NCBI GenBank assembly: GCA_034520565.1
Contig: JAXHNL010000002.1
Span: forward strand, 224,001-288,000
Direction: 5' to 3'
From: Halodesulfurarchaeum sp.
GTDB taxonomy: Archaea > Halobacteriota > Halobacteria > Halobacteriales > Halobacteriaceae
DNA length: 64,000 bases
A program made the translations under genes and the position numbers. The notes under the pieces were generated by a model. That model searched no databases. It was not told the origin of the DNA and saw only the letters and a list, made by a program, of their open reading frames with translations. This document shows, piece by piece, positions 1-64,000 of this stretch; position 1 is the stretch's first letter; every line of letters begins with the position of its first letter.

Positions 1-884
1 ACCAAACCGGTTATACTTACCCCTAACCCAATAATCAGGAGATTGTGAAATCGGGAGGATCGGTGCTGCATACGCGCTGTATTCGGCACGTGGCCGTCGA
101 ATTGTCATCTTTCAAGAATCAATGTGAGGTAGGAGTAATCTATCTTCGAATTTGAAAACCTCACACAATTTCCAATCGGCCCACTTCCGCCCTCTTTTCA
201 GATATGACAGGTTAGCAGAGTTCGTATTCGAAAATGCTGACAATTCCATTGACCGTGATGATCACTTCTTGCGACGCAGGATCGAATAGCCTGAGTCAAA
301 AGGCTGACTAAATTATCGTATTTGACCCCACGACGCCGAGAGGCAGGCACCACATCACCCGTCCAATACCCTTTCGGGCTTGAAAACCAAGCATACAACC
401 ACTGTCGCATTCCACGATAATCCATAGCCACAAAGATCGCCACCCTATGAGAATCAGCAACCCAATTGAACCCCGTTCATGGTTACTTTATTCCTCCAAC
501 ATTTTCGGCTACTCGGAGAGTTGACCCGCCAACATTTTTGAGAGTGACAATATCAGCGGCATGACGCCTGTTTCTGCAAATTTTGATGGGCAAATTGGGG
601 ATTTTTAATTCGCTCAGGTAATATTTTAGTCAATATTGGAGCCGTAATCAGCAAGCTCAAAAACTGGTTCCGGCGCAGTCGGGCGATTATCCCCGAACGT
701 AAGCAGCTTATCCCGGTAGTCGTACACCGGGAAAATTTCGTCGGATCGTGGCTAAAATCAAACGAATCGTTACCGTAGAGACACACGGTTACGTTGCAAT
801 TTTACAATATTTGCACTGAATGGCAGGAAAGATACGGACGACAGCAAGACTGCTATCCCCACTACGGCATCGAGTACATTCCCC

Positions 885-2126
885 TTACCACTGAGAGAGG
901 GCACCTCGGCCGTGGTCCCACAACAACACCCCGACGAACGTTGCGACGCCCGATAGCGCCGCGAACCCGCCGACGAAAAACACCCACTGGACGCCAGCAG
1001 TTCCCATCAGCCACCCGCCCAGCAGTGGCGCGAGAATGCTGCCGGGTTTCCAGATGAGCGAGCGGACGCCAAAACTGCTAGCGATGCCCTGGCCCTTACC
1101 CACGTCGGCGAACAGCGCCATACTGGCCGGTTCGCGGAAGGCGTCGGCAACGCCAAGTAAACCGTTGAGAAAGATCGCCGCCACGACTGTCCCCGTGATC
1201 TCTCCCATCAAGGGAACTGACACGGAAAGCAACTCTTCGAAGGCTGGAATGAACGGGAACGCTATCGCGAGCAATCCGTAGGCTCCGCCGCCGGTGAAGA
1301 CGAACAAAGCGCGTCCCTGGACGTCCGAGAGTCGGCCGGTGTAGGGCTGGACGAGCATGTTCATGAACTTCTCGGCGCCAATAACCGCCCCGACCACGAT
1401 CGAGCCATACGCGAGACCCCCCTTCGCTGCGGAGACCCCGATGAAGATGGGGACCCAATTGCGCACGAGCGTCAGGGCCACGGCGTATTGCAACCGAAAC
1501 GTCGATATGGTCAAAATCCGACGGTTCAACGCCAGCTTTGTGAACGCGAAACCCTCGAAGGAGGCCTCGTCGTCATCGACGAACTGCCAGACGCCGACGG
1601 CGGCAAATACGAACAATATTGCCAAGAGACCGAAGACGATGTCGAACCCGGTCAGCGAAAAGAGGATGCCGGCACCGAGCGTGCCGGCGATGCCAGCGGC
1701 CATTCGGAAGGAGTTGAAATACCCGATGGCGTTGGCCCGGCGGTCGACGGGCGCCAAGTCGCCGACGAGGGCAAGACTCAACAGCGCGGTCCCGGCGAGT
1801 CCGAATCCCTGCAACGTTCGGGCAGTAAGAAACCCGTTGACGGACGAGATCGAGGCGAAGGCGAGGTACGCGAGGGCGCTCACGCCCAGTGCCCCCAGGA
1901 GGATTTTCCGCTTGCTGTACCGGTCGCCAGCCCAGGCAATCGGGACGATCCCGACCGTCCGCGCGATTTCCAGAGCGCTCACGAACAGTCCGATCGTAAT
2001 CCCCGTGGCGCCCAGCGTGTCGATGTAGTCCGGGAGCAGCGTCAGGACCGTCATGAAACCGAAACTCGACGTAAACCCGGTCAGGTACAAAGAAGAGAAT
2101 TGTAACTGGTCCCGAGAAACATTCAT
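885..2126 (-). CDS. MFS transporter
   Basis: About 12 hydrophobic segments with MFS motif A-like loops (AWAGDRYSKRK, GRLSDVQGR); start trimmed to the ATG at 2126 (MNVSRDQ). Confidence 0.9.
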   Translation of the reverse strand: MNVSRDQLQFSSLYLTGFTSSFGFMTVLTLLPDYIDTLGATGITIGLFVSALEIARTVGIVPIAWAGDRYSKRKILLGALGVSALAYLAFASISSVNGFLTARTLQGFGLAGTALLSLALVGDLAPVDRRANAIGYFNSFRMAAGIAGTLGAGILFSLTGFDIVFGLLAILFVFAAVGVWQFVDDDEASFEGFAFTKLALNRRILTISTFRLQYAVALTLVRNWVPIFIGVSAAKGGLAYGSIVVGAVIGAEKFMNMLVQPYTGRLSDVQGRALFVFTGGGAYGLLAIAFPFIPAFEELLSVSVPLMGEITGTVVAAIFLNGLLGVADAFREPASMALFADVGKGQGIASSFGVRSLIWKPGSILAPLLGGWLMGTAGVQWVFFVGGFAALSGVATFVGVLLWDHGRGALSQW

Positions 2127-2512
2127 ATCAGGTTCGGATGAGAATCTCCGGAATAAATCGATTGCGGTCCGGAAAAGCACCTCGCTGGAAGGGTGGGCGC
2201 AATCCTGGCATTTCAGTGTGACCGGTATCGTTCCGTAGAGATGGTGGGAGGACACGAGACCACGGCAAAGATAGTTGCGTTTCTTTCTGGACTGATTCGT
2301 CAAATTACTCTCTCCAAAATGACGAGGGAGGCAGCACGATACATTCGAAATGAAAACTACTCCCTGGAGCGAGCGGGGAGGTGCTTGGGTACGATCCGCA
2401 GGACAACTCCGCGGAGTACACCTTCGACGGAAAGTCACGTTAACCATGATTGGTTTCGTTACATCGGTTTCGATACCATTAATATGAACCTGCGCGAATC
2501 TTCACCCTGTCC

Positions 2513-3649
2513 ATGGGAAGAGACCGATCCGGTCCTGGGAGTTTCCCGTCGAGAAGAAGGCTCCTCCAGGCGATGGGTGGGCTCGGAATCGCCGCGTTGG
2601 CGGGGTGTTCGGGAACGAATGCCGTCGGATCGAATCCCTCGACGTCGGCGACGGGAACGACGAACGGAAACACCGTCACTGACGCCACGAGCCGAACGGT
2701 CACGCTTCCGTCCTCGATCGACGATATCGTCGCGGTCGGGCCGGGCGCTCTCAACCTGGTCGCGTATCTCGACGCGATCGAGATGGTCGCAGGCGTCGAG
2801 GAAAACGAGCACTCCTGGGGGCAGTACAACCCCTACAACCTCGCAAATCCCGAACTCCAGGAGTTGCCAGTCATCGGCCCCCACAAAGGAGGCGACGCCG
2901 AACTCATCGCCAGCGCCGAGCCCGACGTCGTGCTGGCGACGTACTTCACGGCCGGAACCGCCTCGGATCTCCAGGAGAAGATCGACGCGCCGGTCGTCGT
3001 TCTCAAGGCCTCGAGTCGGCCGCTGCACCGGTTGGAGGGGATGTACGAGGACCTGCGATTCGCCGCGGAGATCATCGGTAAACCCGACCGGGCCGAAACC
3101 GTCGTCGAGTACTTCGAGGACGAACGCGACGACCTCGCGGAGCGAACGGCAGACGTCCCCAAAGACGACCGATTGGGGGCGTATTACGCCGGCCGGAGCG
3201 ACTCCGGTGGCGCCGGGGCGACCTCGACGCAACATCCGCTGGCGTCATTCTCCTTCGTGAACGCGAACAACGTGGCCGACTCGATCGAGGGGCATGCCGA
3301 CGTCTCCAAGGAGGAGCTGGTGACCTGGGATCCGGCCGCGATCTTCGTCGCCGAGTCGAACCTCGACCAGGTCACGGAGTCGCTCTCTGGGGAAACGTAC
3401 GAGGGCATCCGTGCCATCGAAAACGATCGGGTCTACGGACTGCTGCCGACGCGGTTCTACGGGAACCTCTACGGAAGCACGATAGCCAACGCCTATTACG
3501 TCGGCTCGATCCTGTACCCTGACCGGTTCGATGACGTGACGCCCAGAGAGAGGGCCGGCGAGATCTACGAGTTCTTGGTAGGTTCCGAGGTGTACGGGGC
3601 CCTCGCCGAACAATATGGAGGATTCAAAAAGATCGACCTCGCGCAATGA
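2513..3649 (+). CDS. ABC transporter substrate-binding lipoprotein, BtuF/FecB (cobalamin/iron-chelate) family
   Basis: Tat motif SRRRLL plus lipobox LAGC; 'ELIASAEPDVV' and 'VSKEELVTWDP' helical-backbone motifs; first gene of a permease/ATPase operon. Confidence 0.88.
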   Translation: MGRDRSGPGSFPSRRRLLQAMGGLGIAALAGCSGTNAVGSNPSTSATGTTNGNTVTDATSRTVTLPSSIDDIVAVGPGALNLVAYLDAIEMVAGVEENEHSWGQYNPYNLANPELQELPVIGPHKGGDAELIASAEPDVVLATYFTAGTASDLQEKIDAPVVVLKASSRPLHRLEGMYEDLRFAAEIIGKPDRAETVVEYFEDERDDLAERTADVPKDDRLGAYYAGRSDSGGAGATSTQHPLASFSFVNANNVADSIEGHADVSKEELVTWDPAAIFVAESNLDQVTESLSGETYEGIRAIENDRVYGLLPTRFYGNLYGSTIANAYYVGSILYPDRFDDVTPRERAGEIYEFLVGSEVYGALAEQYGGFKKIDLAQ

Positions 3650-4737
3650 GCCAACCCACCGCCGGCGGAACTGATCTGGCCCGGGGCTACCGGCAGTACG
3701 TTCTCACGCGTCGAAACGGACTCGTCGCGTCGACGGTGGTCCTCGTTCTGGTGGCCGTTTTCTCGGTTGCGGTCGGTGCGACGACGATTCCGATCGAGCG
3801 GGTAGTGGAAGTGCTTCTCCAGGGCGCTGGCGGGGATTCGGTCGCCTCGACGATCATCTGGCAAATCCGTCTTCCCCGGGTGTTGACCGCGATCGCGATC
3901 GGCGCGGGACTCTCGCTGGCCGGTGTCGTCATGCAGAGCGTCCTCAACAACCCCCTCGGATCGCCGTTCACGCTGGGAATCTCCCACGGCGCAATGTTCG
4001 GCGCCGCGATCGCGATCGTCGTGTTCGGGGCCGGATCGATCACCCTCGGCGCCAGCGCCGAAATCACGTTTTCGAACCCGTATATCGTCACGATCGCCGC
4101 GTTCCTGGCGTCTCTGTCCTCGGCGGGAGCGATTCTCGCGCTGGCGAAATATCGCGGGGCCTCACCGGAGACGATGATCCTCACCGGAATCGCGCTGAGT
4201 TCGTTGTTCACCGCGGGAACGACGGCGTTGCAGTACTTCGCCTCCCAGAACGAGCTGGCCTCGATCGTGTTCTGGTCGTTCGGGGACGTCGGCCGGGCGA
4301 GTTGGAGTAACTTCTGGCTGCTGCTGGTCGTTCTGGCAGCGAGTATCGGCTACTTCCTGCGCGAGAGCTGGAAGTACAACGCTCTCGATGCCGGATCCGA
4401 GGCGGCCAAAGGGGTTGGCGTGAACGTCGAGACGGTGCGGAATCGGGGGATGCTGGTGGCGTCGTTTATCACGGCCCTGGGTGTTTCCTTCGTCGGCATC
4501 ATCGGGTTCGTCGGACTGGTCGTCCCTCACATCGTGCGAAAGTTGATCGGGAACAACAAGGCCTTCCTCCTGCCGACATCGGCGGTTCTGGGCGCGCTCC
4601 TGTTGCTGATCTCGGATACCGCCGCCCGGACCGCATTCGCTCCGACGGTGCTGCCGGTCGGCATCGTCACGTCCTTCGTGGGTGCACCGTTTTTCATCTA
4701 CCTGGTCGTCCGCGGGAAAGAATACTGGAACCAATGA
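3646..4737 (+). CDS. FecCD/BtuC family ABC permease
   Basis: IRLPR, NPLGSPFTLGIS and GIIGFVGLVVPH signatures; ATGA overlap with the upstream gene. Confidence 0.93.
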   Translation: MSQPTAGGTDLARGYRQYVLTRRNGLVASTVVLVLVAVFSVAVGATTIPIERVVEVLLQGAGGDSVASTIIWQIRLPRVLTAIAIGAGLSLAGVVMQSVLNNPLGSPFTLGISHGAMFGAAIAIVVFGAGSITLGASAEITFSNPYIVTIAAFLASLSSAGAILALAKYRGASPETMILTGIALSSLFTAGTTALQYFASQNELASIVFWSFGDVGRASWSNFWLLLVVLAASIGYFLRESWKYNALDAGSEAAKGVGVNVETVRNRGMLVASFITALGVSFVGIIGFVGLVVPHIVRKLIGNNKAFLLPTSAVLGALLLLISDTAARTAFAPTVLPVGIVTSFVGAPFFIYLVVRGKEYWNQ

Positions 4738-5597
4738 CACTCCACGTCGACGACGCGACCTTCGGGTACGACGGCTCGGCGGTGCTCGAAGACGTCTCGC
4801 TCGCCGTCGAACGAGGGGAACTCGTGGCACTCCTCGGGCCGAACGGCTCCGGGAAGTCCACCCTTCTCAAGGTAATCGACCAGATACACGGAACAAGCGC
4901 CGGGACCGTTCGGGTGGACGGCGAGGACCTCGACGCCCTTTCACGCGAAGAGATAGCCCGCCGGATCGGCTATCTCCCCCAATCCCAGTCCGCCGTCCCG
5001 TCCGCGACGGTCTTCGATACGGTCCTTTTGGGACGTCAGCCGTACTTCGACTGGCGTCCCGGCGAGTCGGATCGGGTCGCCGTCGAACGGATCCTCGAGG
5101 AGCTCGCGATCGACGACCTCGCGATGCGGGAAGTTCCCACGTTGAGTGGCGGTCAACAACGGCTCGTCCTGTTGGCGCGGGCGCTCGTCCAGGCCCAGGA
5201 CGCGTTACTGCTCGACGAGCCGACCAGCGGGCTCGATCTGAAACACCAGCACGAGGTCATGCGTCGAGTGCGAAACGCCGTTCGTCACTCGAACCTGGCC
5301 GGGGTCGTCGCCATTCACGACATCGACCTCGCGACCCGGTTTTGCGATCGCTTCGCGTTCCTCCGGGGTGGCGAACTGATAGCAGTCGGCGGCGAGGACG
5401 TGCTGACCGAGAACGTCGTCGAACGCGTGTACGACGTCCCCGTCGAGGTCTTCGAGCGGAACGGCCGGACACACGTGGTGCAGAAAGATCCAGGCGAACG
5501 GACGGTAGAAATGTCCGCCACTGGCGGCCACAACCCCGCTTCAGATGAGGTGACCGCCATCGCGGACGGCAACGGGAGGAACAGTCGGACGGACTAA
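4734..5597 (+). CDS. ABC transporter ATP-binding protein (BtuD/FecE-like)
   Basis: Walker A GPNGSGKS, signature LSGGQ, Walker B LLLDEP, H-switch IHD. Confidence 0.93.
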   Translation: MTLHVDDATFGYDGSAVLEDVSLAVERGELVALLGPNGSGKSTLLKVIDQIHGTSAGTVRVDGEDLDALSREEIARRIGYLPQSQSAVPSATVFDTVLLGRQPYFDWRPGESDRVAVERILEELAIDDLAMREVPTLSGGQQRLVLLARALVQAQDALLLDEPTSGLDLKHQHEVMRRVRNAVRHSNLAGVVAIHDIDLATRFCDRFAFLRGGELIAVGGEDVLTENVVERVYDVPVEVFERNGRTHVVQKDPGERTVEMSATGGHNPASDEVTAIADGNGRNSRTD

Positions 5598-6112
5598 CGT
5601 CCCCACGTTCCGACCAGCAGATCGAGTATCCGATCCGGGAGTTCCTCCCGATTCGATTCGGTGACTTCGAGCCGTTCCAAAGGAGCATCGTCCGGAAACG
5701 CTCCGGCGACGAACGGGACGACTCCGTTCCGAACGGAGAAGAGCGTGCCGCGGTACGCAGTCGGATCCAAGTCCGAAAGAAGGGGAGCAAATCCCTCTCC
5801 TCGACGTTCCAGTTTGCCGATTTCGTCGATCACTAACACGTCCCCCTCCGCCCGGCTCGCAGCCAGGCCCGTCTCGATCGCGCCGGGGTTTACCGAATAC
5901 CGGCCGATCGTCACGCCGCCCGGAAATTCACGCGACTGCGAGCCGAATACCAGCGGCTCGCCCGGCCCGATCGGGACGAGTTCGAGGGTGTCCGGACCCC
6001 CGTCAGTGTAGAAGCCAACCGGCCGTAGCCCTCGCTCGCGGAGCCCCGAGACGACCCGTTTGACCAGGGTGGTCTTTCCGACGTTCCGATCGCCGGTCAC
6101 GACGAAATTCAT
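5594..6112 (-). CDS. THEP1/NTPase_1 family nucleoside-triphosphatase
   Basis: VTGDRNVGKTT, GFYT and VIDEIGKLE motifs. Confidence 0.85.
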   Translation of the reverse strand: MNFVVTGDRNVGKTTLVKRVVSGLRERGLRPVGFYTDGGPDTLELVPIGPGEPLVFGSQSREFPGGVTIGRYSVNPGAIETGLAASRAEGDVLVIDEIGKLERRGEGFAPLLSDLDPTAYRGTLFSVRNGVVPFVAGAFPDDAPLERLEVTESNREELPDRILDLLVGTWGR

Positions 6113-6220
6113 CGCTGTCGACTGTCCAAATCGGGCCGAACGGTAAAAGGACAGGGGTGCACAGGGCCGAGAAACAGTCCGCTAACCCGCCTCAGTTCGA
6201 AAGTAAACCAACTCCCCGAC

Positions 6221-7624
6221 TTAGGAGAGAAAGACGTGTTTCGGCCGGTCGGCAAGCATCTCTCGACCCGCCGACACGGTCTCCCGGAACTCTTCCGACT
6301 CGAAAAAGCCCATCGCGTCCTCGCGGGAGTCCCACTGGCTGGCGATGAACATGTCGTTCTCGTTCGCGACGTTCACGAGCAGGTCCGTCTCGCGATGCCC
6401 GTCGAGGTCCGCAAGTGCCTGGGCGACGCCGTCGAACGTCTCGACGAATTCCTGGCGATGCTCGGGCTGAACGGTGTAGAACATGCCCATCGTGCCCCAG
6501 CCGTCGGGGGCGTCGCCTGGTTGGCCGACCGTGTCCGGAAGGTCGGCGAGAAAGCCGCTGGCCGTCTCGGCCGCCGACCGGGTGTCCCAGATACTCACGA
6601 CGGCGTTGGGTCCCTCGCCGCGGGAGCGGTACACCGCCGTCGAGACGTGGGTGTCGTAGTGCTCGAAGTTCGAGCGCATCCCGTCGATCGTGTCGGTGAG
6701 CGTCTCGACGGCCGCCTTTGAGTAGAGCGCGACCGCGTGAACGTCCTCGCCGTGGGGCTGGCCGGCGTAAACGTTCTCCGCCTCGAGAGCTCCCCTGACT
6801 GCACTGCCGTCCGATTCAGCCTCCGCGGCCTCGCCAACGTTCTCCTCGCTTCCCTCGACCGGGACCTCCTCCCCGGCCATGAACGCCCCGAGATCGGACG
6901 GCGGGAACCGTCGGCCCACGAAGAAGGGGCCGAACTCGCCGTATTTGGCCGTCGCCTCGTCGAAGCGCATCTCGTAGACGATCTGCTTGAGCGCTTTCGC
7001 GTCTTCGCTGAAGAGGGTGACCCCCCATTCCCAGTCGTCGAGCCCGAACCCGGAGGTGATGTACTGGACGATCTGTCCCGCATACCCCTTCCCGGTCTCA
7101 CCGTGTTCGGCCATCATTTCGGCTCGCTCGTCCATCGGGGTGTCATACCAGTTGTACTCGGGGTCGCGGCGCTTTCCCATCGGGTAGAAGGAGACGTAGC
7201 CCTCCTCCGGAATCGAGGGATAGAGCTTGGATTCCATGTACCGGGCGAGTCCGGGATCGACCTCGCTCTCCTCGTCGAAGTACTCCTGGGAGGTATAGCC
7301 CCCGACCTCCGTCACCGAGACGAACGAGCGAGTTGATTCGGCAAACCGGCCAAATGGGGTCAGGTCCAACTGGCGCTCGGCCCGCTCGACCGCGTCGAGG
7401 CTCGGACGCAGGTGGATGACGAGGAGGTCGGCTTCGTGGCCGGCAATGGTGAAGACGGCCGTCTCGCCGTCCATCCCCTCGCCGGTCGTCTCGAGGTACT
7501 CGACCGCACTCTCGACGGCCGACTCCCGTTCTGCCTCGGGGGTCTCCTGCCAGGCGGGCCAGTCGATTCGCCTGAAGTCATGGAGCACGAACCAGCCCTC
7601 ATCGGTGGGTGGTGGGTCAGCCAT
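6221..7624 (-). CDS. pitA: PitA: coproheme decarboxylase/chlorite dismutase-like heme-binding domain fused to an ABM monooxygenase-like domain
   Basis: PPTDEGWFVLHDF, YPMGK..WY, MAEHG, DWEWGVTLF, IVYEMRFDE; C-terminal GTMGMFYTV..MFIASQW ABM domain. Confidence 0.9.
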   Translation of the reverse strand: MADPPPTDEGWFVLHDFRRIDWPAWQETPEAERESAVESAVEYLETTGEGMDGETAVFTIAGHEADLLVIHLRPSLDAVERAERQLDLTPFGRFAESTRSFVSVTEVGGYTSQEYFDEESEVDPGLARYMESKLYPSIPEEGYVSFYPMGKRRDPEYNWYDTPMDERAEMMAEHGETGKGYAGQIVQYITSGFGLDDWEWGVTLFSEDAKALKQIVYEMRFDEATAKYGEFGPFFVGRRFPPSDLGAFMAGEEVPVEGSEENVGEAAEAESDGSAVRGALEAENVYAGQPHGEDVHAVALYSKAAVETLTDTIDGMRSNFEHYDTHVSTAVYRSRGEGPNAVVSIWDTRSAAETASGFLADLPDTVGQPGDAPDGWGTMGMFYTVQPEHRQEFVETFDGVAQALADLDGHRETDLLVNVANENDMFIASQWDSREDAMGFFESEEFRETVSAGREMLADRPKHVFLS

Positions 7625-7658
7625 TGACGATCCTTTTCGGGCCGGATAGAAGAACGTT

Positions 7659-7787
7659 CGCAGTGCGGCAGTCCCGACTGGGACTGGCGGCGGGTGGACT
7701 CCCCGTATCTATCACGATCGATGGGGCAGCCAGCAAACGTTCGCTGAACCGAAAGGGCCTACTTGCCGACTGCGCGATGGGGAGGTA
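7659..7787 (+). promoter_or_regulatory. Candidate structured 5' leader (riboswitch-like) of the ECF operon
   Basis: Closing helix 7659-7672/7761-7774, three to four internal hairpins, and anti-SD CTCCCCGT (7699-7706) complementary to ATGGGGAG (7777-7784). Confidence 0.35.
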
Positions 7788-8291
7788 ATGAAATCGAAGG
7801 ACCGGTTCGATCTCGATGCGAGCACCGTGGCGTTTAGTGCCGTGATCGGAGCCGCCGTCGCCGTCGCGACGCTGTTCACGAGGATCCCCGTCGGCATCGG
7901 GTATCTCAACTTCGGAGAGGTGTTCATCTACACCGGCGCCTTCCTGTTCGGCGGAACCGTCGGCGGCCTCGCGGGCGGAATCGGAGCGGCCGCGGCCGAC
8001 GTCATTTCCGGATACGTCTTTTTCGCGCCCGTGACGCTCGTCGCGAAAGGGATCGAGGGCTACGTCGTGGGAGAAGTGGCCGGAGACTCGCTGCGAAGCA
8101 AGGCGATTGCGGTCGCGCTCGGCGCACCGTTCATGATCGTCGCGTACGTCCTCGCCGTGGCCTATCTGGAGGGACTCCCCCTGGCACTCGCCAAGGAACT
8201 CCCGGTTGACATCCTCCAGGCCGTCGTCGGCTTTGCCATCGCGGTCCCACTCTCGAAGCTTCTCGAGGATCGGGTCCCCGAACTCAGATGA
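7788..8291 (+). CDS. ECF transporter S component (HmpT/PdxU2-like vitamin-binding subunit)
   Basis: GYLNFGE..GGLAGGIGAAAAD..APVTLVAKG pattern; about 6 TM helices; followed by A, A' and T genes. Confidence 0.85.
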   Translation: MKSKDRFDLDASTVAFSAVIGAAVAVATLFTRIPVGIGYLNFGEVFIYTGAFLFGGTVGGLAGGIGAAAADVISGYVFFAPVTLVAKGIEGYVVGEVAGDSLRSKAIAVALGAPFMIVAYVLAVAYLEGLPLALAKELPVDILQAVVGFAIAVPLSKLLEDRVPELR

Positions 8292-9034
8292 GCTTGCTCG
8301 CTGTCGAGGGATTGACCGTCCGCGCGAGGGACGAAACGACGCTGTTGGACGACGTTTCGCTCTCGATCGATGCCGAGGAGACTGTCCTGCTTGCGGGACC
8401 ATCGGGGAGTGGAAAAACCCTCCTCGGAAAAGCGATTGCCGGACTGCTCTCTCCGGTATCGACGGTCTCGGTGGACGGGACCGTCCACAGGGAGGGGACA
8501 GTCGGAATGTGCTTCCAGGACCCCCGGACCCAGTTGGTCAGGGAACGCGTCCGGTCGGACGTGGCCTTCGGACTCGAAAACCGGGGCGTCGCGCCGGCCG
8601 AAATCCACGACCGAATCGACGACTGGGCCGATCGTCTGGACGCCGTTCACCTGCTCGATCGCGAAATCACCGCCCTCTCCCGCGGTGAAACCACGCTCGT
8701 CGCCCTGCTGGGAACGCTCGTCACCGAGCCGGACCTCGTGGTGCTGGACGAACCGCTGGCCGCACTCGACGCCCGGAACCGCCGACTGGTGCTCGATGCG
8801 ATCGAGGAACTGCACGGGGAAACCGCCCTCTTCGTCGCCGAACACGACGCGAAACCCGTACTCGAGCTCGCCGACCGGGCGATCCTGCTCGAGGAGGGGG
8901 AGATCGGAGCGAACGGTTCCCCACGAGCGGTCGTCGGCTCGCTCCACGAGGCAGGGATCGAAGTACCATTCGCGACCGCCGTCGCGTTGGCCCGAGGGGA
9001 CCCGGCTGAATCCGTCCCGCTCTCCGGAGGCTAA
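8288..9034 (+). CDS. ECF transporter ATPase (EcfA)
   Basis: GPSGSGKT, FQDP, DVAFGLEN, VVLDEP. Confidence 0.88.
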   Translation: MSLLAVEGLTVRARDETTLLDDVSLSIDAEETVLLAGPSGSGKTLLGKAIAGLLSPVSTVSVDGTVHREGTVGMCFQDPRTQLVRERVRSDVAFGLENRGVAPAEIHDRIDDWADRLDAVHLLDREITALSRGETTLVALLGTLVTEPDLVVLDEPLAALDARNRRLVLDAIEELHGETALFVAEHDAKPVLELADRAILLEEGEIGANGSPRAVVGSLHEAGIEVPFATAVALARGDPAESVPLSGG

Positions 9035-9037
9035 CCC

Positions 9038-9805
9038 GTGATCGACATCACCGGCCTGTCCTTCGCGTTCGACGACGGTACCCAGGTCTTCGAAGACCTC
9101 TCTATGACTGTCGAGACCGGCGGAATCGTCGCCGTCCTCGGGGCCAACGGAACGGGCAAGACGACGCTCCTGCGGTTGCTCGCTGGCCTGCTCGAGCCGG
9201 CTACCGGCACGATCGAGATCGACGACCGGACGGAGCCGGTCGTCGGCCTCGCACCGGAGACGCCGGCGGACGGGCTCTTCTCCCCGACCGTCGCAGCGGA
9301 AGTCGCTTTCTTTCCTGAGAACCGGGGCTTGCCGGTCGAAGCGCAGGTGAAAGCGGCCATGGAGCAACTCGGCATCGAGCAACTCGCCGACCGGGACCCA
9401 TACTCGCTCTCGGAGGGCGAGAAACGACTCGTGACGATCGCCGCCGTCCTCGCGGGCGATCCCGACGTCGTCGGCCTCGACGAACCCACGAGCGGCCTCG
9501 ACCGAAGGGCCAGGACGCGTCTCGGAAAGCGACTCGCCGACCTCGATCACACCGTCCTCGTGGTCACACACGACACCGACTTCGCGTGGCGGTACGCCGA
9601 CCGGGCGGTCGTCCTCGCAGACGGCGGTCTTCGTCGACAGGGGCCGGTCGAGTCAGTCCTTGCGGACCCCGACTTCGACCTCGGAGCCCTCGGCCTCGAA
9701 ACGCCACAGGCGGTAGCGTGGGCCCGCGAACGGGGTATCGATCCACCGCCGCGAACCGTTGCCGAAGCCGTCGACCGACTGGGAGGAACGGAGGACAAAC
9801 AATGA
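9038..9805 (+). CDS. ECF transporter ATPase (EcfA')
   Basis: GANGTGKTT, LSEGEK, LDEPTSGLD, VTHD; GTG start. Confidence 0.88.
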   Translation: MIDITGLSFAFDDGTQVFEDLSMTVETGGIVAVLGANGTGKTTLLRLLAGLLEPATGTIEIDDRTEPVVGLAPETPADGLFSPTVAAEVAFFPENRGLPVEAQVKAAMEQLGIEQLADRDPYSLSEGEKRLVTIAAVLAGDPDVVGLDEPTSGLDRRARTRLGKRLADLDHTVLVVTHDTDFAWRYADRAVVLADGGLRRQGPVESVLADPDFDLGALGLETPQAVAWARERGIDPPPRTVAEAVDRLGGTEDKQ

Positions 9806-10545
9806 CGGGAGCGCCGCGCTTCGATCCACGAGCCAAACTTGCCCTCACCATCGGCTTCGTCCTCGCGGCGCTCCTGACCGGATCGATTCGGGGCCAGCTG
9901 GTTCTGCTCGGGTTGTTCGTCGTTGTCGTCGCGGTCCTCGGCGACGTTTCCCTCCGTGAGTGGGCTAGTGCCCTCGCCCCGCTCTCCGTTCTCGTGCTGC
10001 TCATCCTCGTGCTCAACTCGGTCTTCTACGCGTCGGGACCGGCCTGGGTCTCGGTGCCGATCGGCCCCGTCGAGCTCTCGCTTACCCCCGGGGGCGTCGA
10101 AACGGCCGTGTTGATCGCAGTTCGGCTCGTGCTCGTTGCCGGGGCGGCAGCCTGGTTCGCCCTGGGGACCGAGACCGAGCGGTTCGAGGCGGCACTCGGC
10201 GAACTCGGGGTCCCGTGGTCCGTCGCCTTTCTCCTGTCGCTCACGGTCGGACTCGTTCCGGAACTCCGGCGACGCTTCCGCCGGATCGAGGACGCCCAGC
10301 GGAGCCGAGGCCTCGATCTTTCGGGCGGTCCGATCACCCGCACGCGGGCCCGCATTCCAATGCTCGTCCCGTTTTTCGTGGCGACGATCCGATACGGATA
10401 CGAACTCTCGACGGCCCTGACGGCTCGTGGCTTCGACGAGCCGGGCCCGCGAACCTCGATCACGACGGTCGAGCACGGGTCGGCCGATCTGGTCCTGTAT
10501 TTCCTCGCTGTCGCCGTGGTGGTCGGGGCCGTCGTGCTACTGTGA
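9802..10545 (+). CDS. ECF transporter transmembrane T component (EcfT/CbiQ)
   Basis: DPRAKL start, conserved 'AQRSRG' and 'ALTARGF' Arg motifs; start at ATG 9802. Confidence 0.9.
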   Translation: MTGAPRFDPRAKLALTIGFVLAALLTGSIRGQLVLLGLFVVVVAVLGDVSLREWASALAPLSVLVLLILVLNSVFYASGPAWVSVPIGPVELSLTPGGVETAVLIAVRLVLVAGAAAWFALGTETERFEAALGELGVPWSVAFLLSLTVGLVPELRRRFRRIEDAQRSRGLDLSGGPITRTRARIPMLVPFFVATIRYGYELSTALTARGFDEPGPRTSITTVEHGSADLVLYFLAVAVVVGAVVLL

Positions 10546-10556
10546 GTGGACCCCAG

Positions 10557-11939
10557 CTAGATGGAACGCTCGTCGACCGACGCCGCCGCGTCCCGAAATG
10601 CCGCTTCCATGACTTTCGAGAGCGTGGGGTGGGCGTGGATCGCCTCGGCAACGTCCCACACGGTTCCGTTGCCGTTCCGCATCGCGATCACGGCCTCGTG
10701 GATCAGCGTCGAGGCCTCGTGGCCGAGCACGTGAACGCCCAGAATCTCGCCGTCCGGGGCGGCGAGGACCTTCGCAAGGCCCGTCAGTCCTTTCGCTCTC
10801 CCCATCGCGGTCTCCTCGAACCGTGCCCGACCCACGACGAAGTCCACTCCTTCGCTCTCGAGGGCTTGCTGGGTCGCCCCGACGCCGCCGATCTGCGGTT
10901 CGGCAAAAATGGCATGTGGCATGGCGATGTAGTCGACCGGCTCGCGCACGTCGTGGACGATGGCGTCGATCGCGTGCCTGGTCTCAAAGTCCCCGGCGTG
11001 TTTGAACTGGAATTTGCCGGCGACGTCGCCCTGGGCCCAGACGTTCTCGACGGTCGTTTCGAGGGATTCGTTCGTCTGGATAAACCCGTGGGTGTCGGTC
11101 TCGATGGCGGTGTGCTCCAGCCCGAGGTCGTCGGTGTTGGGCCGCCGACCGACGGCGAGGAGGAGGTCTGTCCCGGAGACAGTCGTCTCTTCGCCCGCCT
11201 CGCTTTCGGCGTGGACGGCCACGCCCGACTCGGTCGGTTCGACCGCAGTTCCTCGATACCCGGTCAGGACGGTGTGGCGCTCCTCGGCAATGCCCGTGAA
11301 TTCAGTCGCGATCTCCCGGTCCTCCCGGTCGAGGAGGATCTCGCCGGAGTGCATGATCGTGACCTCGGTCCCCATCAGCTCGAAGAAGTACCCCAACTCC
11401 GCGCCGATGTAGCCCCCGCCGACAATGACGAGACTCTCGGGCTGTTCCTCGAGGGCGATGGCGTCGTCGCTCGTGAGGAAGGAGACGCCTTCAAGGCCGG
11501 CGATCGGCGGGATCACGGGCCGGCTTCCGGTCGCGATGAGGATCCGGTCGCCCCGATAGGTCTCCCCACCAGCCTCGATCGTCCGGTCGTCGACGAAGCG
11601 AGCGTGCTCTTTGACGAGTGTGAGGTGATCCTGTTCGCGAAAGCCACGCTCCATCCCCTCGGCGATGTCGGCGAGAGTCGAGTTCACCGATTGGACGATT
11701 CCCTCGTAGTCCACGTTTTCGACCGTGGCGTCGATGCCGAACTGCCCGGCAGAGTCGATAGTATCGAGAATCGTCGCCCGGTGAATGAGCATTTTCGATG
11801 GATTGCAGCCGCGATTGAGACAGGTCCCGCCGAGTGGGCCCTTCTCGACGAGGACCGTCTCCAGTCCGGCCTCCGCCGCGGCTTCGGCGACGGAGTTGCC
11901 CGTTCCGCCACCGATGACGATCACGTCGACGTCGTGCAT
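10557..11939 (-). CDS. Class I pyridine nucleotide-disulfide oxidoreductase (dihydrolipoyl dehydrogenase/mycothione reductase-like)
   Basis: VIGGGTG, GGTCLNRGCNPSK redox-active disulfide, GGGYIG, C-terminal HAHPTLS; start at 11939 (MHDVD). Confidence 0.88.
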   Translation of the reverse strand: MHDVDVIVIGGGTGNSVAEAAAEAGLETVLVEKGPLGGTCLNRGCNPSKMLIHRATILDTIDSAGQFGIDATVENVDYEGIVQSVNSTLADIAEGMERGFREQDHLTLVKEHARFVDDRTIEAGGETYRGDRILIATGSRPVIPPIAGLEGVSFLTSDDAIALEEQPESLVIVGGGYIGAELGYFFELMGTEVTIMHSGEILLDREDREIATEFTGIAEERHTVLTGYRGTAVEPTESGVAVHAESEAGEETTVSGTDLLLAVGRRPNTDDLGLEHTAIETDTHGFIQTNESLETTVENVWAQGDVAGKFQFKHAGDFETRHAIDAIVHDVREPVDYIAMPHAIFAEPQIGGVGATQQALESEGVDFVVGRARFEETAMGRAKGLTGLAKVLAAPDGEILGVHVLGHEASTLIHEAVIAMRNGNGTVWDVAEAIHAHPTLSKVMEAAFRDAAASVDERSI

Positions 11940-12222
11940 AGGGGGAGCAAGCGGGCCGGTGGTAAATAGACGGTGGGAGAAGGATGCCGCAGGAAGCGTG
12001 AGACTCGCGTCCGTTCGGGACAACCGGGGGACTCCGTCTCGATGAAGCGGAACCGGGACCATCGATTGCGATGGCCCGTCACGTCCTGGCCGAACCGGGC
12101 GCTCCCGAATCACCATCGGTGCGATAATCGGAACGGTGATCCGCTTTTGAAAAGCATCGTTCGGCTCCCAGAATATCGGCATGACCATTGTAATACATTA
12201 GCATGGGAGTGCTACGAAGCGT

Positions 12223-12450
12223 ATGGACTGCCCGCGCTGTGGCACACAGCTCACCGAAATATCAATTGAGGACGACGGGAGAGCGGTCTACTGTGAGGAG
12301 TGCAGTTTCGCCGACATCGAATCGAAACACACCCCAACTCCCGAATCCGAGGAAACGTGGGAGGATGCGTTCAGGCGGTTTTACGGGGAAAATCGGGAAG
12401 AACCCATCAAGGAGCCTGGACAAGCCCAATCCCAGTCGACGGAGAACTAG
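12223..12450 (+). CDS. Small CPxCG-type zinc-finger protein
   Basis: CPRCG and CEECS knuckles in a 75-aa acidic ORF, with an AT-rich promoter-like segment upstream. Confidence 0.75.
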   Translation: MDCPRCGTQLTEISIEDDGRAVYCEECSFADIESKHTPTPESEETWEDAFRRFYGENREEPIKEPGQAQSQSTEN

Positions 12451-12510
12451 CGCAAAACGGACCTAGAGTACCGGAGTGTCCCCATCAGTCGTCGGAGTCC
12501 GAAACGTCAG

Positions 12511-13545
12511 TTACTCCTCCGTTTCGGGCTCTTCGTCCGCTACTGGTTCTTCGGTTTCCGCTTCAGCAGTTTCCTCCTCGGACCTCGCAGCCACGAGTGC
12601 GCCCCGTGCGACGCTATACATCGGATCACTAACATTTCGGACATCGCTGATAGAGAACGGGAACTCGGCATTTTCGATGTGGTCAGCGAACAGTTCTTTG
12701 AAGCCTTCCGGGCTCGACGTTCCCCCGGTGACCACGACGGGGATGTCCAGCCCCTCTTCGACGTCCTCTTCGTCGACTTCCCTGCTAATGTTCTCGATGA
12801 CGTAATCGAGGAGGTTCTCATAATAGATGGACAGTGCTCCTTCGACGCCACCGACATCCGTCGTGAAATCCAGCGTGAAGTCGTCTTCCTTGATGGACGT
12901 GACCTTGTCCACCGGTTTGCCCGTCGCCTGGGCACTCTGTTTGTCAATCCAATCTCCACCTCGTGCAATAGAGAACTTCATGACGGGGACCGCATAGTAC
13001 GCGAGACATACGTTCGTCATTCCCGCACCGAACGAAATTCCAAGTCCGGTGAAATTATTGTCCGCGAGTTCGCTATAAATGACCGCCATCCCTTCGTTTA
13101 TCGGTTCGGGGTCATAGCCGAGGTTCGACAACATCGACTCCATCGTCTTCTGGTGGTACAGCGTCGTAAGTTCGGAGTCGATTGGATCCGCCGGGGAGGC
13201 GAAGAAAATCTTCTCATTCGGGGCCGGGTCCCCAACAACCTGTTCGGTGATCAGTTTGATCATCGGGATGGCCGAGGCCTCCTCGCTCGAGAGAATCCCG
13301 TGTTCCATCGGCCGCCTCGTTTCTTTGTTGAATATATTCGCGAAATTGAGCGCGTCGTCGCCGACGACGTATACTTTGTCGTCCTTCCGGATGTGGAGGA
13401 CTTCGCTCCTCGAGAGCATCTGCTCGGCCATATCGCTGTACTCGATTTCGACGAACGAGTTGCGCTGCTGTACGAATTTCGTCCTGCCATTCTGGGGCGT
13501 GGAGGAGATAATGTTCATCGTGCCGACGTCAAGACCCTTTGCCAT
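12511..13545 (-). CDS. volA: Actin-fold protein, volactin-type (cell-shape actin homologue)
   Basis: Phosphate-1 GLDVGT, connect EGMA, phosphate-2 SFGAGMT, adenosine VTGGTS; matches my recollection of haloarchaeal volactin. Confidence 0.75.
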
Positions 13546-13727
13546 AGGGGCTACTTCTCAGCAAGATGTTAAAAATCTTCACACGTTTTTGCGGATGCAA
13601 AATGGATTATTTCGAGAGGACTTGCATATTGGTTGCACGGATGAACGAGGTCATATTTTACTTCGAGCGATTCCAAGAACGTGAATGGGGGCGAAGTTAT
13701 TTGAGTTTTGTCGCGGACTGTATAGAT

Positions 13728-14615
13728 ATGAGCCAAGAAAGGGACGAATCGTTTTTCGAGGATTTATATCGGGAATATATCGGTCCCGTATCAGAAAGCC
13801 AATCTGTTTTCGCGGGGTTCGGACTCTTCTTTACTGGAGTCGGATTAGTCGTCGTCTCGATTCTCGCGTTCCTCTGGAGTACCGCGATTCCACAGGGTGA
13901 AGTATTCAAATATGTACTCCGAGAACTCGCTGTGGCCACCGGTGCTTCCGGAATTCCAATCGCATTGCTCGGGGTCACGGTTTTGCTTCCCGTCTCCCGT
14001 CGAATCGCCGCGATCGGTGTCGTCGGGGTGACGACGACACTCATTGCGACAGTTCGATTTATCCAGGTGTACCCGCAAGCGTGGTATTCCAATAGTTCCC
14101 TCACGGTCGGCCTCTATGCGCTGGGCGGAGTTGTCGTGATAGCAACAACAGGAACGGCACTGTCGAGTTATCAGGCCGAACGGAGAGGCCAACGGATCGC
14201 TCAACGCCACCTCGACCGAGCGGAGCAGGCACCGACAGCGACCGATACAACAGTCACGAGAGAAGCGGTTGAGCGGGACATTGAGGAAGCGATGGAGGGG
14301 GTCGAGTTGAGTTGGGGCGGAGTGAAACGTGACGTGAACCGCGACCTCACGTTGCGGGAAACGGAACTAGATGGGGAATTGAGGGAAAATATGCGAAACG
14401 CCGGGATCAAGGAAACCGAAGGTGGTGGTGTAGACAGTGCGGTAAAAGGGCTCAAAAACCTCCGCGGCGGCGAAAAGAAGACAGCAAGCGGGTCGGGAAC
14501 GTCCGCTCAAACGAGCGCTTTGGCGGAGTTGCGGGCCACCCAAAAGCAGGAACCGGTCCGTGAGACGGGGCTTCTGGCCAGATTCGTCGCCTGGCTTCGG
14601 TCAATCGTCCGGTAA
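13728..14615 (+). CDS. Membrane protein with four N-terminal TM helices and a cytoplasmic C-terminal region
   Basis: Hydrophobic segments, LYREYIGP N-terminus, WGGV motif, amphipathic end LLARFVAWLRSIVR; divergent from the actin gene. Confidence 0.75.
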   Translation: MSQERDESFFEDLYREYIGPVSESQSVFAGFGLFFTGVGLVVVSILAFLWSTAIPQGEVFKYVLRELAVATGASGIPIALLGVTVLLPVSRRIAAIGVVGVTTTLIATVRFIQVYPQAWYSNSSLTVGLYALGGVVVIATTGTALSSYQAERRGQRIAQRHLDRAEQAPTATDTTVTREAVERDIEEAMEGVELSWGGVKRDVNRDLTLRETELDGELRENMRNAGIKETEGGGVDSAVKGLKNLRGGEKKTASGSGTSAQTSALAELRATQKQEPVRETGLLARFVAWLRSIVR

Positions 14616-14881
14616 CGGCCGGTCTCGGACTGGCAATCCGACTCGGAAGAATTCAAACCCGTCCGGACTACATTTTCTCCCGGTTGTCGGGGGAAGAGCC
14701 GTCCCACGTCCGGGCCATGGTTTGAACGCGCCCAAACGATAGATCACTGTGTCTGCGGTGGACCTCGTCAGCTCGAATCTTCTCGGAGTTTCGGCGACGC
14801 GAACCGTTCTGTCGCTCCCGGTGTCGCACAGCAGAAACGTTCTGACGGAGTTCCACGCGGGCGGACGCGAGCGTGGAGCAA

Positions 14882-15024
14882 GTCAGGACCCACGAGTGAG
14901 CAAAGCGATCGAATTGAGCGTCCTGGCGGAGTCCCCGGGAGCGGAGCGACCGGGGGCACGTCAGGACGTCATTCGACTCGCGACGAGCGACGGCGTCGCT
15001 CGTCGCGTGAGCGTGGAAGAATGA
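14882..15024. repeat. tRNA-Arg-associated nested palindromic element
   Basis: 16-bp inverted copy of the tRNA 3' end plus trailer (14959-14974 vs 15019-15034), 13-bp perfect hairpin 14979-15007, direct copy 14919-14931, inverted copy 14882-14889. Confidence 0.8.
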
Positions 15025-15097
15025 CGTCCTGACGGAGATTTGAACTCCGGTCCCTGGCTCCGCAAGCCAGGAGGATGGTCCACTACCCTACCAGGAC
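15025..15097 (-). tRNA. tRNA-Arg(GCG)
   Basis: Cloverleaf GTCCTGG...TCAGGAC-G; anticodon arm CTGGC-TTGCGGA-GCCAG; T loop TTCAAAT. Confidence 0.95.
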
Positions 15098-15193
15098 TCA
15101 CCCTCACTTTGCCCCACGCCGGTATATCCGTTACGGACCTGAGTTCCGACCCAAACGCTGGAATAGCCACCGGCCCTATCCCGGTCATCGACA

Positions 15194-15793
15194 ATGCCTG
15201 TCGACACGCGCGAGGACCCGACTGACGCACACCGCCACCTCCGGGCCGACGACCAGCTGGCAGCCCTCATCGACCGCCACGGCTATCTCGTCCTCCAGCC
15301 CGCTCCGGACCCGTTCCGCCGGCTCGTGAAAGCGATCGCCAGACAGCAGGTCTCGATGGCCTCGGCTGCGGCCACGTGGGAGCGGCTGACCGACGCCTTC
15401 GAGGTCACCCCGGCAGAAATAAAATCCACGGATCCGGCCGCGCTTCAGGACGTCGGGCTCTCGACTGCCAAAAGCGAGTACGTGAAAGCCGCCGCAGAAG
15501 CGTTCGCGGAGCGTGGCTGGTCCCGTGAGGCATTCGAGAACCTGTCCGACGAGGCCGTCATCGAGGAGGTGACCGAAGTCCGGGGGATCGGGCCGTGGAC
15601 CGCGAAGATGTTCCTCCAGTTCGGACTGGGACGCGAGGACGTCTTCCCGGTCGAGGACCTGGGCATTCGCAAGGCTATGCAGAGTCAGTACGGGATCGAG
15701 AGCCGCGGAGAAATGCGCGAGCGTGCCGCCGAATGGGCCCCCTATCGATCGATCGGATCGCTGTACCTCTGGCGAGTGGGCGACGGCACGTGA
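15194..15793 (+). CDS. alkA: DNA-3-methyladenine glycosylase (AlkA, HhH-GPD family)
   Basis: IARQQVS, HhH motif VRGIGPWTA, FPVEDLG, WAPYRS. Confidence 0.9.
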   Translation: MPVDTREDPTDAHRHLRADDQLAALIDRHGYLVLQPAPDPFRRLVKAIARQQVSMASAAATWERLTDAFEVTPAEIKSTDPAALQDVGLSTAKSEYVKAAAEAFAERGWSREAFENLSDEAVIEEVTEVRGIGPWTAKMFLQFGLGREDVFPVEDLGIRKAMQSQYGIESRGEMRERAAEWAPYRSIGSLYLWRVGDGT

Positions 15794-15836
15794 TAAAATG
15801 GGAACGTTTAGACCGCACTGAATCGTGGTGACGGAC

Positions 15837-16238
15837 ATGAGACGTCCGCGTTTCCGTGCGGCCGACGTGGCCCAGCAAGTGGTTGGGGGGCTGTTGTTGG
15901 CTGGCCCGTTCGTCGTCACGGAGGAGGTCTGGGTGCTCGCGGATCAGATGAGCCTTCTGCACACCCTGGTCGCCATAATTGCGGTCGTCGTGGTCGGCTA
16001 CAGCACGCTCTATAAGGCCGACAAGGACCGAGACGTGGAACGCGAGCGAAATTTTCTGGGGATTCCGCTCCGGTTCGTTTCCGTCCTTCTCGTTGCCGTC
16101 GGATCGGTGACGCTTTTGACGTTCGTCCTGGCCGCCCCGCAGACCTTCGGTGCGGATTCGATGACCACCCTCACCGCGATCAGCATCGGGTCGATCTTCT
16201 CGGTGATCGGCGCGGCGGCAGCGGACTCGCTCCTCTGA
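15837..16238 (+). CDS. DUF2391-like small membrane protein
   Basis: QQVVGGLLLAGPFVVTEEVW motif; 4 TM segments. Confidence 0.75.
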   Translation: MRRPRFRAADVAQQVVGGLLLAGPFVVTEEVWVLADQMSLLHTLVAIIAVVVVGYSTLYKADKDRDVERERNFLGIPLRFVSVLLVAVGSVTLLTFVLAAPQTFGADSMTTLTAISIGSIFSVIGAAAADSLL

Positions 16239-16288
16239 GCGGGTCGAAGAAAAGGTTCAAGACCGAACGCGCGGCCTAGTTCAACTCA

Positions 16289-17767
16289 ATGGGCGATATC
16301 GAGACGATCTACGAGGATCTCGACACGGAGGAGGTCTCACTCGAGGAATTCCGCGAGGCAGTCGTTTCCAAGGTCGAGCAGATGGGCGGGCTCGCCGACG
16401 AGGAGACGGCGGCGATGTTGCTCGCCCACGAACTCGACGACGGACAGGTAGAGGGAGTCGCCGACGTGGAACCGGGCATGGAGGAAGTCGCCATCACCGC
16501 AAAGGTCCTCAGCGTCGGGGAGTTACGGACCTTCGAGCGTGACGACCCCGACCAACCCGACGGACAGGTACTCAACGCCGACGTGGCCGACGAGACCGGC
16601 CGGCTCCGGGTCTCCTTCTGGGACGAAATGGCCAGTTCGGCCGACTCGGAACTCGAGGAGGGACAGGTACTAAACCTGAAGGGGCGGCCCAAGGAGGGCT
16701 ACGACGGCGTCGAGCTGTCCGTCGATCGGGTCGAACCCGATCCGGACACCGAGATCGAGGTCGACCTCACTGACGAGTACCGCGTGGCCGACCTGGGCCT
16801 CGGAGCCTCGGACGTGAATCTTATCGGGGAGGTGCTTGCCACCGAACCGGTTCGGACCTTCGACCGGGACGACGGCAGCGAAGGCAAGGTTTCGAACCTC
16901 CTCGTCGGGGACGAGACGGGCCGGGTCCGGGTCACCCTCTGGGACGAGCAGGCCGACCGGACCGAGGACTTCACGGCTCACGACACCGTCGAGGTCATCG
17001 ACGGCTACGTCCGCGAACGGGACGGCTCGCTCGAACTCCATCTGGGGGACCGGGGAGCGATCGGGGAGAGCGACGCCGAGGTGGGCTACGTTCCGGACGC
17101 CACGCCGATCGAAGCCGTCGAACTCGACGAGACGGTCGACATCGCTGGAGTCGTCCGCTCCGCGGACCCGAAGCGGACCTTCGACCGGGACGACGGCACC
17201 GAGGGGCAGGTCCGGAACGTCCGCGTGCAGGACGAGACTGACGACATCCGGGTCGCGCTCTGGGGCGAGAAAGCTGACCTCGAACTCGGACCGGGAGACG
17301 AGGTCCTCTTCGTCGACGTCGCCATTCAGGACGGGTGGCAAGACGACCTCGAGGCCTCTGCAAACTGGCAGACGACCGTCGTCCCGCTCGAGGACGGTAT
17401 CGACACCGACCTCGATTCTGGGGAAGACGTGTCAGATACTGGGCTCTCGGCCTTTGGCGACGTTGATGGCGATTCCGCCGGCGCGGAGTCGACGTCTGCG
17501 ACCGGCCTGGAAGATGGACCGACGAGCGAGCCAAGTCCCGGGCCGGAAGCGGTCGATCCGAAATCGGAAACTGCGGACCCGGAATCCGTCGAGTTCACGG
17601 GCGTCGTCGTCCAGGCCGGGAACCCGATCATCCTCGACGACGGCGAACAGACGGTAACGATTCAGTCCGATCTCGACGTCGAACTCGGGGAGGAACTCAC
17701 AGTGGCCGGCCAACTCACAGAGGGTATTCTCGATCCCGAACGGGTCGAAACTGACGGAAAGGATTAA
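16289..17767 (+). CDS. rpa: Replication protein A (multi-OB-fold ssDNA-binding protein)
   Basis: Three repeats of RTFxRDDG..GxV..DETGxxRVxxW; N-terminal MGGLADEETAAML; adjacent to histone and cca. Confidence 0.92.
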   Translation: MGDIETIYEDLDTEEVSLEEFREAVVSKVEQMGGLADEETAAMLLAHELDDGQVEGVADVEPGMEEVAITAKVLSVGELRTFERDDPDQPDGQVLNADVADETGRLRVSFWDEMASSADSELEEGQVLNLKGRPKEGYDGVELSVDRVEPDPDTEIEVDLTDEYRVADLGLGASDVNLIGEVLATEPVRTFDRDDGSEGKVSNLLVGDETGRVRVTLWDEQADRTEDFTAHDTVEVIDGYVRERDGSLELHLGDRGAIGESDAEVGYVPDATPIEAVELDETVDIAGVVRSADPKRTFDRDDGTEGQVRNVRVQDETDDIRVALWGEKADLELGPGDEVLFVDVAIQDGWQDDLEASANWQTTVVPLEDGIDTDLDSGEDVSDTGLSAFGDVDGDSAGAESTSATGLEDGPTSEPSPGPEAVDPKSETADPESVEFTGVVVQAGNPIILDDGEQTVTIQSDLDVELGEELTVAGQLTEGILDPERVETDGKD

Positions 17768-17793
17768 GCCGGTCACCGCCGGGGTTTGGGGAT

Positions 17794-18225
17794 ATGCGAG
17801 TCGAGCTTCCGTTTTCTCCCGTCGATTCGATCATCCGGGAACAGACGGGGGACCTCCGGGTCAGCGCGGACGCCGCAGGGGCACTGGCCCGCCAGATCCA
17901 GAACGACGGCGCCGAGATTGCCGGAAAAGCGGCCCAGCACACCGAAGCAGCCGGTCGCAAAACCATCATGGTCGAGGACTTCGGGGCCGTCGAGGTCCCG
18001 ACGCGTGATTCGCTGACGCTTCCGGTCGCGCCGATCGACCGGATCGCCCGGCTCGACGTCGACGACCGGTTCCGGGTGGCCGAAGACGCCCGACTGGCGC
18101 TGGCCAAACTCCTCGAGGACCGGGCGGCCGAGATCGCCGCCGGCGCGCGAGACCTCGCGGAACACGCCGGCCGGCGGACGATTCAGGCCGAGGACATCGA
18201 ACTATTCGTCGATCTCTGTTCGTAA
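17794..18225 (+). CDS. hstA: Haloarchaeal tandem (double) histone-fold protein
   Basis: Two histone folds: ELPFSPV..RVS..GRKTIMVEDF and LPVAPI..RVA..AGRRTIQAEDI. Confidence 0.92.
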   Translation: MRVELPFSPVDSIIREQTGDLRVSADAAGALARQIQNDGAEIAGKAAQHTEAAGRKTIMVEDFGAVEVPTRDSLTLPVAPIDRIARLDVDDRFRVAEDARLALAKLLEDRAAEIAAGARDLAEHAGRRTIQAEDIELFVDLCS

Positions 18226-19581
18226 CCGGGGACTCGGGTCGAAGTACGCGGCGAGTTCCCGACCGAAGTCCGCCGCCAGTTCCGCCACGTCAGCGCCGGC
18301 GAGGACGGTGTATCCAGCCTCCAGCGCGGGCTCGATTTGGGCCCCGAGGGCCACGTCGAGGAGTCGGTTTTCGACGAAGTTCTCGGCACTCGTCGTCTCC
18401 CGCTCTCGCTCGACGACGTACCGGTCCGCCTCGATGAACGGACCGGTCGCCGATCCGTCGGCGTAGGTCTCGTAGAACCGCCTGGCGTGCTCGGCAGCGT
18501 AAACAGGGGGACCCTCGTGACGCTCGATCGCCGGGAGCTCCGCGACGGCCAGTTCGACGAACAGGGCCGCATCGTCGCGAGCCCACGTCGCACTCCGGAG
18601 CACCTCGAAGTCCGCGTTTTCCAGACCGCGGACCAGTCCCGTGAGCGAACGTCTGAGCTGGGGATAGAGTTGGTCGTCGACCAGATCGGGCGGGTCGAAG
18701 ACGACGGCGATTGGAGTGGTTTCCCGCTCGGTGACTGCCGTCCGAACCGCTTCCCTGTCCATCGATTCGGGTTCCAGCGGGAAGAAGTAGTCCAGCTCCG
18801 GGGTGGCGAGGAACTGACGGGCGAAGTGGACGAGCCGGGCGACGTTTTCGGCGGCGACGACCGCGGCGACGTTCCGCTCGGGATCGGTCGGGTCGACGAC
18901 GACGAGTGGATCCTCGAAGCTGACTGTCCCGTGGTCGGCCGGGTCGAGATGGACCGGCGGGTGCCAGTCCTGGGCCGCCGCCAGCGTCTCCCGGAAGCCA
19001 CCGTATTCGAGGACGAGGAGTTCGGCGATGTAACCCGAGTAGCCCCGCGTCCGGAGATCGCTGCCGTAGGCACCGACACCCTTGAGGAACTGCTTGAAGC
19101 GTCTCACTTCGGCGGCCACCGAATCGTCGAGTCGTTCGACGAGGTAGGCATTGTGAAACGGGGTTCGGTCGACGGCCGATTGGATCTCCGTGGCGGCGTC
19201 GACGTCATAGCAGGGAACGAGATCGACGGCAAACCCGTCGAACTCGCCAGTCACGTAGGGGTGCTCGGCGTACTCCAGATGGCCTTCGGGGAGTACGGCC
19301 CGCCCCACCTGCAGGCCGTAGCGTTCGAGGTCCTCGCGGGGGAGGTCCGGATCGAACTGGACGAACACGTCGATGTCTCGATCACCGCTCACCCAGGTCC
19401 CCCGGGCGGTCGAGCCCACGTGAAGAGGGGTGGCGTCGACCTCGAGATCGGCGATCGCGGATTCCGTCCGCTGGAGAAGTGACTCGACTGCTGCTTCGAG
19501 GGCGGCTCGCTCCGCCGGATCCGGGTCCACCCGCTCGCCGACGCGTTCGAGCACCGCTTCGTACCCGCTCCCGGTCGTCAT
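18202..19581 (-). CDS. cca: CCA tRNA nucleotidyltransferase (class I)
   Basis: VGSTARGTW..DIDVF, YAEHPY, SAVDRTPFH, DPTDPERNVAA. Confidence 0.95.
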   Translation of the reverse strand: MTTGSGYEAVLERVGERVDPDPAERAALEAAVESLLQRTESAIADLEVDATPLHVGSTARGTWVSGDRDIDVFVQFDPDLPREDLERYGLQVGRAVLPEGHLEYAEHPYVTGEFDGFAVDLVPCYDVDAATEIQSAVDRTPFHNAYLVERLDDSVAAEVRRFKQFLKGVGAYGSDLRTRGYSGYIAELLVLEYGGFRETLAAAQDWHPPVHLDPADHGTVSFEDPLVVVDPTDPERNVAAVVAAENVARLVHFARQFLATPELDYFFPLEPESMDREAVRTAVTERETTPIAVVFDPPDLVDDQLYPQLRRSLTGLVRGLENADFEVLRSATWARDDAALFVELAVAELPAIERHEGPPVYAAEHARRFYETYADGSATGPFIEADRYVVERERETTSAENFVENRLLDVALGAQIEPALEAGYTVLAGADVAELAADFGRELAAYFDPSPRLRTEIDE

Positions 19582-19626
19582 ACGGAGCCATTATCGGGGA
19601 TAGCCCGAAAGCATATCGATGGAGGT

Positions 19627-20424
19627 TTAGAGCATCGCAAGCGGCGTCATGACGACGACACCGACGACGATTCCGGCGACGAGTTCGAGGTGGCCGCCCC
19701 GCGGAAGGTCTTCGCCGAGATCGAGTGCCTCCGGGATGAATTCCGTAAGGACGAGATAGACCATCGCGCCTGCGGCGAACCCAAACCCGAACGGCAAAAA
19801 CTCGCGGGCGTAGCGGACGAAGGCAAACGCGAGCACTGCACCGACTGGTTGGGGCAGACTCGAGAAGATCGACCACCAGACCAGCTTCCAGTTCGAGACG
19901 CCCATCGCCCGGAGCGGGATCGAGATCGCGGTGCCCTCCGGGACGTTATGGATCGAGATGGCGACGGTCATGAAGATGGCGAGGATCGGGATCGTAAAGC
20001 CGAGGAACATCGGCCCGGTTCCCAGATTCAGATCCGCGAAGGAGACCCCGACAGCCACGCCCTCTGGAAAGCTGTGGACCGTGAGGATACCGAGTATCAG
20101 GACGAGTTTCTTGAAGTCGGCTTCGGCGTACTCCCGGGGGTCGATTTCGGCATGGGTGATGACCCGGTGGCCCACGATCACGAGGAGCACGCCGACGATC
20201 AATCCCGGAACGATGTCCTGGATCGTCCCCTCGGCCAACCCCTCCTTGAGCAGGCCGAACACGGAGGCGGCCACCATGATCCCCGAGGCCAGGCCCCAGA
20301 GCCCCACGTTCCAGCGGTCGGGGATGTCCTCAGCGAGGAAGAACGGGATGGCGCCCAACCCAGTTGCGAGGGCCGTGATCAGCCCGGCGACGAAGACCAG
20401 CGTCAGATTGGCCAGCAGACTCAT
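19627..20424 (-). CDS. ZIP family metal transporter
   Basis: HSFPEG and HNVPEG metal-site motifs; FAAGAM. Confidence 0.92.
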   Translation of the reverse strand: MSLLANLTLVFVAGLITALATGLGAIPFFLAEDIPDRWNVGLWGLASGIMVAASVFGLLKEGLAEGTIQDIVPGLIVGVLLVIVGHRVITHAEIDPREYAEADFKKLVLILGILTVHSFPEGVAVGVSFADLNLGTGPMFLGFTIPILAIFMTVAISIHNVPEGTAISIPLRAMGVSNWKLVWWSIFSSLPQPVGAVLAFAFVRYAREFLPFGFGFAAGAMVYLVLTEFIPEALDLGEDLPRGGHLELVAGIVVGVVVMTPLAML

Positions 20425-20474
20425 CCGTTGTCCAATCGAATCCGTTCCGCGTAGTTAAAATTTCGGAAGAAAAG

Positions 20475-20503
20475 TTTGTAGAAACTAAATTAGTCTTTCC
20501 TAA
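20475..20503. promoter_or_regulatory. Tandem DtxR/SirR-type operator boxes upstream of the ZIP transporter
   Basis: TTAG-TCTTTC-CTAA (20490-20503) and TTTG-TAGAAA-CTAA (20475-20488). Confidence 0.55.
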
Positions 20504-20625
20504 CTCGAAGATTTTCGAGGCGAACGTGAGCGAGGTCGAGGATTGGTGAACGGGACCGCCAATGGGAAAGTCGTGGCCGGGCGAAACGAAAGCCCTATCA
20601 AAAGTAGCCAAGTACGGTAATCCAG

Positions 20626-20698
20626 GCCGCCGTAGCTCAGCTGGTAGAGCACTCCGCTGTTAACGGAGTTGTCCCAGGTTCGAGCCCTGGCGGCGGCG
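20626..20698 (+). tRNA. tRNA-Asn(GTT)
   Basis: GCCGCCG/CGGCGGC acceptor; anticodon arm CTCCG-CTGTTAA-CGGAG; T loop TTCGAGC. Confidence 0.96.
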
Positions 20699-20747
20699 CT
20701 TCTTTCGAAGGTAACGCTCAAGGCACCGCCAGCGGTAGGACGGGATA

Positions 20748-20822
20748 GGGCCCTTAGCTCAGTCTGGTTAGAGCGCGCGGCTCATAACCGCGTCGTCAGT
20801 GGTTCAAATCCGCTAGGGCCCA
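20748..20822 (+). tRNA. tRNA-Ile2(CAT), agmatidine-modified
   Basis: GGGCCC acceptor typical of tRNA-Ile; anticodon arm CGCGG-CTCATAA-CCGCG; no initiator features. Confidence 0.85.
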
Positions 20823-20829
20823 CATCTCA

Positions 20830-20949
20830 ACGACCTAACCGTCGAGCGACCAGCTTGCTGTGTCGCGAGACGTGAGTCGACGTGATTGGGGAAGCGGATT
20901 TGAGCCCAGGAAACCGAACGGAGTGAGGTTTCCGCTGGTTCAAATCCGC
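20830..20949. repeat. tRNA-Ile2-associated nested palindromic element
   Basis: 21-mer GCGACCAGCTTGCTGTGTCGC (20846-20866), inverted T-arm copy 20893-20906, hairpin 20909-20933, direct T-arm copy 20936-20949. Confidence 0.8.
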
Positions 20950-21009
20950 GAAGGATTAACCCCTCATCCTGCCAGTTTACTTTTCCCCATCCCCCACCTC
21001 GCGTTCACC

Positions 21010-22049
21010 ATGCGCGCAGCCGTCTACCACGGCCCCGGCGAGATCGCCATCGAAGAGGTCCCCAAACCCGAACTCGAATCCCCGAAGGGCGCGCTGATCC
21101 GCGTCACCCACACCGCCATCTGTGGGTCTGATCTCTGGTTCTACCGCGGCCAGACCGACATGGAGGCGGGCGAACGGGTCGGCCACGAACCCATGGGCAT
21201 CGTCGAGGCGGTTGGAGAGGCTGTCACGTCAGTCGAACCGGGGATCGGGTCATCGCCCCCTTCGCCATCAGTTGCGGGGAATGTGAGTTCTGTCGGAAGG
21301 GCCTGTACACCTCCTGCGTCGAGGGAGAATCGTGGGGCGGCACAAACGGCGGCGGACAGGGCGAATACGTCAAAACCCCCTTCGCAGACGGCCATCTCGT
21401 CCGGGTGCCGGATCGCTACGCCGACGACCAGAAGACCCTCGAGAAACTCCTCCCCCTGACCGACGTGCTCGGAACCGGACACCACGCCGCCGTGAGTGCC
21501 GAGGTCGGGCCGGGCGATACGGTCGTGGTCATCGGCGACGGGGCGGTGGGCCTGAGCGGGGTGCTCAGCGCCCAGCGCCTGGGAGCCGAGCGGATCATCG
21601 CCGTGGGCCACCACGAGGATCGACTCGAAATCGCCGAGGCGTTCGGGGCGACCGAGACCGTCGCCGAACGGGGCGAGGCCGCAATCGAGCGGGTCACGGA
21701 ACTCACGTACGGCGGATCGAATCACGTCATGGAGTGTGTCGGGGCGGCCTCGGCGATGGACACCGCGATCGAGGTCGCCAGGCCGGGCGGAACGATCGGC
21801 TACGTGGGTGTCCCCCACGGCGTCGCTGAGGGGGGACTGGACGTCCTCTCACTGTTCCGGGACAACCTCACCCTGCAGGGGGGCGTCGCTCCGGTTCGCC
21901 AGTACGCCGAGGAACTCATGGGGGACATCCTCGGCGGAACCCTCGACCCCTCGCCGATCTTCACGAAACGCGTCGACCTGGAGGGCGTGCCGGAGGGCTA
22001 CGAGGCGATGGACGAACGAGAGGCAATCAAGGTGCTTGTGAAGCCGTAG
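21010..22049 (+). pseudogene. Zinc-dependent MDR alcohol dehydrogenase, frameshifted at about 21240 (possibly a sequencing error)
   Basis: ICGSD and GHE in one frame; CGECEFC...C and GDGAVG in the next; one extra G in the GGGG run restores EPGDRV. Confidence 0.85.
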
Positions 22050-22058
22050 AATCGACTC

Positions 22059-22739
22059 TCACTGGTCGGTGAACGCCTCTATCAGGTCCTGCCCGTCGAC
22101 GTAAGGGATGTCGTGTTTGGCCGCGTAGGCCCGGGCATCGTCGATCGAGAGGGCCTCCCCGGTCTCGTCGTCCAGCATCTCACACACCACGGCCGCCGGG
22201 GGCAGTTGGGCCTCGTGGGCCAGCGCGACGGCCATTTCGGTGTGACCCTTCCGATCCGAGAGACCGTAGCGGGAGGCCCGAAGCAGGTGGACGTGTCCCG
22301 GGGCGCGGAACTCGCGGGGGAAGTCGGTCGATTCGGGATCGGCTGCGGCCTCCCCGAGACGACTGATTGTCAGTGCCCGGTCCTGATCGGTGATCCCGGT
22401 GTAGGTGTCCCGGTGGTTGACGGTAAGCGAGAACGAGGAGCGCTCGTCGTACCCGAGGTGGTCGCTCTCCGCGACCGGGTGGTCGATCTCGTCGGCCAGG
22501 AAGGGCAACTCGAAGGCATCTGCGATCTCCGGGCCCAGCGCGACACAGACCAGTCCGCCCGCGTCGTTTCGCAACTGTGCGACTGCCGGTGGATCGACGG
22601 CCCCGGCCGGGTAGACCATGTCGACTTCTCCCTCGCGGTCGTCGAAGTCGTGGATCAACACCGGCTGGCCGGCCGCAAACGCCGCGACGGCCCGTTCGAC
22701 GCCGGTCGCCCCCCGGGAAGCTTCACGCTGACTCGACAT
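22059..22739 (-). CDS. ribB: 3,4-dihydroxy-2-butanone-4-phosphate synthase
   Basis: DREGEVD, TGITDQDRALT, APGHVHLL, GHTE, CEMLD. Confidence 0.95.
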   Translation of the reverse strand: MSSQREASRGATGVERAVAAFAAGQPVLIHDFDDREGEVDMVYPAGAVDPPAVAQLRNDAGGLVCVALGPEIADAFELPFLADEIDHPVAESDHLGYDERSSFSLTVNHRDTYTGITDQDRALTISRLGEAAADPESTDFPREFRAPGHVHLLRASRYGLSDRKGHTEMAVALAHEAQLPPAAVVCEMLDDETGEALSIDDARAYAAKHDIPYVDGQDLIEAFTDQ

Positions 22740-23430
22740 TCACACTCACCTCGTCACCGTCGAGCAGGCCCAGTTCGTCCCGGATGCGTTCGGGAGCGAT
22801 GATCTCGAGTTCCTCGGCGTCGTGGTGGGTCCGATCGGGCACGATGACGTGGCCCCCGTCGAAGGAGTGGCCCGTGTCGGATTCGATGCTGGCCGGATAG
22901 CAAGTCGCCCCGCCGTAGGTGCGCTCCTCGTCCTCCCACTCGTCGATGTGGATCCCCTCGAGAGCGGCCAGAATCGAGCGCTCGCGCTTGCTCGTGGCCG
23001 TGAGGCTGACGTTGAGCGTGCCCGGGTACGGATCATAACCCAGCTTTTCCTCGAACTGAACCTTGTAGCCCGGGAGCGTGACGTAGTGGCGGCCCTCGCC
23101 CATGCCCGTGGTGATCTCACCGCGCAGCACGACCGTGCCCTTCGCCTCGAAGATGGCCCGGTAATCCTCGTATTCGGTCCTGAGCACCTCGATTCCGCGC
23201 TCCGTGAGCTCGACGAACTGGCCGTCTCCGACCGTCTCCCTGGTGATGCAATCCGCGTCCTCCAGCGCCTGAAGGCGCCGAGAGGCAGTCTGGTTCGAGA
23301 CGTCGAGATCCGCGGCGACCTCGGCCCCAGATATTTTCACCTTCCCGCGATGGCCCCCGTCGAGGGCCAGGAGTTTCAGGACGGCGAGTTCGTCAAAGCC
23401 GACGGCGAGACTGCCGGCGTCGACAACCAT
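22723..23430 (-). CDS. ribK: CTP-dependent riboflavin kinase with N-terminal winged HTH (RbkR)
   Basis: HTH SNQTASRRL; GMGEGRHY, PYPGTLN, PDRTHH. Confidence 0.93.
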   Translation of the reverse strand: MVVDAGSLAVGFDELAVLKLLALDGGHRGKVKISGAEVAADLDVSNQTASRRLQALEDADCITRETVGDGQFVELTERGIEVLRTEYEDYRAIFEAKGTVVLRGEITTGMGEGRHYVTLPGYKVQFEEKLGYDPYPGTLNVSLTATSKRERSILAALEGIHIDEWEDEERTYGGATCYPASIESDTGHSFDGGHVIVPDRTHHDAEELEIIAPERIRDELGLLDGDEVSVNVESA

Positions 23431-23462
23431 GCCCCGAGTTTGGCCCGTGGCCCGGATAAGGA

Positions 23463-23526
23463 TACCGGATTTGGGATGGTTCTCAAATTTGAGACGGGGT
23501 GGCGGCCAACGAATCCCGCTTTGGGA
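23463..23526. promoter_or_regulatory. Candidate RbkR operator array
   Basis: Perfect palindrome TCTCAAATTTGAGA (23481-23494) flanked by related 14-mers at 23463-23476 and 23513-23526. Confidence 0.55.
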
Positions 23527-23547
23527 AACGGTACGCGGTGCAACCAG

Positions 23548-24477
23548 CTACTCACCGGGTCCAGCCAGCTCCGGGACCATCGTTTCCGGGTCTTTCGCGA
23601 GCATCGCCACGTTCGAGGGCGGTGCCTCGCGGAATTCCCCGAAGGCCGGAAGGTGGTCCTGGACCGAGCGGGCGAACTCGACCACCTCCTCGTGGTCCGG
23701 CATCGCGTCCCGGTCCAGGCGATCACGGGACGTGCCGACGTGCATGTACCCCTTGATCTCGATGAAGTCGGGGTCAGCCTGCTCGTACCGGGCCGCGTAG
23801 CCGGCCGGATCTTCCATATTTTCGCCGGCGACGAGAGTTGTCCGGATCGTGGTCCGACTTTCGTGGGTTCGGAGCACGTCCAGGGACTCCATTAGGTCCT
23901 CCCAGGCGGTTTTCTCGCGGGGGCGGACCACCGCGTCGTAGGTCCTCCGGTCTGGGGCGTCGAGGCTCACGTAGAGCTGGGTGGGACTGGCATCCCGGAG
24001 CACGTCAGGTCGGGTCCCGTTGCTCACGAGAAAGGTGGTGAAATCCCGGTCGTGGTAGGCCTCGATCAGTTCCGGGAGAAGGGGGTAAAGCGTGGGTTCG
24101 CCGTCGAGGCTGATCGCGACGTGCTTGGGGTCGAGGGCATCGTCCAGCCGCGACTCGGGGACGTCGTCGTTGCCGCCGAAGCCCGCGAGGAGTTCCCGCT
24201 GGAGTTCGATCGACGCGTCGACGACGGCCTCGGGGTCCTGCCAGTCGGTTTCATCGAGTTCGTAGGCGTGGCCCGCGTGGTCGCGCCAGCAGAAGACACA
24301 GCGCTCGTTGCACCGGATGATGGGCGTCATCTGGATACATCGGTGGGACTGGATGCCGTAGAAACGATGCTTGTAACAGGTGCCCTCTCCCCGGAGGGCG
24401 TTTTTCGTCCACCCGCAGGTCTGGACGGCCGTGTGACCGATCGTATGGTAGTTCGGTCCCGAGACCTGCTGGGTCAT
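23548..24477 (-). CDS. taw1: 4-demethylwyosine synthase TYW1/Taw1 (radical SAM)
   Basis: HTAVQTCGWT, CYK..YGIQSHRC, CNERCVFCWR, ISLDGEPT; start at 24477. Confidence 0.93.
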   Translation of the reverse strand: MTQQVSGPNYHTIGHTAVQTCGWTKNALRGEGTCYKHRFYGIQSHRCIQMTPIIRCNERCVFCWRDHAGHAYELDETDWQDPEAVVDASIELQRELLAGFGGNDDVPESRLDDALDPKHVAISLDGEPTLYPLLPELIEAYHDRDFTTFLVSNGTRPDVLRDASPTQLYVSLDAPDRRTYDAVVRPREKTAWEDLMESLDVLRTHESRTTIRTTLVAGENMEDPAGYAARYEQADPDFIEIKGYMHVGTSRDRLDRDAMPDHEEVVEFARSVQDHLPAFGEFREAPPSNVAMLAKDPETMVPELAGPGE

Positions 24478-24577
24478 CGCCCGCGCTTGGCGATGAACGG
24501 GCAAAAGAATGGTGCTCCCGGCGAGTGCACGGACGGCATGCAGAACCCCTATAGGCCGTGGCCGACACCCAACGCGT

Positions 24578-26332
24578 ATGTTGCTTGCCTTTCGCGAGGA
24601 AGTCGAGACCGCGCTCGCCGACGCGCTCGACGCGCTCTCCCTTCCCGGAGACGACCTGGGGATCGAGACCCCGCCCACGGACGTCCCTGCGGTCCTTGCT
24701 TCGAGTGTCTCCTTTCGCCTGGCCGGTCCAGCCGAGGCGGCCCCACCCGAAGTCGCCGCCGACATCGAAGGCGAGATCGACGTCGACTCGCTGACCTACG
24801 TGGGACACGTGGTGACCCAGGGCCCGTACGTGAACTTTCATCCCTCCGAGGCCTACTACGCGGAGACTCTCGAGGCGGCCCAATCGGAGACGTACGGGCA
24901 GTTGCCCGACCGCGAGAAGTCGGTCGTCGTCGAACACACGAGCGCGAATCCGACCGGTCCGGTTCACGTCGGCCGGGCCCGAAACCCCATCCTCGGGGAC
25001 GCCATCGCCCGGATCGTGAACGCCGCCGGCTACGACGTCGACACCCACTACTACGTGAACGACGCGGGCCGCCAGATCGCCGTGTTCACGTGGGCCTTCG
25101 AGACGTTCGACGAGGGCAACCTGCCCGAACCCGAACGGGACAGCCCCGAGTACGAGATGGTCCGGTATTACCGCACCGGCAACTCCTTTCTCGAAGACGG
25201 CCCGGAAGACGAGGTCGAAGCCGCCGAAGCGGAGATCCAGTCCATCATGCAGGGACTCGAGGCCGGCGACGAGGAAGCCTACGAGCGAGTCGGCGAGGTG
25301 GTCGACACGGTGCTCGCGGGCATGCGCCGCTGTCTGGAACGGCTCCCCGCGACCTTCGACGAGTTCGTCAAGGAAACCCGCTTCATGCGAGACGGCAGCA
25401 CCGACGGCGTGGCGAGCCGACTCGAGGAGAGCGGCCTCGCATACGAGGACGAGGGAGCCTGGCATCTCGATCTCTCCGACCGGGGTTTCGAGAAGGATCT
25501 CGTCTTCAAGCGGTCGGACGGCACCAGCCTTTACACGACTCGCGATCTGGCCCACCACGAGTGGAAGTTCGACCACTACGACCGGGCGGTGACCGTCCTC
25601 GGCGAGGACCACAAACTCCAGGCGCGCCAACTGCAGGCCGCCCTCGACATACTGGGGAACGACACCGCCCAGCTGGACGACGTGATCTACTCCTACGTGA
25701 ACCTCCCCTCCGGAAAAATGAGTACCCGGGCAGGCACCGGCGTCGACCTCGATGACCTCCTCGACGAGGCGGTCGACCGGGCTCGCGAGGCCGTCGAATC
25801 CCGCATGGGTGATCGAATCCGGGATGACGACCTCGCAGAGGACGACATCGAACGGATCGCCGAACAGGTCGGAATCGGTGCGGTGCGGTATGACATCGTC
25901 TCCAAGCAGCCGAGCAAGCCGATCACGTTCAAGTGGGACGACGCTCTCGACTTCGAGGGGCAGAGCGCTCCCTACGTGCAGTACGCCCATGCCCGCACCT
26001 GCGGGATCGTCGACGAGGCCGACGGCACCGTCTCGCCAGTCCCCGATGCCGAACTGCTCGATTCCGATCCCGAACGGGACCTGCTGGAGGCGATCGCCGC
26101 GTATCCCGCAAGGATCGACGAGAGCGCGAGCGACCTCGAGCCCCACGCGATCGCGACGTACGCCCGGGACCTGGCCGACGCGGTCAACGTGTTCTACCGG
26201 GAGTGCCCGGTCCTCGGCTCGGACGTGGACCCGAACGTCTCGGCGGCCAGACTCGCGCTGGTGATCGCGGCCCGCAACACGCTCGCGAACGCGCTCTCCG
26301 TTCTCGGGATCGCCGCTCCCGAGTCGATGTAA
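24578..26332 (+). CDS. argS: Arginine--tRNA ligase
   Basis: [14 protein letters not shown] (HIGH-like), [17 protein letters not shown]-terminal PESM. Confidence 0.97.
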
Positions 26333-26356
26333 CCCCGCGAAAATCGCCGCCCCGTT

Positions 26357-27580
26357 TCAGCCGAAGAGGCCGCCGAAGAGCCGTGCGATGAACGAACCAC
26401 CACCCGAGGAGTCCCCGGCGTCCTCGCTCGTCGATTTCGTCGGGCCCGGAACCACGTCCACGTCATCCCGGTCCCCATCGTCGGTCCCGTTCGTCTCGTC
26501 TTCCCCTGTGTCGAGGTCCGCACGTGTTTCTCCATCGTCTCCGCTCTCGACGGCGACCACGTCTTCCGTCGGGGGCGCCCCACCCGCATCGGATTCGCCG
26601 GCTGTCGCTTCGTCCCCGGCTGGCTCGTCCTCCATGGTTTCGAGCCGCTCGGCGATCCCCGCTGCCGGGGTGTCTTCTGGCTCCGCGTCATCGAGGTCAG
26701 TCCCCGCTGGTTCCGCCGATTCGGCGGCCGGTGTCTCGACTGCCGGGGAGTCCGCTGTGCCTTCGGGGGTCGTTTCCCCGGATGCTGGCTCGGACGACTC
26801 GGGAGCCGGGTCCGCGGGGACACTCGTCCCGACGGGGTCTTCGCTCTCCTCGACCCAGTCGCGAGGTAACGGCTCCCCGAGCAGGCTGTAGGCGATCTCC
26901 CGGTAGGACTGGGCGGCGGGGCTCTCCCGGTCGATCGACACGAGCGGGGTGCCCTCGTCCATGCTCATCTGGATCGCCCCGTCCTCCGGAACCGCCCCCA
27001 ACACGGAGAGATCGAGGCGATCGGAGACCACCTCGGGGGTCGCCCGGCCGGCACCGCCGATGCGCGTGACGATCATTCCCTCGACGGTGCCACCGATCCG
27101 TTCGACGAGTTCCGTGGTCAGTTCGGCGTTGGTGATCGCGGCGTCGGCCGGCGTCGTGACGACGATGACCCCGTCCGCGATTCCCAGAGGGACAGTCACG
27201 TCGTGGCTCAACCCCCCACCGCCGTCGAGAACCACGACGTCGTATCGCTCCCGGAGGTCATCCACGACCCCCCGCAGGTTCGCCGGGTCGGCCCGGCCGT
27301 AGTCCTCGAGGCCCGGGCTCCCGACGACGGCGTCGAAGTCGCCCGGAGCCGACACGACCGCCTCATCGATCGACGCCTCGCCGGCGAGCACGTCGTGAAG
27401 GGTCGTCTCGACCGAACCGACGTCGAGGAAGTCGCCGAGGTTGGCCATCCCCAGATCGACGTCGACCACCACGACCGAGCGACCTGCCTCCACGAACGCC
27501 GCGCCGAGGTTGACCGCAGTCGTGGTCTTGCCGACCCCGCCTTTTCCGCTTGCCACGGCGTACACGTGCCCTTCGGTCAT
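26357..27580 (-). CDS. minD: MinD/ParA ATPase with long acidic C-terminal extension (MinD4-like)
   Basis: SGKGGVGKTT, DVDLGMANL; about 170-aa acidic tail ending in the amphipathic FIARLFGGLFG; lies between argS and aRF1. Confidence 0.88.
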   Translation of the reverse strand: MTEGHVYAVASGKGGVGKTTTAVNLGAAFVEAGRSVVVVDVDLGMANLGDFLDVGSVETTLHDVLAGEASIDEAVVSAPGDFDAVVGSPGLEDYGRADPANLRGVVDDLRERYDVVVLDGGGGLSHDVTVPLGIADGVIVVTTPADAAITNAELTTELVERIGGTVEGMIVTRIGGAGRATPEVVSDRLDLSVLGAVPEDGAIQMSMDEGTPLVSIDRESPAAQSYREIAYSLLGEPLPRDWVEESEDPVGTSVPADPAPESSEPASGETTPEGTADSPAVETPAAESAEPAGTDLDDAEPEDTPAAGIAERLETMEDEPAGDEATAGESDAGGAPPTEDVVAVESGDDGETRADLDTGEDETNGTDDGDRDDVDVVPGPTKSTSEDAGDSSGGGSFIARLFGGLFG

Positions 27581-27626
27581 TAGTGTGGTTTCCGCGTTTC
27601 CAACCTTAAAGGGTTGGGGCACGGCT

Positions 27627-28797
27627 TCAGGATTCGCCGGTCATGGCCGCGATGATCCGGTCGCCGAACTCCTCGATTGAAACGCCGTCGGATGGACCCA
27701 GCCCGTTCATGTGCTCGAGCGAGAGTTGTCCACCGCCCATCCGTGCATGACCCCCGGCCCCGGCCATGGGAATGTCATCGACCACCCCGTCGAGCACGTC
27801 GCCCATGTGCACCCGGTCGTCGCGCGAGCGGCCCGAGAGGTGCAACGTCCCTTCTTCTTCCCCCATGACCGACGACGGCAGTCACGCCCTCGAGGTGCAG
27901 GAGTTCATCGGCCGCCTGGGGAATCGCGTCCACGTTCGAGACCTCGCCCACGTAGCTCACCACGAATGGCCCCTCCTTTCGGCGATTTTCGATGGCGCCT
28001 GCCTTCACATCGAGCACTTCGGCGTCGACCTCGGGGGAGGCGATACGATCGAGGAGGTCCTCGTCGATGCCGGGATAGAGAAAAGAGCTGGCCTCGAACT
28101 CGGCGGCCGAACAGCCCCGCGAGAGGTGGTTCGTATCCGAGAGAATGCCGTAGAGGAGCCCGGTTGCGACGGGGATCGGGAGCGTCCGTTCGGGAGCTGT
28201 CTCGCCAGTGTCGGGTTCGTAGCCCAGATCCTCGAGGTACTCGGCGACGATCGTCGCACAGGCCCCGTAGTTCTGCCGGACGTCAGTGAAGGCGCTTCCC
28301 GTTCCGTCTCCGGGGTGGTGGTCGATGACGGCAAGCGGTTCGACGTCGCTCGCACCGGTGAGGCCCCGTACTTCGTTGTGGTCGACGAGGACGACGTCTC
28401 CATCGAGATCCGCTGTGTCCTCGATCCCGTCGACGTCGAGGCCGAGGACGGTGCGGAAGGCCCGGTTCTCCTGGTGACGGATCTCCCCCGGATAGCGGAT
28501 CGTGGTCTCGACCCCCGCGTCCTCGGCGATGTGTGCGATTCCCATGGCCGCGGCCATCGCGTCCGGGTCCGGATTGGGATGAAGGAGGAGGGTGATCGAC
28601 TCGCGGCCCGAAAGCACCCGTTTGAGGCGGGCGCCCGCGGAGCGACGATAGTACCGAACTGCCAGCCACGCGCCCCCGAGGGCGAAGAGCAGAACGATCG
28701 CAATCGCCCCCGCGAGGAGCGGGTTCTCGGCGACCCATCGGCTGACGGTTTCGAGGAGTTGCCCACCTGTCCCCGAGACCGCTGGTGACCACGGCAT
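27627..28797 (-). pseudogene. DHH/DHHA1 phosphoesterase with N-terminal TM helix, frameshifted at about 27870 (possibly a sequencing error)
   Basis: HPNPDPD, LVDH, IDHH, GILSDT; DHHA1 part (SGRS, AGGH..GG) continues in another frame; removing one base restores TAVVVMGEEEG. Confidence 0.85.
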
Positions 28798-28939
28798 ACG
28801 CCCAAGGATAACTCGGCCATGGGTTAAGAACTTTCAGGGGTGTAGCAACCGGGGCCCGGTCAGTTAACTCGGTCCCGTCCCGGGGCCGGGATTCCGGCAG
28901 TTTAACTGTCTTCGTGGAGAATTACACATAACTAACCAC

Positions 28940-30199
28940 ATGAGCTCGGATTCGCAGGGCGAGTCGACGGGGCACTCGGACCGCCGGAAGTACGAGTTCA
29001 GGAAGGTCATCGAGGACCTGAAAGAACATACCGGCAGCGGGACGCAACTCGTCAGCATCTACGTGCCCCCGGACATGCTGATCTCCGACGTGGTCGCCCA
29101 CGTCACCCAGGAGTACAGCGAAGCATCGAACATCAAGTCGAAGCAGACCCGGACGAACGTGCAGGACGCCCTCTCCTCCATCAAGGCCCGCCTGAAGTAC
29201 TACGACACGAAGCCGCCGGATCGCGGCATGGTGCTCTTTTCCGGGGCCGTCGACGAGGGCGGCGGGCAAACGAAGATGGTAACCGAGACCCTCGAGAACC
29301 CGCCGGACCCGATCGAGTCGTTCCGCTATCACTGCGACTCGGAGTTCCTGACCGAGCCGCTGGAACACATGCTCGCGGACAAGGGCCTCTACGGGCTCAT
29401 CGTCCTCGACCGCCGGGAGGCAAACGTCGGCTGGCTCAAGGGCAAGCGCGTCGAACCCGTCAAGTCCGCCTCCTCGCTCGTCCCGGGCAAGCAGCGCAAA
29501 GGTGGCCAGTCCGCCCAGCGATTCGCCCGGCTCCGCCTCGAGGCCATCGACAACTTCTACCAGGAGATCGCCGAGATGGCGGACGAACTCTTCGTCCCGG
29601 AGCGTCACGAACTCGACGGCATCCTCGTCGGCGGGCCCTCGCCCACCAAGGACGAGTTCCTCGACGGCGATTACCTCCATCACGAACTCCAGGAGACGGT
29701 CCTCGGGAAGTTCGACGTGGCCTACACCGACGAGTCGGGGCTCTACGACCTCGTCGACAAGGGTCAGGAGGCGCTCGCGTCCGCCGAACTCACCGCGGAC
29801 AAACAGGACATGGAGGAGTTCTTCAAGGAACTCCACGGCGGGGACCAGGCGACCTACGGGTTCGGGCCGACCCGCGAGAACCTCATCATGGGGTCAGTCG
29901 AGACCCTCCTTCTCTCAGAAGACCTCCGAAAGGACGTGGTGACCTACGAGTGTCCCGCAGAGCACACCGACCGCGAACTGGTCGATCCGCGTCACGAGAC
30001 CCCCGAGCACACCTGTGAGGAGTGTGGGAAAGAACCCGAGTCGGTCGAACGCGATGACGCCATCGAACACTTGATGGCCATCGCCGAACAGCGGGGGACC
30101 GAGACCCACTTCATCTCGACTGATTTCGAAAAGGGCGAGCAGCTCCTGACTGCCTTCGGCGGGATCGCCGGCATTCTTCGGTACCGGACCGGCGTGTAG
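28940..30199 (+). CDS. prf1: Peptide chain release factor aRF1
   Basis: SNIKS, YHCD, GGQS, FGGIAGILRY. Confidence 0.97.
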   Translation: MSSDSQGESTGHSDRRKYEFRKVIEDLKEHTGSGTQLVSIYVPPDMLISDVVAHVTQEYSEASNIKSKQTRTNVQDALSSIKARLKYYDTKPPDRGMVLFSGAVDEGGGQTKMVTETLENPPDPIESFRYHCDSEFLTEPLEHMLADKGLYGLIVLDRREANVGWLKGKRVEPVKSASSLVPGKQRKGGQSAQRFARLRLEAIDNFYQEIAEMADELFVPERHELDGILVGGPSPTKDEFLDGDYLHHELQETVLGKFDVAYTDESGLYDLVDKGQEALASAELTADKQDMEEFFKELHGGDQATYGFGPTRENLIMGSVETLLLSEDLRKDVVTYECPAEHTDRELVDPRHETPEHTCEECGKEPESVERDDAIEHLMAIAEQRGTETHFISTDFEKGEQLLTAFGGIAGILRYRTGV

Positions 30200-30227
30200 C
30201 CTGTTCGGCTGGGACTTCGGAGAAGCG

Positions 30228-32369
30228 TTACTCGGCCCACTCCACGCCGGTGATCTCGAAGCGGGCCCCACCGGACTCACTATCGGTGATCGCGATTTCC
30301 CAGTCGTGGGCCTCGGCGATCTCCTGGACGATGCTCAGGCCGAAGCCCGTCCCGTCCTCACGGGTCGAGTGGCCCGCCTCGAAGACGTTCTCGCGATCCG
30401 ATTCGGGAATTCCCGGCCCGTCGTCCGCGACAAAGAATCCATCGGAGAGGGAACCGACCGTAATGGTGACCGACGGGCCGCCGTGGTCGATCGCGTTTCG
30501 CAGGAGGTTTTCGAGGAGTTGTTCGAGGCGACTCCGGTCCGCCCGAATCCGGCCGTCGACGTCGACCGCGAGGGTCGCCTCGCTCGTCTCGACGTGTTCC
30601 CAGCCAGTCCGGCACAGGTCCCCCAGGTCGACGACCTCCAGCTGCTGGACCCGTTTTCCCGCCCTGGCGAGCGAGAGCATGTCCCCGACCAGATCCAGAC
30701 TGCGGTCGGTCGCGGATTGGGCCGCCTCGAGGTGGGTCGTCTCGCCGGTCTCCCTGGCGAGTTCGATCCGGCCCCGGGCCACGTTGAGCGGGTTGCGCAA
30801 GTCGTGTGAGACCACGCTTGCGAACTCGTCAAGTCGCTCGTTCCGGAGTTCGAGTTCCCGTTCGTATTCGAGCCGCTCGGTGACGTCCCGGGCGATCGCC
30901 ACCACGTACTCCGTTTCGAGGTCGACGGTCGTCAGGTTGACCTCGACCGGAATCGTCTCGCCGTCTTTGCGGACTTGGATTCCCTCGAAACGCAGTTGTC
31001 CCCGCTCGCGGACCGTCTCGACGTGAGTGGCCCACTCCTCGACGGTATCGAAAGACGCCTCGATGTCAGGGACCTGCAGCGATTCGAGTTCCGCCCGCGA
31101 GTAGCCCAGCCGGTCGGCTGCGGTCCGATTCGCGTACGTGATCTCTCCGGTTTCGGCGTCCGCGACCGTGATGAGATCACTCGACTCGTCGATCAGCTTC
31201 TGGAACAGCTCGAGGTTGGCCTCGTGAGCCTTTTGGTCGCTGATGTCGGTCTGGATCGCGACGAACTCCTCGATCTCCCCCGTCTCGTCGTAGATCGGTG
31301 CGATCGTCTGGTTCGCGTAGTACAGTTCGCCGCCCTGCTTCCGGTTGATGATCTCCTCCTCCCAGACTGCCCCGTCGAGGATCGTCTCCCAAAGGTCCGC
31401 GTAGTAGGCCCGATCCATCTCGCCGGACTTCAGAATGCGAGGGTTCGCGCCGAGGGCCGCCTCCCGGTCGTAGCCGGTCATTTCCTCGAAGGCGGGGTTG
31501 GCGTACTCGATGGTGCCGTCCCGGTCGGTGACGTAGATGGCGTGGCCGGCGGACTCGGTGGCCTTCTCGAACCGTTCGAGATCCCGCTCTCGCTCGATCC
31601 GATCCGTTATGTCCGCGAAAATGGCGGCAACCTGACCCGGCCGGGGTGAAAACGCGGAGACCCGAAAGTGGTGATCGAATCCGGGAATGGACGTCTCGAA
31701 GCGGACCGACTCGCCGGTCTCGATTACGGCCGCCAGTCGGTCCAGGTTCGGTGGCTCCTCGGTCCCCAGGAGGGCCGTGACCCGTTCCCCGACGATCGCC
31801 GATTTCGACACGTCGAAGAGCTCCTCGACCGCCGCGTTCGCGTCGATGATCTCGTAGTCGACCGGGTCGCCAGTCTCGTCCCTGCACAGTTCACACAGGA
31901 CCGCCCCCTCGTTCAGCTCCTCGAAAAGCGTCCGGTAACGTTCCTCCGCAGCCGTCAGTTGTTCTTGGGCCCGCCGGTGCTCGACGGCGTTCACGACCCG
32001 GTTTGCGAGTCTGGTGTACTGTTCGGTGCTGGTTCCCTTCACGAAGTAGTCGGTGACCCCCGCCTTCATCGCCTCGCTCGCGACGGACTCCGATCCCTTC
32101 CCGGTGTAGAGGATGAAGGGGAGGTCCGGATGGGACGCCCGGACCGTCTCGAGGAAGTCGAGGCCGTTCTCCCCGGGCAGGGCATAATCCGCGATGATGC
32201 AGTCGATTGGGATCTCGGCGAGAAGCGTCTCCCCCGCCCGGGCGGCCGGTGCCGTGTACACGCTGAACCGATCGTCCTCCCGTTCGAGGTGTTCGGCCAG
32301 GATTTCGAGGAGGTCCGGGTCGTCCTCGACGACGAGCACCGAGATTTCGGTTCCCGTTCGACCACCCAT
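30228..32369 (-). CDS. Hybrid sensor histidine kinase REC-PAS-PAS-PAS-HisKA-HATPase
   Basis: VLVVEDD..DY receiver, three PAS repeats, SHDLRNPL, NAIDHG, DDGPGI, GTGFGL. Confidence 0.92.
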   Translation of the reverse strand: MGGRTGTEISVLVVEDDPDLLEILAEHLEREDDRFSVYTAPAARAGETLLAEIPIDCIIADYALPGENGLDFLETVRASHPDLPFILYTGKGSESVASEAMKAGVTDYFVKGTSTEQYTRLANRVVNAVEHRRAQEQLTAAEERYRTLFEELNEGAVLCELCRDETGDPVDYEIIDANAAVEELFDVSKSAIVGERVTALLGTEEPPNLDRLAAVIETGESVRFETSIPGFDHHFRVSAFSPRPGQVAAIFADITDRIERERDLERFEKATESAGHAIYVTDRDGTIEYANPAFEEMTGYDREAALGANPRILKSGEMDRAYYADLWETILDGAVWEEEIINRKQGGELYYANQTIAPIYDETGEIEEFVAIQTDISDQKAHEANLELFQKLIDESSDLITVADAETGEITYANRTAADRLGYSRAELESLQVPDIEASFDTVEEWATHVETVRERGQLRFEGIQVRKDGETIPVEVNLTTVDLETEYVVAIARDVTERLEYERELELRNERLDEFASVVSHDLRNPLNVARGRIELARETGETTHLEAAQSATDRSLDLVGDMLSLARAGKRVQQLEVVDLGDLCRTGWEHVETSEATLAVDVDGRIRADRSRLEQLLENLLRNAIDHGGPSVTITVGSLSDGFFVADDGPGIPESDRENVFEAGHSTREDGTGFGLSIVQEIAEAHDWEIAITDSESGGARFEITGVEWAE

Positions 32370-32754
32370 GGGCGTTGAAGACACGTTCGGAAAATTAGTA
32401 TTACGGTGTAACCGAAGTATTGGCGGGTATCCAGCCGCTCGTGCCGATCTCGGTCGATGCAACTGGGTCTCGACTCGAGCGGGTCCGGGGTTCGCTGAAT
32501 GACTGTGAACGAACGTGAAGTGGGCGGGCCGTCGAATCGAGTCGAGACCCACGCCCGGTGTTTCGGACCGATACCGGCGAATCGGAAACGGGTCCGTTTC
32601 TGATCCACTCTCGTGGGGGTCGCCAACTACTTGTCCCGCAAGAACGTAGTGAATTTGACATTCGAATGAGTTCGACCCGATCCCCGAGGGACGGTTTTGA
32701 TCGGGCGCGAAGCGGCGCGGGCGCCCCTTTCCGACCGATCAAGAGGGGGACGTG

Positions 32755-34929
32755 ATGAACGACAGCCCAGCGACCGTGGGGGCTCCCGATTCGATCCGTG
32801 TCCTCTACGTCGACGACGACCGGAGCGTCACGGCGGTCGTCAAAGCGCATCTCGAGCGGGTGGACGGAGGCCTCGAAGTCGAGACGGCGACCGGCCTCGA
32901 GGACGGGCTCGAGAAACTGTCGACGAACGGGATCGACTGCATCGTCTCCGATTTCGCCATGGCCGGGGGAACGGGGCTCGACTTTCTCGAAAGCGTGCGA
33001 GAGGAGTATCCGGATCTCCCATTCATCCTGTTCACGGCGAAAGGGTCGGAAGCCGTCGCCAGCGAAGCGATCTCGGCGGGGGTAACGGACTACCTGAAGA
33101 AGGGCGGGAGCACCGAACACTACGCGGTCCTCGCCAACCGCATCCGGAACGCCGTCGACCAGGCCACCGCAATCCGTGAACGAGCGGCCATGCGCGAACG
33201 GATGGAACTCGCCCTCGAGAAGACCGACTCGCTGATTTTCGAGATCGATCTGGAAACCGACCGCGTGGAACGGCACGGGGCCGTCGAACAGTTCTTCGAC
33301 GTCGATCGGGAGTCGATCTCGACGAAGGAGGCCTTCGCCGATGAGATCGTCCACCCCGACGATCGGGAGCAATTCCGGGCGTTTTTCGAGGGGTTCAGGC
33401 GGGGCGAAAAGCGATCTGACGTCCACGAATTCCGGACGGAGCCGGAACGAGGGCCAGTCCGGTGGCTCCGGGGGCACGTGAATCTGGTTGCCGAGGGGCA
33501 ACTGCTGGGACTAATCCAGGACGTCACCGAGCAGAAGACCCGGGAAGAGTCCCTCCTCCAGTACAAGCAATCCGTGGAGAGTTCGAAGGACCTGCTCGCC
33601 GCGGTCGACGAGGACCTGCGATATCTCTTTGCGAATCAGGCCTACCGGCACTATCACGACCTCCGTGGCGTGGCGATCGAATCGCGTTCGTTGCCCGACG
33701 TGCTCACCTCCGACCAGTTCGAGGCCGTCGAACCGAGCCTCCGGAGGGCACTAGCTGGACATCCCGTCCAGACCGAACTAATCAGGAAGCATCCGAACAG
33801 GGGCGGGCGGATCCTCGACGTGCGACTGTTCCCCCTCGAAGACGAGGACGGGGACGTACAGGGCGTCGGGGCCTCGATGCGGGACGTCACGAGCGAGCGG
33901 GAGTTGCAAGATGACCTTCGGGAGGCAAAGGAGCGATACGAGTCACTCTTCAAGAGCATCCGGGATGCGATACTCGTCGCTGACACCGACCGTCGGATCA
34001 TCAACTGCAACCCGTCGTTCACGGAACTGTTCGGGTACGAACTGTCGGAGGTCGAGGGCAAACACACGAAGTACGTCTACGAGAGCGAGGCGGAATTCGA
34101 GGCCATGGGTAAAGCGCTCGAGGGGCACATGGACGACCCGACGTTCTCCTACACCGTCTCCTACGAGAACAAATCGGGACAGACGTTTCCCGGCGAGACG
34201 AGCGTGTTCTACCTCCGGGACGCGGAAAACGAGATCGTCGGGTTCATCGGGGTGATCAAGGACGTCACCGAGCGCCGGGACCGTCTCAAGCAGATCCAGA
34301 ACCTCGACCGGGTCCTCCAGCACAACTTCCACAACGATCTGACGATTATTGACGGGTTCGCCGAAACGATCGAGCGAGAAGGGGCCCGACCCCAGTCCCC
34401 CTATGCGGGCAAAATCAGGGAGACGGGACAAGAGTTACTCGCCACCGTGGACAAGGAACGAGAGATCACGAAGTTCCTGTCCGATCCCCCGCCGACGGTG
34501 GCACTCGAACTGCCACGGCTTTGCGACCAGGTCGTCGACCGGGTCGCGGCGTCCTACCCGAACGCGGAGATCGTGACTCGCTTCGACGGGAGTGCGACCG
34601 TCGAGGCGAGTGCCGCCATCGAGCGGGCGATCGAGGAACTCCTCACGAACAGCATCGTGCATTCGAGGGCCGAGCGCCCGAGGGTGACGGTTGCCGTCAC
34701 CGTCACAGACACCACGGCGACGATCGAAGTCCGGGACGAAAACCGGATCATTCCCGAGATGGAACGAAAGGTCCTGACGGGCGAAGAGGAACTCCGACCG
34801 CTCTATCACGGCAGCGGGATGGGGCTCTGGCTCGTCACACTCATCGTCAAACACTCCGATGCGACGCTGTCCATTCGACAGGCCGAACCGACGGGGAACG
34901 TCGTGACGATCGAGTTGCCCCTGGACTGA
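32755..34929 (+). CDS. REC-PAS-PAS-PAS histidine-kinase-like protein
   Basis: VLYVDDD receiver, PAS domains, H-box-like QHNFHNDL, N-box NSIVH, G2 HGSGMGL; G1 box degenerate. Confidence 0.88.
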   Translation: MNDSPATVGAPDSIRVLYVDDDRSVTAVVKAHLERVDGGLEVETATGLEDGLEKLSTNGIDCIVSDFAMAGGTGLDFLESVREEYPDLPFILFTAKGSEAVASEAISAGVTDYLKKGGSTEHYAVLANRIRNAVDQATAIRERAAMRERMELALEKTDSLIFEIDLETDRVERHGAVEQFFDVDRESISTKEAFADEIVHPDDREQFRAFFEGFRRGEKRSDVHEFRTEPERGPVRWLRGHVNLVAEGQLLGLIQDVTEQKTREESLLQYKQSVESSKDLLAAVDEDLRYLFANQAYRHYHDLRGVAIESRSLPDVLTSDQFEAVEPSLRRALAGHPVQTELIRKHPNRGGRILDVRLFPLEDEDGDVQGVGASMRDVTSERELQDDLREAKERYESLFKSIRDAILVADTDRRIINCNPSFTELFGYELSEVEGKHTKYVYESEAEFEAMGKALEGHMDDPTFSYTVSYENKSGQTFPGETSVFYLRDAENEIVGFIGVIKDVTERRDRLKQIQNLDRVLQHNFHNDLTIIDGFAETIEREGARPQSPYAGKIRETGQELLATVDKEREITKFLSDPPPTVALELPRLCDQVVDRVAASYPNAEIVTRFDGSATVEASAAIERAIEELLTNSIVHSRAERPRVTVAVTVTDTTATIEVRDENRIIPEMERKVLTGEEELRPLYHGSGMGLWLVTLIVKHSDATLSIRQAEPTGNVVTIELPLD

Positions 34930-35010
34930 CTGCGGGTCGCCCGATCGGTCCCGGGAATCGGCCCGACAGGCGGCCAAGGGCTTATCGCCATTGCGGCTGA
35001 AGGGTCATTT

Positions 35011-35400
35011 GTGAACACGGCACCCGGTACCACACCCATCGAGGAATACTGGGACTGGTTCGCGGTCGCGCTGTTCGTCCTCATCACGGTCGACATGATC
35101 ACGACCGTGTACGCGGCCTGGTACGTCGGCCCCGCCGCGGAGGCGAACCCGCTGATGCGCTGGGCACTCGGGCAGGGGATGGTAACGGTCACGCTCGTGA
35201 ACCTCGCCGCGACGGTCGTCGCAGTCGGCGGGTTTGCCCTGCTGATGAGACTCTTGCGGGCAACAGACCCGCCGTGGGACCGGTTCGTGGCCCTCGGCGT
35301 CGAGGCCTGGCTCGGGCTCCTGATCGCGGGTGGGCTCTTTGTCTTCGCTAACAATCTCACCGTCATCGTCTACGGGCGGTCGCTGTTCCTCGCCGCCTGA
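35011..35400 (+). CDS. Small membrane protein (DUF5658-like)
   Basis: D..TT...EANPLM motif; 3-4 TM helices; GTG start. Confidence 0.7.
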   Translation: MNTAPGTTPIEEYWDWFAVALFVLITVDMITTVYAAWYVGPAAEANPLMRWALGQGMVTVTLVNLAATVVAVGGFALLMRLLRATDPPWDRFVALGVEAWLGLLIAGGLFVFANNLTVIVYGRSLFLAA

Positions 35401-35442
35401 ACGGGGCGACACGCGACAGTCGAAACGAAACCGGGCCACAGC

Positions 35443-35835
35443 TTAGCCCAGAACCTGTTCGAGCTGGGGGCGTCGCCGGTCGACGTCGAAATGGGGCTGG
35501 AGCCGGCCGCTCGCCGCGATCCGGTCCACGAGGAGGAGGACGTCTATCCCCTGTTCCTCGGCGAGGTCGGCGAGTACCTCGATGTCAGCGCGGTGCAGGG
35601 CCAGAGAGCCGAGCAGCGAGACGAACGCGGCGGCGGTGACGCCAGCCTCGCCGGTGGGGAAGTCCCCGAGAACCGTCGTGAAGTCGGGATCCTCCGCCGG
35701 CGGTTTCGTCCGGGGCTCGAGGGTCAAACAATCCCGACAGAGTTCCGCGTGTTCGGGTTCGGCGGGAAGGTGGTCGCGGACCGCCTCGGGGACCGAAAAC
35801 GCGAGGGTGGGACCGCCACAGTTCGGACAGGACAT
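35443..35835 (-). CDS. Conserved haloarchaeal zinc-ribbon protein (DUF6276-like)
   Basis: CPNCG..CRDC; C-terminal PHFDVDRRRPQLEQ; lies downstream of atpD. Confidence 0.75.
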   Translation of the reverse strand: MSCPNCGGPTLAFSVPEAVRDHLPAEPEHAELCRDCLTLEPRTKPPAEDPDFTTVLGDFPTGEAGVTAAAFVSLLGSLALHRADIEVLADLAEEQGIDVLLLVDRIAASGRLQPHFDVDRRRPQLEQVLG

Positions 35836-35906
35836 AGCTGCACATCGATAGGGCCGGAGAAAACGCCGTCGGCTCGCAGACGTGGTATCGGTGTCACCGA
35901 AATCTT

Positions 35907-36590
35907 TCAGGATTCGCTCGCCGCTTCGGCCGCAGCCGCCTCGGCCGCCTCCTCCTTCTTCTCCGCGGCCTCCTTGTTCGCTTTGATCTTTTTCATCCGG
36001 AAGATCTCCTCGCGTTCCTGCTCCTCGAGTTTCGATTCGATGTAGTCCTGGGACTCATAGAGGTCCGGAAGGAGCGTGAACTCGAGGGCGTTGACCCGTC
36101 GCTTCGTGGTCTCGATCTCCGTGAGCATCTTCTTCATCGCCGTCTCGACCTCGGCGGCGAGGACGATCGTCTCCAGGAGTTCCTCGAAGGTTTCGGCGGT
36201 CTCGTCGATCCGGGCGCTCGTTCCGAGGATTCCGTAGCCCCGTTCGTCGAGGTCCTTGCGGACCTTCGTGGACTCGATCTGCGGGACGACCACGCCCATG
36301 ATGTTCTTCGACTCCACAGTGATCTCCGGGTGTTCCTTGATCGCCGCGGCCGCGCCCCGCACGGCGACGTCGCCCTCCATCGCGCGGGCCAGGTTGATCT
36401 GTCGCTGGGCCCCTTCGTACTGGGACTCCATGTCCCGTCGCACGTCCTGGGCCTGATCGAGGATGTCCATGAACTCCATGATGAGGCCGTCACGCTTCTG
36501 TTCGAGCGTGTCGTGGCCTCGCTCGGAGAGCTCGATGCGATCCTCGATCTGCATCAAGTTCTTTCGGGTGGGCGTGACGTCGGTGGCCAT
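35907..36590 (-). CDS. atpD: A-type ATP synthase subunit D
   Basis: [26 protein letters not shown]. Confidence 0.96.
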
Positions 36591-36686
36591 ACAGGGACTC
36601 CTCGCTTGAGGGGGTAATCGTTTTCGGACCGGGATCGACCTCGAAGGACTCCAGACCGATTTCCTGGACCGTCTCGGTCCCGTCGC

Positions 36687-37718
36687 TTAGACTGGATCGA
36701 GTTCGCCGGCGTCGAGTTCGGCCTCGACGTTCGAGGCGGCCTCGACCATATGCTTGAGTTTCGTCTCCGCCGGCTCGCGCTCCAGGGGTTTCAACCCGCA
36801 GTCCGGCGAGACCGTCAGCTGGTCGGCCGAGAGGTACTCCAGACCCTCCCGAATCCGGGCCTCGATCGTCTCGACGTCCTCGGCCTCGCGGGACTGGGTG
36901 TCGACGACCCCGAAGCCGACGTCCATCTCGAAGTCCCGACCCGCAAAGACCTCGGCCGGGTCGTCTGCGTCCGGGCTGGCGAACTCGAGGTCGAGTTCGT
37001 CGACCGGAAAGTCGACCATGTCGTCGGCGAGGTTCGCGTAGTTGCCCGAGCAGACGTGCGTACCAAAGCGGACGTCCTCGGGGACGGCTGCTGCGACACG
37101 CGAGAGACACTCGTGGGCCAGTTCGCCGTGCGGGGACATGCCCAGGCCCGGCTCGTCGAGCTGGATCCACTCCGCGCCGGCCGCCGCGAGTCGCGGTACC
37201 TCCTCGGCGATGAGGTCGGCGAAGTCGAGGGCCAGGTCCTCAATGGAGTCGTAGGCGCCCGTGCTGGCGAAGGTAGCAAGCGTGAAGGGGCCGGTGATGG
37301 TCACTTTGACCGGGCGGGACGCGACGGAATCGGCGAACTCGAAGTCCTCGAGGAGCCACGGTTCGGCGGTCGATATTTCTTCGGTCACCGCGGGCATGCT
37401 CGCGTTCCAGTCCGCGCCGTCGCCGTCACCGTCGGGGGCGTCGTAGCCCGTGATGACGTTCGTGAAGTAATCGACCATCCCCTCCCGGCGCATTTCGCCG
37501 TCCGTCACGACGTCCAGCCCCGCGAGTTGCTGGTCCAGAATCGCCGCCCGGGTGGCGTCGTTCTCGGCCTCGGTGCGGGCTGCCGGGTCGAGATCGCCTG
37601 CCGATTCGCCCTCCCGAACGTAGTCGAGCCAGTCGGGCTGAGGATAGCTCCCGACGACAGTCGTCAGGAGGAAGTGCTCGTGGTCGTGGTGTGGCGGTTC
37701 GAAGTGGCTGCGGTTCAT
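36687..37718 (-). CDS. Cobalamin-independent methionine synthase catalytic-domain protein (core MetE)
   Basis: TTVVGSYP, TDGEMRR, IQLDEP, Zn ligands HVC..E..PDCG; no N-terminal folate domain. Confidence 0.88.
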   Translation of the reverse strand: MNRSHFEPPHHDHEHFLLTTVVGSYPQPDWLDYVREGESAGDLDPAARTEAENDATRAAILDQQLAGLDVVTDGEMRREGMVDYFTNVITGYDAPDGDGDGADWNASMPAVTEEISTAEPWLLEDFEFADSVASRPVKVTITGPFTLATFASTGAYDSIEDLALDFADLIAEEVPRLAAAGAEWIQLDEPGLGMSPHGELAHECLSRVAAAVPEDVRFGTHVCSGNYANLADDMVDFPVDELDLEFASPDADDPAEVFAGRDFEMDVGFGVVDTQSREAEDVETIEARIREGLEYLSADQLTVSPDCGLKPLEREPAETKLKHMVEAASNVEAELDAGELDPV

Positions 37719-37802
37719 ATGCCCGTGGCTACGCGAGGGGGCGCACAAAAACCCTTCCCGGATCCCCCCAGCGACACGGTTAGTCCGCCGAAAACTACGA
37801 AG

Positions 37803-39203
37803 TCAGGCCTCGACTTCGGCTTCGCCCTCGACGTAGTACTCCTCGATGAACTCCTCGTCGATCCGGTTGAGTTCGGCCTTCGGGAACATCGAGACGAGTT
37901 CCCAGCCGACCGAGAGCGTCTCTTCGATGGTCCGATCGGTGGTAAAGCCCTGGTCGACGAACTCCGCCTCGAAGCGATCGGCGAAGTCGAGGTAGGTGTT
38001 GTCCCGCTCGGAGAGGGCCTCGCGACCGACGATGTTCACGAGGTCGCGCAGGTCCTCGCCCTCCGCGTAGGCCGCATAGAGCTGGTCGGAGAGGTCGCCG
38101 TGATCCTCGCGGGTGAGGCCCTCGCCGATCCCCTCGTCCATCAGCCGGGAGAGACTCGGCAGCACGTCCACCGGGGGCTGGACGCCCTGGGAGTTGAGAC
38201 TCCGGTCGACGTAGATCTGGCCCTCGGTGATGTATCCGGTGAGGTCGGGGATCGGGTGGGTGTCGTCGTCCCCGGGCATCGTCAGGATCGGGAGCTGGGT
38301 GATCGACCCCTCCCGGCCCTCGATGCGGCCGGCCCGCTCGTAGAGCTGGGCCAGGTCGGTGTACATGTACCCCGGGTAGCCACGTCGGCCCGGCACCTCC
38401 TCGCGGGCCGCGCCGATCTCCCGAAGGGCCTCACAGTAGTTGGTCATGTCCGTCAGGATGACCAGGATGTGATAGCCCTTCTCGAAGGCGAGGTATTCGG
38501 CCGTGGTGAGCGCCAGCCGTGGCGTGATCGTCCGCTCGACGGCCGGATCGTCCGCGAGATTGAGGAAAAGCGTCGAGCGCTCGAGCGCGCCGGTGCGCTC
38601 GAAGTCCGCGATGAACTCGTTCGCTTCCTCCCGGGTGATCCCCATCGCGCCGAAGACGACGGCGAACTCGCTTTCGCCCCCGCTTTCCTCCTCCTCGGGC
38701 ACGGTCGCCTGGCGGGCGATCTGGAGGGCCAGGTCGTTGTGTGGCAGGCCCGATCCCGAGAACAGCGGGAGCTTCTGCCCGCGAACGAGGGTGTTCATGC
38801 CGTCAAGTGCCGAGATGCCGGTCTGGATGAACTCCCGGGGGTATTCGCGGGCATACGGGTTGATCGCCGCACCGACAATGTCCCGGCGTTCGTCCGGGAC
38901 GATCTCCGGGCCGCCGTCTATGGGCTGCCCGGAGCCGTCGAGGACCCGGCCGAGGAGGCCCTCGGTGACGGGCATCTTGAGCGTCTCGCCTAGGAACCGG
39001 ACCGAAGCGTCGCGGCCGATTCCCTCGGTCCCCTCGAAGACCTGGATGGCGACGACGTCGCCGGAGGTCTCCAGTACCTGGCCGCGCTTTACCTCCCCGT
39101 CGGGCGTCTCGATCTCGACGATCTCGTCGTAGCCGATCGGCTCGTCGGTCTCGACGAACACCAACGGACCGGTCACGTCAGTAATTGTACGGTATTCCTT
39201 CAT
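37803..39203 (-). CDS. atpB: A-type ATP synthase subunit B
   Basis: [29 protein letters not shown]. Confidence 0.97.
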
Positions 39204-40948
39204 CAGTAAAGTGCCTCCAGTTGCTCCGTGATTTCGTCTTCGACCTCCTGGATGAACGGCTCCCAGTCAGCAGCCGTGTTCATCCGGTTGAGGCGAGGTA
39301 GCGATTCGATCGCCGTGACCTCCTCGACCGGGACGCCGGCGTCGAGGGCCGCAAAGGCCGCCTCGTCGAAAGTCCTGATTGCCTGCAACATCCGGTAGGT
39401 CTTCTCCGGGGTACAGGAGGTGTCGACCTCGTGGAACGCGTTCTGCTGGAGCCAGGCCTCGCGGATGTACCGGGCGATCTCGAGTGTCAGCTGCTGGTCC
39501 TCGGGCAGTGCGTCCTTGCCGACGAGCTGGACGATCTCCTTGAGTTCGGTTTCCTCGTCCAGCACGTCGATGGCCCACTGCCGCAGTTCCGGGAAGTCCC
39601 GGGCGACGTTCTCCTCGTACCACGGGTCCAGTTGGTCGCGATACAGCGAGTAAGACTCGTTCCAGTTGATCGCCGGAAAGTGTCGACGCTCGGCGAGGTC
39701 GGCGTCGAGCGCCCAGAAGACGTTGACGATACGGAGCGTGTTCTGGGTGACCGGCTCGGAGAAGTCACCGCCCGGCGGGGAGACCGCCCCGATGACCGAA
39801 ATCGAGCCCTCGGTACCGTTGACGTTCTCGAAGTAGCCGGCCCGTTCGTAGAACTGGGCCAACCGCGAGCCGAGGTAGGCCGGATACCCTTCTTCGCCTG
39901 GCATTTCCTCGAGCCGCGAAGAGATCTCCCGCATCGCCTCCGCCCAGCGGGAGGTCGAGTCGGCCATCAGCGCCACGTTGTAGCCCATATCCCGGAAGTA
40001 TTCGGCCATCGTGATTCCCGTGTAGACCGAGGATTCCCGGGCTGCGACCGGCATGTTCGAGGTGTTCGCGATGAGCGTCGTCCGGGCCATCAGCGGGTTC
40101 CCGGAGATGGGGTCCTCCAGTTCGGGGAAGTCCTCGATGACCTCGGTCATCTCGTTGCCGCGCTCCCCACAGCCCACGTAGACGACGATGTCGGCGTCTG
40201 CCCACTTCGCAAGTTGGTGCTGCGAGACCGTTTTACCGGACCCAAACGGGCCCGGAATCGCGGCCGTGCCGCCCTTGGCGAGGGGAAAGAGCCCATCGAA
40301 GATGCGTTGTCGGGAAACCAGCGGCTCGGTCGGGGTTTGCTTCTCGGCCGACGGCCGGGCCGTCCGAACCGGCCACTCCTGGTGCATCGTGATCTCCTCG
40401 CCCGATTCGAGGGTGACCACCGCCTCCTCGACGGTGTACTCCCCCGCCTCGATCTCGGAGACCGTGCCGCCCTCGGAGTCCGGCGGCACCATGACCTTGT
40501 GATCGATGGAGACCGTCTCCTCGACGATCCCGACGACATCGCCGGGACTCACGTCCTCGCCCACCTCGACGCTTGGTTCGAACTCCCACTCCGTCTCGAG
40601 GTCGACCCCCGGCGCGTCTACCCCGCGGTCGAGGAACGCACCCATCTTCGCCTCCAGGATCTCGAGGGGGCGCTGGACCCCGTCGTAAATCGAGTCGAGA
40701 AGCCCCGGGCCCAAGTCGACCGTCAGCGGTTCGCCCGTCGATTCGACGGGTTCGCCCGGCCGGACTCCCGAGGTCTCCTCGTAGACCTGGATCGTCGTCA
40801 CGTCGCCTTCGATCTCGATGACCTCGCCCATGAGCCCTTCATCGCCGACGTACACGACGTCGTTCATCTGGGCGTCGAGGTCCGTGGCGGTCACGACCGG
40901 ACCGCTCACGCTTTCGATTTGACCGTGTGCTGTAGTCTGCGTACTCAT
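39203..40948 (-). CDS. atpA: A-type ATP synthase subunit A
   Basis: [27 protein letters not shown]; no intein. Confidence 0.97.
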
Positions 40949-41280
40949 TAGGATTCCTCCTCGTCCATCAGATCGATGCCGATGGCCCGTTTGATCTGGT
41001 CGCGAAGCCCGGTTCCCCCGGCCTGGCCGCCGCCGAGGGTGAGGACGGTGGGCTCGATGCTTTTCGAGACCGCACGCTCGGTCCTCCGGGAGAGGTACTC
41101 GAGGTCGTCGGCGTGCATGATGACGATCCCGACGTCGTCCCGATCGAGAACGGTTTCGACGGCCTCGTCCAGCCGCTCCGCCTTTTCCCCCTCCCTGACG
41201 TTCTCGAAGACGTGGACCCCGGCGAGGCGGAACCCCGTCGTGAACTCGGGAGCCCCGATGACGGCGATCTCCTGGCTCAT
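40948..41280 (-). CDS. atpF: A-type ATP synthase subunit F
   Basis: [23 protein letters not shown]. Confidence 0.95.
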
Positions 41281-42326
41281 AGCATCACCAGCTCCTCTTC
41301 GATCGTCGATCGGGACAGACCCGTTTCCACGCCGTGGGCGATCGCCCGAATGTTGTCGACCTCCCGCTCCTTTGCGAGGATGTACGCGAGGACCGGACAG
41401 ACCGAGAGCGGATAGACGTGGGAGAGGCGATCGGCATAGGAGAGCAGTGCCTCCTCCAGTACCCGTTCGAAGGCGCTCACCCCACGCTCGTCCTGCAGGG
41501 CGTCGATTGCCTCCGAGAGGTCCTCCCCGTAGCGGCTTTCCCGGACGTGGGCGATCAGCTGGTCGGTATCCGAGACGAGCGAGTTGATCTCCGCACGGGA
41601 GAACAGTTTTCCGCCCTCGATGAAGTATTCGGCCGGGTCGATGTCGGCTCCCGAGCGGGCGATCCGGAGCCCGTTCAACATGTTTCGGAAGTCGATCTCG
41701 GCCTGGAGGAACTCCCGGTAGAGTTCGAGTGGCCCGGTTTCCCCCGTCGATTCGTAAAACAGTCCCTCGTAGTAGGCCCGGTCGATCGCGTTCTCGAGGG
41801 GGGTCAGCAGGCCGGTCTCCTCGAAGTCCTCGCGAGCCGACTCGACGCTCTTCCCGAAGTCCGTCTCCTCGACGATCGTCTCGATGGCCGTATCGATATC
41901 CGGGGCCGCGATCAGCTGGTCGAAGAACTCGGCGTCGAGTTCCCCGGCGTCGATGAGGTTCTCCCGGATCTCCTCGTCGGTCGCCCCCGAGTTTCGCCCT
42001 CGGAGCACCGTCTTCAGATTCCAGGCGTCGAACTTCCGGAGGTAGCGGGCGACCAGCTCGTAGAGCTGCCCCTCCGAGAACCGGAGCAGGTCGTCGAACT
42101 CGCGGGCGAGGTTCCGGTTCAGGGCGTACTCGATCAGCTGCACCCCGCTGTAACGGGCCCCGAGCTCATTGATCTCGACCTGGTAGGGGGACTCCTCCAT
42201 GAAGCGGGCGATGCCGCCCAGGCCCATTCCGAGGAGTTTCCGGTAGTCGTCCTCGCCGAAAAGCGATGCGCGCCGGTGTCGAACCCTGGCGACGACGTAC
42301 TCGTAGTTGGCCGAGCGGACACTCAT
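41277..42326 (-). CDS. atpC: A-type ATP synthase subunit C
   Basis: [21 protein letters not shown]; operon position. Confidence 0.94.
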
Positions 42327-42898
42327 TGCTCCTCGAAGAGCACGTCGCTGAGCGATTTCAAATTCTCCTCCCAGACGGTCTCGAGGACGGAGTCGAAGGT
42401 GTTGTCCACCCGGATCCGCCCGTCAGCGCCCTCGAGGACGACCCCACCGAGACAGTCCGTTTCGCCGGCGAGCGTGAATCCGTCGTAGTCCGCGAGGATC
42501 GTCTCGAGAAGGTCTGTATCCGCCGGGCGGGCGTACACCGCCGCCTCTTCGAACTCCGTCACGGCGTCCTCGAGCAGTTCGCGGGTCAGGGCCTCCCGGT
42601 CGTCCTCGTCGAGATCTGCGATCGAGTCTTCCACCCGTTCACGAACGGTCGAGAGGACGTCCCGTCGAGCCTCGAGGCGCTCCTGCTTTGCCTCGAGGGT
42701 CGCATTCGAGATCCGCTGCTCGCGCTCCCCTTCGATCTCCGTCTTTACTTCGCGTTCGGCCGTCTCGCGGATCGACTCGGCCTCGGCTTCGGCCTCCGCC
42801 AGGATCTCCTCGACTTCGACTTCGGCCTCCGCAAGGATCTCCTCGGCATGGGCCTCCGCCTCCGCTTCGATGTCCGCGACGACCGTATCAAGACTCAT
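42323..42898 (-). CDS. atpE: A-type ATP synthase subunit E
   Basis: MSLDTVV, CLGGVV..VDNTFDS; operon position. Confidence 0.94.
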   Translation of the reverse strand: MSLDTVVADIEAEAEAHAEEILAEAEVEVEEILAEAEAEAESIRETAEREVKTEIEGEREQRISNATLEAKQERLEARRDVLSTVRERVEDSIADLDEDDREALTRELLEDAVTEFEEAAVYARPADTDLLETILADYDGFTLAGETDCLGGVVLEGADGRIRVDNTFDSVLETVWEENLKSLSDVLFEEQ

Positions 42899-42910
42899 TA
42901 CTTGTGGAGC

Positions 42911-43156
42911 TTAGACGACGAAGATCGTCACGAGGGCGAGGATCACGAGCGTCTCGGGGATGACCGTCAGGATCAGGCCGATCCCGAACAGATCCTCGTC
43001 CTCGGCGATTGCGCCCATCGCTGCGGCACCGATACTTCGCTCGGCGATCCCGGCCCCCAGGGCGGCGAGTCCGACTGCCAGTGCGGCCCCGGCAGTTGGC
43101 GGGATAGCTGGTTCCTGTGCGATCAAACCGACAACGTTTGCAAGTGTGTCTAGCAT
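42911..43156 (-). CDS. atpK: A-type ATP synthase proteolipid subunit K (c)
   Basis: Single hairpin GLAALGAG..PETLVI with the ion-binding Glu. Confidence 0.95.
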   Translation of the reverse strand: MLDTLANVVGLIAQEPAIPPTAGAALAVGLAALGAGIAERSIGAAAMGAIAEDEDLFGIGLILTVIPETLVILALVTIFVV

Positions 43157-43163
43157 GGGTTAC

Positions 43164-45386
43164 TCAGTCCGTAGTGGTGTAACGACGAGTGTATCCGAAC
43201 GGTTCGTAGTTGGCTCCACCGCCTTCATAAAACTTCCCAAAGAACTCGACGTATTCCAGGCGCACAGCCTGTAAGCCGGCACTTGTAATACCAAGGGCCA
43301 ACACGAGAAGGTGCCCGACGAAGAGCACGAGCACCCCGCCGAGCCAGCCGAGCGGGCCCATATTGATGAGCCCCCCGAAGAGCACTGTCGCCCCTTCCGG
43401 CGCGTGTGCGTGGCCCCCAATCACGAGGAAGTGAAACAGGCCCGCCGGGTCCTGGTAGGCGCCGAAAAAGAGCAGGTTGACCACGAAGGCCATCCCCGCC
43501 TTCGCCAGCAGGACCGCGGCGATCCGGGTGTACGAGAGCACGTTCACGAGGACGTTGAGACTCTCGAGGAGCCCGAGTGCCCCTTCGCCGAGAACCAGCA
43601 GGCCGAGGCCGGCCCCCGCGAGGACAAGCCCCGCGAGGCCAACGGCCTCCGGAAACCCACCGAAGCCGAGCGAGAAAGCCACCTGGTCGGCGGCGATCGT
43701 CGACCCCGTCGGGATCGTCGCTTCCGCCCGGTTGAACACCGTGAACAGCAAGTCCGGTTTCGCCGCGGCCGCGTGGGTACTGAAGATCCACAGCCAGATG
43801 CCCCCCATCAGCACGATCCACGAGCCCTTCTCGAGGAAGGCGTCTTTCACGCCGTGTGAGAGCAGGTTGAGGAACCCGAAGACGTACCCCGCGGTCAGGT
43901 GGAGGAGCCCCACGAACAGGGTCATGAACAGCCAGGCCTGTGCGTACGCGAGGAAGTTCGGCTGGAGACCCTTGTGGAGCGGCGGATGACCGCCCCAGAG
44001 GACGTCACCGAGCCCGTGCAGGCCAAATATCTCCCCGTAGAGCACGCCGAAAAGGATCGTAAAGGCGCCAGCCCAGGCGGCGATCCCGCCGAGGCTCTTG
44101 AGCCCGTCACTCTCGACGCGGGTGACGATCAGATAGCCGATGGCGGCATACAGGATGCCATAGCCAACGTCCCCGATCATGAAGCCGAACATGAGCGGGA
44201 ACGTGAGCAGGATCGCGATCGTGGGATCGAGTTCCCAGTAGGTCGGGCGGTTGATCGCCTTGACCAGCACCTCGAACGGTTTCGCGATCGCCGGGTTGTC
44301 GAGGACGACCGGCGGCGTGTCACCCGATTCGAGTTCGACGTTCCCGCCGTCGGCGGCCACCGCTTCGTCGCCTGTGGCCGCCTCCGCTGTCGCCTCCGGG
44401 TCCGAAGCGTCTGCCTCGCCATCGCCTCCTTCCCCGTGATCCGCGTGGGACGGCGCGTATTCGCCGTGCTCGGCCACTTCGAGCTGGTCAACCGCGACGT
44501 GCCCGTCGGCGGCCTCCGTGACTGCCGATTCGAAGGTCCCGTAATCCTCGGCGGGGATCCAGCCCTCGGCCACGAAGGCGTGGTCCGTCGTCGCGAAGCG
44601 AAGCGGCGCTTCCCGTTTCTGGACGTCGATACTGAGGGCCTCCTCGACCGCCAGCAGGAAGTCACCGTGTTCCGCTCGGGCGGTGGCCAGTTCCTCGTCG
44701 ATGGTCTCGAGTTCGGCCTGCAGCTCGTCGCGTTTCTCGCGGAGCTCCTCCGTCAGCGCTTCGGGAGTGCCCTCGCCCTCGGGGACGTCGTACTCGGTGA
44801 ACTCGACCCCGACCAAAGCGTCTTCGACCGCGGCCGTCGCCGGGTAGACGAACGCGGCGAGTACGTCCTCGCCGGTAAAGACCTCGAACGCTTCGACGTC
44901 CGCGGCCGCGTCGAGGGCGTCCCGGACGCCGTCAGTGTCGCCGAGGCCGACGGTCACCGAGAGGTTCTCGTAGCCGCGAAGTAAGTCGAGATCGATATCG
45001 AGGTCGACGTACGGGCGCACGTCGCTCAGTTCGTCCTCGACGGTGGCCAGTTCGCTCCGCACGGCCGACCGACGGTCGTCGAGATCGGTGACCTCGGCCC
45101 GGATCGAGTCGAGTCGGTCCGGAATCGTCTCGCGGTCGAGGATCCGGGGTTCCTCGACGTCCACGTCACCGATCTCCAGCATCGACTCGAGGGAGCGAAC
45201 GGTCACGAGTCGGTCCGCCGCCGATTCGGCCCCGGAAAGCGGGCTTCCCGTCTCGAAGCCCTCGATCTGGCCCGCGTATTCCGAGAGGTGAACGAGGTCG
45301 AGGTCGTGGATGGCTTCGATGACCGGCTTGATGACCCGATTCGAGCCCGTCACCGAGATTTTGCTCATTCGCTCAGGTCTGAGCAT
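43164..45386 (-). CDS. atpI: A-type ATP synthase subunit I (a)
   Basis: MLRPERMS start, FGFMIGDVGYG, LSYTRI, RLEYVEFFGKFY. Confidence 0.96.
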   Translation of the reverse strand: MLRPERMSKISVTGSNRVIKPVIEAIHDLDLVHLSEYAGQIEGFETGSPLSGAESAADRLVTVRSLESMLEIGDVDVEEPRILDRETIPDRLDSIRAEVTDLDDRRSAVRSELATVEDELSDVRPYVDLDIDLDLLRGYENLSVTVGLGDTDGVRDALDAAADVEAFEVFTGEDVLAAFVYPATAAVEDALVGVEFTEYDVPEGEGTPEALTEELREKRDELQAELETIDEELATARAEHGDFLLAVEEALSIDVQKREAPLRFATTDHAFVAEGWIPAEDYGTFESAVTEAADGHVAVDQLEVAEHGEYAPSHADHGEGGDGEADASDPEATAEAATGDEAVAADGGNVELESGDTPPVVLDNPAIAKPFEVLVKAINRPTYWELDPTIAILLTFPLMFGFMIGDVGYGILYAAIGYLIVTRVESDGLKSLGGIAAWAGAFTILFGVLYGEIFGLHGLGDVLWGGHPPLHKGLQPNFLAYAQAWLFMTLFVGLLHLTAGYVFGFLNLLSHGVKDAFLEKGSWIVLMGGIWLWIFSTHAAAAKPDLLFTVFNRAEATIPTGSTIAADQVAFSLGFGGFPEAVGLAGLVLAGAGLGLLVLGEGALGLLESLNVLVNVLSYTRIAAVLLAKAGMAFVVNLLFFGAYQDPAGLFHFLVIGGHAHAPEGATVLFGGLINMGPLGWLGGVLVLFVGHLLVLALGITSAGLQAVRLEYVEFFGKFYEGGGANYEPFGYTRRYTTTD

Positions 45387-45705
45387 GCACCGCCTCCGTG
45401 AACCGTTCGAGGGCGAGTTCGACCGCATCGTCGATCCGCGATTCGGCCTGTGCTGTGAGAGCGTCCCGCTCCTCGCGGCCGTCCTCGAGAATAGCCTCGC
45501 GCTCGGCTTCGATCTCCTCGCGGGCGGCTTCGAGTCGTTCCTCCCGGTGGGCCCGGGCCTCGGATTCGGCCTCGTCGACGATCTCCTCGGCCTCGGACCG
45601 TGCCTCGGCGACGATCTCTTCGGCCTCCTCCCGTGCGGCCGCGACCCTGGAATCGGCCGCCGACTCGGCCTCTTTGATGGTTTCGAGAACCTCTGGTCTC
45701 GGCAT
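45373..45705 (-). CDS. atpH: A-type ATP synthase subunit H
   Basis: MPRPEVL, E/A-rich coiled coil; first gene of the operon. Confidence 0.93.
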   Translation of the reverse strand: MPRPEVLETIKEAESAADSRVAAAREEAEEIVAEARSEAEEIVDEAESEARAHREERLEAAREEIEAEREAILEDGREERDALTAQAESRIDDAVELALERFTEAVHAQT

Positions 45706-45825
45706 TCTGGTTTCTGGATTTGGTTTCTCAGAGCCCGTATTTGGGCGTTGCGAAAACAGTCGTCCGGTCAGGAGCCCGATTCCGGAAAGGAAGCGCTAAA
45801 GGGCGGCAGTACCCAACTGCGGACA

Positions 45826-46449
45826 ATGGGCGTCCTGGAGGACAAATCACGAGCGCGACTCTTCTACAAGTACCTCTCGAAGGTGTACGACCGGGTCAAC
45901 GCCTACGTCTTCACGGAGCCGATGCGCGAGGACGCGATCGACCACCTCGAACTCGAGGCGGGTGACCGGGTGCTCGACGTGGGCTGTGGCACCGGTTTCG
46001 GGACCGAGGGGCTGAAGGGCCGCACCGACGAGATCCTCGGCCTCGACCAGAGCCCACATCAGATGGCCAAGGCCCGGGAGCGCCTGGACGAGACGGCGTT
46101 GCTGGGGTTCACCATGGGCGATGCGGAGCGGCTCCCGATCAAGACGAACGCCTTCGACGCCGCGTGGTCCTCCGGATCGATCGAGTACTGGCCGAATCCG
46201 GTCGACGGATTGGCCGAGATGCGCCGGGTCGTCAAGCCCGGCGGACGCGTGGTCGTCGTCGGTCCGTACTATCCCGATTCGTGGCTTGGCCGGAAGATCG
46301 TCGACGCCATCATGCTCTTTTACGACGAGGCGGAGGCCGACCAAATGTTCCGGGAGGCCGGGTACGATGAGTTCCACCACGAGGTCGTCGGCTCGCAGTA
46401 CAAGTCGGATCTCGCCATCGTCTCGGTCGGCGTCGTCCCCGAGGAGTGA
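45826..46449 (+). CDS. SAM-dependent methyltransferase (UbiE/MPBQ-MT-like)
   Basis: VLDVGCGTG, LDQSPHQ, GDAERLP, SSGSIEYWP; start at 45826. Confidence 0.9.
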   Translation: MGVLEDKSRARLFYKYLSKVYDRVNAYVFTEPMREDAIDHLELEAGDRVLDVGCGTGFGTEGLKGRTDEILGLDQSPHQMAKARERLDETALLGFTMGDAERLPIKTNAFDAAWSSGSIEYWPNPVDGLAEMRRVVKPGGRVVVVGPYYPDSWLGRKIVDAIMLFYDEAEADQMFREAGYDEFHHEVVGSQYKSDLAIVSVGVVPEE

Positions 46450-46552
46450 TCGGCCAGGGAGACGCCGCAGACCGCAACGATCACAACCCACGGGCGACAC
46501 AACTGGTGCTACTCAGTGGGGCGCTCGCCGATTCGGTTCCGGATCCGGGCCG

Positions 46553-47047
46553 TCAGGGACCACCCCCAGAGACGGTGGCGCTGGCCTGAGCGATCGGACG
46601 ACCGTCCCGAAGCACCTCGACAGTCACCTCGTCACCGGTCCGGGGAACCGGATCGTTCGAGTCGCTGATCGCAAACGAGGCCGTCTCACCGACCGTCCAC
46701 TCGGGGTCCGAGGCGGAGTTGAATGGGCCCGTCGGGCCCGCTTCGAACCCGGTCGTGGAGAAAAACGGGACCGGTGGCTGATTTTCGAGCGGAGTCCCGT
46801 CGACGGCGACCGAGACGGTGACTTCGCTCACGTCGATCGAATCGCCGGCCTCGTGGGTGAGGATCACCTCTCCGTCGGGGCCGGCCTCGACCGAGAGGCG
46901 GGTGAATTCCGCCAAATCGTCGCCCCCGGTCCCGACCGGCCCACCGAGAGCGGCGGTCCCGACGGTGGTGACGAGAATGGCCGCGAGCGCGACGGTAATC
47001 GTTGCGAGCAGGAGCGTGCCGAAGACGGGAGTGATGGCGCGGGTCAC
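46553..47047 (-). CDS. Archaeal type IV pilin-like protein
   Basis: Class III signal RA|ITPVFGTLLLATITVALAA; HEAGD and WTVGE motifs. Confidence 0.8.
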   Translation of the reverse strand: MTRAITPVFGTLLLATITVALAAILVTTVGTAALGGPVGTGGDDLAEFTRLSVEAGPDGEVILTHEAGDSIDVSEVTVSVAVDGTPLENQPPVPFFSTTGFEAGPTGPFNSASDPEWTVGETASFAISDSNDPVPRTGDEVTVEVLRDGRPIAQASATVSGGGP

Positions 47048-47112
47048 GCGGCGAGTTGGCCCGACCTTCCCGGATAAACCTCCGCCCTCACGCGACCTCC
47101 CGGCGGGCCGCC

Positions 47113-48321
47113 CTATTCGGGATTCACTTCCAGTTCGAGCGAGCCCGCGGCCGTTTCGGCGGTGACGGTGAACGACTCGGCGGGTGTCAGCAGCCAGATG
47201 GGCCCGTTCTCCGTAGATCCCACCACCGACCCGTTCGCGCTGACAGTGGCCGAAATCGGGGCCCCGGTCTCGTTCACGACCTGAACGCGGAGCGGGGCGC
47301 CAGCTCTCGCATTCGATATCTGGAGGGTGGTATTGTCGATGGTCGTCGACTGCCCGTCGACCACCGGCAGACTCGAGAGGGACTTCTCCTGGACCTCGCG
47401 ATAGACGTTGCCCGAGGAGGTATCGAGAAGGCTGTTCAGGACACCGTGCCCGTGGGAGAGCTGGAAGCGGAAGACGTCCTGGCCGACCGTGTTGATGCTC
47501 ACGTCGCCCTTGTGCTCCCAGGCCCAGGGATAGAGTTCCGCGATCCGACTCTGGGCCGCATCGAGGTCGACGCCACCGACCGCGTCGTCGCGGGCGTCCG
47601 TGCGCATGATCTCCCGGACGTACGTCCCATCGCGGATCGCCGAGAGCGCCATCCCGTCCGCGGAGACGGCAACGAAGATGTCGCCGGTTCCGTCCCCGCC
47701 AGTGACCGCCGTGCCCGCCTCCTCGGCGAGCGGGCCGGTGTATCGGACGGTATCGGTCTGGGCTGCCGCGAGACGGTCCTCCAGGCCGGGGTGTCCGTCG
47801 GCGAGTCCCTCGTAGGCGTCGATCGTCCGTTCGATGGCCCGGGCTTCGCGATTGACCTCGCCGACCGTCGCGAGGTACTCGTCGGGACCGATTTCGCCGT
47901 CACGGAGGCGCTCGCGGGCCGCCCGCTCGCGTTCGGCGAGCGCGTCGACCCGGGTTTCGGTTCTGTCGACGGCCGCGGACAGGAGTGCTTCGGCGTCGGT
48001 GACGGGCTGGGCGAGCCGGTTCTCGACCGCCCGCCGATCGAGTTCCGACTCGACGGCACCCGTTTCGGCCTGCAACGCGTTCGTCACGGAAACGGAACCG
48101 GTCCCGGTCCCGCTCTTTGCGACGGCGTCGAGTTCGAGCATCCGTGTCGTGTTCGGCCCGATCTCGGCGGGCTGGAAGCGCAGCGGGTCCGTATCGGTCG
48201 TCTGAACCGTCGATGTGCCCATCCCACTCGCCGCGGCCGGCGTGCCCGCTCCCAGCGCGAGTCCGACTCCCAAAACGAGGAGGACGAGGACCGGGAGGAC
48301 CGTTCGGAGCGGGTGGGTCAT
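47113..48321 (-). CDS. Conserved exported haloarchaeal protein of unknown function
   Basis: Signal peptide, helical middle region, ELYPW motif; acidic composition. Confidence 0.75.
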   Translation of the reverse strand: MTHPLRTVLPVLVLLVLGVGLALGAGTPAAASGMGTSTVQTTDTDPLRFQPAEIGPNTTRMLELDAVAKSGTGTGSVSVTNALQAETGAVESELDRRAVENRLAQPVTDAEALLSAAVDRTETRVDALAERERAARERLRDGEIGPDEYLATVGEVNREARAIERTIDAYEGLADGHPGLEDRLAAAQTDTVRYTGPLAEEAGTAVTGGDGTGDIFVAVSADGMALSAIRDGTYVREIMRTDARDDAVGGVDLDAAQSRIAELYPWAWEHKGDVSINTVGQDVFRFQLSHGHGVLNSLLDTSSGNVYREVQEKSLSSLPVVDGQSTTIDNTTLQISNARAGAPLRVQVVNETGAPISATVSANGSVVGSTENGPIWLLTPAESFTVTAETAAGSLELEVNPE

Positions 48322-48496
48322 GTCCCTTGATTCGATGCCCCTGCTCAAAAACGATGCGGAGACTCCGGCCGCGCTTTGATCCTTCCACGTGAAACAGTCC
48401 CACCGCTCACCTGGCGAAAACCGACAGGGGGCGGAACGCCAATCGCCATCGAACCAATGGAAAGGACTTTGAGCGTCGGCAAGCCACAATGTACCA

Positions 48497-49564
48497 ATGC
48501 GACGGGCTGCCCTCCTCGCGATATTAGCCCTCATCGTGGTTTCCCTCGTGGCCACAGCGCCGGTCGCGGCGACGCCGACACACGAGAAAACCTCCTTCGA
48601 GATCGACATCCAGGAGGACGGCGACGCCGTCTGGACGGTCTCGACGAGCTATCGCCTCGAGAACGAGTCGGACCTGGCCGCCTTCGAGCAGCTGCGGGCC
48701 GAGCACGAGTCCGGGGTCGACTCCACTCCCGATCCGGACCTCTTCCGGACCGCGGCCGACCAGGTCGCCGCCGAAACCGGTCGGTCGATGCAGATTCGAG
48801 ACGTGAACCTGAGCGGCACGGTGACCGATCGGGGGAACGTCTCCGTCGGCGTCCTCAGACTCTCCTTTACCTGGACGAACTTCGCCGTCGTCACCGAGGA
48901 CCAGGTGTCAGTCGAGGCGGCCTTCGCTGGCGGGTGGTTCGGTGACCTGGCAGAAAACCAGACGCTCCTGATCCAGCCGCCGCCCGATTACCGATTCCTC
49001 CGGGCGAACCCGTCGACGGACATCGTGGACGGCGGGCTGCAGTGGGATGGTCCACAGACCTTCGGAGCGGACGAACCGACCGTCGTTTTCGAGGCGTTCG
49101 AGCCGGCCGCGGGGCTGCTCGACCTGCTCTCGCCGATGGTCGCCGGGATCGGAGCGGCGATCCTCGGAATCGCGCTCCTGATCGGCTGGCGACGTGGCTA
49201 CCTCGGCCAGCCCGTGGAGGCGGACGAAGCGAGGTCGGGTCCCGGCGACGGGGACCCGTCTGCCGCTTTACCGTCAGGTAAAGGGGAATCGGGAGCGCTC
49301 GACGGGGAACCCGTCGAGGCGACCGGAGCCGCCTCCGCCGCACCTGACGTCGATACCGACCTGCTGAGCGACGAGGAGCGCGTCGAGCACCTCCTCCGGG
49401 AACACGACGGGCGAATGAAACAGGCCCGGATCGTCGAGGAGACTCGATGGTCCAACGCCAAGGTCTCCCAACTGCTCTCCTCGATGGCCGAGGCAGGCCG
49501 GATCGAGAAACTTCGCATCGGACGGGAAAACCTCATCTCCCTGCCCGAGGAGACGGAGGAATAG
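48497..49564 (+). CDS. Membrane-anchored protein with extracellular domain and C-terminal winged HTH
   Basis: Signal peptide, one TM helix, C-terminal LSDEERV..GRMKQ..WSNAKVS..RIGREN. Confidence 0.85.
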   Translation: MRRAALLAILALIVVSLVATAPVAATPTHEKTSFEIDIQEDGDAVWTVSTSYRLENESDLAAFEQLRAEHESGVDSTPDPDLFRTAADQVAAETGRSMQIRDVNLSGTVTDRGNVSVGVLRLSFTWTNFAVVTEDQVSVEAAFAGGWFGDLAENQTLLIQPPPDYRFLRANPSTDIVDGGLQWDGPQTFGADEPTVVFEAFEPAAGLLDLLSPMVAGIGAAILGIALLIGWRRGYLGQPVEADEARSGPGDGDPSAALPSGKGESGALDGEPVEATGAASAAPDVDTDLLSDEERVEHLLREHDGRMKQARIVEETRWSNAKVSQLLSSMAEAGRIEKLRIGRENLISLPEETEE

Positions 49565-49610
49565 GCGGATTTCGCAAGGATTTAGCGCGGATGGCGGGTA
49601 GCCCAAGTCG

Positions 49611-50405
49611 ATGAAGATTCTGGTCACCTTCGCCGAGGTGGCAGCCGTCGCCGACAACTTCGAGATCGAGGACGGGGCCGTCGACGAGCGGTTCCTGGAG
49701 TACGACCAAAACGAGTGGGACGAGTACGCCCTCGAGGAGGCCGTTTCGCTCCGCGAGGCGGGGGTCGCCGACGAGGTCGTCCTCGTGACCATCGGTCCCG
49801 AACGTGCCGTGGACACGATCCGGATGGGACTCGCGAAGGGGGCCGACCGGGCGATCAGGATCTGGGACGAGTCTCTCGCCGACGGGGCTTTGGTTGACGT
49901 CTCCTCGCGGGCCGCCCTGCTGGCCCCGGTCATCGAGGAGGAGGATCCGACCCTCGTGCTCTCGGGCGTCCAGGCAGCCGACGACGGCTACGGGACGACG
50001 GGAGTGACCCTGGCGCGCAGACTGGAATACCAGTGGGCCGCCGTCGTCAACGAACTCTCGCTCGACCCGGAGGACAGCACGGCCCGCGTCCGTCGGGAAC
50101 TCGAGGGTGGGATCGAGGAGGTGACCGTGCTCGACCTCCCGGCGGTGCTGACGATCCAGACCGGGATCAACGATCCACGCTACGCCAGCCTCCGCGGCCT
50201 CCAGGAGGCTCAGACCCAGGAGATCGACGTGCGCACGCCCGCGGATCTCGGTGTGCGTGACAGCGAGCTCGAGTCCGCCCTGGAACTGGGTGACTTCGCC
50301 GAGCCCGAATCCAAGACCGACACCGAGTACGTCGAGGGCGACCCGGCAGAACAGGCCACGGCGATCGGGGATCTGTTGGTGGAACAGGGGGTGATCGAGG
50401 AATGA
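49611..50405 (+). CDS. etfB: Electron transfer flavoprotein beta subunit
   Basis: NEWDEYALEEA, GADRA, GVQAADD, INDPRYAS. Confidence 0.93.
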   Translation: MKILVTFAEVAAVADNFEIEDGAVDERFLEYDQNEWDEYALEEAVSLREAGVADEVVLVTIGPERAVDTIRMGLAKGADRAIRIWDESLADGALVDVSSRAALLAPVIEEEDPTLVLSGVQAADDGYGTTGVTLARRLEYQWAAVVNELSLDPEDSTARVRRELEGGIEEVTVLDLPAVLTIQTGINDPRYASLRGLQEAQTQEIDVRTPADLGVRDSELESALELGDFAEPESKTDTEYVEGDPAEQATAIGDLLVEQGVIEE

Positions 50406-51391
50406 GCGAGCCTGCAGAGGGGGACGAAACCGGACTGGGCGACGTCCTCGCGGTCGTCGAACACCGTCGTGGCGAACTCCGACCCGTGAGCCTCGAACTG
50501 CTCTCGGCCGGCAGCGAACTCGCAGCGGCGATGAATGGGGAGCTACACGTGGCCGTGATTGGGGGGAACGTGGAGAGTTTCGTCGACCGGCTCGACCGGA
50601 CGGGGGTCGACGCCATTCACACCGTCGCCGACGGCGCGGAGTTCGATCACGACGTCCTCGTCCAGACCGTCGACGCGCTCTGTGAGGCCCTCGACCCGAA
50701 CGTGTTGCTCACACCCCACACCGTCAACACGCTGGATTACGTGCCCGCAGTCGCCGTCGACCGGGACCTGCCACTGATCACCGACGTACACGCGGTGGGC
50801 ATCGAAGACGAACAGCTCGTGGCAACCCGCGGGTACTACGAGTCGAAGGTAACCGTCCCGGTCACCGCGAGGGAACTGCCCGTGGCGGTGACCATCCGCC
50901 CGGGGGAGTGGCCAGCCGCCGAAGGACACGGTCAGCCGGAGATCCGACCCTTCGAATTCGAGACGACGACGCCCGAACTCGACTCCACGGTCACGGGCTT
51001 CGAAGCGGCTACCGACGGTGACGTCGACGTGACGGCGGCCGACTTCCTCATCGGCATCGGCCGCGGAATCGGCGAACAGGAGAACCTCTCCGTCATCGAG
51101 GAACTGGCCCAGGCGACGGGGGCGACCATCGCAGCCTCCCGGCCGCTGGTCGACAAGGGCTGGTTCGAGACCGGACGACAGGTCGGCCAGTCCGGGAAAA
51201 CCGTCTCGCCGGACGTCTATCTCGCTATCGGCATTTCCGGGGCCGTCCAGCACGTCGCCGGGATCAAGGGGGCCGACACGATCATCGCCGTGAACACGGA
51301 CCCCAACGCGCCGATCTTCGACGTCGCCGACCAGGCGATCGTCGGGGACCTCTTCGAGGTAATTCCGGCACTCACCGATCGCGTGCGCTGA
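50402..51391 (+). CDS. etfA: Electron transfer flavoprotein alpha subunit
   Basis: GRG, ASRP, QVGQSGK, GISGAVQH, NTDPNAPIF. Confidence 0.94.
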   Translation: MSEPAEGDETGLGDVLAVVEHRRGELRPVSLELLSAGSELAAAMNGELHVAVIGGNVESFVDRLDRTGVDAIHTVADGAEFDHDVLVQTVDALCEALDPNVLLTPHTVNTLDYVPAVAVDRDLPLITDVHAVGIEDEQLVATRGYYESKVTVPVTARELPVAVTIRPGEWPAAEGHGQPEIRPFEFETTTPELDSTVTGFEAATDGDVDVTAADFLIGIGRGIGEQENLSVIEELAQATGATIAASRPLVDKGWFETGRQVGQSGKTVSPDVYLAIGISGAVQHVAGIKGADTIIAVNTDPNAPIFDVADQAIVGDLFEVIPALTDRVR

Positions 51392-51449
51392 GTGGGTTCC
51401 GGAGCCTGGCTCGCAATTCGTTTAAAGCGCCAGCGCAAACGTCCGGTAA

Positions 51450-52340
51450 ATGGAGTACGTCGAGACGCGCCGGGACGTCATCGAAAGCCGGCTCGACGAA
51501 GTCGTCTCGGCGGTCGAACCGGCCGAACTCGAGGCCGAACTGGCCCACGTCGTTCTCGCCGGCGGGAAGCGGGTGCGGCCGACGCTTACCCTGCTTTCCT
51601 GCGAGGCGGCCGGCGGCGCGGTCTGGCGGGACGGCAGCCCGAACGGGTCGGTCGGTCTCGGCCCGAACGGCGAGACCGCCCTCGACTTCGCGGTGGGAGT
51701 CGAACTCGTCCACAACGCCTCCCTCGTGATCGATGACATCATCGACCGCTCCGAACTCCGGCGGGGGAACGAGAGTGCCTGGGCCGCCTACGGTCACGGC
51801 CCCGCGATCGTCTCGAGCGACGGGTTGCTGGGCGAGGCCTTTGCCCTGTTTTCCGCCGATTCCCGCGCCCTCGAGTCGGTCTCGCGGGCCCTCGTCGAAC
51901 TGGGAGAAGGCGAGGCGGTCGAACTGGTCGACCAGCCCAGTTCCGAGGCCGAGTACATGGACCTGGCCCGCCGAAAAACGGGCGCACTCTTCCGGACCGC
52001 AGCCGAACTCGGCGCGATCGCGGCCGACGCCGACGCCGCGACGATCGACGCCTTCGGCGAGTACGCCGAGCGGGTCGGCATCGCCTTCCAGATCAGGGAC
52101 GACGTCCTCGACGCCGTCGCCGACGCCGAAGACCTCGGCAAGCCGACCGGTCACGACGACACGATGGACCGACCCTCCATCGTCAGGGTAACCGGCAAGG
52201 ACCCGGAGACGCTGACCGAACTGGCGCGTGCCGAGTCCGTAGCCGCACTCGCGGCACTCGATCGAGTGACGGACGGTGACCCCGAGGCGATCGGCTACCT
52301 CGAGGATCTCGCGGAGTTCGTCGTCGACCGGGACCGATAA
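51450..52340 (+). CDS. idsA: Polyprenyl diphosphate synthase (IdsA family)
   Basis: GGKRVRP, DDIID..RRG, RKTG, FQIRDDVLD. Confidence 0.9.
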   Translation: MEYVETRRDVIESRLDEVVSAVEPAELEAELAHVVLAGGKRVRPTLTLLSCEAAGGAVWRDGSPNGSVGLGPNGETALDFAVGVELVHNASLVIDDIIDRSELRRGNESAWAAYGHGPAIVSSDGLLGEAFALFSADSRALESVSRALVELGEGEAVELVDQPSSEAEYMDLARRKTGALFRTAAELGAIAADADAATIDAFGEYAERVGIAFQIRDDVLDAVADAEDLGKPTGHDDTMDRPSIVRVTGKDPETLTELARAESVAALAALDRVTDGDPEAIGYLEDLAEFVVDRDR

Positions 52341-52342
52341 AA

Positions 52343-53431
52343 TCAGGCTTTCGCGCCCCGGGCCTGCCGGTTTCTGGATTCGACGACAGCAAAAGCGAGC
52401 GTGCTCGCCACGCTAACCAGCGTCCCGACGGTGAGCACGCCGGCGAGCGTGGCGAGATCGACGTTGCCGAGGAAAAAGGCGCTCATCGTGTGCAAGATCG
52501 CTCCGATGGCGAGGATGTAAACCGGGGCGTTGAGGTACCGCCAGCGGAACCGGCCCGCGAGGAACTCGTCGGTGATCTGGCCCAGACTCGTCGTGAAGGC
52601 GGCCGCAGCGAACCACCGGACCGCTCCGAAGAAGAGCGCGGCGAGCATGGTTCCCACGTCCACCGCCTCGTCCACTCTGACCATATCGAGGGTGTCAATC
52701 CCCTCCACGCCGCCGACCACGAGCAGGGCCGCGGCCACGACGTAGGTGATGAGCGTGACGCGACCGGTGTAGAGGCTCCGTCTGGCGCGGGTGACCCACT
52801 CGTCGATCGCGTCCTCGAGGCCGAGTCCCCGGACGAGCGCGTAGAGACCCAGCGCCCCCGAACCAAGTCCCAGGACCGACCCCGGGAGCCCCACCATGTC
52901 CGCCAGAATTGCGAGCGGATAGATCAGGAGAAGGACCCCGAGCGGGACGAGAATCGTCCCGCGGGTCTCGGGGTCGTCGAGGACCTGTTTGATCGTGTAG
53001 TACATCGATTCGAGGTCCTGGGCCTGCCTGACGACCACCCGGCGGACGGAGTCGATCTGAACTCGCGAGCGGATGACGGGGATCACGCTCTCGTCCTGGG
53101 CGCCATCGGAGACCACGATTGCCCTGACGGCCTCCGCTGCCTGCAGGGTCGCGAGCACCTGATCGAGTTCCCGGCCGACCGCCCTGTTTGCGGCCACGTC
53201 GCCACGCTCCTCGCCGGTGACGGCGGCGACTTCGACGGCCTCGCCCTCGCCCGCGAACCGGTCGTGGAGGTGGACCCCCTCGAAGAGCACGTTGACATCG
53301 CTGTCCTCGGGGTCGGCCTCGGCCAGGGAGACGGCGGCGTGCTCGATCTCGTTCCGACCGACGACCGGCGTCGGAATGCCGGTCTTCCGACCGAGGTCGT
53401 CGTCGAGGTCCACACACAGGACCAGCAGCAT
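52343..53431 (-). CDS. DUF373 family membrane protein
   Basis: CVDLDDDLGRK, DPEDSD, DGAQDE, VVRQA; C-terminal TM helices. Confidence 0.88.
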   Translation of the reverse strand: MLLVLCVDLDDDLGRKTGIPTPVVGRNEIEHAAVSLAEADPEDSDVNVLFEGVHLHDRFAGEGEAVEVAAVTGEERGDVAANRAVGRELDQVLATLQAAEAVRAIVVSDGAQDESVIPVIRSRVQIDSVRRVVVRQAQDLESMYYTIKQVLDDPETRGTILVPLGVLLLIYPLAILADMVGLPGSVLGLGSGALGLYALVRGLGLEDAIDEWVTRARRSLYTGRVTLITYVVAAALLVVGGVEGIDTLDMVRVDEAVDVGTMLAALFFGAVRWFAAAAFTTSLGQITDEFLAGRFRWRYLNAPVYILAIGAILHTMSAFFLGNVDLATLAGVLTVGTLVSVASTLAFAVVESRNRQARGAKA

Positions 53432-53598
53432 CGGGCGACTCTACGGGTGGGTTCGGGTAAGAACCTTCGGCCCGAAGCCGATTGGACAGGCCGGCCGGAC
53501 GGGAGCAGACGGCAAGTCCGAACCGACGGTTCGAGGACCTCCTCGGCCCGAGCACCGCTACCGGGCCGCTTTTGGGGCATCGTCTCCAAACCCGGCCA

Positions 53599-54594
53599 AT
53601 GATCTCGGAGGGGTGTGAGCAGTGTGCGATCGGCGGCAAGCTCGTGCTCTTTGTCCACGGATTTTGCGAGCGCCGCGACTGCTTTTACTGCCCCCTCGGC
53701 GAGAACCGGAAGAACGTCGACACGGTCTTTGCGAACGAGCGGCCCGTCGAACGCGACGAGGACGTCCTCGAGGAGGCCCGCAAGATGGACGCGATGGGCA
53801 GTTCGATCACGGGCGGGGAGCCCCTCGAATCGATGGACCGGACGACCCACTACATCCGGCTTTTGAAAGACGAGTTCGGCGAGGACCACCACGTTCACCT
53901 CTACACGGGTATCACGGGCGACCGCGAGACGATGCGGGAACTGGCCGACGCCGGTCTCGACGAGATCCGCTTTCACCCGCCGATCGGACTCTGGGGGAAC
54001 CTCCACGGGACCGACTGGGAAGACATCCTCTACGTGGCCCGCGAGGAGGGACTCTCCCCGGCCTTCGAGATTCCGGGAATCGAACCCGAGCCGGAGTTCC
54101 TCGAGTTCATCGAGGAGGGGGCCGCGGAGTTCGTCAACGTCAACGAGTTCGAGTTGAGCCAGGGGAACTACCGCCGGATGCACGACCAGGGGTACGCCCG
54201 CCGGGAGAACCACATGAGCGCCGTCGAGGGCAAATCGGAGGGGGACCTGGCCGAACTCGTCGCCCATCCGAAGGTGTACTTCTGCACGAGCACGTTCAAG
54301 GACGCCGCCCAGCACCGAAACCGCCTCCGACGGACCGCCGAAAACGTCCGCCGACCCTTCGAGGAGCAAACCGACGACGGGACGCTGGTCTACGGCGTCA
54401 CTGACGTCGACCCGTCGCGGCTGGACGAGTTGGGCGTCCCCGAAGAGTTCTACGCCGTGACCGACGAGCGGATCGAGATGGCCTGGTGGCTCCTCGACGA
54501 GATGGTCGAGGAGGGGGACGTCGAAAGCGGGGCCGTCATCGAGCAGTACCCCACCTGGGACGGCCAGGTGGTCGAACGGACCCCGCTGGGTTGA
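53599..54594 (+). CDS. Radical SAM protein (archaeal family of unknown function)
   Basis: GCEQC..GKLVLF, CERRDCFYC, ITGGEP, LDEIRFH; start at 53599. Confidence 0.88.
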   Translation: MISEGCEQCAIGGKLVLFVHGFCERRDCFYCPLGENRKNVDTVFANERPVERDEDVLEEARKMDAMGSSITGGEPLESMDRTTHYIRLLKDEFGEDHHVHLYTGITGDRETMRELADAGLDEIRFHPPIGLWGNLHGTDWEDILYVAREEGLSPAFEIPGIEPEPEFLEFIEEGAAEFVNVNEFELSQGNYRRMHDQGYARRENHMSAVEGKSEGDLAELVAHPKVYFCTSTFKDAAQHRNRLRRTAENVRRPFEEQTDDGTLVYGVTDVDPSRLDELGVPEEFYAVTDERIEMAWWLLDEMVEEGDVESGAVIEQYPTWDGQVVERTPLG

Positions 54595-54621
54595 ATCGGG
54601 GACGACGGAAAGAAAATCGGA

Positions 54622-55671
54622 TCAGAAGATCGTCGCATCCCGGTAGACGGAGATGCCCTCGTTGGTGATCTCGTAGGGTTTCGTCTCCCGGGCGTGATTC
54701 GCGTCTCGGATCTTCTGGATCTCCACGGCCAGACGGGTCTCCTGGAAGTCCTCCGGTCGGATGTACTGGAGGATGAAGACGCCGTCGGTGAGGTACTCGA
54801 TGATCCCGAAGCGGGACGCATACGCCGTCTCCGAGGAGGCCTCGCTCGTCACCAGGGTCGTGACGCCAGCCTCCTTCAGCGAGCGGGCGAAGTCGTAAAT
54901 CTCGGTCCGGCGGGTGGCCTGCTCGTCGTACATCATCTCGAGCAGCGACACCGAGTCGAGTGCCAACCGTTCGGCCCCGAAGTTTTCGACGAGCCGGGGC
55001 AGTTCGCTCCGGATGCTCGTCAGACTGTTTGCCATGTCCACGGGGTCCAGATCGAGAATAGCCAGGTCCCCGTCGGCTTCCGCGCCTTCGAAATCCCAGC
55101 CTTTCTGCTGGGCGCTCTTGTAGATCCGTTCCCGGCTCTCCTCGAGCGTGATGTACACCCCCTTTTCACCCGATTCGAGGGCCCCCTGGATGAACTGGAG
55201 GGCGAAGGTCGTCTTGCCCGTGCCGGCCCCACCGATGACCGCAAGTAGCGAGCGTTCCGGAATTCCCTCCTGGATCATCGCGTCCAGACCCTCGATACCG
55301 ATCTTCAGGCGGGGGATTTCGGCATGATAAGTCTCCTCCTCGAAGCCGCTTGCATCCCCGCCCATGTCGAACCCGAAGCTCTCGCCCTCGTCGAGGTCGA
55401 TATCGAGGGGCGCTTCGCCCTCCTCGAATTGCTGGGAGTCGACCGGTTCACCGCCCGTCCCGGTTTCGGGCTCGGTTTCGGGTTCCTCGCCTGCCGGACT
55501 GGGCCCCGGATCCGCCCCAGCGCCGGTGTCCGATTCGGCCGCGTCCTCCAGTTCCGCCATGGCTGCCTCCCAGTCTGAATCTTCTTCCTCCGGTCGGTCC
55601 TCGTCCTCCGTGGACTCGTCAACCGCCCGCTCGAACCAGTCTCGTTTTTCGTCCTCGTCGTCTTCAGCCAT
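54622..55671 (-). CDS. Single-domain KaiC-like ATPase with acidic N-terminal region
   Basis: GGAGTGKTT, TLEE, LDSVS, EYLTDG, QKIRD; start at 55671. Confidence 0.9.
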   Translation of the reverse strand: MAEDDEDEKRDWFERAVDESTEDEDRPEEEDSDWEAAMAELEDAAESDTGAGADPGPSPAGEEPETEPETGTGGEPVDSQQFEEGEAPLDIDLDEGESFGFDMGGDASGFEEETYHAEIPRLKIGIEGLDAMIQEGIPERSLLAVIGGAGTGKTTFALQFIQGALESGEKGVYITLEESRERIYKSAQQKGWDFEGAEADGDLAILDLDPVDMANSLTSIRSELPRLVENFGAERLALDSVSLLEMMYDEQATRRTEIYDFARSLKEAGVTTLVTSEASSETAYASRFGIIEYLTDGVFILQYIRPEDFQETRLAVEIQKIRDANHARETKPYEITNEGISVYRDATIF

Positions 55672-55804
55672 GTCCCGAGGTCTCCTTCGTTTTCCCTCCG
55701 GCTGGTTCGCCCAAGTACCTTTCCCGTCTTTTGTGGCTTCGGGTGATCCCGTTGCGGTCGGAACGGGTGGCGCCATTTTTGTAGCGGCGGCCCACACTCC
55801 CGGT

Positions 55805-56626
55805 ATGATCGTGGGAATCGTCGCCCAGCGGGACAACGAGCGGGCCGTCGATCTCGCCGCAGCGGTCGCGGATCGACTCACAGCGGGGGACACGACCGTT
55901 CGATGTGACGAGCGGACGGCCGGGGAGATCGGAATCGCGGGCTGTCCCGTCGACGAAATGAACGAGTGTGATCTGGTCGTCTCGATCGGCGGGGACGGAA
56001 CGTTCCTGTTCGCCGCTCGCGGGCCCGGGTCGACGCCGGTCCTGGGGGTCAACCTCGGGGAAGTCGGTTTTCTCAACACCGTCTCACCCGATAACGCCGT
56101 CGAGACCGTCGAGCAGGAGGTCGGCCAGTTCCGGGAGACGGGGACCATCAGTCACCGGGAGGTGCCGCGGGTCCAGCTCGCCGGTCCGAACTGGGCACTC
56201 TCGCCTGCGCTCAACGAGGTACTCGTGCAGGGCCACCGCCGCGGCCACGCCGACGGTCTCGATATGGAGATCTGGGTCGACGGGTCGACGTACGATTCGT
56301 TTCACGGCGACGGCCTGCTCGTGGCGACGCCGACGGGAAGCACGGCGTACAATCTCAGCGAAGGCGGCCCGCTCGTCCATCCCCGGATTGACGGCTTCGT
56401 GGTGACACCCATGGCCGGACGGGAGGCGATGCCGCCCTTGCTGATCCCGGGAAACGCCGACATCGAGATCGACGTCTCGGGTGCGGAGACGGCGGTCGTC
56501 ACGAGCGACGGATCGGAGCACCGCGAGATCACGCCACCGACAACAGTCACCGTTTCCGCGGCCGAGCCGGCGAAGGTGGCCGGACCGGGGGCGGCGTTCT
56601 TCGAGGCGCTTGGCAAGCTGGAGTGA
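55805..56626 (+). CDS. nadK: NAD(+) kinase
   Basis: [29 protein letters not shown]. Confidence 0.93.
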
Positions 56627-56687
56627 TCGGAGCCCGTTCGACCGCAATGGAAAGGGTAAACGTGGGGAGTCCCCAAGCGGGGGACAC

Positions 56688-57620
56688 ATGAGTCACGAGC
56701 TTCCGGACGTGCAGGCGTCCGAGCCGGACGTAACCGTGGGACTCGAACGGGTCGGTGTCACCGGGGTCGAAAAACTCGTCAAGATCGGCCGCACGAGCGG
56801 TCGACCGCTCGTGTTGATGGCCGAGTTCGAGGTTTACGTCGACCTGCCCCGCGGGCGCAAGGGGCTGGACATGTCCCGGAACATGGAGGTCATCGACGAG
56901 ACCCTCGAGGACGCGGTGAGCGAGCCCATTTATCGGGTCGAAGAGATGTGTGGCGAAGTCGCCGAACGCCTCCTCCAGAAACACGAGTACACCACGAAGG
57001 CGATGGTCAAAATGGAAGCCGAGTACATGATTCGGGACGAGACGCCCGCCACCGAGCGTCCGACCCAGGGTCACGTGGACTTCCTCGCGAGCGCCACGGC
57101 CATGGAGGGCGAGGAAACCCGCGAGGAGATCGGCGCTCGGGTCACCGGCATGACCGTCTGCCCGTGTTCGCAGGGCATGATGGAAGAACGCGCCCGCGAG
57201 AAACTCGAAGATCTCGAGGTCGATCCGGTTGCAGTCGACGAGTTCCTCGATGAAGTCCCCCAGGCCGGCCACTCCCAGCGCGGCCATGCCACGTTGACTG
57301 TCGAAGCGCCCAGCGACCCGGAAGTCGACTTCCGGGACCTCGTCGAAATCGCCCGTGACGCCATGAGCGCCCGCATCTACAACATGGCAAAGCGGCCGGA
57401 CGAGGACCACATGACCTACCAGGCTCACGTCCACGCCCGCTTCGTCGAGGACTGTGTCCGATCGATGGCCGAGCAGGTCGTCGACACCTGTGATACCGTC
57501 GACGACGACGCGATCATCACGATGAAACAGGAAAACGAGGAGTCGATTCACCAGCACGACGCCCACGCCGAGCGGATCGCCGCGATGGGCGACCTGCGAG
57601 AGGAAGTCAACGGCGACTGA
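56688..57620 (+). CDS. mptA: GTP cyclohydrolase MptA (FolE2 family)
   Basis: [41 protein letters not shown]. Confidence 0.94.
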
Positions 57621-57692
57621 TCGTACGGGACCGATCCGGTCCTCCCGAAACGGGGCCGAAGGGTTATACCGACCAGGACGCTACGAACAGCC

Positions 57693-58265
57693 ATGTTGCG
57701 ATGGCTGTTGCTGGGGTTGTTGCTTATTCCCCTCGCCGACATCGCCTTGCTGGTGGTCGTCGCCGGGTCGATCGGGTGGGTGCCGACGGTCGCGCTGGTC
57801 GTCCTGACGGCCTTGCTCGGAATGCTCTTCGTCCGGGCCGAGGGCCGGCACACGCTCGGGAAGATCCAGCAGTCTCTCGCTCGCGGGGACCTGCCGACGA
57901 ATCAGGTGATCGACGGGGGCCTGCTCATCGCCGCCGGGGCCTTTCTCCTCACGCCGGGACTGGTCACGGACGCGGTCGGCTTCCTGATCGCCGTCCCGAT
58001 CACGCGCATTCCGATCAGAGTTCTGCTCAAACGCTACGTCATTACGCCAGCGATCGACCGCCAGACCGGTGGGTTCGCCACCGGTCGAATTTACATGGAC
58101 GGGTTCCCCAGCGATGGGAGTCCTGGCAACGGCCCGACCGGGCCGGGCGGCCCCCGAACACCCGGACCGGACCCGAACGGTGGGGCTGGCGGATCCGGTC
58201 AGGGGACGACCGTCGATCTGGGGCCCGAGGACTACGACGTGTCGGTCGAGGACGAGCGGTCGTGA
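57693..58265 (+). CDS. fxsA: FxsA family membrane protein
   Basis: LLIPLADI..., LLTPGLVTDAVG; Gly/Pro-rich tail. Confidence 0.88.
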   Translation: MLRWLLLGLLLIPLADIALLVVVAGSIGWVPTVALVVLTALLGMLFVRAEGRHTLGKIQQSLARGDLPTNQVIDGGLLIAAGAFLLTPGLVTDAVGFLIAVPITRIPIRVLLKRYVITPAIDRQTGGFATGRIYMDGFPSDGSPGNGPTGPGGPRTPGPDPNGGAGGSGQGTTVDLGPEDYDVSVEDERS

Positions 58266-58346
58266 GTCGGTTTTTTCCCTCGAAACACCTCGCCTGCAGT
58301 CGAAAGGAAACCCTTTTAGTCGGCAGCGGGCAATCCGCAGTTGTCA

Positions 58347-58420
58347 GGGCCAGTAGCTCAATTAGGTAGAGCGCCACTCTGATAAGGTGGAGGCTTGCGG
58401 TTCAAATCCGCACTGGCCCA
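58347..58420 (+). tRNA. tRNA-Ile(GAT)
   Basis: GGGCCAG/CTGGCCC acceptor; anticodon arm CCACT-CTGATAA-GGTGG; T loop TTCAAAT; upstream BRE/TATA-like GAAACCCTTTTAG. Confidence 0.96.
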
Positions 58421-58586
58421 CTTCTGGATGACTCAAACCAGGAAGCGACCAGCTTGCTGTGTCGCTTCCTGTTTGATCAGCGGTCTGAAGTGGGTGCTGC
58501 GGATTTGAACCCGGAAGACGTAGCCCGCGAAGCCGAACGAAGTGAGGCGAGCAGGACCGTCTTCATTCGGTTCAAAATCGCACTGG
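58421..58586. repeat. tRNA-Ile(GAT)-associated nested palindromic element
   Basis: Same 21-mer (58445-58465) as at 20846; inverted tRNA copies 58487-58494 and 58498-58511; direct 17/19 copy 58568-58586. Confidence 0.8.
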
Positions 58587-58781
58587 TGTAGTCGCTGCCG
58601 AAGGTCCCGACTCTCCGGCCGGAAGGCAGGTGTATTTGCCTTGCAGTCTTTCGCACAGGCACCCCGTGTCCCTCGCTCCCACAGGATTCCGAAAAACCAG
58701 CCTCGCCGGAACTAACCACGAAATCAGGCCCCACAGATGCACCGATCCCTGAAGGGTCGGACGTCCCGGGTTGGAGCGCAC

Positions 58782-60947
58782 CTATCCCGATCCGAACTCC
58801 ACGCCGGTGAACTCGAAGCGGGCCCCGCCGGTCTCGCCCTCGGTGATCGAGACGTCCCAGCCGTGGGCCTGTGCCACCTGTTTGACGATACCCAGCCCGA
58901 ATCCAGTCCCACATTCGCTGGTGGAGTAGCCCGCCTCGAACACGTCAGTGCGATCCGATTCGGGGATTCCAGGACCGTCGTCTTCGACGTAGAAGCCATC
59001 CTCGAGGGACCCAACGGTGACGGTTACGTCGTCGCCGGCGTGTTCGACCGCGTTCCGGAGCAGATTTTCGAGGAGCTGAGACAGTCGATCGCGATCGGCA
59101 TGGAAGGGCGAGGGTCGACTCTCGTCGGTTACAAACCGTAGCTCGGCCCCCTCCGCGCTGTCCGCGACGAGGTCCCATGCCGATTCGACGACGTCCCGTA
59201 TCTCGACCGGCTCCGTCGAACCGATGTCCCGCCCCTCACGCGCCAGCCAGAGCACGTTCTCGATAATCGCCGTCATTCTGTCGAGGGCCGTCTCGATCTG
59301 ATCGAGATGCTCGCTGTCACACTCCTCGCGAACGAGTTCCAACCGTCCCTCCGCGACGGTGAGCGGGTTCCGGAGGTCGTGGGAGACGATACTGGCGAAC
59401 TGTTCCAGACGTTCGTTTTGGCGCTCGAGGGCGTTTCCCTGGGTTCGTTGGTCAGTGATATCCGAAATCACGGCGACGACTTGCTCGACGTCCCCCTCGC
59501 TGGTCGTCAGCGGCGTCGCGTTGATCGAGAGCCATCGCGTTTTTCCGCTTGGCCACTTGATCCCGTGTTCGTAGTCGGTGATCGTCTCGCCCGTGGCCAG
59601 CACTCTCGCAAACGGGAGTTCCTCCCCCGGAATCGGCTCGCCGTCCGCGTCGATAATGCGCCACTCCGGGTCGTCGTACGTCCGCTTGGTGATTTCCGAT
59701 TCGGTGAGCCCCAGTGCACTCTCTGCCTGTCGGTTTGCGCGCGTGATCGTTCCGTCAGTATCGAGCACCGTGACCCCGACAGGGAGCATTTCGAACAGTT
59801 TCGAGAGGAGCGTGTTCTTCTCCTCGAGTTCGTACTGTCGCTCGAGCTGCTCCGTCACTTCGACGAAGTAGAAGGCGATCCCGCCAACTTCGGTGGGATA
59901 GGCCGTGATGTCGAACCAGCCATCGAGTTGTGAGAAGTACTCGACGAATGAGGTCGGTTCTCCTGACTCCATGACCCGGCGGTATTCTTCCTCGAATCGG
60001 GTATCCCTCGCCGCCTCGAAAACGTCCCAGAAATTCCGACCGACGAGGTCCGCCTCGGCCATGTCATAGAGGTCCTCGGCCTGTTCGTTAACGACCGTAA
60101 ATCGCCAGTCTGCATCGACCTCGACGATGGCATCGGTCACCCGCTCGATGATTTGCTCGCGTTTGTGTTCCTGGGTTTTGCGCTCGATGAAGTCACTCGC
60201 CAGCGTGACCAGAATATCGAGCAGATTTCCCTCTTCCGTGAGAAACGGGCCCTCGTCTGCGGCGGGCCGATCCTCGAGATAGACGACTTCGAGTGTGACT
60301 GGTTTCCCATCCGCCGTCGTCGTTCGTGACGTCAGTCGGGTCTCGGTTGGAACGAAATTCGGAGTCGAGACTTCGGAGTCCCGATACCCGAGTTTCGCAG
60401 CCGTGATTTCGGGGTACTGGAACCCCGGGGGTATCCCCTCGACGAACTCCCGAAGTACCGCTTCCATCGGTTCATCGATCCGGACGAGGGTTCGGGTGGC
60501 CCGTTGAATCGCGGACAACTCTTTGACGCGTTCTTCGAGGGTTCGCTCGTACTCCTTGCGGGCGGTGATGTCTCGAAACTGGCAGTGTGTCCGAACGAAA
60601 TTCCCCCGGTCGTCGTATTCGATCGTCCCGTCAAACGAGACGACGATCGGACTGTCCTCACCACGAATGAGCTCAAATTCGACGTTCGAAACCGCACCAC
60701 GGGTCTTGAATTCATCGAAATGGGACGCGAACGTCGACTGCGACTCGTCTGTCAGTATGTCACCGAACCACCGGCCGATGACGTCCTCGCGGTCGTATCC
60801 CAGGGCCTCGAGCCAGGCGTCGTTGACGGAGATGATCGTCCCGTCGGCATCAAGCGACTGGTATGGATGTGGAGCAAACGACTGGGGAATCACACCAGAA
60901 TCCGAATGGTCGCTCAAATTACTGTCAGCAGATCCGTCCATACGCAA
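58782..60947 (-). CDS. PAS-domain sensor histidine kinase
   Basis: PAS, ERVKEL..FQYP..EGPFL segment, two further PAS, SHDLRNPL, NAVEH, DDGPGI, GTGFGL; start uncertain (60947 or 60941). Confidence 0.9.
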   Translation of the reverse strand: MRMDGSADSNLSDHSDSGVIPQSFAPHPYQSLDADGTIISVNDAWLEALGYDREDVIGRWFGDILTDESQSTFASHFDEFKTRGAVSNVEFELIRGEDSPIVVSFDGTIEYDDRGNFVRTHCQFRDITARKEYERTLEERVKELSAIQRATRTLVRIDEPMEAVLREFVEGIPPGFQYPEITAAKLGYRDSEVSTPNFVPTETRLTSRTTTADGKPVTLEVVYLEDRPAADEGPFLTEEGNLLDILVTLASDFIERKTQEHKREQIIERVTDAIVEVDADWRFTVVNEQAEDLYDMAEADLVGRNFWDVFEAARDTRFEEEYRRVMESGEPTSFVEYFSQLDGWFDITAYPTEVGGIAFYFVEVTEQLERQYELEEKNTLLSKLFEMLPVGVTVLDTDGTITRANRQAESALGLTESEITKRTYDDPEWRIIDADGEPIPGEELPFARVLATGETITDYEHGIKWPSGKTRWLSINATPLTTSEGDVEQVVAVISDITDQRTQGNALERQNERLEQFASIVSHDLRNPLTVAEGRLELVREECDSEHLDQIETALDRMTAIIENVLWLAREGRDIGSTEPVEIRDVVESAWDLVADSAEGAELRFVTDESRPSPFHADRDRLSQLLENLLRNAVEHAGDDVTVTVGSLEDGFYVEDDGPGIPESDRTDVFEAGYSTSECGTGFGLGIVKQVAQAHGWDVSITEGETGGARFEFTGVEFGSG

Positions 60948-61286
60948 CCCAGTACCCGTCCCGTAATATCGGTTCTGGGTGTTCCAGGCCTGATTATAGG
61001 TGTTTCAGGCCCATCATCTGAACGCTACTCGTGATGCATCCAGCATGGTCTTCGTCCCACGGGCGTGGTCGGGAACGACGTTCTCGATATTGGATCGAGG
61101 AAAACGGAAAACCGCGGAGGGTCGGTAATCCGGGGACGATCGCCAAGCCGGCTCACTCCACAATCGGTAGTTCGACGACGAACACGCGTCCAGTTGTGCC
61201 GGCTTGGTTTCGAGTTGCTGACGGTATCGTTCCCGTTCGGTATCATCCGGAAGGTGGACTTCTCTCCCCGTCACGAGAAAACCAGT

Positions 61287-62881
61287 ATGATCGGCGATCG
61301 GTGGCGATACGTGGGGCTTGGCCTCCTCCTCGGGACTCTCGTCTGGGTCGTCGACGCCGCACTCGACGCCACCGTGTTTCTCAACGGCGGGTTTCTCGAC
61401 TTCCTTCTCTTTGACGTCCCGCCACACGAGCTGTATATCAGGTCGCTCATCCTCGTGGTGTTTGTGACGGCTGGTGCACTCTCTGGCACCCAGATCGAGC
61501 GGATCCAGGAGCGAAACCGAGAACTCGCACTGTTTCGAACCCTCCTCGATGAGGCCAACGACGCGGTGTTCGTCATCGACCCCGAGACCGGCCAGTTCGT
61601 CGACGCGAACGAAACTGCCGCGACGCGTTTGGGATACGAGCCCGAGGAATTCCTCGAAATGGGCGTCTGGGACATCGATCCGGCCTACGAGAATCGAGAG
61701 GAGTACCGCGAGTACCTCCAAGCCCGAGAAGAACCGCGCTCTCGGATCGAGACCGTCCACGAGCGGGCCGACGGCAGCACGGTTCCCGTGGAGATCAGCG
61801 CCGAAACCGTCTCGATCGAGGGCGAACAGTACCGGATCGCCATCTGTCGGGACGTCTCCGGGGTGAAAGAGCGGGAACGGGAGCGGGAGGAGGCCCTCGA
61901 AACCTACCGGGGCTCTTCGACGGTATCAACGACGCCGTCTTCGTCCACGACATGGACGGCCAGTTCCTCGCCGTCAATGACGCCGCCGTCGACCGCCTCG
62001 GGTACGACGAGGAAACGCTTCTCTGGATGGACGTCAGCGAGATCGATTCGCCGATGGAAGCGGGCAAATTCGTGGGGCGCGTGGCACGCCTCGAGGAGTC
62101 GGGGTCGGTCACCTTCGAAACGAGCCACGTCCCCGAAGACGGCACGGAAATTCCGGTCGAGGTGACTGCCAGTCTGGTCGAGTACTTCGGCCAGCCGGCC
62201 GTCCTGAACGTGGCACGGGACATCGCCGATCGAAAGACCCACGAGCGGGCCCTCGAGCACGAAAACGAGCGCTTAGAGGAGTTCGCGAGCATCGTCTCAC
62301 ACGACCTCCGGAACCCGCTCACCGTCGCTGAGGGACGGATCGAACTCGCCCGGGAGACGAGCGAGGACGAACACCTCGCGACCGCCGCGGAGGCACTCGA
62401 ACGCAGCCAGCGGCTGATCGAGGACGTCCTCGAGCTCGCCCGCGAGGGCGAGCCGATCGGCGATCTCGAGCCCGTCGAAGTGGGGGCGATTGAGGAAACC
62501 GCCTGGGGACACGTGGCCAAAAACGGCGGAAACCTCGTCGTCGAGGCCGACGGAACGATCGTCGCCGACGCGAGTCGGCTCCAGCAACTTTTCGAGAACC
62601 TGCTCAGGAACGCCGTCGAGCACACGGACGGAGCCGTCACCGTGACGGTCGGAGACCTCAAGAACGGGTTTTACGTCGTGGACGACGGGCCGGGCATTCC
62701 CGAAGCCGACCGCGAATCGATCTTCGACGTGGGATTTTCGACCGGCGAGGGGAGTACCGGACTGGGACTGAACATCGTCTCCCAGATCGCGAATGCGCAC
62801 GGCTGGGAGATCGTCGTGACCGACAGCGAGACGGGTGGCACCCGATTCAAGTTCACCGGGATCGAACGGCCCGAGGCCTGA
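61287..62881 (+). pseudogene. Membrane-anchored PAS-PAS histidine kinase, frameshifted at about 61910 (possibly a sequencing error)
   Basis: 2 TM helices plus PAS in one frame; PAS-HisKA-HATPase in the next; adding one base at GGGG 61909-61912 restores TYRxLFDGIND. Confidence 0.85.
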
Positions 62882-62997
62882 CCCGTCGGGTCTCGAACCG
62901 GCCGGCGTGCCGACTCGCCGTCGTCCCGTGACTCGGCACCCGGAGGGGAGATCGACCGTTCGGAAAGGTTCACCTCGCGGGCCGACGTAGGGGAACT

Positions 62998-63393
62998 ATG
63001 GTGCCCAACCGGCAGATCGACGCCGTGGCCGTCGGCCTCGCGGCGATTCCGCTCCTCGCTGCGTTTCTCGTCTGGGCCGACCTGCCCCCGGAGATGGCGA
63101 TCCACTGGGGCCCCGGCGGACCCGACACGTTCGTCGCCAAGCCACTCGCCACGGTCGGTCTCTTTGCGTTCGGTATCGCCACGATCGCTTTTGTCAGACT
63201 CGCGCCGAATTCGCTCACCAGCACGCCGGGTGGCACGAATCCCACCGTGCTCTTTCTCGGGTTCGTGTTCGCCTGGGTCGAGGGAATGGTGGTCGTCTGG
63301 AACCTCGGGGTGCACTTCCCGGTCGAACTCGCCGTCGTGCCGATTCTGGTCTTTGCCGGAGTGCTGGTGGCCTATTCGTACTGGTGGCAGTGA
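62998..63393 (+). CDS. DUF1648-type membrane protein
   Basis: LPPEMAIHWGPGGPD motif; 4 TM helices. Confidence 0.8.
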   Translation: MVPNRQIDAVAVGLAAIPLLAAFLVWADLPPEMAIHWGPGGPDTFVAKPLATVGLFAFGIATIAFVRLAPNSLTSTPGGTNPTVLFLGFVFAWVEGMVVVWNLGVHFPVELAVVPILVFAGVLVAYSYWWQ

Positions 63394-63445
63394 CTCCGAC
63401 CACGCGAACGACACGTAGATACGTTCCCCACCCCCAGCCACCCGC

Positions 63446-64000
63446 ATGGAGGTGGCGCTCGTCATCCTCGACGGGTGGGGACTCGGCGACCACGACCGGC
63501 TGAACGCGGTCGAGGCCGCAGCGACTCCCACGTTCGACCGGTACTGGGAAACGGGCGCCACGGGAACCCTCCGGACCGACGGCCCGACTGTCGGGCTGCC
63601 GGAGGGACGCATGGGAAACAGCGAAGTGGGCCATCTCACCATCGGAGCCGGAGGGCCGCTCGATCAACCCGCCCTGCGGATCGATCGCCAGATCGAGGCC
63701 GGGGATTTCTGTGACAATGACGCCCTCGAGGCCGCCTTCGACGCCGCCGCGGAGCGGGGTGGACGGGTCCACCTGCTCGGTCTGGTAAGCGACGCCGGGG
63801 TTCACGCCCATCAGGAGCACGTCCACACGCTGATCGAGTGTGCCGCCGAACGGGGGCTCGAAGCCGTCACTCACGCGTTCACGGACGGCCGGGATACGGA
63901 CCCGACCGCGGGTCGAGAGTTCGTCGCGGAGCTCGAGTCGGCTGTCGAGCGATTCGGGACGGGCACCGTGGCGACTGTCTCGGGACGGTACTACGGGATG
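63446..64000 (+). CDS. gpmI: 2,3-bisphosphoglycerate-independent phosphoglycerate mutase (5' part, runs off the window; not in the ORF track)
   Basis: MEVALVILDGWG, VGLPEGRMGNSEVGH, LVSDAGVH, HAFTDGRD, SGRYYGM. Confidence 0.93.
   Translation, partial: MEVALVILDGWGLGDHDRLNAVEAAATPTFDRYWETGATGTLRTDGPTVGLPEGRMGNSEVGHLTIGAGGPLDQPALRIDRQIEAGDFCDNDALEAAFDAAAERGGRVHLLGLVSDAGVHAHQEHVHTLIECAAERGLEAVTHAFTDGRDTDPTAGREFVAELESAVERFGTGTVATVSGRYYGM

What the first reader, a model, noticed from the sequence alone, without database searches (positions are those of the whole stretch)
14882..58586. Family of tRNA-3'-end-templated nested palindromic elements behind three tRNA genes
Seen: tRNA-Arg, tRNA-Ile2 and tRNA-Ile(GAT) are each followed by about 120-170 bp with the same layout: tRNA 3' end, hairpin A, inverted copy of that tRNA's own 3' sequence, hairpin B, then a direct copy again. 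The copied arms match the adjacent tRNA (Arg: CGTCAGGACGTCATTC; Ile: GGTTCAAATCCGC). The hairpin modules are shared between loci: an identical 21-mer GCGACCAGCTTGCTGTGTCGC at 20846 and 58445, and an 11-nt cap GARCGRAGYGA at all three. No transposase or integrase gene is nearby. Inference: a non-autonomous element or module system that targets tRNA 3' ends and incorporates target sequence into its own arms (REP/BIME-like or template-switch mechanism), or a structured pre-tRNA trailer able to pair with the T arm/acceptor stem and affect processing. I do not know of a description of this architecture, but cannot exclude one.
Basis: partly seen in the sequence, partly recalled or inferred. Interest (0 to 1): 0.78.

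Follow-up and report, generated by a model that had tools for sequence, protein, structure and literature searches.

The report
Hairpin cassettes behind haloarchaeal tRNA genes
The three loci are copies of a small, gene-less, double-hairpin DNA module that sits behind about half of the tRNA genes of nearly all salt-loving archaea (Halobacteria), each copy ending in a duplicate of that tRNA's own tail, and it seems not to have been described in print.

Summary
All three tRNAs are followed by hairpin A, an inverted T-loop or 3'-end copy (I), hairpin B, then a direct copy (D) of the tRNA tail.

It is not local. In this genome a covariance model of I-B-D finds 32 sites. Thirty lie within 376 nt downstream of 19 of 44 tRNAs, on the same strand. 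The other two lie behind islands inserted in a further tRNA. The model hits 145 of 150 good Halobacteria genomes and none outside that class in the phylum sample.

D matches the neighbouring tRNA (90% identity). Only the T-loop part of I tracks the tRNA; its acceptor part barely does. Hairpin B shows compensatory changes and has subfamilies about 85% or more alike across genera and tRNA types. Arrays vary from 0 to 4 units between species of one genus. Integrase islands insert into any D copy.

Best reading (about 0.5): cassette-like DNA modules gained, lost and shuffled by recombination at the repeated tRNA tail, perhaps as folded single strands like integron attC or CTX-phage attP. No recombinase was identified and I could not test transcription.

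The scan met this family before on other DNA (e1-2533367, e1-3073899, e1-3558573).

The parts
15025..15097 (-). tRNA-Arg(GCG); its last bases plus trailer (15019-15037) are the master copy D1
14977..15009 (-). Arg unit, hairpin A (near-perfect palindrome)
14959..14974 (-). Arg unit, inverted copy I1 of acceptor 3' strand plus trailer (GAATGACGTCCTGACG)
14933..14956 (-). Arg unit, hairpin B; its cap GAGCGGAGCGA (14939-14949) reads on the + strand, inverted relative to the tRNA
14911..14931 (-). Arg unit, direct copy D2 (T-stem 3' side, acceptor and trailer, with mismatches)
14838..14891 (-). Arg locus, weaker second round: I2 (14882-14891), hairpin (14853-14876), D3 (14838-14850)
   Evidence: The unit is kept in genus relatives at 74-99% identity
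tRNA-Asn upstream (20626-20699) has no unit
20838..20873 (+). Ile2 unit, hairpin A with the shared 21-mer (20846-20866)
20883..20960 (+). Ile2 unit, I-B-D module: I 20894-20906, hairpin B 20907-20937 (cap 20916-20926), D2 core 20937-20949
   Evidence: model R1 hit G000:C2:244883-244960, E 7e-9; fold
58347..58421 (+). tRNA-Ile(GAT); D1 = 58399-58420
58433..58476 (+). Ile(GAT) unit, hairpin A with the shared 21-mer (58445-58465)
58488..58592 (+). Ile(GAT) unit, I-B-D module: I 58490-58511, hairpin B 58513-58564 (cap 58535-58545), decayed D2 58569-58588
   Evidence: model R1 hit G000:C2:282488-282592, E 1.4e-9. The orthologous unit in G010 has a perfect D2

Best explanation
What it is: three members of a Halobacteria-wide family of small (about 80-180 bp), gene-less DNA modules that sit directly behind tRNA genes.

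A typical unit has four parts:
- a T-rich trailer with hairpin A;
- an inverted copy of the T-loop (I);
- hairpin B, with a 5-bp stem, conserved unpaired bases and a GA-flanked G-N-A mini-hairpin cap;
- a direct copy (D) of the tRNA from the T-loop to the last base.
The Arg unit is a second type, which copies only the T-stem 3' side, acceptor and trailer.

How it most likely works (inferred): units behave as cassettes bounded by D copies. A unit enters at the tRNA T-loop and brings its own replacement tail (D1), while the original tail is pushed downstream (D2). Repeats of this, together with recombination between D copies and between I and D, build, shrink and reshuffle arrays.

The I-B-D palindrome would be the unit's attachment site, used as a folded single strand that mimics the double-stranded T-loop region. 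This is the logic of integron attC sites and the CTX-phage attP hairpin.

A side effect that is shown: every D copy is a further landing site for integrase-bearing islands.
For: SHOWN
1. Strict tRNA linkage. There are 32 distinct model sites in the genome. Thirty lie 28-376 nt downstream of 19 of 44 ARAGORN tRNAs, and the better-scoring strand always equals the tRNA strand. The other 2 carry the tail of an intron-containing tRNA and lie behind two inserted islands.
2. Distribution. 145 of 150 Halobacteria genomes of at least 95% completeness have hits, in 54 of 57 genera. In the phylum sample every hit falls in the five families that also make up the Halobacteria class sample (f1, f2, f6, f12, f13); the 22 other families gave none.
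3. D matches its own tRNA: mean identity 90%, and at most 1 mismatch in 39 of 52. D ends at the tRNA's last base; the trailers after D1 and D2 are only 37.5% alike in 44 loci. That is expected if identity is kept only where it must rebuild the tRNA.
4. Structure. 93.8% of cells pair in stem s1, and 5 of 7 pairs change on both sides. The covariation score is 0.268 against 0.133 in shuffles, and 0 of 500 shuffles reach it.
5. Turnover. At the orthologous Ile2 locus there are 1 to 4 units in five genus members. G011 has two extra units on the tRNA side of the unit it shares with G000. At tRNA-Ile(GAT), B is replaced between I and D in G007 compared with G010.
6. Spread between tRNAs and genera. 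B subfamilies clustered at 85% identity or more recur at different tRNAs in different named genera. Within the genome, Val(CAC) u1 and Val(GAC) u2 are 97.9% identical over 142 nt. The I-B part of the Arg(CCG) and Ser(TGA) units is 96.8% identical over 63 nt.
7. Islands with a tyrosine integrase and a 13-nt identity block lie between D copies.

INFERRED
- The folding strand. The sense strand folds better in 49 of 61 I-B-D modules and 52 of 61 A regions. At pair 22-80 there are 7 G-U pairs and no A-C mismatch among 28 sequences.
Against: - No recombinase is assigned. The integrases seen in this genome use a 13-nt block, not the 22-24-nt D. Their closest homologues in other genera mostly have no unit beside them.
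- No Y1 transposase and no reverse transcriptase was found, but the genome is only 80.7% complete.
- No free, circular, viral or small-plasmid copy was found. The phage collection gave no hit, and the plasmid collection gave 2 hits, both on megaplasmids and both tRNA-linked.
- A unit that enters a different tRNA would have to bring a matching tail. How the arms get re-matched is not explained.
- Near-universal presence across a whole class, fixed orientation and strong sequence conservation of hairpin B fit a host function just as well.
- The excess of G-U over A-C is weak overall: 53 against 44 in I-B-D folds, and 47 G-U against 60 A-C in the outer arm.
Confidence: 0.5

Rival explanations
1. 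Host-function reading. The units are transcribed as read-through tails of the tRNA and act at the RNA level: as back-up terminators or insulators, as 3'-processing signals, or as tRNA-end mimics. They are inherited vertically and kept uniform by selection.
For: - Nearly universal in the class.
- Orientation is always that of the tRNA.
- The purine-rich caps lie on the sense strand and the sense strand folds better.
- There is covariation.
- Orthologous units are kept at 74-99% identity in the genus.
- Two RNA 3' ends were reported downstream of a Haloferax tRNA-Pro gene (PMC7237163, passages).
- Earlier scan note e1-2533367 says the tails are transcribed (not checked here).
Against: - A hairpin needs no exact copy of the tRNA tail, yet D is 90% identical.
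- The acceptor-like helix a tRNA mimic would need is not kept: 40-60% of cells pair in the outer arm, and 6.0 of 12 against 5.3 in mismatched pairings.
- 25 of 44 tRNAs have no model hit in this genome, although some of those, such as tRNA-Arg(GCG), carry a unit the model does not see. Copy number varies from 0 to 4 between relatives.
- The T-rich stretch right after the tRNA, which is the archaeal stop signal, lies before most of the unit.
- No Rfam family matches.
Confidence: 0.22
2. No dedicated machinery. A palindromic repeat with T-loop-like arms lies behind tRNA genes. Ordinary unequal crossing-over, gene conversion and transfer between species through the highly conserved tRNA gene then create, homogenise and spread the units.
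For: - Some arrays repeat the trailer and hairpin A as well, as tandem duplication predicts: Ser(TGA) u1/u2 and Leu(TAG) u1/u3, and the G010 Ile(GAT) locus.
- G000's Ile2 unit equals G008's two units minus the stretch between their two I copies.
- The last D of some arrays lacks the matching acceptor part, for example Ile2 in the window.
Against: - In 44 loci with a matching D2 the trailers after D1 and D2 are unrelated (37.5% identity). Tandem duplication would copy them.
- The shared arms between different tRNAs are only about 11 nt, which is short for homologous exchange.
- This reading does not explain why hairpin B keeps conserved unpaired bases across genera.
Confidence: 0.15
3. Scars of larger elements. 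Each unit is what is left of the attachment region of an integrated virus or plasmid after the body was lost.
For: - Islands with tyrosine integrases sit at these same tRNA tails.
- Identity blocks that run from inside the tRNA to its end are the signature of such integration (Williams 2002, as cited in the passages of PMC8371274 seen).
Against: - The islands' own junctions show a 13-nt block and no I-B hairpin.
- Of the 29 integrase homologues from other genomes whose 3' flank was read, I noted a unit next to the gene only at L048, and a partial one at L042.
- 32 scars trimmed to the same architecture in one genome is implausible.
Confidence: 0.08
4. Template-switch palindromes. Hairpins next to the tRNA extend their stems by copying flanking sequence during replication, giving inverted and then direct copies.
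For: - The layout alternates direct, inverted and direct copies around two hairpins.
- Pairing is perfect next to the base of hairpin B and fades outward.
Against: - D2 would be copied from I, yet D2 is far closer to the tRNA than I is.
- The inverted copy is best matched far from hairpin A, not next to it.
- The boundaries are the same in all tRNAs and genera.
Confidence: 0.05

Closest known systems
Integration of genetic elements into tRNA genes by tyrosine integrases (T-loop and 3'-end sublocations; Williams 2002, as cited in PMC8371274, passages seen)
   Same: - A direct repeat of the tRNA runs from an internal point to its last base.
- The intact gene is rebuilt on the tRNA side.
- Tandem insertions occur.
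- In this genome, real integrase islands use the same tails.
   Different: - The units are about 80-180 bp and carry no gene.
- They have a conserved hairpin with an inverted T-loop copy next to the repeat.
- They occur at about half of all tRNA genes.
- No matching integrase was identified.
Integron gene cassettes with attC sites, and the folded attP hairpin of CTX phage (recalled from my own knowledge, not from a call)
   Same: - An imperfect palindrome has arms that pair to mimic the double-stranded target.
- Unpaired bases are conserved and the tip is variable.
- Arrays are ordered and differ between close relatives, with new units at the end next to the target.
- One strand folds better.
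   Different: - No integron-type integrase sits next to the arrays, and there are many arrays per genome instead of one.
- Cassettes hold no ORF.
- The core is GGTTCRAATCC, not GTTRRRY.
- Folding as single-stranded DNA is not shown.
REP/BIME and REPIN elements with RAYT transposases
   Same: Short non-coding hairpin repeats in many copies, built as mosaics of modules.
   Different: - These units are strictly behind tRNA genes and in one orientation.
- They carry a copy of the neighbouring gene.
- No Y1/RAYT gene was found.
The 178-bp repeats behind the E. coli tyrT tRNA-Tyr genes (RtT RNA, Rfam RF00391; recalled, and named in earlier scan notes e1-4800053 and e1-3558573)
   Same: Tandem non-coding units behind a tRNA gene, each containing a copy of the tRNA 3' end.
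   Different: - Different sequence and structure: no Rfam family other than tRNA reached its gathering score in the window or gave a credible match on 7 related loci.
- RtT is one locus in enterobacteria, whereas this is a class-wide family at most kinds of tRNA.
Mobile or repeat-derived insertions in archaeal tRNA T-loops (non-canonical introns; leads from earlier scan notes e1-4439646 and e1-2031521; literature recalled)
   Same: One copy of the I-B module lies inside the T arm of a tRNA-Cys-like gene on a Haloarcula plasmid.
   Different: - Normal units lie after a complete tRNA.
- I saw no bulge-helix-bulge splice motif at the junctions of that copy in its fold.

Membership tests
tRNA-targeting tyrosine-integrase elements | Direct repeat of the tRNA from the crossover point to the gene's 3' end, flanking the inserted DNA | tested here: met
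   D copies of up to 24-25 nt. Identity stops at the last tRNA base.
tRNA-targeting tyrosine-integrase elements | An integrase gene in the element or a demonstrable integrase acting in trans | tested here: not met
   The units carry no ORF. The four Phage_integrase loci of the genome lie elsewhere; two of them lie in islands read here, and those islands use a 13-nt block. A trans-acting enzyme cannot be tested with these tools.
Integron cassettes / attC | Core sites R'' RYYYAAC and R' GTTRRRY pairing in a folded strand | tested here: not met
   The arms are GGATTYGARCC and GGTTCRAATCC. They share GTT...AAC, but position 4 is C, not a purine.
Integron cassettes / attC | IntI-type integrase and attI next to a single array | tested here: not met
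   Arrays lie at 19 or more tRNA genes with no adjacent integrase.
Integron cassettes / attC | Recombination of the folded single strand | not testable with these tools
   There is only indirect strand asymmetry.
REP/BIME-REPIN | Dispersed extragenic copies and a RAYT (Y1) transposase in the genome | tested here: not met
   32 of 32 sites are tRNA-linked. There is no PF01797 hit in a genome that is 80.7% complete.
IS200/IS605-derived palindromic elements (PATE type) | Ends shared with a resident IS200/IS605 element | not tested
   Three TnpB-type ORFs exist far from the units. Their ends were not compared with the units. No TnpA was found.
RtT RNA (RF00391) | Match to the Rfam model | tested here: not met
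   Scans of the window (gathering threshold) and of 7 related loci (E up to 1) listed no RtT match.
Archaeal tRNA introns | Bulge-helix-bulge motif at both junctions, inside the tRNA | tested here: not met
   Units lie after complete tRNAs. For the one internal copy (L190:2427-2569) I saw no such motif at the junctions when reading the fold by eye.

The most novel reading that the evidence does not exclude
Halobacteria carry an integron-like system without an integron. The T-loop of almost any tRNA gene serves as the docking site. ORF-less hairpin cassettes are cut out and inserted as folded single strands, with the I-B-D hairpin playing the part of attC, by a recombinase encoded elsewhere in the genome. 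The stacked tRNA tails that result then act as a ladder of landing pads that steers viruses and islands away from the working tRNA.
Probability: 0.2. Interest if true: 0.85.

Novelty: new variant of a known kind. Interest (0 to 1): 0.7.

Why it matters
If these units are recombination cassettes, they are a very abundant and unannotated class of mobile DNA in a well-studied group of archaea. They would extend folded-hairpin recombination from integrons and CTX-type phages to tRNA genes.

They also multiply the attachment sites for viruses and islands, so they bear on how genomic islands pile up at tRNA genes.

If instead they are transcribed and functional, they are an unknown layer of tRNA gene expression in Halobacteria.

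There is a practical side too. In the genus MAGs, several contigs start or end at or just after the tRNA in these loci, possibly because of these repeats, and the units can be mistaken for prophage scars. Haloferax volcanii is genetically tractable; an earlier scan note, not checked here, says it carries them. So the question is directly testable.

Tried and rejected
- RNA evidence: no RNA holder was listed for window 14000-23900, so transcription was not tested.
- Relatives of the island integrase in viral contigs: none found with that query.
- Phage collection: no match to the module.
- Rfam: nothing but tRNA.
- Unit as part of the islands' own attachment region: rejected. Closest integrase homologues in other genera mostly show only a 13-nt tail copy and no hairpin, and the islands' left junctions lack hairpin A.
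- tRNA-intron reading: rejected. I saw no bulge-helix-bulge motif when reading the fold of the one internal copy.
- Retro-element reading: no RVT_1 hit. The inverted copy in the Arg unit includes trailer bases (GAA) and no CCA complement, so it was copied from DNA and not from mature tRNA.
- Template switching as the main process: rejected, because D2 is closer to the tRNA than I is.
- tRNA minihelix mimic: weakened by poor pairing of the outer arm.
- G-U excess as proof of RNA: too weak.
- Cap-motif count in the window: not above chance by number.
- Literature: six searches and passages of PMC3119063, PMC7714728, PMC8371274, PMC12558985 and PMC7237163 gave no description of the modules.
- One paper I could not read: Hoelzle et al. 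[quoted passage not shown] I saw it only as a reference. From recall of its abstract, it lists 47 tRNA-like elements that might overlap with these units.
- Supplementary files of papers were not opened.


Full report
**1. The observation**

The shared 21-mer is exact at 20846 and 58445, with none expected by chance.

The 11-nt cap occurs three times against 1.1 expected, and 10 of 100 shuffles reach three. Its number is therefore not significant. Its place, the loop of hairpin B in all three loci, is what counts.

- The Arg cap lies on the strand opposite to its tRNA.
- The Ile2 direct copy covers only the T-loop and T-stem.
- The Ile(GAT) direct copy is decayed.
- The Arg unit copies the T-stem 3' side, acceptor and trailer but not the T-loop.

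**2. The genome**

The window lies in a 1.86-Mb, two-contig assembly with 62% G+C, estimated 80.7% complete. Of the 44 tRNAs that ARAGORN calls, a few look doubtful. Among these 44, 21 have a direct copy of at least 13 nt of their own tail within 400 nt downstream, against 2 upstream.

The copies are periodic. An inverted piece lies at about +40 to +95 and a direct copy of up to 24-25 nt at about +80 to +145. Several loci have a second or third round.

A covariance model (R1) built from 28 I-B-D modules of named haloarchaeal records finds 32 distinct sites in this genome. Thirty lie 28-376 nt downstream of 19 tRNAs, and the better-scoring strand is always the tRNA's strand. The other two carry the tail of an intron-containing tRNA that ARAGORN missed, and lie behind two islands inserted there. 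No site lies elsewhere. The Arg(GCG) unit is not found by this model, which fits its different build.

**3. Anatomy**

A typical unit starts with a T-rich trailer that forms the 5' arm of hairpin A. Next comes a short linker, then I (GGATTYGARCC), which is the reverse complement of the T-loop region. Hairpin B follows, and then D: GGTTCRAATCC followed by the T-stem 3' side and the acceptor 3' strand.

Hairpin B has a stem of 5 bp, a U-U mismatch, two C-G pairs, an internal loop with conserved bases, an inner stem and a cap. The cap is a 2-bp, G-N-A-loop mini-hairpin flanked by tandem G-A mismatches.

On the 28-sequence alignment the stated structure pairs in 78% of cells against 69% in shuffles (0 of 500 reach it). 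The covariation score is 0.268 against 0.133, and slid controls give 0.06-0.11. The 5-bp stem region pairs in 93.8% of cells, and 5 of 7 pairs change on both sides.

**4. Which parts follow the tRNA**

In 52 modules from other genomes, the 11-13 nt after the T-loop in D are 90% identical to the neighbouring tRNA's tail, with at most one mismatch in 39 of them.

The T-loop part of I also follows the tRNA.
- The pair that distinguishes TTCAAAT from TTCGAAT co-varies: UA in 18 and CG in 10 of 28 sequences, with none unpaired.
- The unusual T-loop of tRNA-Pro(CGG) is mirrored in its I.

The outer part of I, opposite the acceptor strand, pairs in only 6.0 of 12 positions, against 5.3 in mismatched pairings (p = 0.001). 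Within this genome the inverted match scores 10.7 for the unit's own tRNA against 7.8 for other tRNAs. The Arg locus in the window and tRNA-Gly(GCC) are among them.

D ends at the last base of the tRNA. In 44 loci with a matching D, the six bases after D1 and after D2 are only 37.5% alike.

**5. Distribution**

By my count of the record titles, about 62 of the 80 listed loci come from haloarchaea of many genera. In 52 of the 80 the module lies within 200 nt downstream of an ARAGORN tRNA on the same strand. The same pattern hits 208 of 300 good Halobacteria genomes, and the reversed control hits none.

The model R1 hits 145 of 150 genomes of at least 95% completeness, in 54 of 57 genera. Most genomes have 5 to 27 matches, and only 27 candidates were scored per genome. 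In a phylum-wide sample of 151 genomes (150 plus this one), every hit falls in the five families that also appear in the Halobacteria class sample. The 22 other families gave none.

A few pattern hits in other lineages show the same layout with unrelated hairpins: a Nanoarchaeota MAG (L074) and an Acidimicrobiia MAG (L126). Earlier notes of this scan report look-alikes in CPR bacteria and DPANN archaea. I did not test those.

**6. Evolution**

Hairpin B falls into subfamilies that recur at different tRNAs in different named genera. One 47-48-nt form differs at only a few positions (1 to 4) behind tRNA-Arg(TCT) and tRNA-Gly(TCC) in two Halorubrum records and behind tRNA-Asp in Halosimplex. It also occurs, somewhat more changed, behind tRNA-Val(TAC) and tRNA-Glu(CTC) here.

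Within this genome:
- Val(CAC) u1 and Val(GAC) u2 are 97.9% identical over 142 nt.
- The I-B part of the Arg(CCG) and Ser(TGA) units is 96.8% identical over 63 nt.
- The whole Leu(GAG) and Val(GAC) units are 82% identical over 129 nt, while their arms match their own tRNAs.

At orthologous loci in the genus the units turn over.
- Ile2 has one unit in G000, two in G008, two and a half in G011, and three and a half in G010. The single G000 unit corresponds to the most distal one of G011, so the extra units lie on the tRNA side. G000's unit equals G008's two units minus the stretch between their two I copies.
- At Ile(GAT), G000 and G010 share the whole unit at about 86% identity. That is more than the 76% of the longer aligned stretch that includes the flanking gene. 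G007 has another hairpin B between the same I and D, and G011 and G003 have unrelated sequence after the tRNA.
- The Arg unit is kept in eight relatives at 74-99% identity.
- In several of the MAGs, contigs start or end at or just after the tRNA in these loci.

**7. Integrases**

The genome has Phage_integrase hits at four loci, three TnpB-type ORFs, no Y1 transposase and no reverse transcriptase. None of these lies in the window.

Three tRNAs have islands between D copies.
- The intron-containing tRNA near C2:516,900 is followed by a 9-kb island that ends in an intact 380-aa integrase. A 13-nt copy of the tRNA tail, a unit and a full D follow. Then comes a 4.6-kb island with a truncated integrase and the same ending.
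- tRNA-Arg(TCG) has a unit, then an AT-rich 8-kb island, then a 13-nt tail copy.
- tRNA-Pro(CGG) has a 20-kb island with a broken integrase, a 13-14-nt tail copy, a unit and a D.

So the islands use a 13-nt block and enter at any D. I read the 3' flank of 29 integrase homologues from other genomes. In the closest ones the flank shows only the short tail copy, and I noted a unit only at L048, with a partial one at L042. The units are therefore not part of the islands' attachment region.

**8. Reading**

Any explanation has to cover these facts:
- a copy of the tRNA tail that runs exactly from the T-loop to the last base;
- a conserved, oriented hairpin joined in register to that copy;
- an inverted copy of the T-loop;
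- tandem arrays that differ between close relatives;
- the same hairpins at many different tRNAs and genera.

An identity block that starts inside the tRNA and stops at its end is what integration into a tRNA gene leaves. The incoming DNA must rebuild the gene and is free to differ beyond it.

The inverted T-loop copy has no role in a double-stranded attachment site. It makes sense if the site is used as a folded single strand whose stem imitates the double-stranded target, as in integron attC sites and the CTX-phage attP (recalled). The fixed strand of the caps and the better folding of the sense strand fit this but do not prove it: 49 of 61 and 52 of 61, with 7 G-U pairs and no A-C mismatch at one arm position.

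I give this cassette reading about 0.5. That the thing is a real, class-wide, tRNA-linked module family is close to certain. That it moves by site-specific recombination at the T-loop, as a folded strand, is inference.

Its main weaknesses are these:
- There is no candidate enzyme.
- No free copy was found. The phage collection gave none, and the plasmid collection gave two megaplasmid hits, both next to tRNAs.
- How the arms become matched to a new tRNA is unexplained.

**9. Rivals**

*Host function at the RNA level (0.22).* It fits the universality, orientation and conservation. A published Haloferax 3'-end map reports two ends behind a tRNA-Pro gene (passages). It does not explain why D must equal the tRNA tail while the helix a tRNA mimic would need is not kept, nor the copy-number variation.

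*Ordinary recombination without special machinery (0.15).* It explains arrays that repeat trailer and hairpin A, but not the unrelated trailers at 44 loci.

*Scars of larger elements (0.08) and template switching (0.05).* Both are disfavoured.

**10. Comparison and novelty**

The units work most like miniature integrative elements, with an attC-like site. They fail the membership tests for integrons, REP/RAYT, RtT and tRNA introns (see the table).

Six literature searches and passages of five papers gave no description. One paper that may overlap (Hoelzle et al. 2012) could not be read, and supplements were not opened.

The scan has met the same haloarchaeal family before on other DNA, with differing readings:
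- e1-2533367 in Haloferax volcanii;
- e1-3073899;
- e1-3558573, which read it as RtT-like and not mobile.

I rate it a new variant of a known kind, with interest 0.7.

Noticed in passing
G000:C2:516,860-531,000 (outside the window; locus L037): An intron-containing tRNA that ARAGORN missed is followed by two tandem islands. The first is 9 kb with an intact 380-aa tyrosine integrase. The second is 4.6 kb with only the integrase's C-terminal end. Each ends with the same conserved 45 nt, a 13-nt tRNA tail copy, a hairpin unit and a full tail copy. AT-rich foreign DNA follows.
   Followed up: partly
L190 (Haloarcula halophila plasmid NZ_CP119561.1, 237653-242714), esp. 2427-2569: A cluster of 22 ARAGORN tRNA genes lies about 60 nt upstream of a TROVE (Ro60-like) gene on a 363-kb plasmid. 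Between tRNA-Asn and tRNA-Glu lies a tRNA-Cys-like gene (Rfam tRNA, 36.9 bits over 143 nt) whose T arm is interrupted by an I-B hairpin module, with no first tail copy.
   Followed up: partly
window 14838-15024, and loci L072, L075, L084; G000 Arg(CCG) second unit: A second unit type: about 60-105 nt with hairpins, ending in a copy of only the T-stem 3' side plus acceptor (11-13 nt in the cleanest copies), the same kind of block the integrase islands use. In the copies I read closely (window Arg unit, L072, G000 Arg(CCG) u2) the hairpin cap is inverted relative to the tRNA. The Arg unit's copy also takes in trailer bases. It often follows a type-I unit.
   Followed up: partly
G000:C2:355,930 and 762,606; C2:1,394,950-1,395,100; C2:1,364,600-1,367,900 and 1,392,480: Other repeated hairpins with the same GAGCGAAGCGAG-type cap occur away from tRNAs. 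One small array lies about 1.2 kb from a TnpB-type ORF (C2:1,396,256). Whether they share a mechanism with the tRNA units is open.
   Followed up: no
G000:C2:1,669,570-1,677,400 (L038): An AT-rich 8-kb island lies behind the tRNA-Arg(TCG) unit, bounded by tail copies, with no Phage_integrase hit.
   Followed up: no
Relatives G005, G008, G009, G011 (loci L014, L018, L198, L200 and others): Contigs of short-read MAGs often start or end in the tRNA or its first unit, so these repeats may break assemblies and may be under-counted in MAGs.
   Followed up: no
Distal D copies in G000 (Lys(TTT), His, Pro(TGG) arrays): Distal tail copies often carry a changed T-loop, usually with one extra base (TTCACAAT, TTCAACAT, TTCAACTT), while the acceptor part stays intact.
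   Followed up: no
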